In this document: piece by piece, positions 1 to 51,150 of the stretch
Numbering within the stretch: position 1 is the first letter of the stretch
How the letters are laid out: each line of letters starts with the position of its first letter
IMG/VR virus record: IMGVR_UViG_3300044653_000021
Location: 1 to 51,150 of that record
Source of the DNA: a virus
Lineage: Duplodnaviria; Caudoviricetes
DNA length: 51,150 nt
Reading direction: 5' to 3' (one strand)
Translations under genes and position numbers: made by a program
The notes under the pieces: model-generated
Databases searched by the model: none
The model's input: the letters and a program-made list of their open reading frames with translations, nothing else
What the model was told of the DNA's origin: nothing

Positions 1-31
1 TTAATTGATTTGTTACATCCGTCGTTGCCAT
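1..31 (-). CDS. N-terminal fragment (MATTDVTNQL) of a virion protein that probably continues at the other end of the window (50794-51150)
   Basis: ATG at 31-29 preceded by AGGAG RBS; the frame runs off the window start. Confidence 0.6.
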   Translation of the reverse strand, partial: MATTDVTNQL

Positions 32-45
32 TTGTTTCTCCTAAC

Positions 46-384
46 TTAGTGTACAAAAAGTCGAATATGTGCATGAGCTACATTACACATATAAAATGAT
101 TGTGTCTTTGTTGCCGGGGCACTTGACCATATATTACCATTAACATTTATATATTTTACATCAACATATAGTGGTATACGTTGTAAATTATGTGTAACAG
201 TAAATTGTGTATTCGCTAAACCAGTATCAGCAATTTCCACCATACTACCATCTACATTTTGATCTGCTCCATTTACCTGTGTTCCAAAACTAATATTCCG
301 ATTAACTAACTTAAAGATATCCTCAGTAAATCTCTTAGCATTAGGATCTTTAATATCATACGTTTTTGGTCTAGTTATCTTCAT
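46..384 (-). CDS. putative tail/virion protein
   Basis: 112 aa ORF coupled to the upstream ORF in the tail cluster; beta-rich C-terminus (FTVTHNLQRIP). Confidence 0.55.
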   Translation of the reverse strand: MKITRPKTYDIKDPNAKRFTEDIFKLVNRNISFGTQVNGADQNVDGSMVEIADTGLANTQFTVTHNLQRIPLYVDVKYINVNGNIWSSAPATKTQSFYMCNVAHAHIRLFVH

Positions 385-992
385 TACATTTGCGGTGTCT
401 CATCAGCATTGCCACATAACACAAGAGAAATTATTGAATATGCACCAGAACCACCATTACTATTTATTGTCGGCTGTGGCCTTTCTCCTGGTACATTAAT
501 CGGTATACGTAATGTATGTATCCGACCATCAGGAAAATTTGATTTCCTTTTTCCTTTTAATGGTTTAGGTGGAATACTAACTTGATATGGATATGATGTA
601 AATGAATCTGTATTTTGCTCAAATGTTGTTACATTTATAGTAAGTGTGGCATATCCTAATTCACGATATTCCAAAATCAACATATGACAACTAACATCAC
701 GCCCCTCTTGTGGGGCATCTAATGACGGTTTAACTTGTGGGAAATCATATTCTGCTGGTTCTTCACAATTAAAATTAGTTGGATCCATCAATAGGATATA
801 TGATTTTTTAGTAGTATTATTAAACACAGGAGTTAACAACACTCCATTAACACCAAACAAACCACCAGTACTTGTTAATAACCCCGGATTACTCCCCAAC
901 TTAGACGATTGATTTCCAAATGGTCCTTTTGGTAAAGGAGGTAATGGAGGTAATCCACCGGGACTATTAGGGCCGTATTGAGGAAAAGCCAT
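384..992 (-). CDS. putative tail protein (possibly a separate C-terminal part of the nozzle/stabilisation protein)
   Basis: 202 aa ORF directly downstream of the 447 aa tail protein; Pro-rich N-terminus. Confidence 0.5.
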   Translation of the reverse strand: MAFPQYGPNSPGGLPPLPPLPKGPFGNQSSKLGSNPGLLTSTGGLFGVNGVLLTPVFNNTTKKSYILLMDPTNFNCEEPAEYDFPQVKPSLDAPQEGRDVSCHMLILEYRELGYATLTINVTTFEQNTDSFTSYPYQVSIPPKPLKGKRKSNFPDGRIHTLRIPINVPGERPQPTINSNGGSGAYSIISLVLCGNADETPQM

Positions 993-995
993 ATA

Positions 996-2339
996 TTAAC
1001 CAGTATAACAATATCGTGAATGTCCAGTAAAGAAAGTATTTGACTTAAATTCTGGTTGCCAACTAGAATCTTCGATAGAATAATTCCATATTTTTGTACC
1101 ACCAGATTGAGGAATAACTAATTTATAATGATTATAAACATAGTTTCCCTGATAATATGGAATAATACTTCCAACAGGATAACCTACTGCTTGATACAAA
1201 TCATCATATATAGCATCTCTTGCTGTCCCACCTATTCTATTAAAACCACCAAGAGAAACATTATAAATATCATCACTGCTTATAAATATCCCCAATGGTC
1301 CATATGCAGCAAAACCATATGGTATAATATTCCCTATCCCACGATCACTAGCCCATAAATGATTAAATGCAAATGGATTAATCCCTTGTCCAGTACTAGT
1401 AACTTCCGTAATCCCATTCTGCCTCAATATAAACGCCGTAGTACCAACAGTAAGAGCACCAAGTATGCTATCAGGAACATCGAGTTCGTCATTAAAACCA
1501 GCTCCAATATTAACATTTGGATCCCATATAGTAGGTAACCCGGAAGGCGTCCATCTAACACGTTGTGTAAAATAACCACCAACACTTTCATTCGTATTTA
1601 ACATTATAAGTTGTGCATTAAGTTCAATCAAGAATAACGCACCAGCCGTTATCCCATTAGTCGCATCTACCATACCAACAGAACTGAAACCATTAGCCGC
1701 CGCTGGAACACCACCCATGATCCATGTTATAGGCGTTGTACCAGCGTCAACCGTCGTACCAGCAAGAGTTACTGACCAACCAGGAGTTACTCCACCACTA
1801 ATACCAGAATTACTAGCAACTTGGACTTTACCATGAGAGTCTATGATTTGTGATCCTTGTAAATATGGTGTATTCTTCTGCCATAATGCAGGAGCACTTA
1901 CACTAGTTATCCCATCCCACATCCAAAGATTTTGACCACCATTTGTCCAAAATAATTTATCAACGAATACTTGAACACTTGCTGGATTATTAGGACCAGG
2001 TTGTACTGGAAAGGAACCAACTAGACTCCATACTTTATTTGGTTTAGTTGAATTCCTTGTCCATAATCTATTTAGTTGCCATAAACCAGAACTAGTTACA
2101 CAGCAAGTATGATTTACATTATTACTATCTTGAAATGTATGTATAAATAGTACCGGATTCCCATCTGGAGGTCCGGGAATATATAATGACTGTACTGGCC
2201 TAGTACGAATTTCTCCATTCTTTAAAATAAAATTATTCATATACGGTGAAGAATCCACCGTTTGTTGGTCCTCTGGTATGTTAGAATTAACACCCTTCCA
2301 TGGACCCTTAAATTTTATTTCAAAATAATTCTTAGACAT
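996..2339 (-). CDS. tail nozzle / packaged-DNA stabilisation protein (P22 gp10 / T7 gp12-like beta-propeller)
   Basis: N-terminal FKGPWKGVNS..P motif, RVRWT..G.PT.W motif, repeated beta-propeller-like strands; position in the tail module. Confidence 0.6.
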   Translation of the reverse strand: MSKNYFEIKFKGPWKGVNSNIPEDQQTVDSSPYMNNFILKNGEIRTRPVQSLYIPGPPDGNPVLFIHTFQDSNNVNHTCCVTSSGLWQLNRLWTRNSTKPNKVWSLVGSFPVQPGPNNPASVQVFVDKLFWTNGGQNLWMWDGITSVSAPALWQKNTPYLQGSQIIDSHGKVQVASNSGISGGVTPGWSVTLAGTTVDAGTTPITWIMGGVPAAANGFSSVGMVDATNGITAGALFLIELNAQLIMLNTNESVGGYFTQRVRWTPSGLPTIWDPNVNIGAGFNDELDVPDSILGALTVGTTAFILRQNGITEVTSTGQGINPFAFNHLWASDRGIGNIIPYGFAAYGPLGIFISSDDIYNVSLGGFNRIGGTARDAIYDDLYQAVGYPVGSIIPYYQGNYVYNHYKLVIPQSGGTKIWNYSIEDSSWQPEFKSNTFFTGHSRYCYTG

Positions 2340-2359
2340 ATAAACTACTTTTTAATTAT

Positions 2360-3616
2360 TTATTCAATGTTACAAATTGTTCCAGTTACTATAGTACCTG
2401 CTGGTGTTGTACCACTAAGTAATGCAGTAATAGCAAATGTTCCTGATGTTGCAGATGCTTGAATAATACCCCATGCTTGAAAGGGAGAATCTGTTACAGT
2501 AGTTAAAACAACTGTTGGTGTTGCAAATGGTACATTTCCTGCACTAGTTGAAGTAGCACTATTATAAGTAAATGCTTGTACTGCCGAAGCGCTTGATCCA
2601 ATTGATCCAATTAGACCATGACCAGTTTCAGTAGTGGGTGCTTGTGACGCATTCATTCCTAATGATATTTCAGGAGTAGTTCCAGCAGTAATAGAATAAC
2701 TACCATTACAAAACCAAGACCAAGTTTGTGCTGCATTCGGTAATGTCCAAGAACATATAGTAGTTGGAGAAGTTGAAAGGGTAATGGCACCATTTACTTT
2801 ACACTGATTTTGTAAAATTAACCCAGTATTATTAGAACTATTAACACTCCACGCTTCTGTTGTTCCACTACCAGTAGTACCTATACTAGCCCCCACCGCA
2901 CCAGTAGAAACTCCAGTTTGACTAGCTTTAAATGTTCCAGAATTTGTTATTTCAATTCCACCAGTAAAAATAGCAACTGCTATACCATTTGATAAGGCAC
3001 ATAAAATATTAGCCGAACATGCAGAAATACCTGTAGTATTATAAGAATTAAAAGTATACCCAGGAACAGTAGTTGAACCATTGGGTGCAATATAATTAGT
3101 ACCAGTATAAGTTAAAGTAGCACCATTATCAGTCAATAAACTATCAGGTCCAATAGTAGTACCACTTCCAGGATAAACACCTATCTGTCCAGTTGTACCT
3201 GTATTAACTGTACCAGAACCGCCACCAGCAGGATTATTTAAATATCCTGTAAGTGTAACGACAAGACTACCAGTGCCAGTAATAGAAGCAGCAGTATTAA
3301 TCCGAACATAATTCACCGTATGTGCTGTACTAGTAAAATTCCCACTACTAGTACATGTCTGTGACGCAATAATATCCCCGGAACCCCAACTACCAGTCCC
3401 GGTTGTACTACTATCAACTTCCACAGTACAAGCTGAAAGACTTCCAATTACATTCCATGATATCTGGTAATACTGTGTTCCACTACCAATAACAGGTAGT
3501 ATATACGGTGTTTGTACAGATAATGAATATGTCTGTGGAGGAGATTGTGTTGATAACTGACAAAAAGAAAAAGAAGATAACAACAAAATACACAAAAGTA
3601 AATTTATTTTTTTCAT
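2360..3616 (-). CDS. signal-peptide-bearing Thr/Ser/Gly-rich virion-module protein (fibre/decoration-like)
   Basis: MKKINLLLCILLLSSFSFC-Q signal peptide; N-domain paralogous to 5818-6549; GGGSGTVNTG linker typical of fibres. Confidence 0.65.
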   Translation of the reverse strand: MKKINLLLCILLLSSFSFCQLSTQSPPQTYSLSVQTPYILPVIGSGTQYYQISWNVIGSLSACTVEVDSSTTGTGSWGSGDIIASQTCTSSGNFTSTAHTVNYVRINTAASITGTGSLVVTLTGYLNNPAGGGSGTVNTGTTGQIGVYPGSGTTIGPDSLLTDNGATLTYTGTNYIAPNGSTTVPGYTFNSYNTTGISACSANILCALSNGIAVAIFTGGIEITNSGTFKASQTGVSTGAVGASIGTTGSGTTEAWSVNSSNNTGLILQNQCKVNGAITLSTSPTTICSWTLPNAAQTWSWFCNGSYSITAGTTPEISLGMNASQAPTTETGHGLIGSIGSSASAVQAFTYNSATSTSAGNVPFATPTVVLTTVTDSPFQAWGIIQASATSGTFAITALLSGTTPAGTIVTGTICNIE

Positions 3617-3629
3617 TGTTATCCTCTTT

Positions 3630-3917
3630 TTAATGATGATAAATACGTACTGTTCCAGTTAGCGTAATACCATTTATAGGTATCACAATCCCATCTGCAT
3701 GTCTTGATTGTCCTGTTCGGACAGTTTCTAGATCCGCAGCACCTTTTAAATAAGCAAAACTCTTCCCATTTGCTTGATTTATTGTTGCACTATCTGTGGT
3801 ATTTGTATACTGTTGAAACTCCACATTATCAATAAGACATTTATACGCAAACACTATCACAGGTCCAGCAGCAACATCCGCGGCCGTTATCACCCAAGGA
3901 TTTGATGTTACGTCCAT
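3630..3917 (-). CDS. hypothetical virion protein
   Basis: 95 aa, AGGAG RBS, in the structural operon. Confidence 0.6.
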   Translation of the reverse strand: MDVTSNPWVITAADVAAGPVIVFAYKCLIDNVEFQQYTNTTDSATINQANGKSFAYLKGAADLETVRTGQSRHADGIVIPINGITLTGTVRIYHH

Positions 3918-3934
3918 TATAATCTCCTATACAA

Positions 3935-4426
3935 TTACGGAGTTGTACGACCAAAGAAAACAGTAAAAGTAACTGGTGAATTACCTAGTGAATAATTAGC
4001 ACCACCAGAATTACCAATATAAATTGGCATTTGTTGTGTAGTAGCAAAAGACGCTGGACCTACAAATAAGATAGGTCCATTAATACTAATCGCACTAGCA
4101 GTCTGTGTTAAAATCGCACTAAGATCACTAGTAAGGGGATTTAAGTTTGTTACTGGACCATAAAATAATTTAAGGTTTCCACCATTCAATGTATATGCAG
4201 TCCCACCATAATCAAGTCGAACTGAATAAGTATCAACCCAAAGACATTGATAAATACTCGGTGTTGGTGTTAATTGAATAGGAGTTGTCTTAAGTAAATT
4301 CATCTGAGCAGCACTAACTTGTACCTGTGCCACTTCAAGAGTATACATGACATTCCCATTCTGCTGATTAACTGCTTGCCATAATGGATACGTTTGAATA
4401 TTCGGAAGTGAAGGTGATGTTGCCAT
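3935..4426 (-). CDS. hypothetical virion protein (beta-rich)
   Basis: 163 aa, GGAG RBS, in the structural operon. Confidence 0.6.
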   Translation of the reverse strand: MATSPSLPNIQTYPLWQAVNQQNGNVMYTLEVAQVQVSAAQMNLLKTTPIQLTPTPSIYQCLWVDTYSVRLDYGGTAYTLNGGNLKLFYGPVTNLNPLTSDLSAILTQTASAISINGPILFVGPASFATTQQMPIYIGNSGGANYSLGNSPVTFTVFFGRTTP

Positions 4427-4455
4427 TTGTTGTCTCCGTTAAAAGTTATAAAATT

Positions 4456-4734
4456 TTACCAAATAAGCTCTTCATCCATATTCCCTATAATCTCACTAGC
4501 TTCAGTAAGTTTCGGGTCAGGTTGTAATTCCATTGTAGGTACATCAAAAACTGCCTGTATCATAGCTTCTCTTTGTCCAATAAGAGGAACACCATCATTA
4601 CCATAGTCTAAACACCAAGGACAAAGAAGTAATCCACGCTGCCATGTCATCTCACTAATATGCCACTTAAAGGCACATCTATTACAAAAGTGCCACGGAC
4701 CAGAAAGATAACTTCTTTTCCCTTTGTACGCCAT
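4456..4734 (-). CDS. small zinc-ribbon protein in the head/tail module
   Basis: CNRC...QRGLLLCPWC..D pattern, of a type often seen downstream of capsid genes in podo-like phages. Confidence 0.6.
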   Translation of the reverse strand: MAYKGKRSYLSGPWHFCNRCAFKWHISEMTWQRGLLLCPWCLDYGNDGVPLIGQREAMIQAVFDVPTMELQPDPKLTEASEIIGNMDEELIW

Positions 4735-4758
4735 ATAATTAATCCTTATATATCCTAC

Positions 4759-4867
4759 AAAAAGAAAAAACTGGCTCCTTTTCGGTTATGATAATTATTA
4801 AAAACTAGGGTAGTAAAGGAGCCACAAAACCTACCCTAGCCCCCACTATCCCCCGTAAGGTAGTGGG
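4759..4867 (-). terminator. complex intrinsic terminator region (tandem hairpins and T-runs)
   Basis: ctagggtag 4805-4813 / ctaccctag 4831-4839 followed by a T-run on the minus strand; second pairing 4773-4781 / 4815-4823 with T-run at 4759-4770. Confidence 0.6.
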
Positions 4868-4884
4868 AACCTATGTTAATAAAG

Positions 4885-5364
4885 TTAAGGTGTCACTGCC
4901 CAAGAAACACTTAGACTAGATGGCGTTGGGCCAGTAGTAGATTGAGTAACAGTAAAGGTATACGTCGGACTAACAACACCTGTAGCAGAATCTTGTACTG
5001 CTACAGAAGTACTACCAACTTTAAGAGGAGTAACCGTAATTGCACCATTAGTAGGACTTACGACAACACCAACAATAGTCGGATCTTGTGCTACTGCTTG
5101 GATAGAGGCTGGGTTAAATACGAATACTGACCCATCACTATTCAACTCCGTAACAGAACCGACTGCATTTGATGTTGCATTGAGATTAAGTGGTAAAGAA
5201 CTCGTTGACATATATTTTCCCTCAATTTTCCATTTTACTTCGATTTTAGTGGGTGAACTATCTTCATTTGCCGCGTGTAACAACAAATGATATAACTTTT
5301 CCAGTGTATCAGCGATACGTCTTAATTGATGTGTATCATCGTCACTATGATGATGCTCAGACAT
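4885..5364 (-). CDS. Ig-like (Big_2-type) domain virion decoration protein
   Basis: DPTIVGVVVS...ITVTPLKVGSTSVAV Ig-like motif; possible internal start at 5211. Confidence 0.6.
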   Translation of the reverse strand: MSEHHHSDDDTHQLRRIADTLEKLYHLLLHAANEDSSPTKIEVKWKIEGKYMSTSSLPLNLNATSNAVGSVTELNSDGSVFVFNPASIQAVAQDPTIVGVVVSPTNGAITVTPLKVGSTSVAVQDSATGVVSPTYTFTVTQSTTGPTPSSLSVSWAVTP

Positions 5365-5384
5365 AAGAGGCTCCTTTAGCCTTC

Positions 5385-5807
5385 TTACTTCACTGGTAAT
5401 GGTGTAATCTTTGGACTGGTATTTGTGGTAGTAGTAACTACTTCTTTCTTAGGCTCTACAAATGGATCCCACTTAGTAGTACTAGTACTCTCATGCTCCG
5501 TTAAACCCTCTGGTGATACCTTACCAGTAATTAACTGACTACCATCTCCTTCATTACTACTAGCACCACCATCAGCAACTTTATTAACATCACTTTCACT
5601 AACTACTGCATCTGATTTTAAAGTAGCAAAATAAGCATCCATACCATGAGCCATTAGATGTGAATCAAATTGACTCTTAGATGCTTGTTCTGTTCCTAAG
5701 CGACATTGAAAACCACAAAGACATTCACAGTAATACCTATACTGTGCAAAACTATTTGGTTGGTATTCATACTTAACCAACCCATGTTGAATCGGTGAAT
5801 CTGCCAT
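5385..5807 (-). CDS. hypothetical zinc-binding protein
   Basis: start moved to MADSP (AAGGAG RBS); CECLCGFQC...FDSHLMAH motif. Confidence 0.55.
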   Translation of the reverse strand: MADSPIQHGLVKYEYQPNSFAQYRYYCECLCGFQCRLGTEQASKSQFDSHLMAHGMDAYFATLKSDAVVSESDVNKVADGGASSNEGDGSQLITGKVSPEGLTEHESTSTTKWDPFVEPKKEVVTTTTNTSPKITPLPVK

Positions 5808-5817
5808 AAAATCTCCT

Positions 5818-6549
5818 TTAATACCCAATACAAGTATAACTAAACACATCAGAACTAGAAGTTGTAGTAATAGTAAAAGAACTAGTACTAGTATTCGTAA
5901 CTTTCAAAGCATTATTAGCAGCAGTAGTATTATCAGTTACATTACAAAAATACGATGTTGTAGCTGTAAATGCTGGGTTAATACCAGTAACTACACAAGT
6001 GGTAGAAGATGATGCTGGACAGGAACCGAATACAATACGACCAACAATGCCAAAAGTAGGACTGCAAGCAGCAGCAGTTCCACATAACATTAACTCCCCA
6101 ACAAGAGGATTATTTCCTATTTGACCAAAATAATTAAACTGAAAAGTACCTGTGGTTGTAGTAAGAGCTGTAATATTAACTCTTACATATGCCGCAGTAC
6201 CAATAAATGTATATGTCCCAGAGGAAGTACAAGTCTGTTGAGTACCCAACAATGTCCATGAACCAGTACCAGTAGATGACTGTTCCAACTCAATAGTACA
6301 AGTTGAAACAGTCGCTACAGAAGTCCACGTTAATGTATGTGACAAAACAAGACTATTCTGATACATTCCACCTTGGCCACCACAAGGGGCAATAGCAGCA
6401 GAAGTATTCACACCAGCAGCAGCAGTACATGCTACTACCGATGTTACTGGTCCATAACTTTGTACATATTGTGTTTGCTGTGCTTCGCTTAACCCCGCGG
6501 TCAAAACAAGAAAGGGGATTAATAATGCTAAACTCTTAAGAAACTTCAT
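5818..6549 (-). CDS. signal-peptide-bearing Cys/Thr-rich protein immediately downstream of the major capsid gene
   Basis: start moved to MKFLK (GGAG RBS); signal peptide ending SEA-QQ; N-domain shared with 2360-3616, C-domain shared with 41039-43603. Confidence 0.65.
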   Translation of the reverse strand: MKFLKSLALLIPFLVLTAGLSEAQQTQYVQSYGPVTSVVACTAAAGVNTSAAIAPCGGQGGMYQNSLVLSHTLTWTSVATVSTCTIELEQSSTGTGSWTLLGTQQTCTSSGTYTFIGTAAYVRVNITALTTTTGTFQFNYFGQIGNNPLVGELMLCGTAAACSPTFGIVGRIVFGSCPASSSTTCVVTGINPAFTATTSYFCNVTDNTTAANNALKVTNTSTSSFTITTTSSSDVFSYTCIGY

Positions 6550-6570
6550 ATTTATAATCTCCATTTGATA

Positions 6571-6600
6571 TAAAAGTACTGGCTCCTTGTTCCAATACTA
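6571..6600 (-). terminator. intrinsic terminator after the major capsid gene
   Basis: minus strand agtattgg-aacaaggag-ccagtact followed by a short T-run. Confidence 0.5.
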
Positions 6601-6608
6601 ATTTATTA

Positions 6609-7562
6609 CTATGGTCCGTTTGAACCCCAAACACCAAGCCAATTATCAGGAACAGCCGTGAATCTTGACACAACAGATTCTTTAAGAGCCTTGGTATCAA
6701 AATCATCATCAAAGTCCGTTTTCGGCTTTTGGCGCCAAATAAACTTAAGATGATGATATTTCTTCTCACAAAGAGCAAACCATGCTCCGACAGACTGGAG
6801 ATAATTGCTAATCATGTAACCCAAATCTTCACCAAGAAGTGAGTTAATTTCGTTAGTTGCAGTCCCCGGTTTTCCCGGTGAACCAAGTAACTCACGAGCC
6901 AAGAATCTATTAGTAAAATGAATAAGAATAGATTTTGGGAAGTAAGTAACTGGCAAACCTTGTCCATCTACCATACCCTGAAATTGGTTAGTCATTAACT
7001 GAATTCCAGCAAAAGACAAATCAATATCAGTAGCAGGTCGATTAGGATAAGTACCCGGTGCTGAAATAATAGTACTAATACCGGGCGTGTATGAAGTAGC
7101 AGTAGGACCACCAAGTAAGGGATGTTGATTATTAAACAAGGTCACACCGTCAATACTCTTGACGGTGGAGAAACCAAGATTAATAATATTCCAAGGCACT
7201 AACTCTTCCGTAAATTGTTGCGAGCGAGCTAATGCTTTCGGAACCTGCTTAATAACCCCATACTGATCATCATCATGCAACTCAAATGACGAACGTGCAG
7301 CCATTCCATAAGTTAAGGGGATACTACGAATAGTACCACCCTGAATTAACCTTGTATAAAACAAAGGTGTATTCTCAGGCTTCAATGGCATAGGACCAGT
7401 TCCAGCAAATTCTAACTCATCCTTGTACATTGAAGTAATTGTTTCAACATTAAAGACAGCAGGATATTGAAGTTCTCTTTGATACATTTCATTCCATTGT
7501 ACAAAGATCTTTCTTTGTCCTGGTGCCATTAATTGAGCATACTGGCCCCGTACCATACTCAT
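6609..7562 (-). CDS. major capsid protein (HK97 fold, Mu gpT-like family)
   Basis: 317 aa; LMAPG.RKIF N-terminus, ELHDDDQYG, DGVTLFNNQHP and C-terminal W.GVWGS.G motifs; position after scaffold and decoration genes. Confidence 0.85.
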   Translation of the reverse strand: MSMVRGQYAQLMAPGQRKIFVQWNEMYQRELQYPAVFNVETITSMYKDELEFAGTGPMPLKPENTPLFYTRLIQGGTIRSIPLTYGMAARSSFELHDDDQYGVIKQVPKALARSQQFTEELVPWNIINLGFSTVKSIDGVTLFNNQHPLLGGPTATSYTPGISTIISAPGTYPNRPATDIDLSFAGIQLMTNQFQGMVDGQGLPVTYFPKSILIHFTNRFLARELLGSPGKPGTATNEINSLLGEDLGYMISNYLQSVGAWFALCEKKYHHLKFIWRQKPKTDFDDDFDTKALKESVVSRFTAVPDNWLGVWGSNGP

Positions 7563-7610
7563 AATTTAAACTCCTAGACTATTAATGCAAGATTAAAATC
7601 AAAAAAATCA

Positions 7611-8231
7611 TTACGGTACTAACTGCGAAGCACTCTGTAAGAATTGAAATAAAATCCTCGCATTTGCAATAGAACCATCAATAGGATGAAGCCCGGTCAT
7701 TAATACAACAGTATTAGTCCCAGGTGTAACTTTTGCAAAATCCACGTATGCATATCCATTAGCATCATAGGACATACCATACTGTGAGCCAATATTGGCA
7801 ACAGTTGGTGTAGTAGCAGTGCCAGTACTATTATCCGTTTGTGCTGAGAAAATAGTATCAGGATTAGCTTCTGCCATGTCAATATATCCTAATGATGCTG
7901 GAGCGCCTTCAGGAATATTAACAGCATTCGGCTGAAATTGAACACTACCAAATGTAGTACCAGTACCCGGAAATCCTACAATACCAAAAGCAGTAGGCGC
8001 TCCAGCACCATTAGTAGCAAGGTTATGAGCATTCTCTAAAGCCACACCAGCAATGCCCTTAGCAACAGTAACACCATCCCATGCCTGAACATAACCACCA
8101 TTTAATTGTACAGGCGTTCCCATAAAGAAAGTCTGTGCCGCTTTCTCTTGTGGTGCATCTGTCATTTCCGTAGTGTTTTGTTTAGTACTCACTACTTCAA
8201 TAATAGCATGTGTTGCAAGTAATGAAGCCAT
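7611..8231 (-). CDS. putative capsid decoration/cement protein
   Basis: 206 aa directly upstream of the MCP; FFMGTPVQL..G..IAGV and NPDTIFSAQ motifs. Confidence 0.6.
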   Translation of the reverse strand: MASLLATHAIIEVVSTKQNTTEMTDAPQEKAAQTFFMGTPVQLNGGYVQAWDGVTVAKGIAGVALENAHNLATNGAGAPTAFGIVGFPGTGTTFGSVQFQPNAVNIPEGAPASLGYIDMAEANPDTIFSAQTDNSTGTATTPTVANIGSQYGMSYDANGYAYVDFAKVTPGTNTVVLMTGLHPIDGSIANARILFQFLQSASQLVP

Positions 8232-8249
8232 TGTTTATTTCTCCGTTGT

Positions 8250-9095
8250 TTAATTCTGTGTAAACGTAACAGGAGATTCCCCACCACGTTTATATGTAGC
8301 ACTCGCTAATTGACCCCTAGCAACAGGATCTTTACTAATATCATCCATAAAAGACTGACTTGCCGCTGCTACTCCGCCACGTTGGACAGAATCTAATTTA
8401 TAGAGACTATCCAAGACATTCTTCTTATAAAGGGCCATAAGTTGTAGTACATTGATCTTCATAAGAACAACATCATATTGTTTAATTTGTGTTCCATTGA
8501 TCATCGAATCCGCTAAAGGTGTCTTAACTTGATCAACATCATCAGGTATTGCTAAGACAAAACCTAAAGCCAAAAAGCGTTGCATATTACTTTGTAATGC
8601 ATTAATACAATTTACCCACCTAAAACGAATGGCAGGATCTTTCGGCTTAGGACTATATTGCCCAGGTATACTAAAATTAGACGCTTGGATCATTGGTAAG
8701 TCCATAATCATAGACTCATCAATGTTTGCCAAATCTGCCTTAGTAGCCGTTCCTGCCTTCATTCGACCAATAAGATCATCTCGATCTCTTGGACTTAGTT
8801 GACCTTGATAGGCTTTAGTATCTGTTGGTGGTGTAACAGTAACTCCCCCAGTTTCATAAGCCTCTTTAGGTGCAGAGGACATGGAATTATCGGCAATATT
8901 CTGTCGAAGATGTTCCTGTACCTTTGCAGCAAGATCGGCTAGTGGGTTAATGGGGTCAATATCAATTTGTTCAGAACTGTCAATAGGACTAGTCTTTACT
9001 TCATTTCCTAATCCAGATATCATAGCATCAGCTTGATCTTCTGTCGCAAACTGAATATTCTCCGGTAGTGGTGTGTGTCTCTTTAATGGTGACAT
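8250..9095 (-). CDS. head-module hypothetical protein
   Basis: 281 aa; P..RFRWVN...GF...DVVLMKI motif of proteins lying between scaffold and capsid genes. Confidence 0.55.
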   Translation of the reverse strand: MSPLKRHTPLPENIQFATEDQADAMISGLGNEVKTSPIDSSEQIDIDPINPLADLAAKVQEHLRQNIADNSMSSAPKEAYETGGVTVTPPTDTKAYQGQLSPRDRDDLIGRMKAGTATKADLANIDESMIMDLPMIQASNFSIPGQYSPKPKDPAIRFRWVNCINALQSNMQRFLALGFVLAIPDDVDQVKTPLADSMINGTQIKQYDVVLMKINVLQLMALYKKNVLDSLYKLDSVQRGGVAAASQSFMDDISKDPVARGQLASATYKRGGESPVTFTQN

Positions 9096-9099
9096 TTAT

Positions 9100-9879
9100 T
9101 TAAGCCCTCGCTAGTACTTTCTGTTCTTCCGCAGCCATTTCAGCATTTTGATCTGCCCATTCTTTTGGAGTCATACCATAACGAGCAGCCTGCGCTTTTT
9201 CAATCTCTGTTAACATATCTTCTGGTTTCTTACCAGTATTATCATTACCAATATTACCATTCCCACCACCTCCACCGCCACCGCTGGTAGATGCTACGAG
9301 ATTATATTTACCTTCTCGTTTATCCGTATCTCGTTGAATTTCTTCTGCATGGGAACCCTTTACCATATTAATAATTTTCCCAAGAAGTTTATCAGGATCA
9401 AAATCTTTATTCATGGCAAAGTTCTCTGGCTTATAAGAACCCCACTCATCCATAATCTCTTTAGCAAGAGCTTCGTTCTTAAATAATGGTGAGGCCATTT
9501 TAGCACGATCTAATGCCAAGTCCATACGCATCTTAGTTGCATTGATGGCAGTAAAAGCAATAGATTGGCCTACTTTCTTATTAACGAATCCTACTGCATC
9601 GGTTAAAAAAGCAGCCGTATCATCTTCGGTCTGATTGTTGTTATTATTGTTATTGTTGTTATTATTTCCTTCACCCTCTTTATTAGTAGGTGTCCTAAGA
9701 CGAGTTTCTAATTCCCCAAGACTTTTTGTAAGAGCCTCTGTAACAGAAGTAGTAATCTTCGTTTCCATTGCAGTTAACTCTTCTTTAGTAACACCCTTTG
9801 CCTTTAACTCCGTAAGATCATCAGGATTCAATCCTGCTTTAACAAGATCCTCTTTCGTTAATTCTTTTCCCCAGGCCAT
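9100..9879 (-). CDS. putative capsid scaffolding protein
   Basis: helical, charged, poly-Asn and poly-Gly linkers, C-terminal LTEIEK.QA.RYGMTPKEW motif; between portal and MCP. Confidence 0.65.
   Translation of the reverse strand: MAWGKELTKEDLVKAGLNPDDLTELKAKGVTKEELTAMETKITTSVTEALTKSLGELETRLRTPTNKEGEGNNNNNNNNNNNQTEDDTAAFLTDAVGFVNKKVGQSIAFTAINATKMRMDLALDRAKMASPLFKNEALAKEIMDEWGSYKPENFAMNKDFDPDKLLGKIINMVKGSHAEEIQRDTDKREGKYNLVASTSGGGGGGGNGNIGNDNTGKKPEDMLTEIEKAQAARYGMTPKEWADQNAEMAAEEQKVLARA
9633..9667 (-). repeat. AAT/AAC trinucleotide tract encoding poly-Asn in the scaffold
   Basis: ttgttgttattattgttattgttgttattatt run on the plus strand. Confidence 0.8.
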
Positions 9880-10184
9880 TAGTTTTTAGCTCCTTCCTTA
9901 ACAATCTTTTCTAATCTATCTTTAAGACTTAACAAATCCTTTACCATAAAAATCTTCCCACGAATAACATCCGAGATATCACGTCCTTGTGAATTAACAA
10001 AATTAAAAGTTAACTCATTATTTAATTGAGTTAAGATGTTATTGTAATAATTGTCCAGTAGGCCCTGCTCCGGCTGCTTTAGGTGCAGGAGTACCTCCTG
10101 TTTGCGTTCCATTATTTTGCTGAGTTCCGGGTTGATTACCTTGTCCACCTTGTTCTGCTGATCCTTGAACGTTTGGTTGTCCAT
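9879..10184 (-). CDS. small head-module protein overlapping the portal 3' end
   Basis: own AAGGAG RBS inside the portal gene; IRGKI..VKDLL motif typical of the small gene after portals. Confidence 0.6.
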   Translation of the reverse strand: MDNQTFKDQQNKVDKVINPELSKIMERKQEVLLHLKQPEQGLLDNYYNNILTQLNNELTFNFVNSQGRDISDVIRGKIFMVKDLLSLKDRLEKIVKEGAKN

Positions 10185-12006
10185 TACTCTGGCTCCTTAG
10201 TTTATTTAAAATCTCTACCTCTGGTTGCATACGAGATATATCATCATAGTTAAAGGCACGAAGTAACTTACCCATAACATATGCTTGTGCACTTATGGAA
10301 CCCATAATATACTCTTTTAAAGGTTCTGGCACAGACGGGTTTAATACACCTTGTAATAACTGTCCTATAGCTCCGAAATGCCTATTCATTACTTGCGTAA
10401 ATAGCATTCCAGTTTGCTTTTCGATTTCTTTATTAATGCTAGCTGTCGCTGCCTTAATAGGTAATTCTAAACGACCTGACTTGATATTCTCCATTGCTCT
10501 CTGGAGAATTTCTTTTTGTTTTCCAAGATACTTAAGTCGCTCGTCCCCGACTCCAAAATATGCATACTGTCTAACAGACTTCTGTCCTACATTAAGATGC
10601 ATATATCGAAAGTCTGTGACATTGATATTAATTCTTCTGTTACCTGCCTGCATGATAGAAAAGGTGCCCATGCTGTTATAATTACCTTTTTTATCTACTG
10701 TACCACTTCCCATACCTTCTCCACCGGGAATATCTGTTCCGAATCTAGCCTTTGCAAGTGCTATTGTAAGCTGCTCCTCCGCAACACTACTTGGATAGTT
10801 TGCTCCGAGTTGGACGATATCAACATCATTCTTATCAAACGGCAACACAGCCATAGGAAATAAACTAATACCAGCATCAATCCTAGCATTACGACCGCCA
10901 AGGAGAACTGAAGTATTAGCGAGAGTACGGTTATCAACACGCTGATTATGTCCAGTGGATACCTCTTCTTGATACATCTCTCCCATTTCTGCAAAGCCGT
11001 ATCCTATAAGCCCATCTTCACTATAACCAAGCCTGCAATACTCAAAAGGTTCATCATTTTTAGGGTAGAAATTAAAGAAAGCTGACATTCGCTTTCCCTG
11101 TCCAGCGTTATCTCCGTGACCCAGATGGATAGTATAAAGGATGCTGAATAAAACATCGTCATGCCAATATTTAAACCAGCATTCATAAAATGTCCATGTT
11201 GCAATACTCTTCCCACTTGGCTGCGGTGGATCAATATTCTGCAACCTTAACTTCTCTTCATCCTCCGTGCTAATGCTTTCATTAGTTGGAGAGTTTTTGA
11301 TATCTTCCCATGCTTCCTTATCAAACGCCCCGAAGAATACTCGTTCCTCACATTTGTTTTTAGTGAGTGTGTATTTATGATACTTGAAATTTGCCGACTC
11401 CCATGTACTAGCTCCGGGTGTTGCTGCCCAATCTTCATAAGCTAGTTTCTCAGGTCTTGGACCATCATATATAATCTCTTTCTCATACATCGGCTTACTG
11501 TTAGAATCTATTCCTGTTACCACCGCTTCTGTTTCTGTTACCCAGGGTAACTTAATTAGAACTGATCCTAACCCAGCATTATCATGTGCGGCTCGGCTTT
11601 CTACACGATATAAATCTAACTCTTTCTTACTAAGCCCCATTAAATTAAGGAACTCTTCCAGTGCAACACGTTGCTTATCTCCCTGTTCTGCTTCCTCAAA
11701 ATCCCCCACAAGACCAGCAGAAAATAGGGGAAGAATCTCATATATACTCCCAAGCTGGGTAGCTTTAAGTACATCGACATTTTCCCCTATTAACTGGATT
11801 ATTACATTGCTGGCGTTAGGCCAAGGGAAGTTACGTGTTTCTTCTCTTGGCTTACCTTTAATCAACCTACGCCATTTAGGAACCAAGTTTTCATGCAGGT
11901 TTGCATAGGAGTTCTTCAAGGACGTGAGATTGTCATAGACATATTTGTCTAAGGCTTTATTCTCGTCCTCTCCGAAATCTACTTTTACTGGTTTCAATAA
12001 TGACAT
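10039..12006 (-). CDS. portal protein
   Basis: 655 aa; FPWPNASN motif, YECW, GYGFAEM...QEEV...HNQRVDN segments; downstream of terminase. Confidence 0.85.
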   Translation of the reverse strand: MSLLKPVKVDFGEDENKALDKYVYDNLTSLKNSYANLHENLVPKWRRLIKGKPREETRNFPWPNASNVIIQLIGENVDVLKATQLGSIYEILPLFSAGLVGDFEEAEQGDKQRVALEEFLNLMGLSKKELDLYRVESRAAHDNAGLGSVLIKLPWVTETEAVVTGIDSNSKPMYEKEIIYDGPRPEKLAYEDWAATPGASTWESANFKYHKYTLTKNKCEERVFFGAFDKEAWEDIKNSPTNESISTEDEEKLRLQNIDPPQPSGKSIATWTFYECWFKYWHDDVLFSILYTIHLGHGDNAGQGKRMSAFFNFYPKNDEPFEYCRLGYSEDGLIGYGFAEMGEMYQEEVSTGHNQRVDNRTLANTSVLLGGRNARIDAGISLFPMAVLPFDKNDVDIVQLGANYPSSVAEEQLTIALAKARFGTDIPGGEGMGSGTVDKKGNYNSMGTFSIMQAGNRRININVTDFRYMHLNVGQKSVRQYAYFGVGDERLKYLGKQKEILQRAMENIKSGRLELPIKAATASINKEIEKQTGMLFTQVMNRHFGAIGQLLQGVLNPSVPEPLKEYIMGSISAQAYVMGKLLRAFNYDDISRMQPEVEILNKLRSQSNGQPNVQGSAEQGGQGNQPGTQQNNGTQTGGTPAPKAAGAGPTGQLLQ

Positions 12007-12029
12007 AAGATGATTGTCTTTGGGAAAAC

Positions 12030-12494
12030 TTACTTACCAAAAGGTTTAAAAACCGCAGGTACTGGTGCAATAGTTGGTGTTGGTACAGAGGCTATTACTG
12101 TTCCAGTACTATTAACACCATTTGAACTTAATGAGTTAAGAATTTCTGCTACAGCATTCGTTAAGTCTGTACAACCTTGGATAAACAAAGTTTCATTAGT
12201 GATTTGATGCCCACTTACTAATTCACTAGTCTTAACAATATTCGCCACCAACGGTGCCGCGGCAGCTAGTTTCTGTGGACCAGTACCCTGTCCTTGTAAC
12301 AAGGCTTCTGCCTGTACAACAACACCACCAATAGCAGTTAAATCATTTACAGCAGTACCTACACTACTTGTAACTCCAGGTGCTTTACTACCAAATAATG
12401 GTGTTACTAATGGCATAACACCAGTAGCAATAGCTATACCTTCTGCTAAATATTTACCTAACTTACTAAGAAACGTTAAAGCTCCATTTGCCAT
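12030..12494 (-). CDS. hydrophobic hypothetical protein (lysis- or virion-associated)
   Basis: 154 aa Ala/Val-rich, G.GPQKL motif, next to holin-like genes. Confidence 0.5.
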   Translation of the reverse strand: MANGALTFLSKLGKYLAEGIAIATGVMPLVTPLFGSKAPGVTSSVGTAVNDLTAIGGVVVQAEALLQGQGTGPQKLAAAAPLVANIVKTSELVSGHQITNETLFIQGCTDLTNAVAEILNSLSSNGVNSTGTVIASVPTPTIAPVPAVFKPFGK

Positions 12495-12501
12495 AAGACT
12501 C

Positions 12502-12789
12502 CTATTTCTTTTTATCTGGAAAAGGTTTCCAGGCTTGTTGTGGTAAAGGATTATTTACTTCATCCTCTTTCGTAGCTTTATTAACTTCAGTTACATTACT
12601 ATGATTATCTGAATCTTTTGCTGCTGCTGCCCCAAGACCAAGTAACAATCCCAACACTGCCGATCGCCAATTACAGGGCTGATTATTAATCCATTCTTGA
12701 ATACATACAACAGCCTGTGGGATAGTATATATAAATGCAATCAATGAAACTAAATTTGTTTTCCAATTCCTTTGTATATTCTGCCACAT
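12502..12789 (-). CDS. putative holin
   Basis: two hydrophobic segments, NWKT N-terminal motif, AAKD followed by a charged tail. Confidence 0.6.
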   Translation of the reverse strand: MWQNIQRNWKTNLVSLIAFIYTIPQAVVCIQEWINNQPCNWRSAVLGLLLGLGAAAAKDSDNHSNVTEVNKATKEDEVNNPLPQQAWKPFPDKKK

Positions 12790-12793
12790 TGTT

Positions 12794-13009
12794 TTAATAA
12801 TCCTTAGAGTCTTTCCAATAATTAGGATCTTTAGAACTTAAATACTTCTCAATCCTTGTTGTCTGTTGTTGCATGTCTTGTATGATTTTTAAATGTGTCT
12901 CATAATTATTCATCATACTCCCATACCCAACGGCTAGACCACCTATAAGTATTAGTACATGAAAAACGGTCCCTATATTAATTTCCCAATTTATTCTCGG
13001 AGTTTCCAT
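12794..13009 (-). CDS. small membrane protein (holin/antiholin-like)
   Basis: one TM segment followed by a coiled-coil-like tail. Confidence 0.5.
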   Translation of the reverse strand: METPRINWEINIGTVFHVLILIGGLAVGYGSMMNNYETHLKIIQDMQQQTTRIEKYLSSKDPNYWKDSKDY

Positions 13010-13068
13010 TATCTTTCTTTCTCCGCCCTAGTTCGTTCTGTAAATTAACTATTTCCGCATTGAACATA

Positions 13069-14958
13069 CTAATACCCCGTGACAGAATTCCTCCCAGCAT
13101 GTAACATCATAGCTTGTTTCTGCTGTTGTAATATAAAACCATCCATCTCTGGTTCACTCATTCTACTTAAATCAAGATTCTGCAACCCATGTCCTAAAAT
13201 ATCGAGGATATCCCTAGTTGCACAATGAGGGTATTCATTATATTCTTCCATAAACTTTTGCGTAAAGCCTGTCTGGTCGTTCTGACAAACCCATATCTGC
13301 CCCCGACGAAAAAATGGCTCTGCGTCCTCAATACGATCACTTTTCGCATTGTCACTCCGGTTGTCTTTAAATTCATTTATTTGATGGAAGTACCACTTTC
13401 CTAATGAACTTCTAAGTTTATCCTCAATCTCAAATGCCGTCTTACACCATGTTTGTCCTGCACTTATTTCGACCCATATCTCTCTAATCCGCCATTTCTC
13501 CGCCATAACATACGCATGGTGCATAATATCTTCCCGACTACAGGTATCAGCACGTCCATCAAGTATGTAAAGATTAAAAGGATCACGATTGATTCCAAGA
13601 AGCATAAGAGCATGATTCGCACGGCCTGTTTCTCCTTTATGATTCGGATCAATCATAAGCATTTTAGTGAGATTAGAAGTAGCTATATCTTTAGGAAGAA
13701 CACCATTATTCATCTCGTGGCGGACTGTCATATGGCGCTTGCTTACCATATCTTCGTGTGGGACAATCTGGTAGCCTTGTGTACCGAAAGAACCACTTTC
13801 GGACATAGGGATATTAATATTTATTTGTTTCCAACCGGGAGCAGCTTTGCTTATAGTGGTGGAAATTAATACATAATGTCGAAGCCACTCAGATTTAAAG
13901 GTATTTCCACCGGGAGGTATTGGTCGATTACGAAACTGACATGAATAAAAATATTCCCCAAGACGTTGACGCATTCTTAATAACTTAACCATCGACCATT
14001 CTTCAGGGAATATTGGTATTCCGGGTGGATGTAGTTCACAGCAACCACCTTCAGCATCATGTGTATGGAATTTGAAATAAGGAAGTTCTTTCTTAATCTT
14101 CCAATTAAGATCATGGAATGACCAACGATTTCCATTTACTACTTCATCACATTCCATGTCCGGATTAGTTGGATCAGAATCAAAAGCGCCTACTGCAAGT
14201 TGCATCCATTCCCATGTACTAAGAGCAACAAGTTCAGACTTAAGAGCATCTTTTCCATAGAGATCATCAAATACAAGGCGGCGATAATGTTTAGACTGAA
14301 GAGCAGCATCGACTCCCGTAAATTCATATGTCCCTTCACCTTGATTAGCATCTCCTTTTGTATAATCACGGAGATGTGTCATAGTGTCTGCTGTCCACTG
14401 ACACGATGTATTAGGAAGAATCTCAGGAAATAATTGTTTAAAGAAATTATTATTCTTATACTCTGACGATATCTTCTTCCCTACCTTCCATGCATTAGTA
14501 ATAGTCTCCATTGCTATCAATGTACGTGTATTTTGATCGTGAGCACGATGCATCCAAGCAATCCATTCATCACCATAACCAAGTGCCCTCATCATTCGCT
14601 CATCACGATCATTAAACGGCAAGGCCCACCAAATAGGCATACCGACACTACCAATGGTGGTTTTAAAATGATCTCTAGGTACTTCAAATACTTCTTTCAA
14701 AGACCAACTCTGAAAGGCATCACAATATTGACGATGAAAAGAATTAGAAAGCCTATGTTTACGAAGGATGAATTTAATGAAATAGAAGTTATCACCAAGG
14801 GCATTTAAACGATGGGAAAGGTTTTGGACATATGGGGAGAGTTTTGTACTAGGTGGGATTATATTCCAACGATAAGCATAGGACGTTCTATTGACTTCTT
14901 GTGTCAAGTCAACTTGCGGACTACTAATATCAGAGATATCTGTGAGGATTGTTGACAT
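13069..14958 (-). CDS. terL: terminase large subunit
   Basis: Walker A-like VPRDHFKTT, Walker B LVFDDL, NGNRWSFHDL motif, YSCQFRNRP, nuclease MIDPN, K.DRI and DILD motifs. Confidence 0.9.
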   Translation of the reverse strand: MSTILTDISDISSPQVDLTQEVNRTSYAYRWNIIPPSTKLSPYVQNLSHRLNALGDNFYFIKFILRKHRLSNSFHRQYCDAFQSWSLKEVFEVPRDHFKTTIGSVGMPIWWALPFNDRDERMMRALGYGDEWIAWMHRAHDQNTRTLIAMETITNAWKVGKKISSEYKNNNFFKQLFPEILPNTSCQWTADTMTHLRDYTKGDANQGEGTYEFTGVDAALQSKHYRRLVFDDLYGKDALKSELVALSTWEWMQLAVGAFDSDPTNPDMECDEVVNGNRWSFHDLNWKIKKELPYFKFHTHDAEGGCCELHPPGIPIFPEEWSMVKLLRMRQRLGEYFYSCQFRNRPIPPGGNTFKSEWLRHYVLISTTISKAAPGWKQININIPMSESGSFGTQGYQIVPHEDMVSKRHMTVRHEMNNGVLPKDIATSNLTKMLMIDPNHKGETGRANHALMLLGINRDPFNLYILDGRADTCSREDIMHHAYVMAEKWRIREIWVEISAGQTWCKTAFEIEDKLRSSLGKWYFHQINEFKDNRSDNAKSDRIEDAEPFFRRGQIWVCQNDQTGFTQKFMEEYNEYPHCATRDILDILGHGLQNLDLSRMSEPEMDGFILQQQKQAMMLHAGRNSVTGY

Positions 14959-14990
14959 TATATCAATTGTTTCTTGTACGAATCCAATTG

Positions 14991-15311
14991 TTATCTCGCA
15001 AATGCACAGCTAAATCGACGCCGGAAATCGCGTCGATTATGGTATTTAAATCCTGTATTATTTTTAAGATGTAAATACAATCTATTAAGATAACACGCCA
15101 ACCATGCTCTGTAACTTATTTGAAATCTTCGTTCTACTATAATTGGTGATCTATCACATTTACTTTCAAATAATCCTACTTGAGAATTGCAAAAATCACA
15201 TAACCAACCACGTATTACATTAGTATCATGATTGTGATCTATTACCAACCTTTTTGTTTTTGTTTCCGCTGGTAATTTACCACAAATAAAACACATTGGC
15301 TGTGGTTTCAT
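14991..15311 (-). CDS. endonuclease VII-family (His-Me finger) nuclease, probably a free-standing homing endonuclease
   Basis: CFICG...LVIDHNHDTNVIRGWLCDFCN motif. Confidence 0.85.
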   Translation of the reverse strand: MKPQPMCFICGKLPAETKTKRLVIDHNHDTNVIRGWLCDFCNSQVGLFESKCDRSPIIVERRFQISYRAWLACYLNRLYLHLKNNTGFKYHNRRDFRRRFSCAFAR

Positions 15312-15685
15312 TAATTCACCGTAACCGTAAGTCCTGTAGGTGCGACTGGTACTTGCGCCCGAAACACACTATAGGTTACGCCGGATGTTGTACTAGCAAC
15401 CCAGCTTAACGCTACAGTGTGTGTTCCTGTGATCGGGATTGTTACGTTCAGGACGAGATTACTACAGGCAAAGCCAGCAAAATCATTAGCAGTTACGATA
15501 TATGCGTAGGTTGTGTTATCTACTGGGGTAGAGTCCGTATAGGATGTTGTTGTTATTCCAGAGATTAATTGTACACTAGGAGAAGCAGTGTCTGTATTAC
15601 ACTGTGCTTGTGTAGTCTGCGCCGCTGCACATTGCCCGATGGCGGCCAGGAAAAGTAATGCGGCTATAATATAGAGGCGTTTCAT
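15311..15685 (-). CDS. secreted fibronectin-III-like protein
   Basis: signal peptide MKRLYIIAALLFLAAIGQCAAA-Q; TSYTDST...YAYIVTA, VALSW.AS...YSVFRA and PVAPTGLTV FN3-like motifs. Confidence 0.65.
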   Translation of the reverse strand: MKRLYIIAALLFLAAIGQCAAAQTTQAQCNTDTASPSVQLISGITTTSYTDSTPVDNTTYAYIVTANDFAGFACSNLVLNVTIPITGTHTVALSWVASTTSGVTYSVFRAQVPVAPTGLTVTVN

Positions 15686-15686
15686 A

Positions 15687-16241
15687 TTAATGAGTGCTTT
15701 CTGTTAATGGCGGAGTGTTTATACTCGGCGCTGGCGGATTGGGTAACGATGCCCCGCCCCCGTTTGGGTGATTATTCTTCAATGCATTAATCATCTCCAA
15801 CACTGCCCTATTATCCTTATCATCTGCTATACCACCCTGTTCAGCAGTAGGAGTTCCAATTCTGCTAACTTTCGCAAAGCGCCCATCCCTGTCTAGAATA
15901 TCATTAAACGCCTTATTCTTAACTCTCTCATCCTTGGCCGTAAGTGCCTGTTTAACCAAACCTTGCATTGCTATCGGGACAGCAAATTCTAATGTCTCTT
16001 GGCTAATATTGTAGCCATTTTTAATCTTCGTATCAAAGTTAGTTAGCAATCCTGTCATATACTGATTATGTATTGTCTGATACAAAGGAGATGCTTTTAG
16101 AACGGAGAACCGCCCAATACTCAACCCACACAACAAAGCAATCTGCGTTGAATTAAGCTGCGGATTATCCAACTCCAGCCTAACCAACAGATTGATCTTG
16201 TCTATCGTCCTTTGATGCGGTTTGTTGCTGTGTCTTGCCAT
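15687..16241 (-). CDS. putative terminase small subunit
   Basis: N-terminal HTH-like segment, A...L......DERVK..A..DILDRDG motif, first large gene of the late arm. Confidence 0.6.
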   Translation of the reverse strand: MARHSNKPHQRTIDKINLLVRLELDNPQLNSTQIALLCGLSIGRFSVLKASPLYQTIHNQYMTGLLTNFDTKIKNGYNISQETLEFAVPIAMQGLVKQALTAKDERVKNKAFNDILDRDGRFAKVSRIGTPTAEQGGIADDKDNRAVLEMINALKNNHPNGGGASLPNPPAPSINTPPLTESTH

Positions 16242-16344
16242 AATACTCTTTTATGTGTAACAAAAGGGCATTAGCTAACGGGCCACTATCAATATCCTCA
16301 CCGCTATTGTCCATAGCTTTTTGAGATTCAATAGTAGTATCCAT
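16180..16344 (-). CDS. possible small hypothetical protein (54 aa, MDTTIESQKA...)
   Basis: read by eye, below the ORF-track cut-off; overlaps the start of the terminase small subunit candidate. Confidence 0.3.
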   Translation of the reverse strand: MDTTIESQKAMDNSGEDIDSGPLANALLLHIKEYYGKTQQQTASKDDRQDQSVG

Positions 16345-16462
16345 ACACTAATGCCCTCTCGCTCCCGGTAAGGCCTTCTGTGCCCATGCCTATTGGACAC
16401 AACTCTATCCTTTATATACACGCATGTCCAATAATATCCGCCCTTGTCTACCAACACTTTAC

Positions 16463-16491
16463 AATTTATTTTTCCAAACCCCGCCTGTCTA
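16463..16491 (-). promoter_or_regulatory. putative sigma70-like promoter for the morphogenesis arm
   Basis: minus strand TAGACA-17 nt-TAAATT. Confidence 0.45.
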
Positions 16492-16794
16492 CAAAAACTC
16501 CCTCCGACCAACTCTTAACAACACTAACTTAGTACAATCAAACTCCCATTATTACACAATTTCCCTTAATAGAGATGATTATTTACTCCGAGTATATTAT
16601 TTTTTACAAAAAATTTTTGTGCAACGTATGCAATTTCATTACCAAACAAGTGTATTACTAGTGTCGCCTTGGTTAATAGCATAATGGTTAATACTTTGTA
16701 TCATAAAGTACTCTGTAGTAATCATTAGTATGATGATAGACTTACTTGTTTCAGTCGTTACAGAATTAACTGAATGATCTTTATTAAAATAAAC

Positions 16795-16822
16795 TTGACA
16801 CTGACCACGGCTGTGGTAGGAT
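16795..16822 (+). promoter_or_regulatory. strong sigma70-like early promoter
   Basis: TTGACA-16 nt-TAGGAT with extended -10 TGn and an AT-rich upstream element; spacer holds the inverted repeat accac...gtggt. Confidence 0.65.
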
Positions 16823-16824
16823 TA

Positions 16825-17120
16825 CACCATTACAGCAGGTTGATCGGTTGACCGGAATTGGCGTGAGGCGTGGTCAACACAACCGATGGTAATAGATGGC
16901 ACGATGATTACAGCGCGGACTGTGTAGTGTTAGACAGTCAGGCACATCAAAGCAAGCGCAATGCTATCATGTCCCATCTTGTATGACAAGCGGTACAGCT
17001 TAACTGCTGTTAGCTTGGTGCTGTTAGATCGGATGGCCTGAATTACAATGAATAGGCCAACGGTTGGTAACAGCAAGCCAAGTAATGGTGGGAGCTGCTT
17101 ACTCCGCAATCTTTTTTCTT
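16825..17120 (+). ncRNA. candidate large structured ncRNA (~270-290 nt), family unknown
   Basis: ends pair (caccattac 16825-33 / gtaatggtg 17082-90); several nested helices; hairpin plus T-run at 17091-17120; no credible ORF. Confidence 0.6.
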
Positions 17121-17137
17121 CTGCTAGTAGCCTAGAA

Positions 17138-17282
17138 AGTACAGGTTAATGAGTGGGAGTGAAAGAACACTGCCTTAACCAAAGCCTATCCACTAAGCAG
17201 GTAAGCTAGCATATCCTGTTCTTTAGTCTGATACGCAACTAGGACAGTACACTTCTCTCCCTCTCACGCGTTAACCTGTACT
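17138..17282 (+). ncRNA. candidate structured RNA / leader element (~145 nt)
   Basis: perfect 12 bp closing stem agtacaggttaa / ttaacctgtact extended by tgagtgggag / ctccctctca. Confidence 0.5.
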
Positions 17283-17317
17283 AATCAAGACTACAATTCA
17301 AAGCGGAGGATAATACA

Positions 17318-17761
17318 ATGCCAGTAGCAACGGAAGTAAAGACGGTTGTTCCGGTTGTGGGATTGGAGAACAAGGAAAACAAGGAAACCAGCAAACTTGA
17401 GCAAGTTACTACCACGATTGAGAAAGACAAAGAATCAATTGTGGTGGTGAATACTGCTACGACAACGTTGGTTGAGTTGGCCTTTGAGTTACAACGTAAT
17501 GAGGCTAACTCGTTTGACAATCCTTCTCAGTATCAGCGTTACATGCTTGAACAGGGGGCGATTAAGGAATTGAAGTATGGTTGCCAGCAAGCAATTGGAC
17601 GTTGGAAGAGTCTTGTGGTTAAGATGGCAGGGAGTCCTGCATATAAGGGAACTAAGACACAAGATGAAGTAGAACTCATTGCTAAAGGGCATCCGAAGTG
17701 TCAGACGATGCTCAAGGCAATGGAGCGGGCTGTGGCAATCAAGAAGCAATATAACTTCTAG
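17318..17761 (+). CDS. hypothetical early protein
   Basis: 147 aa, GGAGG RBS, first ORF of the early arm. Confidence 0.7.
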   Translation: MPVATEVKTVVPVVGLENKENKETSKLEQVTTTIEKDKESIVVVNTATTTLVELAFELQRNEANSFDNPSQYQRYMLEQGAIKELKYGCQQAIGRWKSLVVKMAGSPAYKGTKTQDEVELIAKGHPKCQTMLKAMERAVAIKKQYNF

Positions 17762-17827
17762 GTTACGCTAATAGTCTATGCTATGGTAAATAGCGGTGAC
17801 TAGGCTATTAGCAGGAGGAAAAAGAAT

Positions 17828-17992
17828 ATGTATTCGGATAATGATTCCCGTGGTGCTTACTGCCCTCAGTGCGGATTACATCATACGCATCATGATGATA
17901 GTATTTGTGGATTTCGTTATTATCACGACGAAATCAATCATGAGAGAGGATGGATTCCTGATTATGATGCAGAAGAACAAGCGCAAGACTAA
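17828..17992 (+). CDS. small Cys/His protein (54 aa, MYSDNDSRGAYCPQCGLHHTHH...)
   Basis: read by eye; AGGAGG RBS; CxxC and His cluster; absent from the ORF track. Confidence 0.6.
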   Translation: MYSDNDSRGAYCPQCGLHHTHHDDSICGFRYYHDEINHERGWIPDYDAEEQAQD

Positions 17993-18368
17993 CAAGACAT
18001 TGGATGAGATAATTGACTCGTTTGTATGTCCTGTTAGGTCGGATGAGCATAAGATTGCTCAGGAGAAACGGAGGATTTCTAATGAAGCAATACGGGTATA
18101 TAATCGCGCTTCTAGTATGCATGGGAATCCGTTTGCTGGTGATACTACGGTTTTGGATAAAGCCGTAGATAATAGGCGGGATTCTGTACCGTTAACGATG
18201 GATGAGATTATTGATAGCGTCCAGCATCCAAGGCGAGCATTTCGGGTTAAACGAAATTTGTCTCGTTTAATGCCGGATGTGGTTAGTCCGGAAGTTAGGC
18301 AAGTCTGGCTTGAGAAGATTCATGGTAGTAGGTTACGTGGGGCAAAATCATTAAAGGAGAAAAGTTAA
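17964..18368 (+). CDS. hypothetical basic protein
   Basis: start moved to MMQKNK; internal repeat TLDEIIDS / TMDEIIDS. Confidence 0.55.
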   Translation: MMQKNKRKTNKTLDEIIDSFVCPVRSDEHKIAQEKRRISNEAIRVYNRASSMHGNPFAGDTTVLDKAVDNRRDSVPLTMDEIIDSVQHPRRAFRVKRNLSRLMPDVVSPEVRQVWLEKIHGSRLRGAKSLKEKS

Positions 18369-18511
18369 TGTCAACAAGACAACAAGGTCGTCATAATAAG
18401 ACTACTTCAGTATGTCCACACTGCAAACAAATAGTACGATCATTACCACGACATATGCGACGTAAACATTCGGAAAAAGTAAAGAAGTTCTTTGGTTATA
18501 ATAAGGTTTAA
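18368..18511 (+). CDS. small C2H2 zinc-finger protein (47 aa)
   Basis: read by eye: CPHCKQIVRSLPRHMRRKH; AAGGAG RBS; coupled by TAATG overlap. Confidence 0.65.
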   Translation: MSTRQQGRHNKTTSVCPHCKQIVRSLPRHMRRKHSEKVKKFFGYNKV

Positions 18512-18790
18512 TAACCCCAAAAAACTCGACCCTAGTGGTGCTTATCCTCATAGAACCACCACTAGTGGTCTTGTTGGGGGTTTTAGTGAGCAATTTAGGT
18601 CTTATAATGAGAGTTATAAAGTGCCTAGAGCATAGTATTGCTTCTTTGTGACTCTAGAAAAGTGATCTTGTGAATAGATTACTTCTTTAGATTCATAGAG
18701 ATAGGTTTTCTTAGAGAGAAACAAGCTGCGATCTGACTCTGACCCCTTTTTGCCTAGGGTCGGGAAATCGTAGGTGAGCTGTTCTGAGGT
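18512..18790 (+). other. non-coding array of long imperfect hairpins (structured RNA or origin element)
   Basis: stems 18532-40/18557-65, 18588-94/18637-43, 18643-68/18676-18701 and 18737-45/18757-64, several with G-U pairs on the plus strand. Confidence 0.5.
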
Positions 18791-19001
18791 ATTTTGTTAG
18801 TGATTTGATTAATTATTATTTCTTGATATATATTTTTTCATTTAATAAAATTAATCATTCCATTAATATCAAATCCATCGGGTACCCACATTCGATTTCG
18901 AGCACCTTTGAAAATAGGGTACAGAGCCAGTTCTCAGCGCGTTTCTCTGTGGGGATGGTTAACCCTTTTGTTTCCTATACTTTACACAGAGCAAAATTCA
19001 C

Positions 19002-19031
19002 TTGACAGGAGCCACAGCGTAGTCATACACT
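19002..19031 (+). promoter_or_regulatory. sigma70-like promoter
   Basis: TTGACA-18 nt-TACACT upstream of the HNH gene. Confidence 0.5.
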
Positions 19032-19069
19032 GCTCTAGGCACCTTACGCCTCTGGTGAGATTATACAAA

Positions 19070-19477
19070 ATGCCTCAAATGTCAGTGAATACGGAGATTG
19101 TTAAAACAAATCGTCTTAAAGTAAACTACCGTATGCTTGCGGTAATGATGCTTGGTACTGCCTGTGTACAGTGTGGATACTTTGACGATATTCGAGCACT
19201 TGAGTTAGATCATATATTCGATGATGGTAAGATCGAACGTTCTGCATTTTCACCTAGAGTAATACAAAAAATGATCTGTGACGCATTCAAATATCGAGCA
19301 CATGATGCTATTCGAGAGATTCGTTATCGTTATCAAGTTCTTTGTGGTAACTGCCACAATATTAAGACATACGAAAATAATGCCAATAATATATTGGTAC
19401 AGGCATCAAACATGGGTTGTATTCAGCATGTACGTTCCATTATGGAATCTGTACAGTGTATGAAAGAGTGGAATTAA
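19070..19477 (+). CDS. HNH endonuclease
   Basis: CVQCG..D.RALELDHI...YQVLCGNCHNIKT; start moved to MPQMS downstream of the promoter. Confidence 0.8.
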   Translation: MPQMSVNTEIVKTNRLKVNYRMLAVMMLGTACVQCGYFDDIRALELDHIFDDGKIERSAFSPRVIQKMICDAFKYRAHDAIREIRYRYQVLCGNCHNIKTYENNANNILVQASNMGCIQHVRSIMESVQCMKEWN

Positions 19478-19977
19478 TGCCAATTTATCACAAGATTTGC
19501 ATTATTTGTCAACATAAGTTTAAGGCTCTTAGACTTAATCGGCTTTACTGTTCCAAGGCATGTAGTAATCGTACTAGATATCTGCCACAGGAATTAGTAG
19601 AGAGCCTTATACAAAGAAATGCAATGTATACATTAAAAGCAACAGGATATGTTGCTATGGTGACAGATAAGGAAGGATATGCTACTACTGTAGATGCCTC
19701 TGCGGAGAGCATAACAGAAGAGCATCCTTTAGGAAAAGAAGAAGGATTACTTATTGCTGCTGCATTAGTAGCAAAAGACGAACGAGAAGCAGAAAATAGA
19801 AGAAAACAGAAGGAAATTGAGGATAAAAAGCTACAAGAACAAGAACAACAAAAATCCTTAGAGAGTAACTCGGGATTTTCTACAGTTAATGAAGATGATG
19901 TTAATCTCATTAACAAAGTACGAAAGCCACCACAAAATACGCTACAGAAATACAAAATTCGTCCGATAGGAGGATAA
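19477..19977 (+). CDS. zinc-finger protein with a coiled-coil C-terminus
   Basis: CIICQHKF...YCSKAC; start moved to MPIYH (TAATG coupling). Confidence 0.6.
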   Translation: MPIYHKICIICQHKFKALRLNRLYCSKACSNRTRYLPQELVESLIQRNAMYTLKATGYVAMVTDKEGYATTVDASAESITEEHPLGKEEGLLIAAALVAKDEREAENRRKQKEIEDKKLQEQEQQKSLESNSGFSTVNEDDVNLINKVRKPPQNTLQKYKIRPIGG

Positions 19978-19981
19978 AGTC

Positions 19982-20137
19982 ATGTCCGTTCAATGGGGCA
20001 GTATGAAAATAATTCCACTGCAAACATCTTCTCTTACGAAGAAAAAGATTCTAAAAGGCTTCGTAAATGCTATTATCTGGCAAGCCGTGATGTTTGTTGT
20101 TATTTGGTTCGTTGTAGAATATTCTAGTTTAAGGTAA
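19982..20137 (+). CDS. small membrane protein (51 aa)
   Basis: read by eye; AGGAGG RBS; hydrophobic AIIWQAVMFVVIWFVV. Confidence 0.5.
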   Translation: MSVQWGSMKIIPLQTSSLTKKKILKGFVNAIIWQAVMFVVIWFVVEYSSLR

Positions 20138-20156
20138 AAGACAAGGAGAAAAATAA

Positions 20157-20360
20157 ATGAAGAAAAAAAGATTATCTACATCTCCTGAATGGGGTACAGA
20201 GAAACATTTAGTACATTTTAGTTTTACGTTATCAGAAAAAGATAGTGTAGAACTTAAAAGATTAGTAAAAAAAGCAAACAGAACAAGATGTCAGTATTTG
20301 AGATTTATAGTACAATCTTGGATTCAAGAACAACTTTGGCTTGATAGTTATCATCAATAA
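20157..20360 (+). CDS. ribbon-helix-helix DNA-binding protein
   Basis: HFSFTLSE...LKRLVKK.NRTRCQYLRFIV CopG/Arc-like pattern. Confidence 0.65.
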   Translation: MKKKRLSTSPEWGTEKHLVHFSFTLSEKDSVELKRLVKKANRTRCQYLRFIVQSWIQEQLWLDSYHQ

Positions 20361-20433
20361 ATTCCCTACAAGGGCCGCTAGGCCGTACGGGCGGGATAGC
20401 TATCATTACTATTATTTTACAATGGATTGACTA

Positions 20434-20841
20434 ATGCTTTCACAACTAAAACTCCTTGTTAATATCCTCCGAGATATTGATAGTAATCCATCACAGAGTA
20501 TGATGTTTTATACTGGCGGTTCGTATAAACAACATCTAAGTAACCCAAACTCCAGCCCACCACCGAGTCCGGATTGTAGATGGATACTAATCGTAGAGGC
20601 CCTACAACACATAGACACCAGCAATCCAGATGCTACCAGAGATATTAGTCACAAAGAAGATCACCATGAAGTTCTACGAAAGTTAAACGCTGGCTGGCAA
20701 GAGACACAGCATCTTTGTTGGCATTCACATGATCATCATTTTCATATAAACTTTCACCAATATGTGTTATGTCCCGTGACGTGTTTGTATGAGATAATTG
20801 AGTATCTTGAGAAAGTGATAAAGGAGAAATATATTGTATGA
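20434..20841 (+). CDS. hypothetical His-rich protein
   Basis: 135 aa ORF. Confidence 0.5.
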   Translation: MLSQLKLLVNILRDIDSNPSQSMMFYTGGSYKQHLSNPNSSPPPSPDCRWILIVEALQHIDTSNPDATRDISHKEDHHEVLRKLNAGWQETQHLCWHSHDHHFHINFHQYVLCPVTCLYEIIEYLEKVIKEKYIV

Positions 20842-21068
20842 GTGATTATGGATTTAATACAAACAACAAACCATCTACAAATACGCCCTTACTAAAGGAA
20901 CGAAACATCCTCATCTGTACTAATCGCTTCTGCCACAATGTACATGAGTACGCTATTAACACAGTAGACCAAAACAACAATCCCCTTGAGTTCTGTCCAG
21001 ATTGTAAGAAACGTCTCGGGAAGAGTATTAGTCAAGAACAACCACATTTTGTATTGACGGGAGCCTAA
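20838..21068 (+). CDS. small zinc-ribbon protein
   Basis: CTNRFC...FCPDC; AAGGAG RBS. Confidence 0.55.
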   Translation: MSDYGFNTNNKPSTNTPLLKERNILICTNRFCHNVHEYAINTVDQNNNPLEFCPDCKKRLGKSISQEQPHFVLTGA

Positions 21069-21368
21069 ATGCCAACAGACTACAGTATAATGAAGAATCG
21101 TTCTGACTTAACAGACAAGCTAATTAAGTCTCACTTTACAAATACTGAAATTACACATATCTGTATTCGCTTGTTTGCTTATATGGAAACAACCACCACC
21201 CACCCAGACAGGCGGACATTTTGGGAGTATGTAGAAAAAATAATTTCAGAAAAAGAGTGTACTCAATTATCCTTGCAAACTCCTGAAAATCAATCAGTTA
21301 TATACCCTGATTTTACCACACCGGGAATAGTCTCAAAGATTCTCCTTGACAATCCCAAAGCCATCTGA
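21069..21368 (+). CDS. hypothetical protein
   Basis: 99 aa ORF with GGAG RBS. Confidence 0.5.
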   Translation: MPTDYSIMKNRSDLTDKLIKSHFTNTEITHICIRLFAYMETTTTHPDRRTFWEYVEKIISEKECTQLSLQTPENQSVIYPDFTTPGIVSKILLDNPKAI

Positions 21369-21374
21369 TAATCT
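21346..21374 (+). promoter_or_regulatory. sigma70-like promoter
   Basis: TTGACA-17 nt-TAATCT with extended -10 TGn. Confidence 0.65.
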
Positions 21375-21481
21375 AGTCTTGTCTTTGGGGAAAGACATAA
21401 ATCCTCCCGCTGGCCGCGACGGAATAAATCGCGGCACTTTTCAGAGTACCCTGAACAACAGGATATTCTGAAAGGTCTAAC

Positions 21482-21898
21482 ATGATAACACTTGAAAGAC
21501 TAAAAGAATTTAATATGACTCCACAATATATGGCGGGATTGTTTGATGGTGAGGGAAGTGTAGGAGTTCATTTACAGAAAAAGAAAAATTATCTCATACT
21601 GAGAATGACTTTAACACAGAAAGATCCAACTATTCTATATTTTATAGCAGGTAAATTTCCTGTTGATAGAATATTTATGAATAATATAGTTAATCATGTA
21701 TATCAAGCAGAATGGAGAAATGAAAAAGCTCTTGATCTACTTAATTATATTAAAAATGATTGTATTATAAAATACAATCAAGTTCAAATGGCTTTAAAGT
21801 TCATTAGTATCTACAGATCACATACTCAAGTAGATAATGATGAAAAGTGGTTACTACGTGAAACTTTAAAAAAAGAAAAAGAAGTAAATATACATTAA
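21482..21898 (+). CDS. LAGLIDADG homing endonuclease (single motif, free-standing)
   Basis: YMAGLFDGEGSV motif, LTQKD, C-terminal IIKYNQ; lower GC than its neighbour. Confidence 0.85.
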   Translation: MITLERLKEFNMTPQYMAGLFDGEGSVGVHLQKKKNYLILRMTLTQKDPTILYFIAGKFPVDRIFMNNIVNHVYQAEWRNEKALDLLNYIKNDCIIKYNQVQMALKFISIYRSHTQVDNDEKWLLRETLKKEKEVNIH

Positions 21899-21921
21899 AC
21901 TAAAAAGGAGCAACAAATAAT

Positions 21922-22509
21922 ATGTCTACCGCCACACAAACACCAACCCAACCACTAACCCGTACTGAAACTTTTGATATTGCTTATGGTCTTAAGACCA
22001 AGACCGACAAGGATGGTAATCCTGTCCTTGAAAATGGTAAGCCCGTAACGGAAGCAGAAATGCTTACGGATGTAAAGAAAGCAGAAGAACTAAGCGAAAA
22101 GAATTTGTTTGCTGGTACTACTATTCAAGTCCGTACTGATTATCCTTCAAGCTGGGATGGATTACTTGCCTTTGCTGAGAAGGAATGGAAAAATGAAGAT
22201 GGTAGTGTCCGTCCGGCAGAGGATGTGAAGGCAGAAATTGTTAAACTCTTTAACAATGGTGCCAGTGGCAAGGTAATGAACCGTCTCCGGGCTATTGCTA
22301 CGAAGCAGGATGAAAAGGGTAATTTCGTCCTCACTGGTGATGTTCTTGATCTTACTAACGAGATTACCAGTGGTAGCAAGCGAGTGTTCTTGACTGAGGA
22401 ACAAAAGGCTTGGAAGTCTTTGTCTAATCTTCCGGCGGCTATTAAGGATAGTATGTGGAAGGCGTATTTGTCTGCCACCGGGAAAGATTATTACGTTCCG
22501 GTGGAGTAA
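21922..22509 (+). CDS. hypothetical protein, probably highly expressed
   Basis: 195 aa, AAGGAG RBS, promoter upstream and terminator downstream. Confidence 0.7.
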   Translation: MSTATQTPTQPLTRTETFDIAYGLKTKTDKDGNPVLENGKPVTEAEMLTDVKKAEELSEKNLFAGTTIQVRTDYPSSWDGLLAFAEKEWKNEDGSVRPAEDVKAEIVKLFNNGASGKVMNRLRAIATKQDEKGNFVLTGDVLDLTNEITSGSKRVFLTEEQKAWKSLSNLPAAIKDSMWKAYLSATGKDYYVPVE

Positions 22510-22578
22510 TTGAGATTGTAGGTTTACCATATAATCAAGATCACTAGAGTATATGTGATCTTTCCTATAATGTTGTAC

Positions 22579-22612
22579 AGGGTACATATAGCAATATATG
22601 TACCCTTTTTTA
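22579..22612 (+). terminator. intrinsic terminator
   Basis: agggtacatata-gcaa-tatatgtaccct followed by a T-run. Confidence 0.85.
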
Positions 22613-22639
22613 TTTTACAAAAACAAAGGAGAAAAGAAC

Positions 22640-22822
22640 ATGGCCAAAGCACTATCCGCAGTTGCTAAACTAGCAGCTAATGCAATTAACGAATTACAAC
22701 GTAATCCATTGTTTGATCGTATCGTGTTACATGATAAGAAGATTAATTACACCGCTATCGCTTATCATGGAGATAGGTGTGATGGAACGGATATTGTGGT
22801 ATTGAAAAATAATAATTGTTAG
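22640..22822 (+). CDS. hypothetical protein
   Basis: start moved to MAKALS (AAGGAG RBS). Confidence 0.55.
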   Translation: MAKALSAVAKLAANAINELQRNPLFDRIVLHDKKINYTAIAYHGDRCDGTDIVVLKNNNC

Positions 22823-22895
22823 CATTTCTTGTATGGTATAAGATATATGGAAATCCATAGGTGCTTCTATGGCTTTCTACATATCCTATAACTTA

Positions 22896-22958
22896 TTGAA
22901 AACAAAGCAGATATTCTTAGATATTCCTGTAGACAACTTTCCAGATTTTCTCTAAACT
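22896..22958 (+). promoter_or_regulatory. TTGAAAACAAAG box (IHF-site-like) followed by a promoter
   Basis: box at 22896-22907; TAGACA-17 nt-TAAACT from 22930. Confidence 0.5.
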
Positions 22959-22983
22959 CAAAAGATTGGAGTGTGTGTTCTTT

Positions 22984-23526
22984 ATGCCCTACCGACGACG
23001 CCCATCATGGCTAGATTCTTCTCCTACTACTACAAAAGTCTCTATCCACTGGTCTAGTAAATCCAGTGCCTTTGCTATTAAATTCTCCGATACAAAGAAC
23101 TGGAATCAGATGCAGATACTTATTCAGTATCTTAAGAATATTCCCTACGGAGAACGAGACTATGATCCAGAAACTAAAGTTTGGTTCCTAATCGAGAAAT
23201 ATATCGAACCATTTAAGGAAATGGTTTCATTAATGAACCAATTCTTTTCTCTCGATTTCACGCCAAAACCGACAGAGCAAACAAACCAAGCCGTGTTTAT
23301 TCCTGTTGATGTATATCTCGATAAATTCAAAAATTTAACCGGACATGATATTAAAGGTATTGAATATCCCGTAGCCAGAAAACAATATCTACGATGGTTA
23401 ATGATTAACCACCCGGACAAGAAACCGGAGAATCATATTCTTGTCCGTGATGTAAATGAATGTTGGTCGGCTCTTGAATTAAATTATTTTAAAACGAAAA
23501 AGGAGACGGAGTATGCTAGTACTTAA
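22984..23526 (+). CDS. J-domain (HPD) co-chaperone fused to an N-terminal HARP-like domain
   Basis: ARKQYLRWLMIN-HPD-KKP...VRDVNECWSAL fits J-domain helices II-III; RDYDPETKVW resembles the HARP motif. Confidence 0.65.
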   Translation: MPYRRRPSWLDSSPTTTKVSIHWSSKSSAFAIKFSDTKNWNQMQILIQYLKNIPYGERDYDPETKVWFLIEKYIEPFKEMVSLMNQFFSLDFTPKPTEQTNQAVFIPVDVYLDKFKNLTGHDIKGIEYPVARKQYLRWLMINHPDKKPENHILVRDVNECWSALELNYFKTKKETEYAST

Positions 23527-23698
23527 AATAACAAAGAGAAATTTTGATAAAGCAATAAAATTATCAAAAAAGAAAATTATGATTTTATCTAAATGGCCAA
23601 AGGAATTTTCAAACAAATATTATAATGCAAAAACCAGAAAACAACGTGCTATTATAGTAGGAAAAGTTATTGATGCTTATATAAAAGGTGACTTTTAA
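23513..23698 (+). CDS. small basic hypothetical protein
   Basis: 61 aa, GGAG RBS. Confidence 0.45.
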   Translation: MLVLKITKRNFDKAIKLSKKKIMILSKWPKEFSNKYYNAKTRKQRAIIVGKVIDAYIKGDF

Positions 23699-23699
23699 T

Positions 23700-23882
23700 A
23701 TGCGAATTGACCTACATAACCTTCCCTACTCTCCTCCATATGAATATTGGTGTTATAATTGTGGTACTTGTAATTTATGTTTCTGTGTCACAGATAATTG
23801 TTTAGGTTGTGGTAGTGATAAAATTATAAAAGATGAATTAGGTGGATTAGATTTAGACAAATTAAGGAGCGAATACGAATGA
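23700..23882 (+). CDS. small zinc-ribbon protein
   Basis: CYNCG...CLGCGS. Confidence 0.55.
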   Translation: MRIDLHNLPYSPPYEYWCYNCGTCNLCFCVTDNCLGCGSDKIIKDELGGLDLDKLRSEYE

Positions 23883-24604
23883 CAGAATCAACAAACTTAA
23901 CAGTAAAACCTAAGATATCTCTAGGCTTCAAAAAAGGTATCGCCGCTGTTCGTGAGCAAACAGAACAAAAATTAAAAGAACTAGATCCAAAAACAGTCCC
24001 CAATCGTTTAGGTATTGTCTTTGATGACAGTGGCAGTATGAGCGGTGAAGCCATTACCAATGCTCACAGTGCTGTGAAAAACTTCACAGCATCCTGTGAC
24101 TTCAATACCACTAGTATCTGCCTCTACCCGCTTAACATTGACCCTAAACCATTAACCGTAGACTACGATTTGCTTAATCTCTTTGTACTTGGGATAAAGG
24201 CAGGTGGAGGAACGCCTTTGTATGGTAAGTTAGACTTGATGATAACCAACGAGTCTATTACAAGAGGAGTAGTTTTCAGCGATGGTAGTCCGACAGGTAG
24301 TAAGTTAATTGGTCATAGCGAAAGCTGGGATAGTAAACCAACGGATTTTGCTATTGGCGTTATTAAGAAATATCAAGAAAAAGAGATTCCAATAGATACA
24401 ATTTTTATTGGTGAAGCCTACGATAACACTAGTGGTGGTTATGCAGAAATGAAGAAAATTGCAGAAATGACTGGCGGGACATTTATTCATTTCAAAGATA
24501 GTCAAAGTCTTAGTAGTGGCCTAAAGTATCTATCCCCGCGATATAGAGCATTGTTGAGTAATCCGGAAATAAAAGAAAGAATACAGAGAGGAGAAACAAT
24601 ATGA
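23879..24604 (+). CDS. von Willebrand factor A (vWA) domain protein
   Basis: MIDAS DDSGSM, GGGTPL, VFSDGSP, IDTIFIG and IAEMTGGTF motifs. Confidence 0.85.
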   Translation: MTESTNLTVKPKISLGFKKGIAAVREQTEQKLKELDPKTVPNRLGIVFDDSGSMSGEAITNAHSAVKNFTASCDFNTTSICLYPLNIDPKPLTVDYDLLNLFVLGIKAGGGTPLYGKLDLMITNESITRGVVFSDGSPTGSKLIGHSESWDSKPTDFAIGVIKKYQEKEIPIDTIFIGEAYDNTSGGYAEMKKIAEMTGGTFIHFKDSQSLSSGLKYLSPRYRALLSNPEIKERIQRGETI

Positions 24605-24753
24605 ATCCAGTAGATGAAATCAACGACAATATCCCCTGTCCCGAATGTGGGCAAGATCCATGTATTTGTGATATAATCGAAGTTGATTATTTTATCGATG
24701 ATGAAGATTTCTACACAGACGACGAAGAATCCGAGGATGAAATTATCCCATGA
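24601..24753 (+). CDS. small, very acidic Cys-motif protein (50 aa)
   Basis: read by eye: CPECGQDPCIC followed by a D/E-rich tail; ATGA-coupled to both neighbours. Confidence 0.65.
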   Translation: MNPVDEINDNIPCPECGQDPCICDIIEVDYFIDDEDFYTDDEESEDEIIP

Positions 24754-25883
24754 CAGAATCCTATACACCAGAACAAACAACCAACACTTTGGCTCTTGTC
24801 CGTAAACTAATCGGTCTTGGCATCCAAGCCAAGCCTATTGGTGTAGAACAAGGGCCAGTAGTAACGGCATATTTCTTTGAACTCGACCAAGGGGAAAGTC
24901 TTAGTAAATTTCTCAAACGTAGTGAGGACTTTGCCCTTTCCTTGGGAGTGGACAAAGTAATTACACAACGAATAAAGGACAAAGTAGTAATCTTTATCCC
25001 AAATAAAGAACGAAAAATTGTAGATTTTAAGGATGTTCTCTATTGGTACATGAACGATGAAAAAGTAAAAGAAATGGAAATCCCTGTACCACTAGGAGTA
25101 GACTTTCATGGTAATAAGAGTGCTTTTGATCTTGCAGCTTGTCCTCATGTACTTCTTACTGGTAGTACGGGCTCCGGAAAGAGTGTCTATGAAGCAGCTA
25201 TATTATCGAGTCTTGGGTACTACTTTAATCCTAGTGAACTTAATATGTATTTGGTTGACACTAAAAAATTAGATTTACCTTTATTTAAGACCCTGCCACA
25301 TGTTTTAGATGTGGCAGATGACTTGGACAAATTTCACAATATGATTAACACAATCATGTTAGAAATTCGTCGTCGGAATAGTATGTTACAAAATGCACAG
25401 GTACGGAATATTCAATCTTATCATAAAATGATGGGTGGGAAAGAAAGCCTTCCATATATTATTCTTATGTTAGATGAATTCGGTTATCTTATTAAATTAG
25501 ACGAAGAAGCTCGTAAGGAGGATAAAGAGAAATATGAAGATATTCCTAGGGTTATGTCCAGAATCCAGACTGCCGCGGGCATTGCCAGAGCAGCAGGAGT
25601 TCATATTATCGCCTGTACTCAAAGAGCAGATGTTAAAGTTATTAACGGAACCATAAAAACAAACTTGCCTTGCCGCATCGCACTTAGATGTACAAGTAGG
25701 GTTGATTCTCAAACTATTCTTGACACCGGAGGAGCTGAGAATCTTCTTGGAAAAGGAGATATGTTAGTAAAATATCCAGAAAACGACATATTAGTAAGAT
25801 ATCATGGTCCTTACGTAGACATGGCAGATATACAACAACTAACAATGAATTATGATATGATTAAGGGGAGTATGAGGAGTTAA
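24750..25883 (+). CDS. ftsK: FtsK/SpoIIIE motor-domain protein (alpha and beta domains only)
   Basis: GPVVT.Y alpha-domain motif, PHVLLTGSTGSGKS, LMLDEF, ARAAGVHIIACTQR, GAENLLGKGDML. Confidence 0.9.
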   Translation: MTESYTPEQTTNTLALVRKLIGLGIQAKPIGVEQGPVVTAYFFELDQGESLSKFLKRSEDFALSLGVDKVITQRIKDKVVIFIPNKERKIVDFKDVLYWYMNDEKVKEMEIPVPLGVDFHGNKSAFDLAACPHVLLTGSTGSGKSVYEAAILSSLGYYFNPSELNMYLVDTKKLDLPLFKTLPHVLDVADDLDKFHNMINTIMLEIRRRNSMLQNAQVRNIQSYHKMMGGKESLPYIILMLDEFGYLIKLDEEARKEDKEKYEDIPRVMSRIQTAAGIARAAGVHIIACTQRADVKVINGTIKTNLPCRIALRCTSRVDSQTILDTGGAENLLGKGDMLVKYPENDILVRYHGPYVDMADIQQLTMNYDMIKGSMRS

Positions 25884-25884
25884 T

Positions 25885-26082
25885 ATGGATATAAAAGGTA
25901 AAAGTATGATTGTAAGAAACTCTCAAATAATTCAGTTTTATATAGAAATTGAGTCTGCTCATCGTTATGAATTTTTAGAAGAACTATTACATAAATTAGG
26001 TTATGCTTATTATCTTCCACCTGCACGAGATAAATTACCAAAAACACTTGAAGAAATTGAATGTCTTTTAGAGGATAAATGA
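25885..26082 (+). CDS. hypothetical protein
   Basis: 65 aa, GAGGAG RBS. Confidence 0.5.
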   Translation: MDIKGKSMIVRNSQIIQFYIEIESAHRYEFLEELLHKLGYAYYLPPARDKLPKTLEEIECLLEDK

Positions 26083-26340
26083 AATACATAATGCTCCAAC
26101 ATCGCCAAAATAAGAACAAAGTCCCAATAATCTTCCCTAACCACCTAGTACACATTACTGTCTGGGACACACTCTGTCTTTCCCCCTGAATTTGGCCTAC
26201 AATACGACTGCATTTCTGCTGGTGAATGTACTATAACCTGCACCGCTGTCCACGGTAATAGCACCACACTCAATCTAACTTTCGCTGATGGTGACAGTGC
26301 TGTAATAGATATGATGGATTACTTACATGGTTTAGAGTAA
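26079..26340 (+). CDS. small protein split by a +1 frameshift at CCC-TGA (programmed frameshift, pseudogene or homopolymer error)
   Basis: frame 0 MKYIMLQ...PIIFPNHLVH...LSP* ends at 26189; the +1 frame continues PEFGLQYDCISAGEC...HGNSTTLNL...DYLHGLE* to 26340. Confidence 0.55.
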
Positions 26341-26415
26341 TTATTCTCGTTTTAGTACTTGTCTAGTCCATCGGGTGAAACCCGTATGCCATCTGAAGAA
26401 ATCTTGTGCAAAGTG

Positions 26416-26469
26416 TTGAAAACAAAGGACATTCCCCGCTTGCGTCGTCTAGGGGTACTCCTGTAACCT
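26416..26469 (+). promoter_or_regulatory. TTGAAAACAAAG box followed by a promoter for the candidate ncRNA
   Basis: box at 26416-27; TTGCGT-18 nt-TAACCT from 26440. Confidence 0.45.
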
Positions 26470-26476
26470 TAGTCAA

Positions 26477-26786
26477 ATGGGGCAGCCTACCCACATACTA
26501 CAGATAAAAAGTACGGCCGTCAGTCTTCTAGACCGACAGCCATTTTCAACGTGCACTGTAGCGGCGGCAGGAGTCGGACCTACGATCCTCCGGATTAGAA
26601 TCCGGTGCTGGTCGGCAACGGGGGCCTCGCGAAAGGTAATTCACCCAATGCGCTCCGCTCAGCTTTCCGCAGTCTCCGGAGCGTAAGGGAAAAGGCTGAG
26701 CACCCGCAAAAGTACACGGCCTGCGTCCCTCACAGAACTGACAAGTAATCTTTCGCTGGCGGGCTGTATACAGGGAAGTCACCCCT
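26477..26786 (+). ncRNA. candidate GC-rich structured ncRNA (~310 nt), family unknown
   Basis: GC island in an AT-rich genome; end-to-end pairing, internal hairpins, pseudoknot-like interleaved helices at 26649-26701; promoter upstream. Confidence 0.55.
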
Positions 26787-26796
26787 CTCTAAGTCA

Positions 26797-26849
26797 TTGA
26801 AAACAAAGAGAAAAAATCCCTTGACTACAGTTCCGTCTACCGATAGACT
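26797..26849 (+). promoter_or_regulatory. TTGAAAACAAAG box, sigma70 promoter and overlapping palindromic operator
   Basis: box at 26797-26808; TTGACT-17 nt-TAGACT from 26821; gtcta-ccga-tagac palindrome at 26835-26848. Confidence 0.6.
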
Positions 26850-26940
26850 AGAGTCCTACCCACAGTTTCCCATTACAATAAAATTAACCTCTCGTAAACG
26901 TAATGGAAACTGAGTTATTATTGATCCTAGAGATACCATT

Positions 26941-27120
26941 ATGGCAAAGCAACCAGCGAAGAAATCCGGTTGGACAGTAGTCTCTGCCCGCGTCCCGCCG
27001 GACCTGAAAGATTGGATTTTACAAGAGTATAAAAAACCAGGTTGTATTAATGATGTTATTCTTCTACTATTACAAAGATTAAGAAATGGAAGAATACTTG
27101 GAATTAAGTTAGAATCATAA
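26941..27120 (+). CDS. Arc/RHH-like DNA-binding protein (59 aa)
   Basis: read by eye: WTVVSARVPPDLKDWI...INDVILLLLQR; absent from the ORF track. Confidence 0.6.
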   Translation: MAKQPAKKSGWTVVSARVPPDLKDWILQEYKKPGCINDVILLLLQRLRNGRILGIKLES

Positions 27121-27144
27121 CAACCACCACCCGGAGTCTACCCT

Positions 27145-27726
27145 ATGCCAAGTCCTAATGAAACAGACACATTACCCACGTCTGAATCAATAATAATCTG
27201 TGCCTTTAACTGCACAGAACAAAATATAAAACATTGTCGTAAGTGTCAACGACCATTTTGTATAATGCACTGCAATACATTCTCTCCAAACTTCTGCAAA
27301 GAATGCTTTAAAGACCTAGCAGTAATCTCAGATAAATTTAAACGAACATTCGATTATATAGGTGATAATGGCCAACTATATATCCGAACAGAAGAACGTG
27401 TTCGTTATTATCTTGATGGCATGGACTGGCCATTCGTTACACCGTGGATACATGATCTAAGTGATGATGAGCTTAAGAGTCTGTGGGTTTTTCATCATTA
27501 CATAATGAAACTTATTGAAACAGAGAATGACACTCGTAATATAGAAAAAGCCCGCAAATTACGTGAAAGCCCGGTTCCTCGTCTTATAAGCAGTACTACG
27601 GTGAAAAGTACTAGAGTAACGAAGCCTTCTGTACCAGAGACACCGGAGAGTATGCGTGCAAGGCTTAAGAAATTAGGTATTCCGGATGTTACTATAGATG
27701 CGATGATAAAGGCGATGATACCATGA
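27145..27726 (+). CDS. multi-Cys zinc-finger protein (AN1/B-box-like N-terminus)
   Basis: CAFNC...HCRKCQRPFCIMHC...FCKEC. Confidence 0.6.
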   Translation: MPSPNETDTLPTSESIIICAFNCTEQNIKHCRKCQRPFCIMHCNTFSPNFCKECFKDLAVISDKFKRTFDYIGDNGQLYIRTEERVRYYLDGMDWPFVTPWIHDLSDDELKSLWVFHHYIMKLIETENDTRNIEKARKLRESPVPRLISSTTVKSTRVTKPSVPETPESMRARLKKLGIPDVTIDAMIKAMIP

Positions 27727-27908
27727 ATGGGAAATTCTTGGTTTTAATAGAAGATAAAAAATATGGTTCTTCTGCTGAAGAACATTATACAGTAAAACAA
27801 GTATTAAAATATCTTGAAAATGTTGTAGAAGAATTAGATATTATAGATGTTCAAGAAATAGATTCAGTTCATACAACTATAAAGAGTTTTTTAGGTGATT
27901 ATATATGA
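27723..27908 (+). CDS. hypothetical protein
   Basis: 61 aa, ATGA coupling on both sides. Confidence 0.5.
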   Translation: MNGKFLVLIEDKKYGSSAEEHYTVKQVLKYLENVVEELDIIDVQEIDSVHTTIKSFLGDYI

Positions 27909-29134
27909 CCCCCGAAGAAGCAAGTAATCGTTATCACTGGTGCAAATACGACAAGGCCACTAACACAGTAGAATTGTATCTTGATCACTATATGTTAAGT
28001 GGCCTACGTCTATGCGAAGCACGTTTTGCTTTTGAACATTTATTGTGGGTAAAACAACGATCAGCGTTACAGGAAGATACGACATTAAGATTCCGGAAAC
28101 CTTGGTTTTTAGATTTCGGAGAATATATCCACTGGTGTTTAGAACAATTTTATAATCATTTTAAGCACAACAAACAAGCCCCATCTGTGGATTTCTGGAT
28201 GCAGCAGTGTAAGACGAAGTGGGAATTAATGAAGATGGATGAGTATAAAGATTATCATGTAAAGGCAGACGCAAAGAAGTATGATGAAGTACATGGCTGG
28301 GATGGAGTAGCGACACTTCTTATTCAATATTATGTTTTCTATATGGATATGCGACTCCGAGTAATTGATACGGAGATTACGTTTGGGCATAATAAAGAAG
28401 TTTTTATAGGTAACACATTGTTAGATTACGGTAACGGTTGTTTTGATTGTTATTATTGTGAACAACCATTAAGTGTAAATTGTTATCTAACTGGCCGCAT
28501 AGACCTACTAGTAGACAACGGCTATAAAATTGGTCCCATAGATCACAAAACAACCCATCGTTTTGATGGTTTCGAGCATCAGGATTTCAATCCACAGGAT
28601 GCTATGACAGGGTATATTTATGCTACACATGAAATACTTAGAAAATACTATGGTATGAATAATAGTATTGATGGTAGTAGAGTATTCACTAAAGATGGTG
28701 GTTTAATGGCTGCACCAGAGTGTAAAGGTGGTTGGATATTCCATATATCCTCCTGTACTCCATCCGTGCCAAGAGATAAGACACAAAAACAAGGTCCACG
28801 TTTTAAGACGACGCCAATAGACAAAACATTATCCCAACTAGAGGATTTTAAGAAACGTCAACTATCCTCTTTTAAGAGAGTAGCAGAACTATTATTTAAC
28901 GACAAAATGCCAGAATGGAACACGACGGCTTGTAATAATATTTTCTTCCGTCAATGTGAATACAAGCCAATCCACGAACAACCAAGTGAGCAATGGCCGG
29001 ATATGATTAATAGATTTTATCAAATAAGTAACCCTAAAGATGTCTGGGATACTCGTAATATGGCAAAGAAAGACAACAATGAAAAACTATCTACCACCAC
29101 AACTATCCAAACAACGAAAGAAACGAACGTCTAA
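27905..29134 (+). CDS. PD-(D/E)XK exonuclease (RecB/Cas4-like)
   Basis: FGEYIH, TEITF, LTGRIDLLV...IDHKTT, Q...Y and C-terminal C......C.Y motifs. Confidence 0.8.
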   Translation: MTPEEASNRYHWCKYDKATNTVELYLDHYMLSGLRLCEARFAFEHLLWVKQRSALQEDTTLRFRKPWFLDFGEYIHWCLEQFYNHFKHNKQAPSVDFWMQQCKTKWELMKMDEYKDYHVKADAKKYDEVHGWDGVATLLIQYYVFYMDMRLRVIDTEITFGHNKEVFIGNTLLDYGNGCFDCYYCEQPLSVNCYLTGRIDLLVDNGYKIGPIDHKTTHRFDGFEHQDFNPQDAMTGYIYATHEILRKYYGMNNSIDGSRVFTKDGGLMAAPECKGGWIFHISSCTPSVPRDKTQKQGPRFKTTPIDKTLSQLEDFKKRQLSSFKRVAELLFNDKMPEWNTTACNNIFFRQCEYKPIHEQPSEQWPDMINRFYQISNPKDVWDTRNMAKKDNNEKLSTTTTIQTTKETNV

Positions 29135-29336
29135 TAAAGGATTTTTAACACAACAAGATTGGCTTTACCATTGTTATCATCTTGCAGACAATAATCCCGT
29201 AATGAAAGATTGTAAGGTATGTGATTGGCATGATGGTTTAAGTGATAAGACAAAATATAATTTATTACCAGCAGCGATGTTAAAGGAGATAAGTAATGTC
29301 AAAAAAGAAAATAGTAAAAAATTCGTGGAAGTCTAG
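29079..29336 (+). CDS. hypothetical protein (HC.H...CKVC)
   Basis: start uncertain; overlaps its neighbours. Confidence 0.4.
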   Translation: MKNYLPPQLSKQRKKRTSNKGFLTQQDWLYHCYHLADNNPVMKDCKVCDWHDGLSDKTKYNLLPAAMLKEISNVKKENSKKFVEV

Positions 29337-29586
29337 GACATGTGTTAACTGTAATAAAAGATTTTCAACTATAAATAAATTTATTGAACATGCTAAAAGA
29401 CATGATATAAATACAAACAGTTTATCAAATCTAGTAGCTACTCCTAATTATGAAGAATTATACAGAAATTTAAAGAATGATAATAGTAGAAAGCGTTATG
29501 AAATAATCAACGACTGGATGAAATCTGTTGCTACTATTAATGATGCTATTGCTCATGCTATTGGTGATATTGGTGGGGGTAGATAA
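29296..29586 (+). CDS. C2H2 zinc-finger protein
   Basis: CVNCNKRF.....FIEHAKRH. Confidence 0.65.
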   Translation: MSKKKIVKNSWKSRTCVNCNKRFSTINKFIEHAKRHDINTNSLSNLVATPNYEELYRNLKNDNSRKRYEIINDWMKSVATINDAIAHAIGDIGGGR

Positions 29587-30389
29587 TGCCAGAAAATGAC
29601 CTACTAAAAGCCGCACTACAAACCCTAACAGGTTGTGTTGATGCTGCTACAGTGACCAACGTGGATAGGTTAAAAGTTGCTATCTGCGGTGATCCAAAGA
29701 CAGGAAAATCCTCCGTAATAGCCCGTACCGCACGTAAACCAGTAATATTTTATGATTTTGACGATCGGAAGGAAAGTATAGCAGGGATAGATGGAGTAAT
29801 AATTAAAACATTATTCGACAAGAATGACACAACTCCTACAGCATGGAGTGCTTTTGAGAGTGATTTGGGGACATTAGAATACTTAAAAGAGAAAAACGAA
29901 CTCCCCTTTAAAAGCATAGCTGTGGATAGTATTACTTTTCTTCGTAAATATGCAGAACATCAATTATTAAAAGATTCATCCGCATCTAGAGCAAAGTTTA
30001 AGATTGGAAGTACGGAATATTTAGTCCCGAAGGACTGGGATGCTGTTACTGGTGTACAACATATGTTGGAAACGATGTTCAATAGATTATTTAGTCTGAA
30101 CATTGACGTATATGCCACTTTCCACACCCGGCTTGAGAAAGATCAAAATAAATCAACAAAGACGGACATAGTATATAAGGACACTCTTACTATCGACCCG
30201 CCTAATTTGAAGATGCTTCTTCCAAAATTTAATGATTGTTGGCGTTCCTATGTAGATGGTGGAGTGTATCGAGTACAGGTTAAACCGGATTGGCAATTTA
30301 ATGCCGCGACTGTGTTAAAGAATCAAGGTGAAAACGAAGTTGCGGATATACAGAAGATGTTGGAGAAACATAATGGAAAAAAATCATAA
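29586..30389 (+). CDS. AAA_24 / Sak4-like recombination ATPase
   Basis: AICGDPKTGKS Walker A, IAVDSIT Walker B; lies between the exonuclease and the SSB. Confidence 0.8.
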   Translation: MPENDLLKAALQTLTGCVDAATVTNVDRLKVAICGDPKTGKSSVIARTARKPVIFYDFDDRKESIAGIDGVIIKTLFDKNDTTPTAWSAFESDLGTLEYLKEKNELPFKSIAVDSITFLRKYAEHQLLKDSSASRAKFKIGSTEYLVPKDWDAVTGVQHMLETMFNRLFSLNIDVYATFHTRLEKDQNKSTKTDIVYKDTLTIDPPNLKMLLPKFNDCWRSYVDGGVYRVQVKPDWQFNAATVLKNQGENEVADIQKMLEKHNGKKS

Positions 30390-30573
30390 AAGATGTAGAG
30401 CTTCTGTAATTAGAAAACTTGAAAGAATCTCTTATCTTATTTGTGAGATAGCATGTATAGATTGTCCTGAATCAAATACAGCAATAATAGAACAAGACTT
30501 AGCTACATTAAAACATTATACAGATATTATAAGGAGAAAATATAAATATAATGACACCCGAACAACTACGTAA
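30373..30573 (+). CDS. hypothetical protein
   Basis: start moved to MEKNH. Confidence 0.45.
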   Translation: MEKNHKRCRASVIRKLERISYLICEIACIDCPESNTAIIEQDLATLKHYTDIIRRKYKYNDTRTTT

Positions 30574-30715
30574 CTTAGTAAAGGAAGTTTGTAAGCGAGA
30601 TATCTCTACGAAACAAGCAGAGGCTTTTATGGATATCTTTAAAAATGAATATGATTTAGGACTAGCAAAGTTTAATCGTTCGTTTGTTGTATATCATTTT
30701 GGGAGTGAAAAATAA
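30551..30715 (+). CDS. hypothetical protein (54 aa, MTPEQLRNLV...)
   Basis: read by eye; below the track cut-off. Confidence 0.45.
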   Translation: MTPEQLRNLVKEVCKRDISTKQAEAFMDIFKNEYDLGLAKFNRSFVVYHFGSEK

Positions 30716-30716
30716 C

Positions 30717-30911
30717 GTGAAGATAACCATAGAAGAACAAATGCCTGATAGATATATAATTACAGGTGATAAAAATATTACTTTAAATTCTTTTAAAGAA
30801 TTTGAAGATTTTATAAGTAAAGAATATGGTTCTTTAACTCTATTTAAAGATTTACAAAATAGTATTTCTGATTTAGAAGATAGAATGCAGCAAATAAGAG
30901 AATTATTATAA
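30717..30911 (+). CDS. hypothetical protein
   Basis: GTG start with GGGAG RBS. Confidence 0.4.
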   Translation: MKITIEEQMPDRYIITGDKNITLNSFKEFEDFISKEYGSLTLFKDLQNSISDLEDRMQQIRELL

Positions 30912-30976
30912 GTTCTGCCTCGGCAGATAATTGCATGGAATAGCATAAAAATCCAAGAAACAAAAAAGGACCAACA

Positions 30977-31477
30977 ATGCCTAAGATGTCAGTGAATGCA
31001 GAAACACTCGAAGCACCGAAACCAGTAGCAGGTGGTTGGTATGATCTTCGTCTTAAGGGGATGACTATTAAGAAATCCCCTAAAGGACATAATATCGAAG
31101 CATACTTCACCACAGTTAACCAACCGACTGATACTAATGATAAGTTTGTTCTTTATCGAATGAATAATGGTTTTAGTCAGGGAACTGCTATGCAGGAATT
31201 GTGTCATGCTTTGGGTTTCCCGATGGAAATTGACGCTCAAGGACAAGCTAGTTTTCCTGGTGATTGGACATTAAAAGACCCAGCACAGCCGGATAATTGG
31301 GATTTGGCTCAGTATACAGGAGTATTACTCGGCAAGACCGGAAGTGCTGAGTTAGTAGTGGATAATTATCAGGGAAATGAAAAGAACGTAGTGAAACAAT
31401 GGAAGTGTAAGGTTCCTGATTGTCCTACTCGTTTCCCGAAAATTCGTCATCAAACGGATTTGATTGGGAAGAAGTAA
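30977..31477 (+). CDS. putative single-stranded DNA-binding protein (DUF669-like)
   Basis: PVAGGWYDLRL..., LLGKTG..EL..DNYQG..KNVVK OB-fold-like pattern; follows the Sak4-like ATPase. Confidence 0.6.
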   Translation: MPKMSVNAETLEAPKPVAGGWYDLRLKGMTIKKSPKGHNIEAYFTTVNQPTDTNDKFVLYRMNNGFSQGTAMQELCHALGFPMEIDAQGQASFPGDWTLKDPAQPDNWDLAQYTGVLLGKTGSAELVVDNYQGNEKNVVKQWKCKVPDCPTRFPKIRHQTDLIGKK

Positions 31478-31485
31478 TTAACTTT

Positions 31486-31570
31486 GCCGTTATGGTGGAA
31501 TTGGTATACACAAGGGACTTAAAATCCCTCGGCTTTGGCCATATGGGTTCGAGTCCCATTAACGGCACCA
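31486..31570 (+). tRNA. trnL: tRNA-Leu (anticodon TAA)
   Basis: acceptor stem gccgtta/taacggc plus ACCA, D-loop TGG, anticodon arm aggga-cttaaaa-tccct, long variable arm, GGTTCGAGTCC T-arm. Confidence 0.95.
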
Positions 31571-31644
31571 ACATTACCATAATGTAAGATATTTATGGTA
31601 AGTATCCCCCACACACGTCGGCATAACGTGCTCCATAGATATTA

Positions 31645-31684
31645 ATAACCACTCTTATCATTGTGGGGAGGGTGGTTGTTTTTC
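31645..31684 (+). terminator. intrinsic terminator downstream of the tRNA
   Basis: aaccactctt / gagggtggtt stem followed by a T-rich tract. Confidence 0.6.
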
Positions 31685-31700
31685 TTATAAAAAGGAGATT

Positions 31701-31916
31701 ATGGCACATAATTTAGAGGAAATTAATTTTATTCATGGAAGAAATAGTTTAGTGCAAGGTTGTACAATACGTAAAAGTAATATATTAAATAATGCTAATT
31801 ATTATGAATTAACATGTTTAACTTGTAATCAAACAGGATATTATGAAAGTGAATATCATCAAGGTAAAGCAGCAGGTATGCATTTTGCTGATAAAGATAA
31901 ATATCCAATAGAATGA
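31701..31916 (+). CDS. small zinc-binding protein
   Basis: CLTC...H motif, AAGGAG RBS. Confidence 0.5.
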   Translation: MAHNLEEINFIHGRNSLVQGCTIRKSNILNNANYYELTCLTCNQTGYYESEYHQGKAAGMHFADKDKYPIE

Positions 31917-32101
31917 AAAGAAAACGTAAGTTTGGAGAAACTCTTACTAGAATTTTAGCTAATCCACTTATACAACCATTAGCTAAAATTGTATTAAGAA
32001 ATGAATTAGAAAGAGAAATAAAACGAAGTAAGGGAGGTTGTCCAAAAGGATATAAACATGACACAAGAACAATATCTAAAACGTTTTCAAGAAATAATTG
32101 A
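31913..32101 (+). CDS. small basic hypothetical protein
   Basis: 62 aa, ATGA coupling. Confidence 0.4.
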   Translation: MKRKRKFGETLTRILANPLIQPLAKIVLRNELEREIKRSKGGCPKGYKHDTRTISKTFSRNN

Positions 32102-32366
32102 TGAGATGTATAGTGTTACAAAAGCTAAAAATTCAGATTATGCAACACCAAAAGAGGCACTACGTAATTTTAAGATGTTCGGTGCTTTTGGTGTTCTTGT
32201 TAGAATATCAGATAAAATATCAAGACTTAGAACAGTATTAGAAGATAAACGTGAATTTGCTGTAAAAGAAACTGCTTTTGATACCGTGACAGATATGGCA
32301 GTATATAGTGTAATTCTTAGAATTATAATGGAAGAAGAAGCTAAAGAAAATGAGTTTAATAAATAA
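32058..32366 (+). CDS. nucleotide-modification-associated domain 1 (DUF1599-like) protein
   Basis: KAKNSDY....LRNF...GVLVRISDKISRL...E...DT..D.AVY motif. Confidence 0.75.
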   Translation: MTQEQYLKRFQEIIDEMYSVTKAKNSDYATPKEALRNFKMFGAFGVLVRISDKISRLRTVLEDKREFAVKETAFDTVTDMAVYSVILRIIMEEEAKENEFNK

Positions 32367-33477
32367 CTTCGGTCCCGAAACAAGTCCTATTTGGGTCATA
32401 CTTGATTCTCCTTATGACGGAGATTCGGATATTGACCCAGTTACACAAATTGATAAATTAGGAATAATATTGAGTGGTGGTTATGGATATAATTTTAAAA
32501 AGATTTGGAAGATGGGTGGTCTTTCTCTTAGTGATGTTCACATTCGATCTAATCGCCCTTGTATCGGAGCATCGTATGTTAAAGAGAATGTACTTAGCAA
32601 TCTTCTTGGTGATATTGACAAATATCATCCTACTTTTATTGTTCCACTTTCTGATGAAGTTTTGAATTATTTAATCCCACACACAACACAAGCCAAAGAA
32701 AAGAATTCATCCCTTGGAAAGTGGGCTGGTTCCTTATTAACATCTAAATATATTTCATATCCACATTATATAATAGGGAGCCAGCCACCAGATTGGGTTA
32801 CGAAGAATTGGGCCTATAATGAAATCCAAGCCTTCATAGATTTTGGACATGTCCGTGAGGAATTTGAATACTGGACAAAATATGGAACTCTTAATCCACT
32901 ACCTAGACGTAATCTTATTACCCAACCATCTTATTCCGATCTTGTTGGTTATTTGCATGACTGTCTTAATGTTAGTATGGTGTCAGTCGATATTGAGACT
33001 ATCCGACCTAAGAAGGGTAGTACTTATTATAATATTAATTGCGGGTATCCTTACACTATTGCTCTTGCTAAGTCTCCCAAAGATGCAATAAGTTTCTCTT
33101 TCTGGGATTATACACCAGAACAATGTGTACAGATTTGGAGAATGTTAAATGAGATTCTTAGTAAAGTGCCTCAGATTGGGCAAAACTATTTTCTCTTTGA
33201 TAGTCATTATCTTGAAGCATTGGGATTTAGAATTTGTTTATCTTCGTGTTTCGACACCCTTATACGACACCATATATTATGGCCATCCCTTAAGCACGCA
33301 CTTCATTTTCAGACAAGACAATACACAAGAGAACCGTACTACAAAGATGAGGGACGAAACTTCAATGTAAAACGTAAAACACAGTTCATGCTATACAATG
33401 CCAAAGATGCAGCCGTTACTTTTGAAATTTATGAAGAACAAGAAAAAGAGTTTAAAGAACGTCCACATATTAGGTAA
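32350..33477 (+). CDS. DNA polymerase A N-terminal subunit: degenerate uracil-DNA-glycosylase-like domain plus 3'-5' exonuclease
   Basis: GP..SPIWVILDSP UDG-like start; ExoI VSVDIET, ExoII QNYFLFD, ExoIII YNAKDA. Confidence 0.8.
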   Translation: MSLINNFGPETSPIWVILDSPYDGDSDIDPVTQIDKLGIILSGGYGYNFKKIWKMGGLSLSDVHIRSNRPCIGASYVKENVLSNLLGDIDKYHPTFIVPLSDEVLNYLIPHTTQAKEKNSSLGKWAGSLLTSKYISYPHYIIGSQPPDWVTKNWAYNEIQAFIDFGHVREEFEYWTKYGTLNPLPRRNLITQPSYSDLVGYLHDCLNVSMVSVDIETIRPKKGSTYYNINCGYPYTIALAKSPKDAISFSFWDYTPEQCVQIWRMLNEILSKVPQIGQNYFLFDSHYLEALGFRICLSSCFDTLIRHHILWPSLKHALHFQTRQYTREPYYKDEGRNFNVKRKTQFMLYNAKDAAVTFEIYEEQEKEFKERPHIR

Positions 33478-33643
33478 AATATTACAACATCAAGCACAAG
33501 GTCCGGATACTTATATAGAAGATTACATCCAACCACCCGGCATACGCGCAACATGTCACGGTCATTTAGAACCACTTGGTTTTAAAAGTATAGAAGATTT
33601 ACAAAAACACTGGCGGGAAGAACATGAAGGGAGACAGAAATGA
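33398..33643 (+). CDS. hypothetical protein
   Basis: 81 aa ORF; start uncertain. Confidence 0.35.
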   Translation: MPKMQPLLLKFMKNKKKSLKNVHILGKILQHQAQGPDTYIEDYIQPPGIRATCHGHLEPLGFKSIEDLQKHWREEHEGRQK

Positions 33644-34095
33644 TTGTTGGTATAGTTGGAAGTGAAGAAGTTAAATTTACTGAACTAGGTAAACAAAATG
33701 CCCTTCATTATATTAGACAAATAGTAGCTGATCCAGAAGTTACTGAAGTTGTCAGTGGTGGTTGTCATCTTGGCGGTATAGATATATGGGCAGAGGAAAT
33801 AGCCAAAGAATATAACAAAAAGATGACAGTATTTTTACCAACAGGACATTATTGGTCTACAGGATTTAAGCCACGAAATGAAAAAATTGCAAATAAAAGT
33901 GATATTGTATATTGTATCACTGTAGATAAATTACCTGAAAATTATAATGGTATGAAATTTGATTTATGTTATCATTGTGAAAGAAATTCAGTTATATCTT
34001 ATCCAGATCATGTAAAATCTGGTGGTTGCTGGACGATGTATTATGCTATAGATCATGGTAAAAAAGGTAAATTAATTGTAGTACATAATTATTAA
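33640..34095 (+). CDS. SLOG-superfamily (YspA/DprA-like) nucleotide-binding protein
   Basis: IVGIVGS, VVSGG..GGID.WAE, RNEKIA..SD and SGG.WT..YA motifs. Confidence 0.7.
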   Translation: MIVGIVGSEEVKFTELGKQNALHYIRQIVADPEVTEVVSGGCHLGGIDIWAEEIAKEYNKKMTVFLPTGHYWSTGFKPRNEKIANKSDIVYCITVDKLPENYNGMKFDLCYHCERNSVISYPDHVKSGGCWTMYYAIDHGKKGKLIVVHNY

Positions 34096-34104
34096 AGGAG
34101 TTAT

Positions 34105-34392
34105 ATGGCTAAGGACATTCTCGGAAACGAACTTAAAGTAGGTGATTACGTACATTTTACTTTACCATCCAATCAAGTACTAGCTAAAATAACTGAATTA
34201 TCAGAAGGCGGCTTACTTGGTGCTAGTGCTATTGTACAGAACAAGGCACAAGGTATAGTACTACCCGGTACAGTTACATTTACAATAGAAGCTAACGCAC
34301 AGTTTGACCCGAATAACAAAGTTATTATGGTAAACAAAGCCGTCATTCCACCTGATTCGCCGTTATTGACGAAGGAAGGGAAGCCAAATTGA
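34105..34392 (+). CDS. hypothetical protein (SH3/KOW-like start)
   Basis: KDILGNELKVGDYV motif; AAGGAG RBS. Confidence 0.6.
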   Translation: MAKDILGNELKVGDYVHFTLPSNQVLAKITELSEGGLLGASAIVQNKAQGIVLPGTVTFTIEANAQFDPNNKVIMVNKAVIPPDSPLLTKEGKPN

Positions 34393-34393
34393 T

Positions 34394-34510
34394 ATGTCCG
34401 GCGTTAGAAAACCTATAGAAGAACGTTTTGCCGTTAAGTATAAAATAGAAGATAAAGGATATTTAACTCCATTAAGTGAGTATAAAATTGCAAAACTTAA
34501 TAACAAGTAA
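34394..34510 (+). pseudogene. possible remnant of an HNH endonuclease N-terminus (38 aa)
   Basis: MSGVRKPIEERFAVKYKIEDKGYLTP resembles phage HNH N-termini but stops before any nuclease motif. Confidence 0.35.
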
Positions 34511-36014
34511 TTATGAACATAGATTAGCATTTCATTTCCATAATATAGATCGGAGAGGTCTACTTATCCATCCTGACCTAAAAGAACAAGCTCGTCTTAA
34601 ATGTGAAGAAGAACTAACAAACAACTGTGCTTATCTTAGTAACTTCTGGAATACAGAAGTCTATATTGGCAGTGAAAATGCTCCAGAAAATCCAACACGT
34701 CCGACAATGAATCTGAATGCAAATTCAGGGAACAATACTGTTCTGATAAATCTTACTCGTCTTGGATATAACGTCCCTAAGATTCGTAAGAAAAATATCG
34801 AAACAGACTCCTATGAACTAGAAGAAAGTGCGGGAGAGTTAGCATTAGTAAAATTATTAGCCGACCCATCCCGATGGCCCTCTCCTTCTGCTGGAGAGGG
34901 CATTAAAAAGTTATTGGAAACGAGAGAAGTAATCACTTTTAGGAATAGGTATATCAATGCGCGACTTTATCATAACATATATTTTGCCAATCATAATGTG
35001 GCAGCTACGGTTACTGGGCGTAGAGGAAGTAAAAAGACTATCTTTGGATTCGGAGGAAATGACCAGAATTTCCCGTCCAGAGGAAGATTATCTGATATAT
35101 GGAAAGAATGTGTTGTGGTACGTCCGGGTAAACTCTTCTTCTTTGTTGACCAAGTAAGTGCCGAGGATTGGCCAGTACAAGCATTGTCGGAGAATCACAC
35201 AGCTTTAGCACAAATGATTGCTGGTGTTAATAGACATTATATTTTTGCTAGTCAGATTTTTGGTTTATCCGTAGATGAGTTAAAAAAGAAACGTTCTAAT
35301 AAAGACGGTTCTTACACAAAAGAACAACAAGACGAAGCAGAGATGCAGTATTATATGGGAAAGAAGGCCCGACATAGCAACAATTATGGTATGCAACCAA
35401 CTACTTTCTCCGAAGCACTTGCAAAAGAAGGCGGTTTTACTGTTCCAATAGAAGCTTGTAAAAACATTCTTAGTATCGTAGACAGGATCGACCCAAATGT
35501 TAAACGAATCTTTCATAAGTATATCCAAGATAAACTTGCCAACTCCGCACATATGCTTCAAACACCATTGGGACGGGAAAGAGCCTTCCTTGGATTACGT
35601 AGTGGTGAAAAGAATTACTCGATTCTTAATGAAGCATATTCTTACGTCCCCCAAAGTACAGTCGGTGATAATACGGGACTTGCAGTTTGCGAACTCGAAG
35701 CATGTCACAATTATATACTCCAAGATGGACATGACAGTTTATGTCAAGAAATACCTGATAACGAACAGACACTCAGAACGGTATTTAAAAACACTGCAAA
35801 TGCGTTTAAGAGAAGGATTACGTTTCATAACGGAGTAGAGATAGAGATTCCGATAGAAGGTCAAATTGGGTTTAATTGGAAAGATAAGATTAAGTTAGAA
35901 GAGTATAGCGAAGATTGTTTAATGAATGCATATAAGGAACTAAAGGAGAAATATGGAAATAGCAGAACTACAACAAGTAGCATTCAACAATGCCAAGAAA
36001 TTGGGATGGTGTGA
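34476..36014 (+). CDS. polA: family A DNA polymerase, polymerase-domain subunit
   Basis: ATVTGR.S...N.QNFP, motif A FVDQVSAED, motif B GKKARHSNNYGM, TPLGRER, PQSTVGD, motif C GHDSL; start codon uncertain. Confidence 0.9.
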   Translation: MSIKLQNLITSNYEHRLAFHFHNIDRRGLLIHPDLKEQARLKCEEELTNNCAYLSNFWNTEVYIGSENAPENPTRPTMNLNANSGNNTVLINLTRLGYNVPKIRKKNIETDSYELEESAGELALVKLLADPSRWPSPSAGEGIKKLLETREVITFRNRYINARLYHNIYFANHNVAATVTGRRGSKKTIFGFGGNDQNFPSRGRLSDIWKECVVVRPGKLFFFVDQVSAEDWPVQALSENHTALAQMIAGVNRHYIFASQIFGLSVDELKKKRSNKDGSYTKEQQDEAEMQYYMGKKARHSNNYGMQPTTFSEALAKEGGFTVPIEACKNILSIVDRIDPNVKRIFHKYIQDKLANSAHMLQTPLGRERAFLGLRSGEKNYSILNEAYSYVPQSTVGDNTGLAVCELEACHNYILQDGHDSLCQEIPDNEQTLRTVFKNTANAFKRRITFHNGVEIEIPIEGQIGFNWKDKIKLEEYSEDCLMNAYKELKEKYGNSRTTTSSIQQCQEIGMV

Positions 36015-36276
36015 CAAGCCCGTACCCGTGCCAGAAATGATAGCACTTATTCACAGTGAAGCAAGTGAGGCACTTGAGGAATACAGGAATGGTAAACCAT
36101 TGTATTATAAGGGACCAAATGGAAAACCAGAAGGAATTGCTAGTGAGTTTGCGGATATTATGATACGTATAGGGCATTACTCAGAACTACTTGGGATTAA
36201 TTTAGAAGAAGCTATTAATGAAAAACTAGATTATAATCTAACTCGTGGTCATCGTCATGGTGGGAAATTAGCATAA
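35953..36276 (+). CDS. MazG-like NTP pyrophosphohydrolase
   Basis: ALIHSEASEALEEYR...EFADIMIR...EK..YN.TR..RHGGK. Confidence 0.85.
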   Translation: MEIAELQQVAFNNAKKLGWCDKPVPVPEMIALIHSEASEALEEYRNGKPLYYKGPNGKPEGIASEFADIMIRIGHYSELLGINLEEAINEKLDYNLTRGHRHGGKLA

Positions 36277-36289
36277 AGAAAGTTGCTCC

Positions 36290-37516
36290 GTGCCCCGTAT
36301 ACTTAAGAAACCTTGGTTAGATGCGTTTAGTGATTATTGTCAAGGAATGGAAACGCCACGGGAGTATATTAATTGGGTAGGGATATCAGTTCTATCATCA
36401 GCATTGAAACGACGATGTTACATCTGGTATAGAGGAATAAAGTTTTATCCTAATCAATATATAATCCTAGTCGGCCCACCCGGTATTGGAAAAGGGGAGA
36501 GTATAAATGCTGCGACGAAAATAGCGAATGAAGTAAAAGCAATTAATTATATTAAGGACTGGGTTACTCCACAGGAAATTATAGAAGAGTTAAGCGCGGG
36601 CTTTCAGCATATCAATTTAAAGCCCGGACAGGTGATAACAACTAATGTTGTACAAGATCACACATGTTGTATCATGGCTCCGGAATTGGCAGTATTTTTA
36701 CAGCAGTATGATAATTTGCACAGCCTTATGTGCGCTTGGTGGGATCAAAATAAGTTCGATTACAAGACTAAGAACAAAGGAAAACATGTTATTGAGGATA
36801 TGTCAGTTTCTCTTCTTGGTGGCTGCGTCCCTGACTACGTTCGGAGTCTTAGTAAAGATCGACTCGCTCCCATTACTGGTGGCTTTACTGCTCGTACTAT
36901 ATTTGTTTATGCTACTGAAAAGTTTCAACTTATAGATAATAGTTTTGGTGCTCCAAACGGTAGTAAAACAAAAATCCATGATGACTTAGTAAATGATTTA
37001 CGACATATCACTACTCTAACGGGCGAATTAAGGATAAGCAAAGATGCCGAAACACTCTGGCAACAAGTCTACCAAGAACACAACAAACGGGGAGCTATTG
37101 ATTCTGACGCTAGTGCGAACTTTAAAAGCAGAATCTCCAGTCATATTATCAAAACGGCAGTTACAATCAGTATTTCTGACTCCGATAACCTCGTCATCAC
37201 AAGAGATCACCTTGACACAGCTATACGACTTATTGAAGGGATCAGAGATAAAGTTGATATTGTGTTTAGATCCATCGGTGAAAGTCCTCTTGCCGTGACG
37301 ATGGATAAGGTGATTAAGTTGGTGGATATGAAGGGAATAGTACTTTATAAGGAGTTGTTAAAATATGTAATGAGAGACGCTACACAGGATCAGTTAAATG
37401 GTATATTACAAGTTCTCGTAAAAACCGGAATGATTGTGGAAAAGATTAATGTAAATAGCCAAGTAGAATATTGGAGTACAAATTTTATCAAAACACAAGG
37501 AGCAGGGAATCCATGA
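36290..37516 (+). CDS. DUF3987/YfjI-like P-loop ATPase (putative replicative helicase)
   Basis: YPNQYIILVGPPGIGKG, PEL..FL, GGFTARTIFVY motifs and a winged-helix-like C-terminus. Confidence 0.7.
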   Translation: MPRILKKPWLDAFSDYCQGMETPREYINWVGISVLSSALKRRCYIWYRGIKFYPNQYIILVGPPGIGKGESINAATKIANEVKAINYIKDWVTPQEIIEELSAGFQHINLKPGQVITTNVVQDHTCCIMAPELAVFLQQYDNLHSLMCAWWDQNKFDYKTKNKGKHVIEDMSVSLLGGCVPDYVRSLSKDRLAPITGGFTARTIFVYATEKFQLIDNSFGAPNGSKTKIHDDLVNDLRHITTLTGELRISKDAETLWQQVYQEHNKRGAIDSDASANFKSRISSHIIKTAVTISISDSDNLVITRDHLDTAIRLIEGIRDKVDIVFRSIGESPLAVTMDKVIKLVDMKGIVLYKELLKYVMRDATQDQLNGILQVLVKTGMIVEKINVNSQVEYWSTNFIKTQGAGNP

Positions 37517-38106
37517 GTAAGAAAGTGAATATTGTTTTAGAAGAAATTGATCCACAATGGGCCAACATTAAGGGCCAATATCTTATTTCCCCCATCTACG
37601 GTGGCAGTGGACGTGTTCTAGTACAAGAAGATCCATACAAATCAAAGTATGAATGTTCCAAATGTCATGGAGTAGGCCACTTAGGAGAAGTTTGTAAATG
37701 GTGCCTTGGAACTAAATTTGAAAAGGGCAAAGAAGAAAATGGTTACTGTCGTGATTGCACCGTTGGCGCAGATAATAACGCGGCAGGAAAAACATTAGGT
37801 CATGTAGCATGTGACTTATGTCATGGTACAGGCGGTTCAATTGTAGTACCGGATGAAAATCAACGAAATACTACTACTGGAGATATTCTTGCTATAAGTA
37901 ATAGAGATATATTAGAAGTCAGGGTTGGTGATAAAGTAATGTTTACAAACTATTCAGGTAGTCCCTTTAAATTCATGGATATAGATCTTCGTATAATTAT
38001 AGAACGTGATTTATTAGGTAAAGTAAAACAACTTAAACATAACGTAGAAGGTCTTAATGAAGGGAATTTTGCTGATTTAGAAAATACTGGAGTACCGAGG
38101 GAATAA
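37513..38106 (+). CDS. groES: GroES/Cpn10 co-chaperonin with an inserted DnaJ-type zinc-finger domain
   Basis: GroES motifs RVLV, GSIVVP, TTGDILAI, VRVGDKVMF..YSG and IIERDLLG flank four CxxC(xGxG) repeats. Confidence 0.8.
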   Translation: MSKKVNIVLEEIDPQWANIKGQYLISPIYGGSGRVLVQEDPYKSKYECSKCHGVGHLGEVCKWCLGTKFEKGKEENGYCRDCTVGADNNAAGKTLGHVACDLCHGTGGSIVVPDENQRNTTTGDILAISNRDILEVRVGDKVMFTNYSGSPFKFMDIDLRIIIERDLLGKVKQLKHNVEGLNEGNFADLENTGVPRE

Positions 38107-38108
38107 TT

Positions 38109-38531
38109 ATGCCTATGAACCCAATAGAAGCACTAGCAGATTGTATCTTTCAATTTGAAGGCTATTTCCGTCCCGGTAGTTCTGTTGGTGGAGTAAAGGG
38201 AAGTACATCATGGAGGAATAGGAATCCGGGGAATCTTCGGCCAACATCAACAGCACAATTAGCAGATGAGAAAGGTTATAGAATATTTATTTCTCTTGCT
38301 GAAGGTTGGAATGCTTTGTTAAATGATATTCAGGCAAAAGTAATCTTCGGCACACATGGTATAACCCCGGCCAGTACTCTTACTGATTTCTTTAACATCT
38401 ACGCACCTGCATTGGACAAGAATGACCCAGAACAATACAGCCGTCAAGTTGCTCTTTGGCTTACGAAAATATATAATGCCCAAGTAATGCCAACGACGAC
38501 ATTGAAGGAAATTATGGAGTTGGGAAAATAA
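38109..38531 (+). CDS. lysozyme-like protein (candidate endolysin or virion muralytic protein)
   Basis: FEG...SWRNRNPGNLR...F....GW.AL...YAP..D.NDPEQY motif. Confidence 0.65.
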   Translation: MPMNPIEALADCIFQFEGYFRPGSSVGGVKGSTSWRNRNPGNLRPTSTAQLADEKGYRIFISLAEGWNALLNDIQAKVIFGTHGITPASTLTDFFNIYAPALDKNDPEQYSRQVALWLTKIYNAQVMPTTTLKEIMELGK

Positions 38532-38532
38532 C

Positions 38533-38748
38533 ATGCACAAACTATCTCCTAAACAATTAGAACAAGCATCTTTAGTGTCTAAAGGTCTAACAGATAAAGA
38601 AATAGCCAATATTATGCATCTATGCCTTGGAACAATAAAAAATAATAATAAATTAATGTATAGAAAAATGGATCTTAAAGCTGGTGATGGTAATAGAGTA
38701 AAACTGGCTAGATGGTACTGGGAAACATATGAAAAAGGCCCCAAATAA
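38533..38748 (+). CDS. LuxR-type HTH regulator (candidate late activator)
   Basis: LSPKQ....LV.KGLTDKEIA..M.L..GTIK.....MYRKM....RV.LA. Confidence 0.8.
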   Translation: MHKLSPKQLEQASLVSKGLTDKEIANIMHLCLGTIKNNNKLMYRKMDLKAGDGNRVKLARWYWETYEKGPK

Positions 38749-38767
38749 AACTGGGGCCTTTTGTTTT
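38733..38767. terminator. bidirectional intrinsic terminator at the convergence of the two arms
   Basis: aaaaggcccca-aataaaac-tggggcctttt. Confidence 0.85.
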
Positions 38768-38787
38768 GTGTTAAATATTTTAAAAAT

Positions 38788-41037
38788 TTAATGCGCAGTC
38801 CAGCTACTACCATTACATAAAGCCTCTACGGTATTACTACCACTTCCTACGATATTAGCATTATATGTTACTGTAGTAGAATCTGTAACAATAGCTGTCT
38901 GTCCCTTTAAATTTCCTACGCATGATGGTAAATTAGCAAATACTTGTGGTACACTTCCTATTAATGATATTGCTGTACTTCCAAGTGATGAACTTGGAAA
39001 TAATGTCGGCCCTCCAGCATTTGTCCCTGCCCCAGCAGCACCATACCATGAAGCTACTACATATTGAGTAACACCATTACGATTTCCAATAGTTACTTGT
39101 ATTTGAGGAATAGAGGAACTATTTAGTTTTATAGTAGGACTGGTAAATACTGGTTGGTTGTTATAAAAATAATTTACTGGCACATCTAAAGTACAGGACA
39201 CAGGTTCAAAGACTGCACAAGAAACATCTAGAATCATAGTAGCCATTCTATTAGTATTATTAGGCCAGCTAAGAATTAAACGTCCTTGTAAATCTCCTGA
39301 TTGTCCTGTTCCTGGTATGGCTTGTGCTATAACATAAGTTCCATCTGCTGAAATATTTTTATAACCTGTAACAATCATCGGTGGTTGTTTCTGTAGATTA
39401 GAAGCTGTAGTTCCAGGATAATCTAAAGCTAACCAAGGTTCAACAGAATAAGTTCCTCCAGATGTTATATTTGGTATAGCGATACCATATAATCCTGCTC
39501 CTCCAGTTATCTGAATATTTCCTTCAGCTTGTACATTTCCAGTAGAACCTACTGCTATAGCATTAGGATTCGATCCTACAAACTCACCAAAAACATGAAG
39601 TTGACTTTCTACTATTTGCCCATTAATTGTAAGAAAAGAAGATGGAGCTACGTCCATATTACCTTTTAAATTAATCGTTCCATGATAAATAGTAGCTACA
39701 TTATCTATAAGTAGTCCGATTTGATTTGCTTCAATATTAAACCATAAATCAAAATCACTATATCCAAAACTAAAAGTTCCTCCATTTATAGTTAAATGTA
39801 ACTCATTTGTATTTCCAGTTATTGTTCCTCCTATACCATAACCAAAATGGACATTATGCATATACGTCCGCTCTGTCCATCCACCGGAAATATTTTCTAG
39901 TAGTACTCCATTAGCTCCTGTTCCCCAAGTATTTACCGCTGTTCCAGTACATCCTGATATTGTAAGATCCTCCCATGTAGAACCTTGAAGTGTCCCAGAA
40001 TGGATACAATTTATAGCTGACGATGTTCCTACTAAGGAAAATCCACGTAATACTCCAGCTTTTTCTAATGTAAATGGCACCATTTGCCATCTAATACCAT
40101 CACCTGAACCAGTATAATTTAATACAGTTAATAAACTTCCTGCACCTATTAAAGATTGTGAAGGATTTAACATATTTATTGTTGTAGTATATGTATATGT
40201 CCCTGCGGGTATTTGTACTATACATATATTATTACAATTTGAAAAAGCAGCATTTACCCAAGCACCTAGATCACTCCCTGAACACCAAGTAGGTGCTATA
40301 GAGGTACTACATATTGTTGGATTATATATACCATTATCTGTTCCATTTACACTATTGGATGTAAATAATGTATTAGATGTATTATTCCATGCAAAATAAG
40401 GACTAGCACTAAATCCTCCACTACCATTATTATAAGGTATTTGAGTACTATTTCCTGGAACTCCAAGATTTCCAAGTGCCTGCCATGAATTAGCAGGACA
40501 TGGACCTACATAACATCCTTTAAATAATCCAGAAGTAGTATTCCAATAAATACTCCCTGTACCACCATTAGCTTCATTATCTGAATAAGCTCTTTGCAAA
40601 GTAGGACCTGTGTTCACTACAGGTACTGTGAGATAACTACTAAGACTTGCACTAAGATTTTGCGATGTTCCTGTTACAAATATTAGTCCAGTACTACAGT
40701 TTGCTGTTGTGGCATTAGGGCATATAATAAAGTTCCAACGGGAACCAGCGGGTGTTAATTTGGCATTATCATCGAGAGATATAGTGAAGGTTCCTAAACT
40801 GTTTGTAGTAATAACATTATTTGGACTTGCTATAGGAACACCACTATTAAGCAAAGTTGCCGGATTACCAAAAGGGGGAACTATATTAATAGTAACCGTA
40901 GCATTACTCCATACCTGTATACTAGAATCAGTAAGGGTAGCAGTAACACTAGTACAGTTTCCGACACACTGACTATAAAGATTAGATGAAATAGAGAATA
41001 GTATAAAAAGAAAAGTAATCCTTATAATATTTTTCAT
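38788..41037 (-). CDS. tailspike/tail-fibre-like protein with a pectate-lyase-like beta-helix and an N-terminal signal peptide
   Basis: start moved to MKNII; D.GAWVNAA...VQIPAGTY...SLIGAG...T.L beta-helix entry motif; C-terminal LPSC...G..A.VTDS...CNGSSW fibre motif. Confidence 0.7.
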   Translation of the reverse strand: MKNIIRITFLFILFSISSNLYSQCVGNCTSVTATLTDSSIQVWSNATVTINIVPPFGNPATLLNSGVPIASPNNVITTNSLGTFTISLDDNAKLTPAGSRWNFIICPNATTANCSTGLIFVTGTSQNLSASLSSYLTVPVVNTGPTLQRAYSDNEANGGTGSIYWNTTSGLFKGCYVGPCPANSWQALGNLGVPGNSTQIPYNNGSGGFSASPYFAWNNTSNTLFTSNSVNGTDNGIYNPTICSTSIAPTWCSGSDLGAWVNAAFSNCNNICIVQIPAGTYTYTTTINMLNPSQSLIGAGSLLTVLNYTGSGDGIRWQMVPFTLEKAGVLRGFSLVGTSSAINCIHSGTLQGSTWEDLTISGCTGTAVNTWGTGANGVLLENISGGWTERTYMHNVHFGYGIGGTITGNTNELHLTINGGTFSFGYSDFDLWFNIEANQIGLLIDNVATIYHGTINLKGNMDVAPSSFLTINGQIVESQLHVFGEFVGSNPNAIAVGSTGNVQAEGNIQITGGAGLYGIAIPNITSGGTYSVEPWLALDYPGTTASNLQKQPPMIVTGYKNISADGTYVIAQAIPGTGQSGDLQGRLILSWPNNTNRMATMILDVSCAVFEPVSCTLDVPVNYFYNNQPVFTSPTIKLNSSSIPQIQVTIGNRNGVTQYVVASWYGAAGAGTNAGGPTLFPSSSLGSTAISLIGSVPQVFANLPSCVGNLKGQTAIVTDSTTVTYNANIVGSGSNTVEALCNGSSWTAH

Positions 41038-41038
41038 A

Positions 41039-43603
41039 TTAGAATCCATTACATCCAAATACAATAGTATCTCCACTAGTTGCAGTCATCTTAAGATTTA
41101 CACCAGTCGTTGTAGTGGCTGATTGCCTAATAGCTACAGTAGGAACATTTGTTAAATCTGAATACCAACAAACAAATCCATTAGCTGGGGAAAATGGCAA
41201 AGAACTAAAATTAAGGCTAATAGTACAAGCAGAACTAGTTCCTATTACAAAAGAACCATAAGTAGGACCACCCTTCAAAGTTGTTTCAGAACAGCCATTA
41301 TTAGAAGTAAATAATGTCCCTACAGATGTGTATAATGCTGAAGAATTTATAGCAAGAACTGGTCCACTCATTCCAGAGCCATCGGTATTTATACATGTAT
41401 TCTCAATTATAGGATGTGTTAAATTCCCATGCTCATACGTAATCATAGCATCTGAGCATTTGGCTCCGGTGATATTATCTATTAATGCATTCCCAGACCC
41501 TATACCGAAATCAACACTATCAAGTCTTATATTAGTACAAGTAGAACCAAAACCAGCAGTTCCTATAGTAATTCCTACTCCTCCCGTATTAAAAGCATGA
41601 AAACCAGTATTAAATGTTCCCGATGTATTATAGGTATTATAAGCCTCTTGAAATGAAGCCTGTCTAGAAACATCACCACATACATCTATATCAGTAGCAA
41701 AATATTCTGCGTGTAAATGATCAAATTGAAAAGTAGAACCGGCAATACAAAAGGCACATCCTTGTGTAGCTCCACTACCCACCATCTGTGGAATACCTGA
41801 ACCACCACCTACAGACTTATCGGCTATACTTATTGTTATATGTCCTTTAAATCTTCCTGGTCCTTGATTATTAGCAACACCTGTAACAAGTAACCCCATA
41901 AAATTATTATTTTGACATGGATCAGGTGATATTGTGGCTACAGAAGTACCACCACCACAGGACATAAGTGTATTAATAGGAACTGTCCCTGTAGAACATC
42001 CTGCACTTCCAATATTACAAGAACATCCACCTGTCTTAGTACAATATTCAGGATTTATATTTCCACTAAAAGGCCCAGAACCCATAGAATTAGTATCCCC
42101 ACTAGCTGTTCCTCCGTAAGCTCCTGATTGGTCCCAACGAGCATAATAGTCCATACAATTAGCAATATGCATACCACCTGGACCAAAGCCCGTTTCTTCT
42201 TCTCCTTGTGCTTGAACAAAACCTCCAGAGGCAGGAAAGAAGTGGCAGTTAATTACATAACCATCCATATAAGCATCATATGCTCCGCCTCCGCCTCCTG
42301 TTCCTAAAGCTACTACTGGAGTTTCTAAATTAGCAGTTCCAGTACATCCTGAGTTACATGATCCTGTGACACCACTTACAACCCATAATGTAAATATTTG
42401 TGGAGAAGTTGTTTGTGTTACCGCCTTTACAAACCAAGCATTATTCTCAGATACTACATTACTTCCATATATGTGTATAATGCGATTTGTTTGTAAAGCA
42501 TTTAAATCTGTTGTAGTAACATCAAAAGGTGTACCTGAAACTGTTACAGTAGCTACATTACCTGAGACAACAAAACTTGTTAATGTCCCTACCTGTGCTT
42601 GAAATCCACCATTAACACAATTATCTAAAGCTGGATTACATGGACCAATAAAAGAATTTGATGGATTTTGTAAATTTGAATTCCCTCCCATTCCTACCAT
42701 ATGGACAGTATTAGGAATTTCAAAAGTACTCATACCATCTAACTTCATCCAATGATATCCTAAATGACTATCTTCAAATATCCCACTCATTCCAGTAAGG
42801 GGCTGTCTGGAGCATGTTTGTATTCCGGTCATATCATCTATAATATGAAGAGACACACCACCAGCACCGAAAGTACTAACAATATTGTGTATTGCCACAC
42901 ATTCATCAGCATATAATGAACATACTGTACTAGACCCACACCATGAGGAAACGGCTATGGAATAATTAAGTGGATCTAAAGATGTAGCTAATAGTCCTCC
43001 CCCCACCGGTTGTCCTTGTGCCATATTATTAACAGCAGTTCCACTTGTACTAATCCAATTAGTATTAGTAGAACAAGGATTAGCTATACAAAGGTGAATA
43101 GTATTATCAGTAAGATTATAATAAGCACTCCCTAACCCAGACACAGCCGCTTCTGGATTGGCAAAGAGTCTTGGATATTGAAAAGCACTTGCTGCGATAG
43201 TAGGGAGAGTATTATTTATTTGAGTTGATAAATTAATAGTTGATCCATATACATCCTGTAATGATGTACTACATGAATTATTCGCCTGAGCACAGACAGT
43301 AAAAGCCCATAAGGAACCAGTAGGAAAAATAGTGTGATCATCAGTGAGAGTAATTGTAAATGTCCCTGAGCCACTCATTGTACTCTGTACAACACAAGGA
43401 AGTGAACTACCTCCCATATTTACACCATTTACTTTATACTGATTACATGCAATAGTTCCAGTAATAGGTGTAAGAGTAGCTATTACTGTCCCATTAGCGT
43501 AAGGAAAACCATCTGGACTTACAATGGTGGCAGTAACAGATGTACCGAAAGAAAAACCACTTAAAAAAAGTAATAAACTACAAAGAGTAAACAGTTTTCT
43601 CAT
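41039..43603 (-). CDS. large Cys-rich tail-fibre/spike-like protein with an N-terminal signal peptide
   Basis: MRKLFTLCSLLLFLSGFSFG-T; N-domain paralogous to 38788-41037; Gly/Thr/Ser/Cys-rich. Confidence 0.65.
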   Translation of the reverse strand: MRKLFTLCSLLLFLSGFSFGTSVTATIVSPDGFPYANGTVIATLTPITGTIACNQYKVNGVNMGGSSLPCVVQSTMSGSGTFTITLTDDHTIFPTGSLWAFTVCAQANNSCSTSLQDVYGSTINLSTQINNTLPTIAASAFQYPRLFANPEAAVSGLGSAYYNLTDNTIHLCIANPCSTNTNWISTSGTAVNNMAQGQPVGGGLLATSLDPLNYSIAVSSWCGSSTVCSLYADECVAIHNIVSTFGAGGVSLHIIDDMTGIQTCSRQPLTGMSGIFEDSHLGYHWMKLDGMSTFEIPNTVHMVGMGGNSNLQNPSNSFIGPCNPALDNCVNGGFQAQVGTLTSFVVSGNVATVTVSGTPFDVTTTDLNALQTNRIIHIYGSNVVSENNAWFVKAVTQTTSPQIFTLWVVSGVTGSCNSGCTGTANLETPVVALGTGGGGGAYDAYMDGYVINCHFFPASGGFVQAQGEEETGFGPGGMHIANCMDYYARWDQSGAYGGTASGDTNSMGSGPFSGNINPEYCTKTGGCSCNIGSAGCSTGTVPINTLMSCGGGTSVATISPDPCQNNNFMGLLVTGVANNQGPGRFKGHITISIADKSVGGGSGIPQMVGSGATQGCAFCIAGSTFQFDHLHAEYFATDIDVCGDVSRQASFQEAYNTYNTSGTFNTGFHAFNTGGVGITIGTAGFGSTCTNIRLDSVDFGIGSGNALIDNITGAKCSDAMITYEHGNLTHPIIENTCINTDGSGMSGPVLAINSSALYTSVGTLFTSNNGCSETTLKGGPTYGSFVIGTSSACTISLNFSSLPFSPANGFVCWYSDLTNVPTVAIRQSATTTTGVNLKMTATSGDTIVFGCNGF

Positions 43604-43961
43604 ACTCTCCCCAATCTAATCCTAGTTCGTGACATAGTTGACGTTCGATATTTTCTGCAAATCGGTGTTCTCGTCGGTAAGGTGCTTTAGAATCGTCACC
43701 TGGTTCACTAGTAAGATCGTCCTCAGCACGGTTGGCTTCGTATTGTTTATCAAAGGCTGCAATATCCGGTTCTTCTATACCACGGATACGACAAACATAA
43801 TATTCACATAGTTCATGAACAGCGACAAGTAGTTCTTTATATGTGTCGCCCATATCCGAAACGGTTACGAGCAGTTTGTTGTTAGGCAGTTCTTGATAGT
43901 CTCCAACTGTTTCATAACGTTGTTCGTTATGGGGAATAGTTTTAATAGTTATATTTAACAT
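43578..43961 (-). CDS. putative metal-dependent hydrolase (HExxE)
   Basis: VAVHELCE and downstream EH.FAENIE motifs. Confidence 0.55.
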   Translation of the reverse strand: MLNITIKTIPHNEQRYETVGDYQELPNNKLLVTVSDMGDTYKELLVAVHELCEYYVCRIRGIEEPDIAAFDKQYEANRAEDDLTSEPGDDSKAPYRREHRFAENIERQLCHELGLDWGEYEKTVYSL

Positions 43962-43963
43962 AG

Positions 43964-44614
43964 TTATGTAAGAATAATATTAGATTTTGGAGTTACACCA
44001 CCACCTGCTGTTATTTGATCGAAGATATTCTGTGTTTGTATTGTATAAACACCATCAGACATTACCCAATTCTCCCACTGTACCATACTTAGCCCTAAAC
44101 CATAAAAATGTTTTTCTAAAGTATTCCCCCAGAAATAATCTAACTCTACAACTAAAATTTCACCTAGATTACCAATCTTCATTAATGTAGGTAATTTAAC
44201 CTGTGTAATAACATCTCCACCTAAATTTTCTGGTTTATTATTTATTTGCTTTCCACCTTGAAAAGTATTATATGTTGATATAGATTGCAATGGTCCAGGA
44301 GGATTTTCTGTATCTAAATAACGATAAGACCATCCTATACCACCTTTTCCATTAGGAAATGTGGGGCTATTAAATTGTTTATAACTAGTAAAATCCGTCC
44401 AGCCATTTGGACCTTCAGTATAATTTTGATATATATACTTAGAATCATAAGCATCAATATCCCAAGGAAATCCACCAATTCCCTTGATTAACCATAACCA
44501 ACCTTGTTGCCAATAATTATAAACTGGATTAACTCCAGCTTGTTTGCTTGCTATATGATTAATACTATTAAACTGTGGTCCTGTTGACATAAAATTTAAC
44601 ATATCATAAATCAT
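43964..44614 (-). CDS. hypothetical aromatic-rich protein
   Basis: ATGA-coupled to the ATP-grasp gene. Confidence 0.55.
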   Translation of the reverse strand: MIYDMLNFMSTGPQFNSINHIASKQAGVNPVYNYWQQGWLWLIKGIGGFPWDIDAYDSKYIYQNYTEGPNGWTDFTSYKQFNSPTFPNGKGGIGWSYRYLDTENPPGPLQSISTYNTFQGGKQINNKPENLGGDVITQVKLPTLMKIGNLGEILVVELDYFWGNTLEKHFYGLGLSMVQWENWVMSDGVYTIQTQNIFDQITAGGGVTPKSNIILT

Positions 44615-45888
44615 CTCAACCACCCCTGACTATCAAGAATACGATATCTCTCCGTAATACTCTTCTCTAAGTCCGTCCTATACTGCGCATCCGGTATTTG
44701 TATCTTCTTCACCATCTCCGTCATTTTCCCAAACACCCCTTGTAATGAACTACTGGACTGTATAGGAACGCACACAAACCCTGACACACCAGCAGTAACA
44801 AGAGAATCATGTTTATCAAGGCAGCAATCATATAGAAAACAATTTTTAATACAATCATCTTCTTCTAGTCCTTCTATCGGCACTCCATCTGGATGGTGGT
44901 TCTTAATCTCCGATGGATACGGAGGAATAGATATACGAGTTCCGGCAGCATACGTATTAGATAAACGATATTCAGGCATACCACCAGTTGCGATACTACC
45001 AAGAAAATCTCCCAAGCCACCTTCAAATAACGAAAATAACGTTGAAGTACAATCATAACCAAATCTAGGTGTCCATTCGAGGCCATATAATTTACTATCA
45101 CTAACAATAGAGTTTAGGTCTATATACCCACGAAATCCATATTCTTGTAAAAATTCTTTAGTCTTTCCTAGCCCCTCCCGAAATACAAATGGTGGATTGT
45201 CATTATCATAAATGAACTCCAAATTCCCAGCACATCCAGTATTCGGGCCTCTATTATCATTCATCAACTTCTTCTCTTCCAATGTCCCACTAATCAAGAA
45301 GAACTCTTCCCCATTAAACCATGCTTCGGTGCTAATCTCGGTCCCCTGAACAACTTCCTGTAAAATGAACTCTGCCCCTTTGGAGATTCCACTGAGCTTA
45401 TCGAGATAGAGCAACATGTCCTCGGGAGACTTACTAACATACGTCGAAGCTGTGTCCTGATTCTGCCCACCATTAGGTTTGAACACAAATGTTTTATTAG
45501 TTTTCTTGATAAACCGTTTGGCAGTTCCAAGGTCATTAAATGTTTCATAAAAAGGAACTCCTATATCACACTGTTCCATTACTTCAATACCAAGAAGTCT
45601 ATTATCCTCTAGTTCACTATGTATATCTCCATCCCCAAGACAAGGGACTCCTAGTTTACAAACTTCTTCTGCAATATGCGGACGGCCAGTGAGATCAAAT
45701 AGTACAAGATCATATTTCTTAAAATCAGGTTTTGCCCTGAGTGGCGCTTTTATTATGCCACTCAGGACATTGCTGTAATCATCATAGTGTGATTGTAACC
45801 ATATATCAACCTGATGGCCTTCTTCTTGTAATTGAAGAGAAAACCAGCTTCCGTACATTGTATAAGTTACAATTAATATTTTCGCCAT
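44611..45888 (-). CDS. PurD/GAR-synthetase-like ATP-grasp ligase
   Basis: LEDNR..G..VM, FVFKP, FILQEVV.GTEIS, EEKK...GPNTGC.G, G.IDLN, LEWTPRFGYD and YRTD motifs. Confidence 0.8.
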   Translation of the reverse strand: MAKILIVTYTMYGSWFSLQLQEEGHQVDIWLQSHYDDYSNVLSGIIKAPLRAKPDFKKYDLVLFDLTGRPHIAEEVCKLGVPCLGDGDIHSELEDNRLLGIEVMEQCDIGVPFYETFNDLGTAKRFIKKTNKTFVFKPNGGQNQDTASTYVSKSPEDMLLYLDKLSGISKGAEFILQEVVQGTEISTEAWFNGEEFFLISGTLEEKKLMNDNRGPNTGCAGNLEFIYDNDNPPFVFREGLGKTKEFLQEYGFRGYIDLNSIVSDSKLYGLEWTPRFGYDCTSTLFSLFEGGLGDFLGSIATGGMPEYRLSNTYAAGTRISIPPYPSEIKNHHPDGVPIEGLEEDDCIKNCFLYDCCLDKHDSLVTAGVSGFVCVPIQSSSSLQGVFGKMTEMVKKIQIPDAQYRTDLEKSITERYRILDSQGWLR

Positions 45889-45909
45889 GATGTTTATAAG
45901 GATAACTTA

Positions 45910-46113
45910 CTATACAGGCCGTTTGTTAACAACATCTCCATCAGTATACGCAGGCTCGACATTCTTTGTACTAGTTGTCATATTCGCACCTGAATTACTA
46001 CCGTGTGCATGGATCCCAACAGGCCCACCATTGTCACCGCAGCCTGTGTTATGTGAGATGCGTTTGATATTTGCCTTAACTTCATCCGTCGTGTGTTCGT
46101 GAGGGGCAGTCAT
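45910..46113 (-). CDS. small low-complexity peptide (67 aa) upstream of the ATP-grasp gene
   Basis: AGGAG RBS; His/Gly/Thr/Asn-rich. Confidence 0.55.
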   Translation of the reverse strand: MTAPHEHTTDEVKANIKRISHNTGCGDNGGPVGIHAHGSNSGANMTTSTKNVEPAYTDGDVVNKRPV

Positions 46114-46119
46114 GATTTA

Positions 46120-47715
46120 TTACTTCTCCTGTGTTTTATTTTGTTGCCGATACTTTACTTCATCCGGGTGTTGTTTATAATATTCATCCTCTGTTGCTTT
46201 TTGTTCTTCTACAATTTCCTTGTCTTGTTTCTCAATATAAACTTTTAATTCATCTCTAGTAGCACTAATACCTTTCACAGTTCCTAGTGTGCCAGCACGG
46301 ATATAATTTTCATATAACCTCATACCTTCCGTACTGGTCATTACCTTTGCAAGACGGTTTAATACTAATGCCGAACCAGATAACTTCATGGCTGCATTAA
46401 GTGTTATTCCATTACGAAAAGGTACAATGAAGCCAAGATTAAGAAACCGACCAACACCACTCTGTTGTCCACCTGTCTTGTCGACTAATTGAGCAAATTC
46501 TTCTATCTTTTGAAAACGACCAGCACCAAATATAATCTTTAAACGTTCTTCGCCAAACTTATTAAATCCATCTGTAATTTTCCTTCCTACAAATTGATTA
46601 GTTGTTTTCTGTAATCCTTTAGAAATTGGATCATTAACACCTGTTAATGCTTCATGTAAAATATCTTTCATAATTCTAGTATTAATAGCATTAAGTGTTT
46701 TAGGTGCATTTTCACTCAACTGTCCTACCATTTTACGTGTTTCTTCTAATGATGCTGTTCTAAGATAACCACCTATAAGTTCAGGCTTATTAGTTTTCAT
46801 TATCTGAATAGCTAATTGATTTTTAAACTCTGCTTCATAAGCAGCTACTGCTGCATTAGCAGCTTTCTTTTCTGCTACGGTCTTCGCTAAGGCTTGTCTC
46901 TCATATATAGCTCCATCACCACTGGCAACCTTAGATATTGACCTATAAGTATCTTGTAATAACTTCCCCATCTCCTCAGTAGTACCACTGAAACGACTAA
47001 AACCTTTTGCTAATTTTTCAGTAGCACCAATAAGTTGAGAGTTTTGTTGTAACTTAGCTTTATTCCATATTCCAGCAGAAGGGGCAAGGTTAGCAAGAAT
47101 ATCTTCTACATATTTTGTAATTTTTCCACCATTTAATTCTGATGGAAAGAATTTAATCCCATTAATAATTTCAGCATGTGGGATTTTGTTTAAAAGTTTA
47201 AAAAATAACTCCCCACCATATCTCCCAGCACCTTCTAGTCCGGCTTGTTTAATACCTTCCCCTAAAATATATTTAACTGTATTATAATTAGTATCTGCCT
47301 TATCACCAGTAGGAATATTATCTCCACTGCGATTAAATACTAATCGTTGTATAATCTCATTCCCACTAGCGCCAGCCATACCACCCAAGGCTGACATACC
47401 AACACCAACAGGATTCGTTTTCTTACCCGCAGCCGCTCCAAATCCTGCACCACCTGCTGCTGGTAATCCCTTACTAACAGCATCCACAGCATTAAGACCC
47501 ATGCTTTTATTAGCATCTACCATACTATGTTGCATAGCAGAGGCTTGTGGTTGATAGGGCTGGAATGTACTAGTAGGCTTACTATCTTTGGGCGCGGATA
47601 TACCTTTCTTCTTAAAGTACGCAACAGCCTTGTCTTTAGTTGTCCCAGCAGGAAACTTATATGTTTTCTTATCTGGTCCAACTACAGTAACTTGTTGTTC
47701 TTGTGTCTCAGGCAT
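46120..47715 (-). CDS. putative internal virion / DNA ejection protein
   Basis: 531 aa; N-terminal V.GPD.K.YKFPAGT motif, Gly/Ala-rich hydrophobic segment, helical body. Confidence 0.6.
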   Translation of the reverse strand: MPETQEQQVTVVGPDKKTYKFPAGTTKDKAVAYFKKKGISAPKDSKPTSTFQPYQPQASAMQHSMVDANKSMGLNAVDAVSKGLPAAGGAGFGAAAGKKTNPVGVGMSALGGMAGASGNEIIQRLVFNRSGDNIPTGDKADTNYNTVKYILGEGIKQAGLEGAGRYGGELFFKLLNKIPHAEIINGIKFFPSELNGGKITKYVEDILANLAPSAGIWNKAKLQQNSQLIGATEKLAKGFSRFSGTTEEMGKLLQDTYRSISKVASGDGAIYERQALAKTVAEKKAANAAVAAYEAEFKNQLAIQIMKTNKPELIGGYLRTASLEETRKMVGQLSENAPKTLNAINTRIMKDILHEALTGVNDPISKGLQKTTNQFVGRKITDGFNKFGEERLKIIFGAGRFQKIEEFAQLVDKTGGQQSGVGRFLNLGFIVPFRNGITLNAAMKLSGSALVLNRLAKVMTSTEGMRLYENYIRAGTLGTVKGISATRDELKVYIEKQDKEIVEEQKATEDEYYKQHPDEVKYRQQNKTQEK

Positions 47716-47720
47716 ATATT

Positions 47721-49040
47721 CTATTTCATATCATCATCAGTGACAGTAATAGGCTCAGAGGAATCATTCTGTGGGGTATCATTAGGAGTATTAGCATCTG
47801 GTGTAGGTGCAAGTAATCCCATTTGATTTAAATTTACCATTTTCTGTCTAGTCTCATTCAACTGTCCTTGTAATGATTGAATTCTAAGATTATTAATATC
47901 AATCTTATTTCTCATCATCTTAGCATCAGTATCAGAAGCAGCTTTTGCGCCGAAGATACTTCCCATGAAACCTTGGCGCTTTTTATCTAGTTCAGTTTGA
48001 TTCTTTTCATTTTCGGTAGCTAACGTTTTAATTTCGGTGTTAAGTGAATTAGCATCATTATACAAAGTCTTAAGAACAGGATTATTAGTAGATTGTTTTC
48101 TAAGAATATCAATCCTCTTATCCCATTCAGCAGCCTGTATCTTAGCAACTTGTACTCTAGCCACTCTATTAGCTTCTGCAATCTTTTCGTTACTTAAATA
48201 TCTTGCTGTTGCAGCTAAGTACTGTTTCTCATATCCACCTTGTTTTGCTTTAATTAAATCCTGTGCTACTTTATCCCGACCAGCAATTTCATCTTCTTTT
48301 GTTTTTGCCTCAGATAATGTCTTAATATTTTGCCACGACGCTGTACTCTGATGATTAGCATCTGGAATAAGACCTTGTTGGATTAATTGAGCATTAATCT
48401 GTTGTTGTGGATTAAGCTGCTGCCTTACTGGTTGAGCATTCTGTAATTTCTGTGCAATTGGATTAAGTGGTTGTGCTTGACCCTTACTATCAGCAGTTTC
48501 TTTATCTTTCTTCCACTGTGTCATAGCACCAGCAAGAGCAGATTGTTCATTCTTATTCTTACCTCCCTTAGTACCAAATAAATCCACATCAAAAGCCTTT
48601 TGTAATTGTTTAGATATTTTAGGATCAGAAGTTATAATATTCTGTAACTTTCGATTATGTATTAACGCTTGCTGAGCATCTTTATCATCTGGATTTTCTT
48701 GTAACTTTGCTTTAGCCTCTTGTTCACCTTCTTGTGCAGAAATAAGTGTTTTGATATGATTTTGTAAGGTTAAATTTTTCTTTTCCTGAATATACTTAGC
48801 GCCAGCACTAATACCTTGTGCTATAGTACTTGCCATCCTGCTTTGATCATATCTCTTCCGAGCACCAGCAGTCTGAAAATGATTCTGTGGCTGCATTTGT
48901 TGCTGTTGTGGTACTTGTAATTGTGGCCGAGGACTAGGCTGTGCTAATGGCTGTGGTGCCATAGTCGTGAGGCTATTAGGATTTACGCCAGTATTTCCAG
49001 GCAGACTAGAACTAGCAGCTTGTGTTAATACATCATCCAT
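47721..49040 (-). CDS. putative internal virion / DNA ejection protein
   Basis: 439 aa Gln/Ala/Lys-rich coiled coil; position in the ejection cluster. Confidence 0.55.
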   Translation of the reverse strand: MDDVLTQAASSSLPGNTGVNPNSLTTMAPQPLAQPSPRPQLQVPQQQQMQPQNHFQTAGARKRYDQSRMASTIAQGISAGAKYIQEKKNLTLQNHIKTLISAQEGEQEAKAKLQENPDDKDAQQALIHNRKLQNIITSDPKISKQLQKAFDVDLFGTKGGKNKNEQSALAGAMTQWKKDKETADSKGQAQPLNPIAQKLQNAQPVRQQLNPQQQINAQLIQQGLIPDANHQSTASWQNIKTLSEAKTKEDEIAGRDKVAQDLIKAKQGGYEKQYLAATARYLSNEKIAEANRVARVQVAKIQAAEWDKRIDILRKQSTNNPVLKTLYNDANSLNTEIKTLATENEKNQTELDKKRQGFMGSIFGAKAASDTDAKMMRNKIDINNLRIQSLQGQLNETRQKMVNLNQMGLLAPTPDANTPNDTPQNDSSEPITVTDDDMK

Positions 49041-49048
49041 ATATCCTC

Positions 49049-49981
49049 CTATGCAAAGAATGCTGCTAATTCACCAAGACCACCAGTACTCCCAGCAGCA
49101 CCAGTATCTCCAAGTAATCCACTACTACCACCAAGACTTGCTGCGGCACTAGTTTCACCGCTATATTGATCAAGAGCACCAGAATTCATTGTACCAGAAT
49201 CACTCCCGACAGTACTTCCATCAGTAGAAGGAGTACTAAACTGATCCATAATATTATTCGGTGTTGATGTTGGTACATCCGATGCAGCAGTACTTTTTGG
49301 AATAGGTTGACTAACATTAGGAACAGGACCAGTAACAAGATTAGCAAGTCCCATAGCTACACTATAGAAATCTGCAAAATCATTCATAAAACCACCCTGA
49401 TCTGCATGTGTTTCTTGTAGTGGCCCCATGAGATTAGTTAATAATTGTAATTGTTCTGTTTGTGCATTTTCATACATACCTGCTAATGTTGATTGCTCAT
49501 TAAGATTAACTTGACTCTCATAATTCCCAATCCCCAAAGCAGCCGCGCTTCCGAATCGTGATCCCTCAGCACCAAAAGAATTTTGTACTGATGCAAGCCC
49601 TTGTGCATTTCCAGGACCCATTGCATTAAGAAATGCGGCGGCGATCTGAGGATTGAATAATCCATTAGTAAGTAGATTATTAATCTCATTCCCCATACCA
49701 GAACCGTATGTCTGGTTGAGTTCGTTTAATAAATTTTGAGGGACTTGATTCCCTGTAAAGCCACTACTAAGATCAGAAAGTCCACCACTAGTACCACTCC
49801 ATAACGGAGCATTAGAAGATGGTGTTACTGAACTCGTCCCAGATGGTGCTCCGAACATAGGGTAAGGTTGATTACCACCACTATTCATACTTACACCAGT
49901 ATTCGTTCCAGTAGGATTCCAGTTTCCCTGTGGTGGAAGTGGTGCATTATTACCTGTAAGCCCAAAAGAAGGACTAGCCAT
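49049..49981 (-). CDS. putative internal virion / pilot protein
   Basis: 310 aa Gly/Ser/Asn-rich with an FG..GSRFGS motif. Confidence 0.55.
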   Translation of the reverse strand: MASPSFGLTGNNAPLPPQGNWNPTGTNTGVSMNSGGNQPYPMFGAPSGTSSVTPSSNAPLWSGTSGGLSDLSSGFTGNQVPQNLLNELNQTYGSGMGNEINNLLTNGLFNPQIAAAFLNAMGPGNAQGLASVQNSFGAEGSRFGSAAALGIGNYESQVNLNEQSTLAGMYENAQTEQLQLLTNLMGPLQETHADQGGFMNDFADFYSVAMGLANLVTGPVPNVSQPIPKSTAASDVPTSTPNNIMDQFSTPSTDGSTVGSDSGTMNSGALDQYSGETSAAASLGGSSGLLGDTGAAGSTGGLGELAAFFA

Positions 49982-49989
49982 ATATACTC

Positions 49990-50787
49990 CTAAGTATATC
50001 GTCTAACGACAGGTCGTAATTGTCGTTCATTAAAACTAGTCTGCCTATCTTGTTGTGTCATACGTACAGTTATAATACCAGGCATTTCATTACCACGTTT
50101 GTCCTTATATCCATATAATTGATTATGATATAGTTGTCCAATATCCACCATACCAATATCATAACATGCCTTTTCTGCCGCAGCGGTTATGATTATCTCA
50201 GTCCAATCTATCGGCATATAGATTTTCGATTGTGCTATTTGCCCAAGAGCCTGTGTGTTAGATATAGATAACAATACTTGCTCATATGAAATATTAAATG
50301 GATGTTGTCTCTGATACGTTAACTGTGTTGGATATGGATTGTCTGGCATAAAGCCTACAAGAATATATCCATTATTATCATATGAACCACTAAGACAATA
50401 TACTGTCGGAAGTCCTAAGATCTTAGACATAGGCTCAACTACACGAATGTCTCTATCTTTCATCTCCATACCAGTACTTTGTCCTACGGTAATAGTTCCA
50501 CCAGTATCAAAGTATGTAAACCAATTTCTAAGAAATGTTATTCTATCCGTTGAACTTTGTATAAAGGGATTTCCATTAACTCCAAGAAGGTCATAACCTC
50601 TTAATGGATATTGTGATATACTCTGTACAAAGTTCGTAAGAGGTCCTGTTACTTTAAGTTCCTCAAACTCATAATTCTGTGATAGATCAATTAATGCCTG
50701 TGCAATATAGTACGGACACGACCCCGTCTTATCCGTCCTACCACGGAGTTTACTAAGAACTGCTGGTACTAAGTCATTAATAACCAT
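49990..50787 (-). CDS. putative head-tail adaptor / tail tubular protein A-like
   Basis: 265 aa; GLPTVY, F.PD..Y...L.Y and MP.DW.EII..AA motifs typical of adaptors. Confidence 0.6.
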   Translation of the reverse strand: MVINDLVPAVLSKLRGRTDKTGSCPYYIAQALIDLSQNYEFEELKVTGPLTNFVQSISQYPLRGYDLLGVNGNPFIQSSTDRITFLRNWFTYFDTGGTITVGQSTGMEMKDRDIRVVEPMSKILGLPTVYCLSGSYDNNGYILVGFMPDNPYPTQLTYQRQHPFNISYEQVLLSISNTQALGQIAQSKIYMPIDWTEIIITAAAEKACYDIGMVDIGQLYHNQLYGYKDKRGNEMPGIITVRMTQQDRQTSFNERQLRPVVRRYT

Positions 50788-50793
50788 ATAACC

Positions 50794-51150
50794 CTAACCA
50801 CCAAGAAAATATTCAACAAAACCCGCAGCAGATGCTGCTATTTCTAATGTAGTTATTCCAGCAGTCGCTCCACCAGGAGCTTGCCATAAAATAATTTGAT
50901 CTCCAGGATATAATACTGTAATAGTAACATCAGAACCACCAGTGTTCGGTGTCCAAGTGACTGTTAAAGTTGCTACAGGATCTATATTTTTAATATATAC
51001 TTCTGTAATGGGACTTATTGGTAATGGTATTGTATTACCACCAGCACTTAACTTTTTATAAGTTGTAAATTGTCCAACATTACTAGCAAAAGCTGGATTT
51101 CCAGTACTTCTATTAATATCTACATTGGAAGTACTTTGCTCGGTACTTGA
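50794..51150 (-). CDS. partial virion protein (5' end off the window, probably at positions 1-31)
   Basis: open frame SSTEQSTSNVDINRSTG...VYIKNID...VEYFLGG* from the window end. Confidence 0.65.
   Translation of the reverse strand, partial: SSTEQSTSNVDINRSTGNPAFASNVGQFTTYKKLSAGGNTIPLPISPITEVYIKNIDPVATLTVTWTPNTGGSDVTITVLYPGDQIILWQAPGGATAGITTLEIAASAAGFVEYFLGG

Follow-up and report, generated by a model that had tools for sequence, protein, structure and literature searches.

Tailed-phage morphogenesis is described in textbooks as wholly cytoplasmic, and podovirus tailspikes and fibres of the classical kind (P22 gp9 and T7 gp17 types) are leaderless proteins that fold and assemble in the cytoplasm. 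In the window analysed here, the complete 51,150-bp virus record of an uncultured phage, the large fibre-type proteins appear to begin with Sec-type signal peptides, which raises the question of where they fold and how they could reach the particle. The host is probably a member of the Bacteroidota. As all tail-fibre-type proteins of this phage carry a host secretion signal and strictly paired cysteines, their folding site is very probably the periplasm and not the cytoplasm. No account of fibre-type phage proteins with secretion signals was found in the literature searched.

The five ORFs that the initial annotation had picked out as exported are present on the minus strand at the coordinates given for them (Table 1). 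Leaders were called by inspection of the N-termini and by a hydropathy rule, rather than by a trained predictor; in each protein a basic n-region is followed by a hydrophobic h-region of ~8-15 residues and by small residues at -3 and -1. Gln at +1 was found in four, as had been claimed, the 854-aa protein being the sole exception. When 76 non-overlapping ORFs were screened by hydropathy, four of the five were flagged. The 38788 ORF scored 2.8 (offset 19) because it had been read from an upstream GTG at 41076, to which the frame is open; homologues and database gene calls begin at the ATG at 41037, from which it qualifies. The 5818 ORF is similarly open to an ATG at 6564, and its homologues and database gene calls begin at the ATG at 6549. 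One additional ORF flagged by the screen (5385-5849) was rejected as an upstream-start artefact; its orthologue in G001, a syntenic 51.6-kb relative with a complete genome, begins at an internal Met. No plus-strand ORF was flagged, all five leaders being on the late strand.

Table 1. Leader-bearing proteins of the window with their predicted signal peptides and N-domains.
Feature	Window positions	Strand	Residues	Description
418-aa protein	2360..3616	-		Leader, N-domain A, C-part found nowhere else
418-aa signal peptide	3560..3616	-	1-19	...FSFC then Q; MKKINLLLCILLLSSFSFC then Q
418-aa N-domain A	3188-3502		~39-143	Homologous to the 243-aa protein
243-aa protein (family A)	5818..6549	-		Leader, two beta-sandwich domains, 10 Cys
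243-aa signal peptide	6481..6549	-	1-23	...LSEA then QQ; MKFLKSLALLIPFLVLTAGLSEA then Q
124-aa protein	15311..15685	-		Leader-bearing
124-aa leader	15620-15685	-	1-22	MKRLYIIAALLFLAAIGQCAAA then Q
749-aa protein	38788..41037	-		Putative fibre/spike type; leader, N-domain family B, beta-helix-like C-domain
749-aa signal peptide	40972..41037	-	1-22	...NLYS then QC; MKNIIRITFLFILFSISSNLYS then Q
749-aa N-domain B	40468..40971	-	~23-190	Beta sandwich plus neck
854-aa protein	41039..43603	-		Putative fibre/spike type; leader, N-domain B, Cys-rich C-domain
854-aa signal peptide	43544..43603	-	1-20	...FSFG then T; MRKLFTLCSLLLFLSGFSFG then T

Retention of the signal peptide by homologues had been proposed as a check on export, and the leader is indeed kept in 29 of the 30 homologues of the family B N-domain (749- and 854-aa proteins; set found with residues 1-200 of the 749-aa protein) and in 54 of the 55 homologues of the 243-aa protein (family A). 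Both leaderless homologues are truncated gene calls. In the two families the leader sequences drift while the n/h/c layout persists and the mature N-termini align. It is highly improbable that the N-terminal segments are instead uncleaved membrane anchors or assembly helices on proteins with the cytoplasmic folding of ordinary fibres: the 854-aa protein, with no Gln at +1, would fit such segments, but the small-residue-plus-Q site has persisted along with the layout despite the drift. A small residue followed by Q just past the hydrophobic core was found in 24/31, 48/54 and 8/9 sequences, compared with ~0.2 in controls, for which other windows within the same proteins were used.

Across the window (4/5) and G001 (5/5), Gln is at +1 in nine of ten leaders, the sites having been picked by inspection. 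This resembles the Q-rule substrates of Sec and signal peptidase I in Bacteroidetes, in which a leader is followed by Gln at +1 (available parts of PMC5837995 and PMC10653852); the former gives a mean Q-value of 71% for that phylum and mostly <20% for the other phyla examined in the part available. Those substrates are host proteins, whereas here the rule would be applied by a lytic phage to fibre-type proteins. No relatives of the phage were found among GTDB representative genomes. That the phage is lytic and podovirus-like with a Bacteroidota-type host, and that all five leader proteins are genuine Sec/signal peptidase I substrates, belong to one best explanation that we regard, taken as a whole, as evenly balanced.

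The claim that each protein carries multiple cysteines was confirmed, with mature counts of 8, 10, 2, 16 and 32 for the 2360, 5818, 15311, 38788 and 41039 ORFs, respectively. Cysteine content is 3.0% in the leader proteins and 0.9% in 25 other late ORFs. The mature counts are even in all ten leader proteins of the window and G001 (two complete genomes), in 20/23 family B and in 37/37 family A proteins; among the other late ORFs, 7/25 are without Cys and even counts were found in 4 of the 18 having any. N-domain B of the 749-aa protein has the pairs 24-28, 106-114 and 175-180. Within family B, both cysteines of pair 24-28 are present in 14 sequences, neither in 17 and a single one in none, and for pair 175-180 the corresponding numbers are 20, 10 and 1; in family A they are 30, 2 and 0 for A41-A56 and 25, 7 and 0 for A177-A185. 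Across the families, cysteines are gained and lost pairwise. Such pairing and even counts, with the other late ORFs three times poorer in Cys, also speak against N-terminal segments that stay uncleaved. From leader conservation, the Q-rule and the paired, even cysteines we infer export, cleavage and disulfides; the initial proposal of export followed by disulfide folding in the periplasm thereby gains strong indirect support, and export with oxidative folding is in this indirect way well supported.

According to this proposal, the leader proteins would be made late, off the structural operon, and would cross the inner membrane unfolded. The leader would then be cut, exposing in four of the five cases a Gln for cyclisation by the host, and folding in the oxidising periplasm would place every cysteine in a disulfide. 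Counting against the proposal, the host O-glycosylation motif D[ST][AILVMT] is not enriched here (6 observed, 6.3 expected).

Gene position is consistent with a role of the larger proteins in host recognition. In the window, G001 and two further relatives (L014 and L012), the late structural operon carries the 38788 and 41039 genes at its distal end, the 749-aa gene being the last. The 2360 and 5818 genes are mid-operon, with the major capsid gene immediately upstream of the latter, and the 15311 gene is beside the terminase genes, flanked by those for the small terminase and endonuclease VII and so not among virion genes, although all five had been described as virion-module proteins. Its 124-aa product has a 42%-identical homologue at the fibre locus of L014 and none in G001. 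All large distal late-operon fibre-type ORFs with visible N-termini in the window, G001, L014 and L012 begin with leaders; the one ORF in which no leader is visible, from another relative (L010), is cut by the contig end.

The build of the proteins points in the same direction. The N-domain of the 749-aa protein is 58% identical to that of its G001 orthologue, with unrelated C-parts, and the N-domains B of the 749- and 854-aa proteins share 31% identity. The G001 counterpart of the 418-aa protein by position is 920 aa long and has only the first ~140 residues in common with it, and in four homologues of the 854-aa C-domain (P0088, P0090, P0091 and P0092) leaders precede different N-domains. 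A conserved N-module with exchangeable C-parts, the arrangement taken here to mark fibres, was thus found among related phages, and this modular build, like the leaders, their conservation and the cysteine pairing, is read from sequence. Classical podovirus tailspikes and fibres likewise have an N-terminal particle-binding domain and a variable, often beta-helical C-part and are encoded where the structural operon ends. The 749-, 854- and 418-aa proteins may therefore be fibre/spike-type host-recognition proteins, in which the conserved N-domain (B or A) would be the docking part and the exchangeable C-part would serve in binding or as a depolymerase.

The predicted folds are less specific. 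N-domain B was modelled by AF2 with a pLDDT of ~80-94 as a transthyretin/carboxypeptidase-regulatory-like beta sandwich plus neck, which is a generic fold (VIA Z <=8.2), and the remainder of the 749-aa model is poor; the 243-aa protein has a mean pLDDT of 81.5 and weak PDB fold matches. Searched with Pfam at E<=0.01, four of the five leader proteins had no family, and the fifth had just one unrelated match, below threshold. That the large leader proteins are fibres or spikes is presumptive, and such an identity of their C-domains is suggested by weak matches. The 749-aa C-domain, with 550 representatives at E<=1e-3, has a weak profile match to rhamnogalacturonase A (E 0.005) in a part of low AF2 confidence; PF12708 and K1-lyase_C are each matched by one of 40 relatives, and BFVD places pectate-lyase and tailspike proteins at the top, but at a TM of ~0.1. 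The C-parts of relatives include GDSL/SGNH (P0005) and Pect-lyase_RHGA (P0016, 2e-14; pectate-lyase-like).

These enzyme-like domains, together with a NEP-motif glycosidase-like ORF in L010, could also be explained if the proteins are exported but do not belong to the virion, being soluble periplasmic enzymes or binders (depolymerases, esterases), with the particle recognising its host by another, leaderless protein. They could act on the nascent capsule, O-antigen or exopolysaccharide of the infected cell, resulting in receptor destruction or exclusion, or be freed at lysis and strip neighbouring cells. Leader-like starts were found in 93 of the 147 beta-helix-domain relatives listed, many of them without a long N-domain, like secreted enzymes, and variation between the window and G001 extends to three leaderless slots (3935-4426, 43964-44623 and 46120-47715; roles unassigned). 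A comparable enzyme, WceF of Pantoea stewartii, is exported, trimeric and beta-helical, has a tailspike fold and acts on exopolysaccharide; unlike the proteins here it is bacterial, exported folded by Tat and, in the available part of the source, without a phage context (PMC7949094). Q-rule proteins of P. gingivalis prophages are phage-encoded, with leaders predicted to expose Gln; however, the portion of the report available describes five genes without an assigned function, of temperate phages, whose products were thought to alter the envelope and are not discussed there as fibre-type or virion proteins (PMC10367356). We nevertheless consider a non-virion role unlikely, as the conserved ~190-aa N-domain with exchangeable C-parts resembles a docking module and the leader genes occupy the usual place of fibre genes and, by arithmetic from the coordinates, 14% of the genome. 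Furthermore, the window offers no large leaderless fibre candidate; the initial statement that no further fibre candidate without a signal peptide is evident is correct for the large ORFs, the three variable slots above being leaderless as well. Analogous proteins of Cellulophaga phages have also been detected with virions by MS/MS.

It is improbable that the proteins are instead displayed on the envelope of the infected cell via their N-domains for adhesion, receptor masking or as decoys, in the manner of the MAT fibres of Bdellovibrio. The MAT fibres have a signal peptide, a conserved beta-rich N-domain, presumed to bind a surface element, and exchangeable phage-fibre-like tips, but they are chromosomal, are located on the predatory bacterium's own surface and, in the available part of the study, many carry an S74 chaperone domain (PMC10769870). 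Neither an S74 domain nor a type IX C-terminal sorting domain was detected by Pfam in the five leader proteins, although a divergent sorting domain is possible. A lipobox (Cys at +1, G/A/S at -1) is absent from all five leaders: the 2360-3616 leader (...FSFC) has F at -1, the 38788 leader has Cys at +2, after Q, and the only match of a pattern scan in all frames was internal and false. With no type IX domain and no lipobox, no known Bacteroidota surface route is therefore evident.

Whether the proteins dock onto virions or act on the infected-cell surface had been left open initially; docking has a precedent in the cultured Cellulophaga phage phi10:1 (KC821618.1). Its consecutive genes gp091-094 encode proteins with leaders followed by Q that are labelled structural from MS/MS and make up four of the 12 listed proteins with MS support; gp095, a pectate lyase, is counted with these leader-bearing proteins. 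In phi46:3 (KC821622.1), gp079-083 begin with the same leader type, gp079-082 being labelled structural and gp083 hypothetical. As in the present phage, the leaders are of the Sec type with Gln at +1, and the genes that carry them follow one another distally in a Bacteroidota phage tail module; N- and C-parts combine differently from phage to phage in a mosaic manner, and pectate lyase and tail fiber protein are among the RefSeq names. However, there is no detectable sequence similarity (ten Cellulophaga proteins compared by BLASTP with the ten leader proteins from the window and G001, no match below E 0.3), and the two are analogous proteins of separate phage families. The Cellulophaga proteins have few cysteines (0-4) and therefore no disulfide signature. 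No remark on their leaders was found in the literature searched. The original proteomics study of these phages is reportedly Holmfeldt 2013. MS/MS on purified particles may detect co-purifying envelope proteins. An export route is not required in the phylum, since in crAss001, a Bacteroidota phage, leaders were found in 0/5 fibres (gp22-26).

By analogy with the Cellulophaga phages, the leader proteins would join the virion. Most likely, they would meet the cytoplasm-built particles once the envelope is breached by holin and endolysin, and would then dock via their N-domains. We know of no worked-out precedent for post-lysis docking, which would need high efficiency. For the complete course of export, trimming, disulfide folding and docking at lysis, belief and doubt are in our view equal.

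More tentatively, and a little short of that level, the cultured Cellulophaga phages, together with the uncultured family studied here, could belong to a class of tailed phages that builds its host-recognition apparatus in two compartments. Heads and tails would be built in the cytoplasm, while fibres or spikes would pass through Sec, signal peptidase I, pyroglutamate formation and periplasmic disulfide formation, reaching the particle only once lysis merges the compartments. In that case fibre attachment would take place after lysis and outside the cytoplasm, as a step of virion morphogenesis. As the cultured Cellulophaga phages share the feature, the question is testable now.

If this is true, the need for a virion part to pass the periplasm would bring an additional compartment and a problem of timing into phage assembly, and it would explain disulfide-stabilised, pyroglutamate-capped receptor-binding proteins of some phages. 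Recombinant depolymerases or fibres of this type would need periplasmic or oxidising expression, and pipelines that count a signal peptide against a virion role would mislabel such genes. The infectivity of these phages would depend on the Sec system, signal peptidase, glutaminyl cyclase and thiol oxidases of the host.

The virus record is complete on one contig of 51,150 bases, with a GC content of 34-41% and a single tRNA-Leu(TAA). Its late genes form one long unit on the minus strand, running from 16241 to 1 and then from 51150 to 38788. The replication genes are on the plus strand at 17318-38748 and include a split DNA polymerase A, a DUF3987-type primase and Sak4-like and PD-(D/E)XK proteins, along with genes for an FtsK-like ATPase, a GroES-like protein and an endolysin-like protein. 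No integrase was seen in the window. Cultured-phage records held no near relative of the terminase (best match 27.5% identity), the portal or the 749-aa and 854-aa proteins, the last of which had zero matches there and none in an IMG/VR pattern scan.

Features of the phage genome, including the five proteins that begin with a Sec-type signal peptide (leader)
Feature	Coordinates	Strand	Remarks
Endonuclease VII		-	late operon
Small terminase	15687-16241	-	late operon
Leader protein, 124 aa	15311-15685	-	
Large terminase	13069-14958	-	phrog_38, 9.1e-46
Three small membrane-type proteins	12030-13009	-	71, 95 and 154 aa
Portal-sized protein, 655 aa	10039-12006	-	sole database match an annotated portal, 23% identity
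Scaffold-position protein	9100-9879	-	13-Asn run plus Gly run
Major capsid protein	6609-7562	-	Mu gpT-like
Leader protein, 243 aa	5818-6549	-	
Leader protein, 418 aa	2360-3616	-	
'Virion structural protein', 447 aa	996-2339	-	
Gene interrupted by record ends	50794-51150 and 1-45		G001 orthologue 132 aa
Low-complexity protein, 310 aa	49049-49981	-	no cysteine
Low-complexity protein, 439 aa	47721-49040	-	no cysteine
Low-complexity protein, 531 aa	46120-47715	-	no cysteine
ATP-grasp enzyme	44611-45888	-	GARS_A, 1.2e-9
ATP-grasp neighbours	43578-43961 and 43964-44623		
Leader protein, 854 aa	41039-43603	-	
Leader protein, 749 aa	38788-41037	-	
LAGLIDADG homing endonuclease	21482-21898	+	early region
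FtsK/SpoIIIE-like ATPase	24750-25883	+	early region; 1.6e-29
Family A DNA polymerase, exonuclease ORF	32350-33477	+	phrog_17 positions 552-831
Family A DNA polymerase, polymerase ORF	34476-36014	+	phrog_17 positions 838-1242
GroES/Cpn10 domain protein	37471-38106	+	3.2e-9; Cys-rich zinc-ribbon-like N-terminal extension
Endolysin-like protein	38109-38531	+	no leader

When the end of the record is joined to its start, the halves of the interrupted gene are out of frame and a few residues short of the orthologue in G001, a syntenic complete relative, so a few bases seem to have been lost at the junction; no terminal direct repeat is present at the window ends. The two polymerase ORFs are separated by about 1 kb of small ORFs, and the split is also found in G001. 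The fusion of GroES with the zinc-ribbon-like extension is kept in G001 and in two further relative loci, L014 and L012, and Cellulophaga phage phi46:3 has two cpn10 genes as well. The membrane-type proteins between the large terminase and portal genes are lysis protein candidates, and a lipobox pattern scan of all frames found no real o-spanin-like ORF. The three consecutive low-complexity proteins look like podovirus internal virion or ejection proteins; BLAST against G001 found no counterpart of the 531-aa protein. The ATP-grasp enzyme, encoded within the late operon directly upstream of the fibre-type genes, has 71% identity in both G001 and L014, one possible role being to modify virion or fibre proteins; one of its two neighbours is kept (47%) and the other replaced in G001.

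All five leader ORFs described in the initial annotation are present, and their translated N-termini match those it reported. Leaders were called by inspection and by screening 76 non-overlapping ORFs for hydropathy, not by a trained predictor. The screen marked four of the five; the remaining one, the 749-aa protein, scored highly but with an offset because its ORF was read from an upstream GTG. The one further marked ORF, 5385-5849, was rejected as an upstream-start artefact, as its orthologue starts at an internal Met, and no plus-strand ORF was marked. The observation is real and far above chance. The five genes sum to 7,179 bases, or 14% of the genome. None of their products has a PHROGs family and four have no Pfam family, with only a sub-threshold match for the 124-aa protein.

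A search with the terminase identified four IMG/VR loci, one of them in G001, a record of 51,571 bp with terminal repeats and an estimated completeness of 100%, which is syntenic with the window (identities of 90% for capsid, 75% for portal and 77% for terminase). G001 also encodes five leader-bearing proteins. Its 250-aa protein is the orthologue of the 243-aa protein (61% identity), while its 920-aa protein has only the first ~140 residues in common with the 418-aa protein. In its 1069-aa protein, the N-terminal ~190 residues are 58% identical to the 749-aa and 30% to the 854-aa protein, and the rest is unrelated; for the other two G001 leader proteins (507 and 151 aa), the window has no full-length counterpart. 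This sharing of N-terminal parts defines two N-domain families: family A, consisting of the 243-aa protein and the N-parts of the 418-aa and 920-aa proteins, and family B, consisting of the N-parts of the 749-, 854- and 1069-aa proteins.

Homologues retain the signal peptide in both families. Residues 1-200 of the 749-aa protein, searched against 5.8 billion proteins, gave 30 relatives of 413-1052 aa, 29 of which start with a leader, the exception being the G001 ORF, whose gene call is short and which has a leader when started from an upstream Met. For the 243-aa protein, 54 of the 55 relatives found carry one, and the exception is a truncated call. A protein atlas look-up with the same residues 1-200 gave scores that were all under 0.9, and its matches count as leads. 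In both alignments the leader sequences vary freely and the first mature residues are conserved (QQT.Y.QS.GP in family A, QC[VI]GNCT.VTATLTD in family B), as would be expected of a cleaved targeting signal selected for physical properties. Homologues of the 854-aa C-domain are attached to other N-domains, and all four complete ones, the window's own left out, have leaders. In L014, a 51.8-kb contig and the third complete relative, the late operon ends with four consecutive leader proteins of 1366, 561, 528 and 124 aa, the last being a 42%-identical homologue of our 124-aa protein. A 1121-aa leader protein comes after a family-B protein in L012, and in a further locus, L010, the contig end truncates the one neighbouring ORF that apparently lacks a leader.

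With cleavage sites set by inspection, Gln occupies position +1 in four of the five window proteins, as first annotated, and in all five of G001. A crude (-3,-1) cleavage predictor was discarded because many of its cuts fell a few residues too early and this Gln was undercounted; instead, we counted Q preceded by a small residue in the 14 residues past the hydrophobic core, without a preset site. This motif was present in 24/31 family-B, 48/54 family-A and 8/9 other proteins, against a fraction of about 0.2 in control windows from the same proteins. In Bacteroidetes, an average of 71% of signal peptidase I substrates have Gln directly after the cleavage site, and this Q-value is mostly below 20% in Chlamydiae and Spirochaetes and below 9% in most Chlorobi, with a few high outliers such as Ignavibacterium (Bochtler et al., PMC5837995). 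The best inference from the Gln frequency and the low GC is a Bacteroidota-type host, and it stays an inference since no relative of the capsid protein or N-domain B was found among GTDB representative genomes. The host O-glycosylation motif was not enriched in this phage (6 observed, 6.3 expected).

The mature leader proteins all contain multiple cysteines, as had been noted (8, 10, 2, 16 and 32 for the 418-, 243-, 124-, 749- and 854-aa proteins, respectively). Cys accounts for 72 of the 2,406 residues in the five proteins (3.0%) and for 60 of 6,626 (0.9%) in the 25 remaining late ORFs of 90 aa or more, seven of which lack it altogether. Mature counts in G001 are 10, 32, 12, 2 and 28, so that all ten are even, as are 20/23 in family B, where the C-domains are largely unrelated, and 37/37 in family A; the family counts are inflated by relatedness, and the ten window and G001 proteins span several unrelated C-parts. 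Among the other late ORFs with any Cys, 4/18 have an even count. Within both families the cysteines are present or absent pairwise.

Joint presence of cysteine pairs in the two N-domain families
Family	Pair	Both	Neither	One only
B	24-28	14	17	0
B	106-114	29	0	2
B	175-180	20	10	1
A	41-56	30	2	0
A	177-185	25	7	0

Paired, even cysteines are a signature of fully disulfide-bonded proteins and point to an oxidising folding compartment. The leaders and their conservation, the Gln at +1, the paired cysteines, the N- and C-domain modularity and the late-operon position can all be read directly from the sequences. There is good support for a route in which the proteins would cross via Sec and be cut by signal peptidase I, with folding and disulfide formation then taking place in the periplasm. 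Export by itself we regard as highly probable. Absence of export is unlikely. A lipoprotein reading and a type-IX secretion reading were rejected, as no lipobox and, with Pfam, no type-IX C-terminal domain were found, and Pfam did not find an S74 domain in the leader proteins either; no known Bacteroidota export route past the periplasm is evident.

The model of the 243-aa protein (mean pLDDT 81.5) has a leader helix and two beta-sandwich domains, with weak PDB fold matches (best E 4.7e-4, TM 0.23) to collagen-binding and carbohydrate-binding modules, a cyanophage short tail fibre binding domain and the PBSX exported protein XepA. In the 749-aa model, confidence is confined to residues about 24-190, and there N-domain B forms a transthyretin/carboxypeptidase-regulatory-like sandwich; Z values do not exceed 8.2, a range classed as unspecific. 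These predicted matches do not tell virion docking from other roles, and a PDB sequence search gave no match for the 749-, 854- and 418-aa proteins.

The 749-aa C-domain has 550 cluster representatives at E of at most 1e-3; a profile of 40 of these matched rhamnogalacturonase A at E 0.005, and PF12708, K1-lyase_C and Pectinesterase were each matched by one of the 40. For the poor 749-aa model, the top BFVD ranks were phage 'pectate lyase superfamily' and 'P22 tailspike N-terminal' proteins with TM near 0.1. Among family-B relatives, one (P0016) has PF12708 (2e-14) and another (P0005) a GDSL/SGNH domain. Taken together with the weak profile and fold matches, these domains make C-domains of polysaccharide-depolymerase type likely for the family, and such a domain is weakly indicated in the window's own 749-aa protein. 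The main rival explanation is that the leader proteins are enzymes that are exported and do not become part of the particle. Such tailspike-like enzymes are known in bacteria (WceF), and the depolymerase-type C-domains could suit this role; we consider it possible but rather unlikely, given the precedent for virion association in cultured phages described below. Surface display in the manner of the MAT fibres of Bdellovibrio, which are likewise exported bacterial proteins, is less likely still.

Cultured Bacteroidota phages were examined after a BFVD match to a Cellulophaga phage protein. In phi46:3 (KC821622.1, podovirus family Pachyviridae), gp079-gp083 all start with a leader followed by Gln; gp079-gp082 are labelled 'structural protein', and RefSeq names for the five genes are pectate lyase, virion structural protein and tail fiber protein. 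Parts of this module are common to 24 Cellulophaga phage records. In gp081 and gp082 (34513-37690 of the phi46:3 locus), the leader and first mature residues are the same (MKHTFNIVLFFILSLGLNAQT) and the sequences diverge afterwards, so leader and mature start seem to travel as a single module.

In phi10:1 (KC821618.1, Assiduviridae), gp091-gp094 (345, 401, 777 and 317 aa) begin with MKKILLLLLFISASLSA, MRKLLLISLFLTSVLSFG, MKKTIYILSILLLTISGVSA and MKHTISIVLFFILSLGLNA, respectively, each followed by Q, and the next gene, for a pectate lyase, also has a leader. Each of the four bears the note 'structural protein; annotation based on experimental MS/MS proteomics analysis', the MS/MS evidence being that of the GenBank notes. 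Twelve phi10:1 proteins have such notes, and the other eight (portal, minor capsid, capsid, connector, gp083, gp087, gp088 and gp090) have no leader. In crAss001 (MH675552), used as a control, leaders are missing from all five tailspikes and fibres (gp22-26). The Cellulophaga phage proteomics was reportedly published by Holmfeldt in PNAS in 2013.

The Cellulophaga leader proteins have no sequence similarity to those of the window (no match below E 0.3) and contain few cysteines, unlike the Cys-rich window proteins; they are an independent, analogous case. Phage-encoded Q-rule proteins with no assigned function are also described in P. gingivalis prophages (PMC10367356). The literature covered, with most subscription journals outside its scope and absence thus unproven, gave no description of signal peptides on tailed-phage fibres, tailspikes or structural proteins, and the available sections of PMC5723332, PMC6199706, PMC12014285 and PMC13288928 do not address signal peptides on such fibre or structural proteins.

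The initial annotation had proposed that the leader proteins fold with disulfides in the periplasm and then either dock onto virions at lysis or act on the surface of the infected cell, and that no other fibre candidate, one without a signal peptide, is evident. Export and periplasmic folding are well supported by the conserved leaders, the Gln at +1 and the Cys pairing. Virion docking is a possibility for which phi10:1 gives a precedent by analogy. No large fibre candidate without a leader was found in the window, and this, together with the analogy with phi10:1, suggests that the leader proteins could be receptor-binding appendages that meet the particle only once lysis breaches the envelope. 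Docking would be via N-domain B, probably at the tail, and for N-domain A the docking site may be the head or neck, since the gene for the 243-aa protein adjoins the capsid gene. For the whole chain, from export through periplasmic folding to appendages joining the particle at lysis, we judge the case for and against to be evenly balanced.

To summarise, the window proteins are a new, sequence-unrelated and unusually Cys-rich variant of a feature of cultured Bacteroidota phages. In those phages the feature has apparently gone unremarked so far, and it can be tested there.

Follow-up and report, generated by a model that had tools for sequence, protein, structure and literature searches.

Genes and promoter of the divergent region

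The window, that is the whole stretch of DNA analysed, is a complete IMG/VR virus record of 51,150 bp, and soil metagenome runs contain DNA near-identical to it. Minus-strand genes run leftwards from 16241. The first of these is a small-terminase-like gene (terS, 15687–16241), and the large terminase gene (terL) follows at 13069–14958. On the plus strand, an early arm of DNA-metabolism genes extends from 17318 to ~38500 as an operon of ~21 kb. The structured element described here sits in the 1.08-kb divergent intergenic region between them. Blastn of 16600–17400 against GenBank phages gave no match, and the TerL of the closest GenBank phage is only 27.5% identical; hence no GenBank phage is close. 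A small minus-strand ORF of 54 aa (16180–16344) overlaps the start of terS and is conserved in a sister phage described below (L003 3762–3953, 63 aa).

Gene 1 of the early arm (17318–17761, plus strand) encodes a helical protein of 147 aa, for which Pfam gave nothing above the cut-off, PHROGs nothing, and Atlas only sub-threshold helical look-alikes. It is followed by gene 2 (17828–17992, plus strand), a Cys/His-containing ORF of 54 aa with a weak zinc-ribbon hint (E 0.09), and by gene 3 (17967–18368, plus strand), which begins before gene 2 ends. The 5′ UTR of gene 1 carries a long plus-strand hairpin (17138–17282) whose 30-nt arms are 83% complementary. Contigs of an RNA-library run (X5) cover only 17454–17768 and 18145–18200 in this region; that they leave the fold and both arms described below uncovered says nothing either way. 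The first, of 315 nt, matches gene 1 exactly and ends 7 nt past its stop codon, before the 3′ arm of the long helix described below; assembled contigs cannot reveal RNA ends. Further along the early arm, a LAGLIDADG homing-endonuclease-like ORF lies at 21482–21898 (Pfam PF00961, E 4e-6, above cut-off). There is also a second long inverted repeat (18610–18665/18998–19053; 56 nt, 71% complementary, with a perfect core of 15–17 bp) that encloses ~330 nt.

Relatives were sought by IMG/VR, metagenome and genome scans, which gave one other record with the element, a 5,064-bp contig (L004; the same contig as L005 and L019). Its gene 1 is 70% identical and co-occurs with the fold. The gene 1 proteins P0001 (93%) and P0002 (83%) are closer still. 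L004 conserves gene 3, and the start of gene 3 in the window was inferred by eye from the ORF at L004:3682. At the place of gene 2 it has a different Cys-rich ORF of 67 aa, and a shorter, different hairpin lies in its gene 1 5′ UTR. The sister phage (G001, locus L003) is complete at 51,571 bp, with TerS 76% and TerL 77% identical to those of the window. In IMG/VR, an exact 30-mer scan gave no match, an arm 20-mer one match, and the protein scans two loci for TerS, four for TerL and one for gene 1. Pattern scans of IMG/VR mostly returned chance stretches: 13 of 14 for the loop A motif (in unrelated high-GC contexts), three of four for the two-loop pattern and four of six for the upstream-block pattern. 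The metagenome scan with the gene 1 alignment gave two loci, the L004 contig and a false one (L020, antisense of a GTPase gene of a high-GC bacterium). In the genome scans, none of 122 candidate stretches matched the gene 1 alignment and none the two-loop pattern.

A sigma-70-type promoter-like site precedes the element on the plus strand (16795–16822), with TTGACA, a 16-nt spacer and TAGGAT, and TG before the −10 hexamer. With 10 of 12 matches it is the best of 11 sites in 16000–18000, which bears out the near-consensus promoter proposed in the earlier note. Transcription would start near A16829, ~7 nt past the −10 hexamer. The promoter scan of L004 found no matching site at the equivalent place, where only a TG-TATTAT −10 could be recognised by eye. 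A promoter-like site on the minus strand (16989–16961) was rejected; by eye it is absent from L004.

The G+C content is 0.49 across the fold compared to 0.30 immediately upstream, and the region lies where the genes change orientation and the GC skew has its minimum. The AT-rich block beside it, upstream of the early promoter, is kept in all relatives (window 16566–16750; L003 3358–3509; L004 2378–2520; L029 1–150; L030 1–340). The fragments L029 and L030 stop short of the fold. The block contains a near-palindrome of A and T runs, then AACGT and a GCATAATG motif. Motifs of the TGATAGAC type are repeated at least five times in L030; in the window, checked for such repeats as possible iterons, there is one exact copy, with 13 matches at up to one mismatch compared to 10.5 expected. 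The block could work as an operator, as an origin or as a promoter specific to the phage. Separately, a 20-nt inverted repeat (90%) links 16298–16317, in the small ORF upstream of terS, with 17780–17799, in the spacer before the ribosome binding site (RBS) of gene 2. As RNA of their own operon strands the two are near-identical 20-mers, each of which could form a small hairpin.

Fold of the putative leader and its conservation

The earlier note had described a large multi-helix non-coding RNA as the first transcript of the early arm. The complementary segments that it listed all lie where it placed them: 16825–33/17083–91, 16832–38/17004–10, 16843–50/16880–87, the gatggcacgatgat/atcatgtcccatc stem, gactgt/acagtc and the long arm at 17014–17082. 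The minimum-energy fold of 16825–17120 is a closed multi-helix structure of −104.5 kcal/mol. Most of the listed helices are used in it; 16832–38/17004–10 is not, and hairpin A forms in another register. The folding energy is better than that of shuffled sequences, with z −3.34 for 16825–17120 and −4.77 for 16825–17091 and none of 200 shuffles as good in either case. Against a genome background taken from 83 of 128 plus-strand segments of 267 nt (30 shuffles each; z −0.94 ± 1.54), the segment at 16801 ranks 5th of 83, and several other early-arm segments score alike. The stability of the fold lies in the tail of the genome distribution, not beyond it, and is not unique.

The fold (16825–17091, plus strand) is made up of hairpins A–D. 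In hairpin A (16838–16884), an AUCG/A internal loop separates the outer helix from an inner one of 8 bp, and the conserved terminal loop measures 16–18 nt (16854–16871). Domain B (16889–16985) is a long stem leading into a three-way junction, with an apical hairpin (16917–16939) and a conserved loop (16923–16934). Hairpin D (17003–17093) has a core at 17014–17082 that can be extended through 17004–17012/17083–17091. For loops A and B, no loop–loop or loop–target complementarity was found elsewhere in the window. Rfam 15 (4227 models, including C4, riboswitches, T-box, pRNA, 6S, Y RNA and tmRNA) gave no match to the element at the gathering score, in agreement with the earlier reader, who did not recognise the family. 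At E values up to 10, only 3 and 2 weak eukaryotic snoRNA/lncRNA/miRNA hits were obtained, none common to the window and L004. The sole Rfam hit in the window is a tRNA gene at 31486–31567 (61.6 bits).

The pairing of the two ends of the element (16825–33/17083–91), with which the earlier note closed the structure, is doubtful. If transcription starts at A16829, four of the nine bases of its 5′ strand (CACC, 16825–28) would not be transcribed, and the helix is absent from the fold of L004. For its 3′ strand (17083–17091), another conserved partner is available immediately in front of hairpin D (17004–17012). The extended hairpin D has 17 pairs kept in the window and L004, with two changed on both sides. 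The leader folded from 16829 adopts this extended hairpin instead of the closing helix.

Alternatively, the stretch could act as DNA within the divergent control region, be it as an origin, as a packaging site or as a cluster of protein-binding palindromes, or the fold could be a functionless product of chance. The opposite strand folds well too (z −4.30), the z score of the fold is not unique in the genome, the locus combines the orientation switch and the GC-skew minimum with an adjoining conserved AT-rich block, and the TGATAGAC-type motifs are repeated upstream in relatives. Against this stand the single exact copy of that motif in the window and the comparison of the window with L004. The L004 sequence by itself does not fold better than shuffles (z −1.18, 26 of 200 as good). 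Hairpin A of L004 has the same outer helix and AUCG/A internal loop and a terminal loop identical at 17 of 18 positions, with the 8-bp inner helix re-sequenced. Independent folds of domain B from the two sequences agree on a Y shape (z −2.36 for the window, −2.10 for L004); its apical loop is identical, while three of the six pairs of the apical stem are changed on both sides. Hairpin D keeps its base in L004 and has lost the apical part (z −3.96 in the window, −1.25 in L004).

RNAalifold of the two sequences gave 64 consensus pairs, of which 18 are changed on both sides compared to 0–2 in slid controls. These counts are biased upwards, since they come from two sequences only and from a consensus structure derived from the same pair, and several of the double changes in the inner helix of hairpin A arise because MAFFT shifted the register by 1 nt. 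On the plus strand the consensus has an energy of −53.8 kcal/mol, versus −30.8 on the minus strand, and 17 of 128 consensus cells are in G.U pairs, which would be A.C on the opposite strand. The plus strand is favoured for the fold. With stems that appear to covary around fixed loops and with G.U pairs on one strand, a DNA element or chance fold is quite improbable. Of the proposal in the earlier note, a multi-hairpin RNA element directly behind the early promoter, here seen to be conserved and strand-specific, is retained; the separate termination of that RNA, considered below, is not.

Other relatives lack the hairpin domain or parts of it. The complete genome of G001 contains no match to the element anywhere. 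Its own leader of 274 nt is unrelated to that of the window and is also stable (z −4.04). In this phage, a unit of ~38 nt that can form a hairpin (agagt..caacggacagat..ggtactct; L003 2960–3060, minus strand) occurs as two direct copies where the window has its hairpins. A relative in metagenome run X6, available as contigs only, is without 21 letters that correspond to the apical hairpin of domain B, and another sequence replaces 16689–16892.

These observations bear on the suggestion that the hairpin domain acts independently of the arm described below, as an antiterminator RNA of the put/EAR type or as a decoy for a host or defence protein, with the conserved loops as contacts. The domain lies directly behind the early promoter of a ~21-kb operon, its loops are near-identical while the stems change, and it has neither an ORF nor a known family, all of which would suit such a role. 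The absence of the domain from the sister phage, the X6 relative, in which the apical hairpin of B is missing and A is replaced by other sequence, and the lack of similarity to any Rfam family point away from it, and this explanation is distinctly unlikely. Most likely, the hairpins serve as a stable domain at the 5′ end, as a platform on which a factor acts, or as both; stabilisation of the 5′ end and antitermination are among the possible roles. The decoy, anti-defence, scaffold and antitermination roles named in the earlier note are still candidates. The domain is an unclassified RNA with conserved loops that deserves a family model once more homologues exist.

Complementarity between the arm behind the fold and the gene 2 ribosome binding site

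Downstream of hairpin D, the plus-strand segment 17110–17135, which includes a T-run, forms the 5′ arm (upstream complementary sequence, or anti-RBS) of a predicted long-range helix. The 3′ arm (17800–17825, plus strand) comprises the Shine-Dalgarno (SD) sequence AGGAGG (17813–18) and the spacer of gene 2, the ATG of which is at 17828. As RNA, the two arms form 26 bp with 23 Watson-Crick (WC) pairs, 3 G.U pairs and no mismatch; all three mismatches at the DNA level are G.U on plus-strand RNA. Within spans of 1500 nt, neither strand of the 51,150-bp genome has a longer perfect WC/GU helix; the runners-up measure 18 bp on the plus and 21 bp on the minus strand. The duplex energy is −39.8 kcal/mol on the early strand compared to −27.9 for the opposite-strand RNAs. 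When the arm was compared with 50 start regions of the genome, gene 2 gave −41.1 and the next best −17.0. Pairing of the arm with the SD of gene 1 is seen in leader-only folds of the three phages; it is not claimed here because its duplex energy ranks only 7th of the 50 start regions.

The helix is present in all three phages whose sequence covers the region (window, L004 and L003). Minimum-energy folds of transcripts of ~1 kb contain 26 of 26 helix pairs in the window (1,072 nt), 27 of 27 in L004 and 29 of 30 in L003, with mean pair probabilities of 0.99, 0.99 and 0.945 respectively. L004 has the same 5′ arm, and its 3′ arm is changed at two positions, both absorbed as G-C or G.U. Around the arm (~17107–17138), 31 bases are identical between the window and L004 while the flanks diverge, with a one-letter register difference beyond the arm. 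In L003, 30 nt upstream of gene 1 pair with the gene 2 RBS through 26 WC pairs, 3 G.U and 1 A.G; the arm sequences, the leader and gene 1 (BLASTP E 0.46) are unrelated to those of the window. Across the phages, the duplex energy is ~−40 kcal/mol on the early strand and −28 to −32 on the opposite strand, and all helix mismatches but one are G.U on the early strand, a bias that also weighs against the DNA-level and chance explanations. One X6 contig matches the window from 17109 rightwards, with 138 letters to the left unlike it, a weak hint that the arm may be conserved as a module of its own. The strongest evidence of the analysis is that the helix is kept in three of three phages although the sequence, the looped-out gene and the occluded gene differ; because of this, the pairing appears to be selected, and at the RNA level.

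A local plus-strand hairpin (17767–17812, pairing 17767–78 with 17801–12) would take up part of the 3′ arm, and the same arrangement is found in L004. Elsewhere in the genome, the RBS and start codon of a late gene (2360–3616, minus strand, 418 aa) lie in a perfect WC/GU hairpin of 21 bp (3568–3631), the partner being a segment 22 nt downstream within its own coding region. By sequence, RBS occlusion may be used more than once by this phage.

The earlier note had taken a hairpin and the T-run as the terminator of a separate first transcript. The hairpin (17091–17106, plus strand) has a stem of only 4–5 bp, 4 nt from the T-run, and by eye its pairs are not kept in L004; no plus-strand terminator was called in 16000–18000. 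Because the T-run is the 5′ arm of a conserved helix of 26–30 bp and no terminator was called, the element is better read as a structured 5′ leader than as a separately terminated transcript. If this reading holds, a hairpin with a T-run that follows a structured RNA in a phage is no sure sign of a terminator.

The arm itself could instead belong to a discrete, stable RNA of ~290–310 nt, produced by termination at the T-run or by processing, that represses gene 2 as an antisense RNA in trans or in cis; its hairpins would be the scaffold that protects it and its 3′ tail would provide the seed, as in the c4 RNA of P1/P7. The position of the arm directly 3′ of the fold, its complementarity to the gene 2 RBS, the co-conservation of fold and arm in L004 and the presence of a T-run with a weak hairpin agree with this explanation, and RNase III could cut the 26-bp helix and so free the leader. 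The lack of a called terminator and of an Rfam C4 match does not, and a transcript ending inside the T-run would have lost some two thirds of the conserved arm. A discrete antisense RNA is unlikely on balance.

The earlier note found no credible ORF in the element. No conserved ORF is present, but a frame of 33 codons (17048–17149) crosses the T-run. If this frame, or its 24-codon counterpart in L004, were translated through the arm, ribosomes would open the helix and couple translation of gene 2 to that of the leader. In both phages this frame runs open across the arm and stops at the same aligned codon soon after it, and tblastn gives 75% identity over 20 residues. Those shared residues are explained by the identical arm. 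Moreover, neither ATG has an SD, the start positions differ, about 8 of the 10 differing codons are non-synonymous by eye, and L003 has no comparable ORF, only a TTG-started frame of 32 codons ending inside its arm. Translation of a leader peptide is highly improbable.

Proposed function of the leader and comparison with known systems

We favour, with somewhat better than even confidence, the view that 16825–17091 is a structured 5′ leader of the early mRNA on the plus strand, equipped with a cis-acting anti-RBS arm at 17110–17135, and is not a separately terminated non-coding RNA. A transcript from the early promoter would carry hairpins A–D, the arm, the hairpin-rich 5′ UTR and gene 1, in this order. 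Once the polymerase has passed gene 1, the arm would pair over 26 bp with the SD and spacer of gene 2 (17800–17825), and gene 1 would then be held in a loop of 664 nt. Such a helix would bar ribosome entry at gene 2 and the overlapping gene 3 on leader-bearing transcripts, and gene 1 would stay translatable meanwhile. The local hairpin at 17767–78/17801–12 would compete for half of the 3′ arm and could modulate the occlusion. No structural link between hairpins and arm was found when looked for. In L003 the arm goes with a different leader, so that the functions of fold and arm may be separate.

A perfect helix of 26–30 bp would also be a natural substrate for RNase III, and a cut would free a structured leader of ~300 nt and the gene 1 mRNA. 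Since cleavage of the helix would release the leader as a discrete RNA, the non-coding RNA of the earlier note could still be right. A further reading builds on such cleavage: an rRNA-like leader–trailer helix around the first gene, from which RNase III releases a stable ~300-nt RNA of a new family, with invariant loops that bind a host or defence factor in trans, together with a panhandle-protected gene 1 mRNA and a translation switch for genes 2 and 3. For this reading, the comparison of the window and L004 with L003 suggests that leader and gene 1 would be exchanged between phages as one cognate module. We regard this more elaborate scheme as a long shot.

If the cis-acting leader is correct, these uncultured soil phages would time or ration their first early proteins by RNA folding, beyond promoters alone. 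A single leader arm of 26–30 nt would span a whole gene to close the next ribosome site, and the design would persist while every sequence involved is replaced. The arm and RBS design could serve as a compact translational switch. Narrow word searches of the literature found no description of this arrangement in a dsDNA phage; one may still be in print.

The components of the proposed leader have parallels in known systems. In P1 and P7, c4 and its target reportedly lie on the same transcript, with an RBS as the target, translational coupling and processing by RNase P, as given by Citron & Schuster in 1990 and in later work. As in that system (Rfam C4, RF01695), the candidate regulator here precedes its target within one operon and on one strand, and it is complementary to the RBS and start region of a small ORF further on, which overlaps the gene after it. 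Unlike in P1/P7, a whole protein gene lies between arm and target, the complementarity forms one continuous helix of 26–30 bp instead of two short segments, the leader contains a multi-hairpin domain of ~270 nt where c4 is a 77-nt RNA, and the C4 model does not match. The excerpted account of the P1/P7 immI region has C4 and Icd controlling the expression of Ant (PMC8201110).

In the 5′ UTR of the maturation gene of MS2 and other leviviruses, according to the excerpted report, an upstream complementary sequence pairs at long distance with the SD within a four-helix cloverleaf (PMC4615214). The resemblance lies in a multi-helix 5′ leader whose upstream complement sequesters an RBS (PMC4615214, in the same excerpt); in the window as well, an upstream complement pairs with an SD in the predicted fold, and this is kept in relatives. 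MS2 is an RNA phage in which a span of ~100 nt occludes the RBS of the first gene, whereas here, in a dsDNA phage, a loop of 529–664 nt with a complete gene would lead to occlusion of the RBS of the second.

In rRNA operons, as described in the excerpt of PMC10250234, complementary sequences flanking a gene form a long helix and a structured leader follows the promoter. Like the leader–trailer helices of rRNA, which are RNase III stalks, the present helix exceeds 20 bp, arises from sequences that flank a whole gene, and has its leader directly behind a promoter. It differs in that the enclosed gene is protein-coding and the trailer strand is a ribosome binding site, and no boxA, boxB or boxC elements were identified here.

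In T4, early read-through transcripts hide the RBS of e, soc and I-TevI inside a hairpin, and transcripts from a later internal promoter leave it free. Similarly, the start of the transcript would decide RBS occlusion in the proposed leader; the T4 hairpins are local, however, and no internal promoter was found between the arms of the present helix. The hbs mRNA of B. subtilis provides a 5′/3′-UTR interaction, a long-range leader/trailer pairing around a coding sequence (PMC5737220, excerpted text). That pairing controls RNase access and stability of a monocistronic mRNA, and the excerpt reports no occlusion of a downstream RBS (PMC5737220).

What distinguishes the present case from MS2, P1/P7 c4 and the rRNA helices is a helix that spans a complete protein gene in a dsDNA phage. 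On its sequence features, the element is best described as a structured leader, new and unclassified, whose conserved anti-RBS arm would act over a long range and exert a kind of control that is already known.

Follow-up and report, generated by a model that had tools for sequence, protein, structure and literature searches.

The GC-rich island at positions 26477-26786 of the soil phage genome analysed here is probably a recently captured, strain-variable, moron-like insert in which the 3' end of a non-coding unit of foreign origin is preserved in shortened form. According to this reading, an insert of about 409 nt (26331-26739) would have been acquired in a hot spot between an FtsK-like gene and the early recombination operon. 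The insert would be composed of two parts: phage-type sequence with a degenerate duplicate of a promoter box, hereafter P1 (26331-26514), and, in 26515-26739, the 3'-terminal part of a longer GC-rich transcription unit, shortened internally and still carrying its terminator. The source unit would be an apparently non-coding one carried by a different replicon of these soils (the host or some other mobile element), and the piece may have arrived by illegitimate recombination at short AGTAAT repeats. The captured core would lie reversed behind P1, with no evident promoter of its own in its sense (minus) direction, and a putative phage transcript from P1 (plus strand) would run antisense to the source RNA and give the early operon a long leader.

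The window, that is the whole stretch of DNA analysed, is a complete virus record of 51,150 bp with a GC content of 37.6%. Both of its ends carry late and structural genes on the minus strand, among them the large terminase (13069-14958, minus) and a major-head-like protein (6609-7562, minus) of the late block, and the early and replication genes form a plus-strand block running from 17318 to 38531. Pfam and PHROG scans assigned a vWA-like gene (23879-24604) and an FtsK/SpoIIIE-like gene (24750-25883) upstream of the island and, downstream on the plus strand, a PD-(D/E)XK nuclease (27905-29134) and a Sak4-like annealing protein (29586-30389); the island is separated from the latter two by a 59-aa gene (26941-27120, plus), then a 193-aa gene, of the early operon. 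No integrase family was found among the 30 ORFs compared with PHROGs or the 20 compared with Pfam, so that the phage appears not to be temperate as far as the ORFs scanned are concerned, and none of these would supply the integrase expected beside an attP that includes a host RNA gene's 3' end. Other features of the window include a family-A DNA polymerase split into an exonuclease part (32350-33477) and a polymerase part (34476-36014), with two small ORFs lacking a clear family (33640-34095 and 34105-34392) in the approximately 1 kb between them, and a 211-aa ORF (37471-38106) with a C-terminal Cpn10 (GroES-like) domain (Pfam E = 3.2e-09). Where the late genes of the minus strand give way to the early genes of the plus strand, there is an ORF-poor divergent region (16241-17318) with a local GC peak of 0.493 (16801-17100), the top promoter-like site of the promoter scan (16795-16822, TTGACA-16-TAGGAT with TG) and no Rfam match.

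The sharp GC island seen in the first-pass annotation of this DNA is genuine: the bin 26401-26700 has a GC content of 0.543, the highest of the 170 bins of 300 nt, compared with 0.493 for the runner-up and 0.376 for the genome. The deviation is unevenly distributed, with 0.429 in 26331-26514, a segment of phage-like composition, 0.596 in 26515-26739 and 0.509 in 26740-26796.

The region was compared with public soil runs, X3, X4 (DNA), X5, X6 (RNA library/metatranscriptome), all used as assembled contigs only; X3 and X4 come from one year and one habitat, possibly from a single campaign. A phage variant 95-99% like the window is represented in X5 by an 893-nt contig (record 20) which aligns with 25512-25877, 26078-26330 and 26740-27003. 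This contig jumps from 26330 to 26740 and carries 7 other letters in place of the approximately 409 nt of 26331-26739, a segment to which no strand is assigned. The island is thus an insertion/deletion difference between close strains. That it was misjoined into the phage contig as an assembly chimera could be imagined, given that samples of this kind contain a more abundant sequence identical to its core, but the junctions are crossed without any difference by contigs of two additional runs, which come from other studies: one of X4 (record 13, 26227-26544) crosses the left junction and one of X3 (record 6, 26710-26944) the right one. The insert is therefore not an assembly artefact, and we regard a chimeric origin as exceedingly improbable.

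The GC-rich core of the insert (26515-26739, 225 nt, 59.6% GC), assigned to the minus strand on account of its terminator, is identical to two blocks of another element present in X3, X4 and X6. Its match to the window is confined to 26515-26667 and 26667-26739, where there are 0 differences, and it carries 209 extra nt at 26667, that is about 434 nt between the shared edges. The step in GC content coincides exactly with the identity block, and position 26739 is the right edge of both this block and the strain difference. The flanks of the other element are unlike the phage, A/T-rich before 26515 and GC-rich after 26739, as read from contig pieces and 30-letter loose ends (loose ends in the case of X3), and two 20-letter pieces of these flanks do not occur in the window. 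Its depth in X4 is 6.8, compared with 2.2-4.9 for the phage pieces. In X6 it forms a 911-nt contig with a depth of 19.9 against about 3.6 for the phage pieces, values to be read with the provision that contigs give no RNA strand, ends or level and that an RNA library can contain DNA. Over 26331-26514 and 26740-26872 there are 0 RNA contigs of X6, a gap in cover which proves nothing, and no RNA contig of X6 bridges P1 to the core.

The source of the core was not found by blastn against phages or against plasmids, neither of which gave a match. Exact patterns were found at 0 and 0 loci in two scans of bacterial and archaeal genomes and at 0, 1 and 5 loci in three scans of viral contigs, the latter being attributable to chance since similarity did not extend beyond the pattern. 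No diverged homologue of the island was found either among these phages, plasmids, viral contigs and bacterial and archaeal genomes or in the related loci described below.

A mobile element moving as a unit could also account for the perfect identity along the 225 nt, which speaks against the capture reading. The core could then be a small non-autonomous element, for example an internally deleted IS-type unit, inserted independently in the phage and elsewhere. Its sharp identity edges at 26515 and 26739, the unlike flanks in the two contexts and the internal difference of 209 nt agree with such an origin, as does the direct repeat AGTAAT found near both ends of the insert (26336-26341 and 26744-26749). 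These repeats, however, flank the 409-nt insert and not the 225-nt identity block; no terminal inverted repeats were seen in the inverted-repeat list, the core is present in a single copy in the phage, no transposase lies nearby and Rfam gave no match to IS-linked RNAs. Moreover, the right flank of the other context stays GC-rich, suggesting that the unit continues beyond 26739. An independently inserted mobile element is considered quite unlikely. Under the capture reading, the AGTAAT repeat may be the microhomology left by the recombination event.

A second strain difference lies nearby, as the X5 variant also skips the 200 nt of 25878-26077 and carries 4 other letters instead; the skipped stretch includes a 65-aa ORF (25885-26082) retrieved by tblastn in 0 of 67 related loci. 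Between the two differences, the frames 26079-26189 and 26149-26340, the second of which has no Pfam match, look like one small gene with a +1 frameshift at a C run near 26183. The X5 variant is one base shorter at this place, which would restore a single frame of about 86 aa (hand count), and the X4 contig runs through it without a gap, in agreement with the window.

The distribution of the island was further analysed through the neighbouring nuclease, which has 111 homologues, many of them on contigs of about 51 kb. Sixty-seven related loci (5 viral and 62 from metagenomes) were fetched with an alignment of 27 nuclease homologues. Using 26300-26950 as a query, blastn did not retrieve the island in any of them, the sole match being the P2 region (26783-26899) of one locus (L007); nhmmer with 26440-26800 matched 0 of the 67 loci at E<=10, and tblastn with both island ORFs and the two small upstream frames likewise matched none. 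When five near-complete related genomes were searched whole, only the box motif of the promoters gave matches. The homologue search proposed in the first-pass annotation therefore ended without an island in all 67 related loci and in the 95-99% identical strain alike.

The place of the island is occupied differently in these relatives. In L007 and L002, among the nearest relatives, the FtsK-like gene is followed by about 140-240 nt comprising one box-plus-promoter, then by the 59-aa gene. Among the 19 loci in which both flanking genes were located, the slot between the FtsK-like and 59-aa genes measures 175-517 nt in 17 and 1080 nt in the remaining two, which are one record present twice (L003/L037) and contain other small ORFs; it measures 1058 nt in the window. 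The variation in length and content of this slot points to a hot spot for accessory inserts, of which the island is one. The slot of about 1.08 kb in L003 (1842-2922) holds three small ORFs, one of which (about 2428-2625) exceeds the adjoining sequence in GC content. A conserved GC island upstream of the nuclease was considered in the relatives and rejected, the peak of L013 corresponding to small coding genes and that of L011 to a short GC-rich intergenic stretch whose sequence is unrelated.

Comparison with described RNA families gave a uniformly negative picture. With Rfam 15, whose families include RNase P, tmRNA, 6S, SRP, riboswitches, ribozymes, GOLLD, ROOL and HEARO, the only hit in the whole window at the gathering threshold was a tRNA-Leu at 31486, and lowering the threshold to E<=10 on 26300-26950 returned no match inside the island. 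The search suggested in the first-pass annotation was thus carried out and leaves the island outside any known family at either threshold. Restricting the E<=10 search to 26505-26745 returned only a tRNA (12.3 bits, cut-off 29) and the snoRNA sR32 (8.5 bits, cut-off 40). ARAGORN with default settings found no tRNA or tmRNA in the island, and with relaxed settings (-ps80 or -ps70 plus long introns) it gave forced models only. The absence of tmRNA and RNase P hallmarks had already been remarked from the letters; a comparison by eye with the motifs of RNase P, tmRNA, T-box and SRP found none that fits, and Rfam concurs. The weak tRNA signal does have some likeness to a genuine tRNA: it is a full-length model alignment on the minus strand (26625-26559) that ends shortly before the terminator and includes a credible T arm, and ARAGORN forces a tRNA-like fold there, only at the 80% threshold and with a 32-nt "intron". 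It differs by its score, which corresponds to E = 8.7 in a 241-nt search, by an "anticodon" loop of 6 nt and by the failure of 3 of the 7 acceptor pairs. The minus-strand sequence CCGGAUUCUAAUCCGG was also considered as an amber-suppressor anticodon arm and dropped, since its stem has 6 bp around a loop of 4 nt or, counted otherwise, 5 bp around one of 6 nt.

Two open reading frames overlap the island, one of 69 aa on the plus strand (26477-26686) and one of 78 aa with a GTG start on the minus strand (26546-26782), and neither is likely to be a gene. A small protein could be suspected because the stop codon of the 78-aa ORF (26546-48) lies only 2 nt before the terminator hairpin, and because the ATG of the 69-aa ORF at 26477 is about where a transcript from P1 would start, which would make it leaderless. 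On the other hand, no candidate homologue of the 69-aa ORF was retrieved among 5.8 billion proteins (37-121 aa), the 78-aa ORF had 0 matches among 1.84 billion representative proteins, and neither has a Pfam or PHROG match. The GC contents at the three codon positions are flat in both (0.57/0.59/0.57 for the 69-aa ORF and 0.57/0.65/0.54 for the 78-aa ORF), unlike those of the phage genes (about 0.50/0.33/0.29), and 13 of the 78 residues of the minus-strand ORF are arginine. We estimate that roughly 5% of frames would stay open over 80 codons at such a GC content, and the 209-nt difference, which is not divisible by 3, would disrupt either frame in the other element. A small protein gene on either strand is thus highly improbable, and translation of the 69-aa ORF, which the first-pass annotation had named as an argument against a non-coding RNA, finds no backing in homologues, families or codon-position bias. 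Together with the negative Rfam and ARAGORN results, the lack of homologues of the ORFs and their flat codon-position GC indicate that the island is most likely non-coding and outside every described RNA family.

The non-coding nature of the island does not make it a structured RNA of the plus strand. It had been described as an RNA of about 310 nt, which would be transcribed from P1, fold into a pseudoknot or two-state switch and possibly be ribozyme-like. The motifs on which this description was built do exist: the end-to-end pairings gcagcct (26482-88)/gggctgt (26761-67) and gtcagt (26519-24)/actgac (26737-42), the ccggat/atccgg hairpin (26590-26605), the interleaved 9-bp helices tgcgctccg (26649-57)/cggagcgta (26677-85) and ctcagcttt (26658-66)/aaggctgag (26692-26700), and the near repeat AAAAGTAC at 26507 and 26708 were all recovered. 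P1 also has the box architecture of the downstream promoter P2, and the lack of a match to known families would make such an RNA new. However, the minimum free energy of the plus strand is close to that of shuffled sequences, with z = -0.27 for 26470-26800, -0.60 for 26477-26786 (300 dinucleotide shuffles) and -0.83 in a further fold test, and the 4 stems of at least 9 bp counted in 26477-26786 (shuffle mean 2.33) are reached by 21% of 300 shuffles. Fold energy and helix counts are therefore at chance level for a large structured RNA, whether pseudoknot, switch or ribozyme.

The arrangement of the helices leads to the same conclusion. No nucleotide separates 26657 from 26658, the ends of two abutting 9-bp stems, and on geometric reasoning, as distinct from computation, both stems cannot form at full length together without a linker, which argues against an H-type pseudoknot in 26649-26700. 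The 209 extra nt of the other element fall at 26667, in the middle of this same interleaved arrangement. As for the end-to-end pairings, they are present as letters, but their outer arms (26482-88/26761-67) pair phage backbone across an insert that is missing in the close strain, and a hairpin at 26513-26543 would contain three A.C mismatches on the plus strand. Considering in addition the absence of the island from the 67 related loci and from the nearly identical strain, a plus-strand structured RNA is very unlikely.

The only clearly non-random structure in the island is an intrinsic terminator of the minus strand (26503-26543). It consists of a 14-bp hairpin (26543-26513) with three G.U pairs and a 3-nt loop, followed by UUUUU in the tail ACUUUUUAUC, and is the strongest terminator-like site within 16000-32000. 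The hairpin has an energy of -22.4 kcal/mol on the minus strand (z -7.8) compared with -12.6 on the plus strand, where the three G.U pairs become A.C mismatches at the same positions. It resembles Rho-independent terminators in its GC-rich stem, short loop and U run, the G.U pairs making its stability strand-asymmetric, and is peculiar in pointing against the whole plus-strand gene block (17318-38531). As read from a loose end, the flank of the other element has a U-A pair where the phage hairpin closes with U.G, and a U-rich run comes next there too, which places the end of the unit here, on the minus strand, in both contexts.

The terminator raises the question of a working small-RNA gene on the minus strand, a moron whose product, a shortened version of the RNA of the other element, would start upstream of 26739, end at the terminator (26543-26505) and act as a mimic, decoy or regulator. 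The strength of the terminator on that strand and the presence of the identical sequence in the RNA library X6 are in favour of such a gene. So is the fold of 26477-26786 on the minus strand (z = -2.1, a stability matched by 3% of the shuffles), but the fold z-values of -1.67 to -2.12 obtained for the island fall to -1.25 for the core alone, from which it follows that the excess is largely that of the terminator hairpin. The copy is also cut on its 5' side, the other element remaining GC-rich beyond 26739, and lacks the 209 internal nt. The promoter scan found no promoter-like site of the minus strand within 26545-26950. A promoter-like site further away (27249-27221, minus, TTGACA-17-TATTTT, 10/12), pointing leftward inside the 193-aa gene, could read in, although consensus matches of this kind are often due to chance (70 found against 57 expected). 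A transcript from this site would cross the 59-aa gene and P2 in antisense before reaching the terminator of the island. On balance, a functional small-RNA gene on the minus strand is judged unlikely.

The "boxed promoters" reported on both sides of the island correspond to genuine repeats. The box TTGAAAACAAAG occurs at 22896, 26416 and 26797, and three copies were reached in only 2 of 100 shuffles. P2 (26797-26849, plus) comprises the box (26797-26808), a TTGACT (26821-26826), a 17-nt spacer and a TAGACT (26844-26849), scores 9/12 and is the promoter of the operon of the 59-aa gene, the 193-aa gene, the PD-(D/E)XK nuclease and the Sak4-like protein; its box and hexamers are conserved in the relatives L007, L002/L010 and L018. 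P1 (26416-26469, plus) is a degenerate copy of this early-operon promoter located inside the strain-variable insert, with the box at 26416-26427, a -35-like TTGCGT (26440-45), an 18-nt spacer and a -10-like TAACCT (26464-69), as seen in an alignment with P2 and with L007, L002 and L018. It scores only 6/12 against the consensus by hand count and is absent from the list of the promoter scan, so that its activity is uncertain and it may be inactive. The sequence CCTACCCACA at 26486-26495 (plus) has a second copy at 26855-26864, just past the -10 of P2, and its position after both -10 elements marks the P1 segment as a diverged copy of the P2 region, the first transcribed bases included.

The third box (22896-22907) lies downstream of a strong terminator-like hairpin of the plus strand (22579-22606, 12 bp, followed by TTTTTTATTTT) and upstream of an ORF at 22966-23526; hairpin and box together may mark the limit of an operon controlled in the same way. 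Another contig of X5 shares only the box and -35 element of P2 (26789-26824) and is unlike the window on both sides, with GC-rich sequence downstream; the box may be common to further phages with other leaders.

The insert can be compared with two classes of known phage elements. Morons are independent transcription units added between conserved phage genes. They are treated in "The moron comes of age" (PMC3594210). The insert resembles them by its presence in one strain and absence from close relatives at the same slot, by its deviant base composition and its own intrinsic terminator, and by the other small inserts that the relatives hold in this slot. It departs from them by having neither a supported protein gene nor an evident promoter in the sense direction, P1 facing the opposite way, and by being a truncated, internally shortened copy of a longer unit in a phage that, judging by the 30 ORFs scanned, does not seem to be temperate.

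Examples of RNA regulators encoded by phages are the OOP RNA of lambda and the anti-sRNAs that EHEC prophages produce. Small, antisense and anti-sRNA regulators of phage origin are the subject of a review (PMC12197685). If P1 fires, its transcript would share with them a perfect complementarity, over about 225 nt, to an RNA abundant in the community. This complementarity would differ in origin, arising from the capture of a reversed fragment instead of the evolution of a short seed, and the transcript itself is putative. The source RNA would be at least 0.5 kb long, considering the approximately 434 nt between the shared edges, the GC-rich sequence beyond 26739 and the conserved terminator end. 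It is conceivable, at a low probability, that an abundant GC-rich RNA of at least 0.5 kb, non-coding and so far undescribed, carried by the host or a competing mobile element, supplied its 3' part as the core and would be disabled by the phage antisense RNA during infection. Within the capture reading, we estimate that a neutral passenger is somewhat ahead of a working antisense RNA directed against the source RNA.

The candidacy of this region as a new large phage ribozyme or riboswitch-like RNA does not hold up. The island provides instead a clean natural example of an apparently very recent capture of DNA by an uncultured soil phage, the 225-nt piece gained being identical to part of an apparently transcribed non-coding element of the same soils and lying in a slot that holds other small inserts in related phages. 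If the source is a host RNA, the insert would establish a host link for a widespread family of soil phages of about 51 kb and would offer a testable case of antisense capture.

What the first reader, a model, noticed from the sequence alone, without database searches (positions are those of the whole stretch)
37513..38106. GroES with a DnaJ-type zinc-finger domain inserted in its mobile loop: a chimeric co-chaperone
Seen: a full GroES pattern (RVLVQ ... GSIVVPDE..R.TTTGDILAI ... EVRVGDKVMFTNYSG..F......IIERDLLGKV) interrupted, just before the GroEL-binding hydrophobic tripeptide (IVV, cf. E. coli IVL), by ~60 aa with four CxxC motifs: CSKCHGVG, CKWCLGTK, CRDC, CDLCHGTG (nt ~37654-37833). Established: CxxCxGxG x4 is the two-zinc cysteine-rich domain of class A DnaJ, which contacts substrates and has thiol-redox activity; phage GroES analogues such as T4 gp31 retune GroEL to fold capsid protein. 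Inference: a heptamer showing seven zinc fingers at the GroEL interface, which could deliver specific clients, link the DnaK and GroEL pathways (a separate J-domain gene is at 22984), or act as a redox-controlled lid. I know of no described protein with this architecture.
Basis: partly seen in the sequence, partly recalled or inferred. Interest (0 to 1): 0.9.

Follow-up and report, generated by a model that had tools for sequence, protein, structure and literature searches.

The report
Phage GroES with built-in zinc finger
This soil phage encodes a GroES-type lid for the host's GroEL protein-folding machine that carries a DnaJ-like two-zinc finger inside its GroEL-docking loop, a layout that is common in one uncultured phage lineage and apparently not described in print.

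Summary
ORF 37513-38106 (197 aa) passes the Pfam Cpn10 threshold and folds like GroES. A 67-residue cassette with four CxxC pairs lies between the first GroES strand and the GroEL-docking tripeptide I110-V-V112. A family profile aligns the cassette to the E. coli DnaJ cysteine-rich domain with all four motifs in register (92.5% probability). Every family member falls below Pfam's DnaJ_CXXCXGXG cut-off, so I call it DnaJ-CR-like, not a member.

New evidence here:
- The eight cysteines are kept in 110-124 of 124 cluster representatives.
- The gene is a core gene of one uncultured soil phage lineage of about 45-51 kb.
- Eight related phages carry, at the same genomic position, a GroES with no cassette. 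The cassette is therefore a clean natural presence/absence variant.
- None of 22 genomes encodes GroEL, so the partner would be the host's GroEL.
- A natural variant shows 30 synonymous and 3 non-synonymous codon changes.

The function is inferred. It is most likely a phage co-chaperonin whose finger adds a client-binding or GroEL-binding surface. J-domain genes do not track the cassette, so the proposed DnaK link gains no support.

Eight literature searches found no description. This scan has noted the same architecture on other genomes (e1-372207, e1-6332700, e1-6299959).

The parts
37497..37502 (+). Shine-Dalgarno-like AAGGAG, 10 nt before the ATG
   Evidence: Read directly from the sequence.
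37513..38106 (+). Coding sequence of the 197-aa zinc-finger GroES, stop codon included. The start overlaps the stop of the upstream DUF3987 primase/helicase gene (ATGA).
   Evidence: A natural variant has 30 synonymous and 3 non-synonymous codon changes.
37513..37557 (+). Variable N-terminal extension, residues 1-15
   Evidence: Mean pairwise identity is 0.21 against 0.52-0.68 for the other regions. pLDDT is below 50. A soil variant has other sequence here.
37558..37632 (+). N-terminal GroES segment, residues 16-40 (W..ISPIYGGSGRVLVQED), which is the first beta-strand of the Cpn10 barrel
   Evidence: It aligns with the first strand of short GroES and of E. coli GroES. pLDDT is 79-90. Structural alignments to Hsp10 and GroES start at model residues 14-24.
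37633..37833 (+). Zinc-finger cassette, residues 41-107. It has four CxxC pairs (C48/51, C61/64, C79/82, C100/103) and is DnaJ cysteine-rich-domain-like.
   Evidence: The Cys are invariant in 22 of 22 homologues and kept in 110-124 of 124 representatives. hhalign of the family against the E. coli DnaJ CR domain gives probability 92.5% and E 4.8e-7 with the motifs in register. The cassette is absent from 8 positional orthologues.
37834..37881 (+). Distal half of the mobile loop, residues 108-123 (GG-S-IVV-PDENQRNTTTG). The presumed GroEL-docking tripeptide I110-V111-V112 is at 37840-37848.
   Evidence: It aligns with E. coli GroES G23 G24 I25 V26 L27. All three tripeptide positions are I/L/V/M/F/A/T in 114 of 124 representatives, and P113 is kept in 115 of 124. 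pLDDT is below 50 at residues 110-117, as expected for a flexible loop.
37882..38025 (+). GroES beta-barrel body, residues 124-171, without the roof hairpin of E. coli GroES
   Evidence: Pfam Cpn10. pLDDT is 90-94. VIA-align Z is 10.2 to Hsp10, 9.7 to GroES and 8.9 to T4 gp31. The alignments show a gap opposite the E. coli roof hairpin.
38026..38103 (+). Conserved C-terminal tail, residues 172-197 (VKQLK..G.NE..FA.LENTGVPR), of unknown role
   Evidence: Mean pairwise identity is 0.58, the same as the barrel. L174, K175, N191 and G193 are invariant. pLDDT is about 41.

Best explanation
The gene encodes a phage GroES-type co-chaperonin that works on the host's GroEL. These phages have no GroEL of their own.

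The proximal arm of the GroEL-docking mobile loop has been replaced by a folded cassette of about 67 residues. The cassette resembles the DnaJ cysteine-rich domain and most likely binds two zinc ions through its eight cysteines. It ends three residues before the hydrophobic tripeptide I110-V-V112. In a GroES-like heptamer, seven fingers would therefore sit at the GroEL apical rim.

My preferred reading of the finger's role (about 35%) is an extra holding surface for phage late proteins (capsid, portal, terminase), as DnaJ-like fingers provide in DnaJ, BSD2 and ZnJ2. The near rival (about 30%) is that it stiffens or extends the loop so that the phage lid competes better for GroEL or enlarges the cage.

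Shown here:
- GroES homology and fold.
- The place and conservation of the cassette.
- Its likeness to the DnaJ CR domain.
- Natural cassette-less orthologues.
- Purifying selection.
- The absence of a phage GroEL.

Inferred:
- Zinc binding.
- Heptamer formation.
- GroEL binding.
- What the finger does.
For: GroES identity:
- Cpn10 is over the Pfam cut-off.
- Profile matches to solved GroES/Cpn20 chains reach E 1.6e-13.
- The AF2 model has barrel pLDDT 90-94.
- Foldseek top hits are all Cpn10/GroES.
- VIA-align Z is 10.2 with 92 aligned residues spanning model residues 14-173, i.e. both flanks of the insert.

Docking loop kept:
- The family profile aligns to E. coli GroES residues 23-96, probability 92.4%.
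- The tripeptide is hydrophobic in 114 of 124 representatives. The following P and the RRPTTG-like stretch match canonical GroES.

Cassette:
- Eight Cys are invariant in 22 of 22 homologues and kept in 110-124 of 124 representatives.
- Family against E. coli DnaJ residues 132-204 gives probability 92.5% and E 4.8e-7.
- Sub-threshold DnaJ_CXXCXGXG matches occur in 19 of 22 members and BSD2_CRD matches in 7 of 22.

Natural experiment:
- Of 12 genomes found through the capsid protein alone, all 12 have a GroES gene, and 8 of these lack the cassette.
- The cassette-less genes sit at the same place, after PolA-exo/PolA-pol/DUF3987.
- They read ED.FKY.G-hhh-P, so the cassette is a clean indel.
- They form one clade on the capsid-protein tree, support 100/99.

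Partner must be the host's: Cpn60 was found in 0 of 22 genomes, 20 of which are at least 90% complete.

Context:
- In 28 loci the gene ends the replication arm.
- In 38 loci it lies just upstream of TerL-portal-scaffold-capsid protein on the same strand.
- In L026 it has start/stop overlaps with TerL.

Selection:
- A soil variant has 30 synonymous and 3 non-synonymous codon changes.
- Cassette identity is 0.52 against 0.58 for the barrel.

Precedents from papers:
- T4 gp31 is a phage GroES analogue needed for capsid protein folding. It has longer loops and no roof (PMC6318259, passages read).
- DnaJ-like CXXCXGXG domains act as holding chaperones (PMC5818400, abstract and passages read).
Against: No experiment or computation here shows zinc binding, heptamer formation or GroEL binding.

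A folded domain three residues from the tripeptide could hinder docking, and canonical loops are flexible.

The cassette misses Pfam's DnaJ_CXXCXGXG cut-off in every member tested. In this clade, motif 3 is only CxxC and motif 2 only CxxCxG.

The cassette-only AF2 model is of low confidence, pLDDT 59.9, so the two-zinc topology is unverified.

A sister clade does without the cassette, so the cassette is not needed for the basic job.

The host is unknown.

Genomic placement beside replication genes (class A) gives no hint of a capsid role.
Confidence: 0.62

Rival explanations
1. The finger is an affinity, rigidity or spacer module and does not bind clients. It would pre-order the loop and add contacts with the GroEL apical domain, or lift the dome. 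The phage lid would then out-compete host GroES or give a larger cage for big phage proteins (portal 655 aa, TerL 629 aa).
For: - The cassette ends three residues before the tripeptide, so it must lie against or beside the apical domain.
- The roof hairpin is missing, as in gp31, whose longer loops enlarge the cage (PMC6318259 passages).
- The linker ED.F(K/R)SGYEC before the first Cys is highly conserved, which fits a structural packing role.
- No phage GroEL exists, so the lid must compete with host GroES.
Against: - The capsid protein is only 317 aa, so no larger cage is needed for it.
- The tip around the second zinc site (GTK..KGKEENG.CRDCTVG) is strongly conserved in the near clade. This suggests a specific binding surface away from the docking site.
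- Cassette-less relatives manage with a normal loop.
Confidence: 0.28
2. The protein has a GroEL-independent role. A ring protein with a GroES fold and zinc fingers would act directly in head assembly or DNA packaging (with TerL or portal), or would bind nucleic acid.
For: - In 38 of 66 loci the gene lies directly upstream of TerL on the same strand.
- In L026 its stop overlaps the TerL start.
- Weak PHROG matches to head morphogenesis or decoration families appear for 2 of 10 distant members.
Against: - The GroEL-docking half of the loop is kept like canonical GroES across the family.
- In 28 loci, and in the window, the gene sits with replication genes far from TerL.
- L026 has a separate 128-aa TerS-like ORF just upstream.
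- T4 gene 31 is itself a 'head morphogenesis' gene that works through GroEL (PMC6318259 passages).
Confidence: 0.07
3. Either the fingers are a thiol/redox switch or oxidoreductase that controls the lid, or they couple the GroEL cycle to host DnaK through the phage J-domain protein.
For: - DnaJ's cysteine-rich domain has reported oxidoreductase activity and helps substrate binding to DnaK (PMC5818400 passages).
- 15 of 16 class-A genomes have a J-domain match, 6 of them over the cut-off.
- A redox co-chaperone of GroEL, CnoX, exists (PMC13451151, search listing and start of abstract only).
Against: - J-domain and cassette do not track each other. The cassette occurs without J in 5 of 6 class-B genomes. 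J-like matches occur in 5 of 8 cassette-less genomes.
- ZnJ2 with the same motif type showed no oxidoreductase activity of its own (PMC5818400 abstract).
- Cytoplasmic phage proteins rarely need disulfides.
Confidence: 0.05

Closest known systems
Bacterial GroES / Cpn10 (Pfam PF00166; e.g. E. coli GroES in 1AON, Thermus Cpn10 1WNR, human Hsp10 4PJ1)
   Same: - The sequence family threshold is met.
- The beta-barrel fold matches.
- The first strand matches.
- The distal half of the mobile loop with Gly plus a hydrophobic tripeptide plus Pro is kept.
   Different: - The proximal arm of the mobile loop is replaced by a cassette of about 67 residues with eight Cys. Across the family the length from residue 40 to 108 ranges from 50 to 126, median 66.
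- There is no roof hairpin.
- There is a conserved 26-residue C-terminal tail and a variable N-terminal extension.
- The gene is phage-encoded, and a one-pattern scan of 185,579 species genomes found none.
T4 gp31 and RB49 CocO, phage-encoded GroES analogues
   Same: - Each is a phage-encoded lid for the host GroEL.
- The roof hairpin is lacking and the mobile loop is altered (PMC6318259 passages; PMC5649160 passages).
- The structural match to 1G31 has Z 8.9, rmsd 1.9 over 74 residues.
   Different: - gp31 only lengthens the loop, 22 against 16 residues (PMC6318259). It has no folded domain or cysteines there.
- gp31 is barely similar in sequence to GroES, whereas this protein is a clear Cpn10 by sequence.
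Cysteine-rich domain of class A DnaJ (Pfam PF00684; E. coli DnaJ residues about 144-200, PDB 1EXK)
   Same: - Four CxxC(xGxG) motifs lie in the same order and register.
- In DnaJ too, by my own recall and not from a call, the domain is an insertion into a beta-hairpin of another domain, with its two ends adjacent.
   Different: - It is below the Pfam cut-off.
- Motifs 2 and 3 are degenerate in this clade.
- The spacings differ: 9/14/17 residues between pairs here, against 13/18/10 in E. coli DnaJ as aligned.
- The protein has no J-domain, G/F region or C-terminal domains.
- The host domain is GroES.
J-less DnaJ-like zinc-finger chaperones (plant BSD2, algal ZnJ2)
   Same: - They are small cysteine-rich CXXCXGXG domains that bind zinc and hold or assemble specific clients (PMC5818400, abstract and passages).
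- BSD2_CRD matches occur in 7 of 22 members.
- BSD2 and DnaJ chains are the top rows of the cassette-only fold search, though these are non-significant.
   Different: Those are free-standing chloroplast proteins. Here the domain is built into a co-chaperonin loop in a phage.
Structural zinc lobe of medium-chain alcohol dehydrogenases (GroES-like ADH_N domain)
   Same: A four-Cys zinc lobe is inserted in a GroES-like barrel (recalled, not from a call). MDR dehydrogenases appear as weaker structural matches, Z 4-6.5.
   Different: - There is no Rossmann domain in a 197-aa protein.
- There is no ADH_N Pfam match.
- Cpn10 chains score clearly higher.

Membership tests
Cpn10 / GroES (PF00166) | Sequence match over the curated Pfam cut-off | tested here: met
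   The window protein scores 37.3 bits against 21.1, E 2.8e-9. All 22 of 22 aligned homologues match.
Cpn10 / GroES (PF00166) | Single-domain beta-barrel fold formed by both flanks of the insert | tested here: met
   AF2 barrel pLDDT is 90-94. Foldseek has 8 hits at E<=0.001, all Cpn10. VIA-align Z is 10.2, rmsd 3.0, with 92 aligned residues over model 14-173.
Cpn10 / GroES (PF00166) | Mobile loop with Gly followed by a hydrophobic tripeptide that docks on GroEL | tested here: met
   G108-S-I110-V-V112-P aligns with E. coli G23 G24 I25 V26 L27. The tripeptide is hydrophobic or small in 114 of 124 representatives. The loop's proximal arm is replaced by the cassette.
Cpn10 / GroES (PF00166) | Homo-heptameric ring | not tested
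   A heptamer exceeds the size limits of the complex tool. It needs native MS, SEC-MALS or cryo-EM.
Cpn10 / GroES (PF00166) | Nucleotide-dependent binding to GroEL and support of folding | not testable with these tools
   This needs a binding or complementation assay. No computation here gave an answer (see Tried and rejected).
DnaJ cysteine-rich domain (PF00684, DnaJ_CXXCXGXG) | Sequence match over the curated Pfam cut-off (32.7 bits) | tested here: not met
   The window protein scores 15.3 bits, E 0.024. 19 of 22 members match at E<=1, best 7.3e-5. 0 of 14 phage records reach the cut-off.
DnaJ cysteine-rich domain (PF00684, DnaJ_CXXCXGXG) | Four CxxCxGxG repeats | tested here: inconclusive
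   Four CxxC pairs are present and conserved. In the window, motifs 1 and 4 are full CxxCxGxG, motif 2 is CxxCxG and motif 3 is CxxC only. In the wider family, motif 3 is closer to the consensus.
DnaJ cysteine-rich domain (PF00684, DnaJ_CXXCXGXG) | Homology to a bona fide DnaJ CR domain with the motifs in register | tested here: met
   hhalign of 30 family members against E. coli DnaJ gives probability 92.5%, E 4.8e-7 and 62 columns, DnaJ 132-204. The near-clade cassette alone gives probability 67%, E 5.2e-5. The PDB profile hit to 1EXK has E 0.11.
DnaJ cysteine-rich domain (PF00684, DnaJ_CXXCXGXG) | Two zinc ions bound in the interleaved topology (motifs 1+4 and 2+3) | not testable with these tools
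This needs metal analysis and a structure.
Class A DnaJ / Hsp40 protein | J-domain with HPD, G/F region and C-terminal substrate-binding domains | tested here: not met
   No DnaJ (PF00226) or DnaJ_C match is listed for the 197-aa protein at E<=10. The protein is a GroES, not a DnaJ.
T4 gp31-type phage co-chaperonin | Phage-encoded GroES-fold lid lacking the roof hairpin | tested here: met
   The window is a complete phage record. The roof hairpin is absent. Z is 8.9 to 1G31. Sequence kinship to gp31 itself was not shown, so this is a likeness in kind, not family membership.

The most novel reading that the evidence does not exclude
The cassette turns the lid itself into a client-holding chaperone. 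Seven DnaJ-type zinc fingers sit next to the GroEL-docking tripeptides. They capture phage late proteins (capsid, portal, terminase) and hand them into the host GroEL cage as the lid closes. This would be a fused holdase/co-chaperonin, a way of substrate selection and delivery that I know of for no chaperonin system. The natural cassette-less orthologues would serve as built-in controls.
Probability: 0.27. Interest if true: 0.85.

Novelty: new variant of a known kind. Interest (0 to 1): 0.68.

Why it matters
GroES is one of the best-studied proteins in biology, and the disorder of its mobile loop is thought to set the affinity and timing of the GroEL cycle. Here a whole lineage of soil phages has placed a folded, zinc-binding-type chaperone module three residues from the docking tripeptide and kept it under purifying selection. 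Sister phages carry the same gene without the module.

That gives a ready-made matched pair for two questions:
- How much structure can the loop tolerate?
- Can a co-chaperonin carry its own client-recognition or competition device?

It also adds a second solution, different from T4 gp31, to the question of how phages retune the host chaperonin. Practically, it is a candidate tool for steering GroEL towards chosen clients. The proteins are currently auto-named plain 'GroES', so the feature is invisible in databases.

Tried and rejected
Complex prediction: I submitted the E. coli GroEL apical domain (Swiss-Prot CH60_ECOLI residues 191-376) with residues 28-175 of the protein as alignment A1. 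Scores were 0.02 and 0.01 against a mark of 0.32, and the controls were not folded. There is no verdict, and I do not use this for or against binding.

Cassette-only fold: the AF2 model of residues 38-112 with 14 rows had pLDDT 59.9. Foldseek against PDB gave no match at E<=0.001. The first five of nine rows were BSD2 and DnaJ zinc-finger chains at E 0.77-3.2. This is too weak to use.

ESM Atlas on residues 40-108 gave no usable hit.

I used IMG/VR loci instead.

Cultured phages:
- tblastn of the protein and of a distant member (P0142) against 50,697 GenBank phage records gave no match at E<=1e-3.
- TerL had only 4 weak matches, best 27.5% identity.
- The polymerase had 17 weak matches.
- No PHROG covers the whole architecture.

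Cellular genomes: one pattern ([EQR]DxF[RK][ST]G[YFN]EC) scanned over 185,579 species genomes gave 6 stretches, none confirmed. The window's own clade (EDPYKSKYEC) does not fit that pattern, so this scan is only a partial test.

Split form: I looked for a free-standing cassette in the 8 cassette-less genomes.
- Profile A4 found 0 of 8, with no positive control in that call.
- PF00684 found 1 of 8. This is G027, a 182-aa protein with two N-terminal CxxCxG motifs, not the same cassette.
- The same PF00684 search picked up the cassette in only 3 of 6 cassette-bearing genomes, so it is insensitive.

Expression: no RNA holder is listed among the runs. Run X1 laid no contig.

Considered and rejected:
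- Alcohol-dehydrogenase-type GroES-like domain. Its Z is 4-6.5 against 9-10 for Cpn10, and there is no Rossmann domain.
- Small terminase. L026 has a separate TerS-like ORF.
- Frameshift or assembly chimera. The ORF is continuous in 39 other homologues and in independent soil contigs.

Direction of the event (gain or loss) is not settled. The capsid-protein tree needs one change, and midpoint rooting would make it a loss, but no outgroup was used.

Literature: eight searches found no paper on a GroES/Cpn10 with a zinc finger. A ninth search looked only for DnaJ-like zinc-finger chaperones. In PMC5649160, a survey of 1479 viral GroES, 'zinc' and 'cysteine' occur 0 times in the main text. Its supplementary alignments were not visible to me and could show such sequences. 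The libraries lack most subscription journals. NCBIfam and PADLOC were not run.
Full report
WHAT IS THERE

The window is a complete 51,150-bp virus record; CheckV rates it 100% complete. It carries a terminase large subunit, a likely portal, a scaffold-like gene and a capsid protein on the minus strand. On the plus strand it carries a replication arm with:
- an FtsK-like ATPase
- a PD-(D/E)XK nuclease
- a split family-A polymerase
- a DUF3987 primase/helicase

The finding is the last gene of that arm. It runs from 37513 to 38106 and encodes 197 aa. Its ATG overlaps the stop of the DUF3987 gene, and AAGGAG lies 10 nt upstream. The next gene starts 2 nt after its stop.

OBSERVATION CHECK

Pfam Cpn10 matches residues 106-171, which correspond to model positions 20-93 of 93, at 37.3 bits against a cut-off of 21.1. 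The four CxxC pairs sit at C48/51, C61/64, C79/82 and C100/103, i.e. nt 37654-37833 as reported.

The AF2 model built on 22 sequences has mean pLDDT 73.8. The barrel scores 90-94, the N-terminal strand 79-90, the cassette 59-86, and residues 110-117 score below 50.

Foldseek gave 8 hits at E<=0.001, all Cpn10/GroES. VIA-align against 48,161 chains gave:
- human Hsp10: Z 10.2, 92 residues aligned, model range 14-173
- a GroES: Z 9.7
- Cpn20: Z 9.7
- T4 gp31: Z 8.9

So both flanks of the insert build one GroES barrel.

WHERE THE INSERT SITS

A profile of 30 diverse family members aligns to E. coli GroES residues 23-96 at probability 92.4%. This puts the family's GG-h-h-h-P on G23 G24 I25 V26 L27. 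Alignments with short GroES proteins and with E. coli GroES place the cassette between the end of the first strand (..RVLVQED) and that Gly-Gly. The last zinc motif ends at G107, and the tripeptide I110-V-V112 starts three residues later. The E. coli roof hairpin has no counterpart.

WHAT THE INSERT IS

For the window protein, DnaJ_CXXCXGXG is only a sub-threshold match at 15.3 bits against 32.7. Of 22 homologues, 19 match it at E<=1 (best 7.3e-5), 7 match BSD2_CRD, 5 match GRXCR1-2_C and 4 match Anti-TRAP. All of these are DnaJ-like zinc-finger families.

The profile of 30 members aligns to E. coli DnaJ residues 132-204 at probability 92.5% and E 4.8e-7, with all four Cys pairs in register. 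The near-clade cassette alone gives 67%. A PDB profile search lists the DnaJ CR domain 1EXK at E 0.11.

I therefore call it DnaJ-CR-like. It is not a member of the Pfam family by the curated score. In this clade, motifs 2 and 3 are degenerate.

HOW COMMON AND HOW CONSERVED

The word-indexed search gave 39 other homologues at E<=7.7e-52. They are 174-265 aa long and sit on contigs up to about 52 kb. Some are auto-named 'co-chaperonin GroES'.

All eight Cys, G53, G66 and G105 are invariant in 22 sequences.

A profile search of 1.84 billion representatives gave 1728 hits at E<=1e-3 (ordinary GroES included), 131 at <=1e-10 and 21 at <=1e-30. Of the best 150:
- 128 have three or more CxxC; 103 of the 150 have exactly four and 16 have five to seven
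- 4 have two
- 18 have none

In the 124 finger-bearing representatives of at least 140 aa, each of the eight Cys is kept in 110-124. The family consensus is DR..V.ED.F.SGYEC..C.G.G...C..C.G...C..C...C..C.G.GG.I..P.....RPTTG. All three tripeptide positions are I/L/V/M/F/A/T in 114 of 124 representatives, and the following Pro is kept in 115.

Within the near clade the cassette is nearly as conserved as the barrel, 0.52 against 0.58 mean identity. The C-terminal tail is at 0.58 and the N-terminal extension at 0.21.

ONE PHAGE LINEAGE, TWO GENE ORDERS

A one-pattern scan of IMG/VR confirmed 65 of 70 stretches, and the near-clade scan added one more. All 66 loci share homologues of the window's genes.
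- In 28 loci (L001, L040-L066) the order is that of the window: PolA-exo, PolA-pol, DUF3987, then the zinc-finger GroES, then convergent fibre genes.
- In 38 loci (L002-L039) the gene lies just upstream of TerL, portal, scaffold and capsid protein on the same strand.

In L026 a 128-aa TerS-like ORF, the GroES gene, TerL and the portal follow each other, and the GroES gene shares overlapping start and stop codons with both of its neighbours.

NATURAL CASSETTE-LESS ORTHOLOGUES

A scan with a capsid-protein alignment, independent of GroES, found 299 relatives, and the best 80 were kept. I searched 12 records of 30 kb or more that the zinc-finger pattern had not found. I used the family profile, and all 12 matched, including 7 of 7 that are at least 90% complete.
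- Three matches are full length.
- One is a weak partial match on an incomplete record.
- Eight match only the part from the docking loop onward.

Read directly, those eight have no CxxC at all. They run ...IVVQED.FKY(G/E)G-hhh-P....RRPTTG.... They sit at the same place after DUF3987. In alignment the cassette is a clean block between ED.FK and the Gly-Gly.

On a capsid-protein tree of 35 rows, the eight form one clade (100/99). This clade is sister to the cassette-bearing class-A phages within a class-A clade (100/99). One change explains the distribution. Midpoint rooting would make it a loss, but I used no outgroup, so the direction is open.

PARTNER AND COMPANIONS

Cpn60 was found in 0 of 22 genomes of the lineage, 20 of which are at least 90% complete. 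The positive control was found in 14 of 14 named genomes. The partner, if any, is therefore the host's GroEL.

J-domain matches occur in 16 of 22 genomes at E<=0.01, 6 of them over the cut-off. By class, that is 15 of 16 class-A and 1 of 6 class-B genomes. The window's own match (23377-23475) is weak at E 0.007. Sub-threshold J matches also occur in 5 of 8 cassette-less genomes. J-domain and cassette therefore do not track each other.

HABITAT AND SELECTION

The stretch is held by soil-metagenome runs of three studies besides two possible source samples, with shares 0.69, 0.53 and 0.30. One run holds a diverged copy without indels in the body. Of its 40 listed differences, 33 are at third codon positions. 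Of 33 changed codons, 30 are synonymous, and the three non-synonymous changes are D124Q, I125V and D140E. The N-terminal extension is replaced by other sequence. Window G+C content is 37.6%. The host is unknown.

HOW IT MOST LIKELY WORKS

By homology, the protein should form a GroES-like ring and dock on host GroEL through I110-V-V112. The finger replaces the descending arm of the loop. It must therefore lie at the apical rim, seven per ring.

From papers:
- T4 gp31 is a phage lid that competes with GroES. It is needed for the 56-kDa capsid protein, has longer loops (22 against 16 residues) and has no roof (PMC6318259, passages).
- DnaJ-like CXXCXGXG domains bind zinc and hold unfolded clients (PMC5818400, abstract and passages).

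I therefore favour a lid with a built-in client-holding surface for phage late proteins. The near rival is a loop-stiffening, affinity or spacer role. The strongly conserved tip around the second site (GTK..KGKEENG.CRDCTVG) argues for a specific surface. The cassette-less sister clade shows that the finger is an add-on, not a requirement. Zinc binding, ring formation and GroEL binding are all inferred.

COMPARISON AND NOVELTY

The protein is a member of Cpn10 by sequence and fold. It resembles gp31/CocO in kind: it is phage-encoded and roofless. Its insert resembles the DnaJ CR domain and BSD2/ZnJ2.

No cultured phage record, PHROG family or sampled cellular genome showed the architecture. None of eight literature searches found a description. 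A survey of viral GroES does not mention zinc or cysteine in its main text, and I did not see its supplements.

Earlier notes of this scan report the same architecture on other genomes. One was followed up with the same conclusion. My tests were made independently on this window.

I rate it a new variant of a known kind, with interest 0.68.

Noticed in passing
window 22966-23526 (+), match at 23377-23475: The C-terminus reads ..ARKQYLRWLMINHPDKKPEN.., a J-domain-like HPD motif. The Pfam DnaJ match is weak here (E 0.007, 12.7 bits). Positional relatives in other class-A phages reach the cut-off in 6 of 22 genomes. So the lineage likely encodes a J-protein as a second co-chaperone.
   Followed up: partly
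L190:230-943 (record G001); also P0008 and P0038: Some homologues carry an extra N-terminal CxxC...CxxC zinc ribbon ahead of the GroES part (e.g. CIQC..CILC). The N-terminal extension is the most variable part of the family.
   Followed up: no
P0096 (239 aa) and P0073 (272 aa), distant family members: P0096 has a second CxxC..CxxC insertion at the place of the roof hairpin. P0073 has six CxxC motifs within an enlarged loop cassette. So the barrel tolerates zinc modules at more than one loop.
   Followed up: no
L169 and L170 (records G032, G031), ORF 1414-2010: These are variant cassettes in which the two middle motifs are not CxxC (CDC and C....C spacing) while motifs 1 and 4 are kept. The second zinc site may be altered or lost.
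   Followed up: no
L188:215-763 (-) in record G027: A cassette-less-GroES phage encodes a separate 182-aa protein that starts with two CxxCxG motifs (CPTCAGTG, CPKCQGG). Its function is unknown, and it is not homologous to the cassette by profile A4.
   Followed up: partly
window 32350-33477 and 34476-36014 (+): The family-A DNA polymerase is split into separate exonuclease and polymerase ORFs, with small ORFs between them (33640-34392). The split is conserved across the 28 class-A loci.
   Followed up: no
whole window; TerL 13069-14958 (-): The phage lineage has no close deposited relative. TerL finds only 4 GenBank phage records at E<=1e-3, best 27.5% identity. IMG/VR holds 299 capsid-protein relatives. 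Two gene orders (class A and B) differ in where the GroES gene sits.
   Followed up: partly
window 38109-38531 (+): The gene directly downstream (140 aa) has weak PHROG matches to a domain found inside tape-measure and endolysin proteins and has no Pfam match. A 71-aa LuxR/GerE-type HTH protein follows at 38533-38748.
   Followed up: no
window 24750-25883 (+): A soluble FtsK/SpoIIIE-type ATPase (Pfam E 1.6e-29) lies in the early/replication arm. Homologues were seen in 4 of the 66 loci within the flanks fetched.
   Followed up: no
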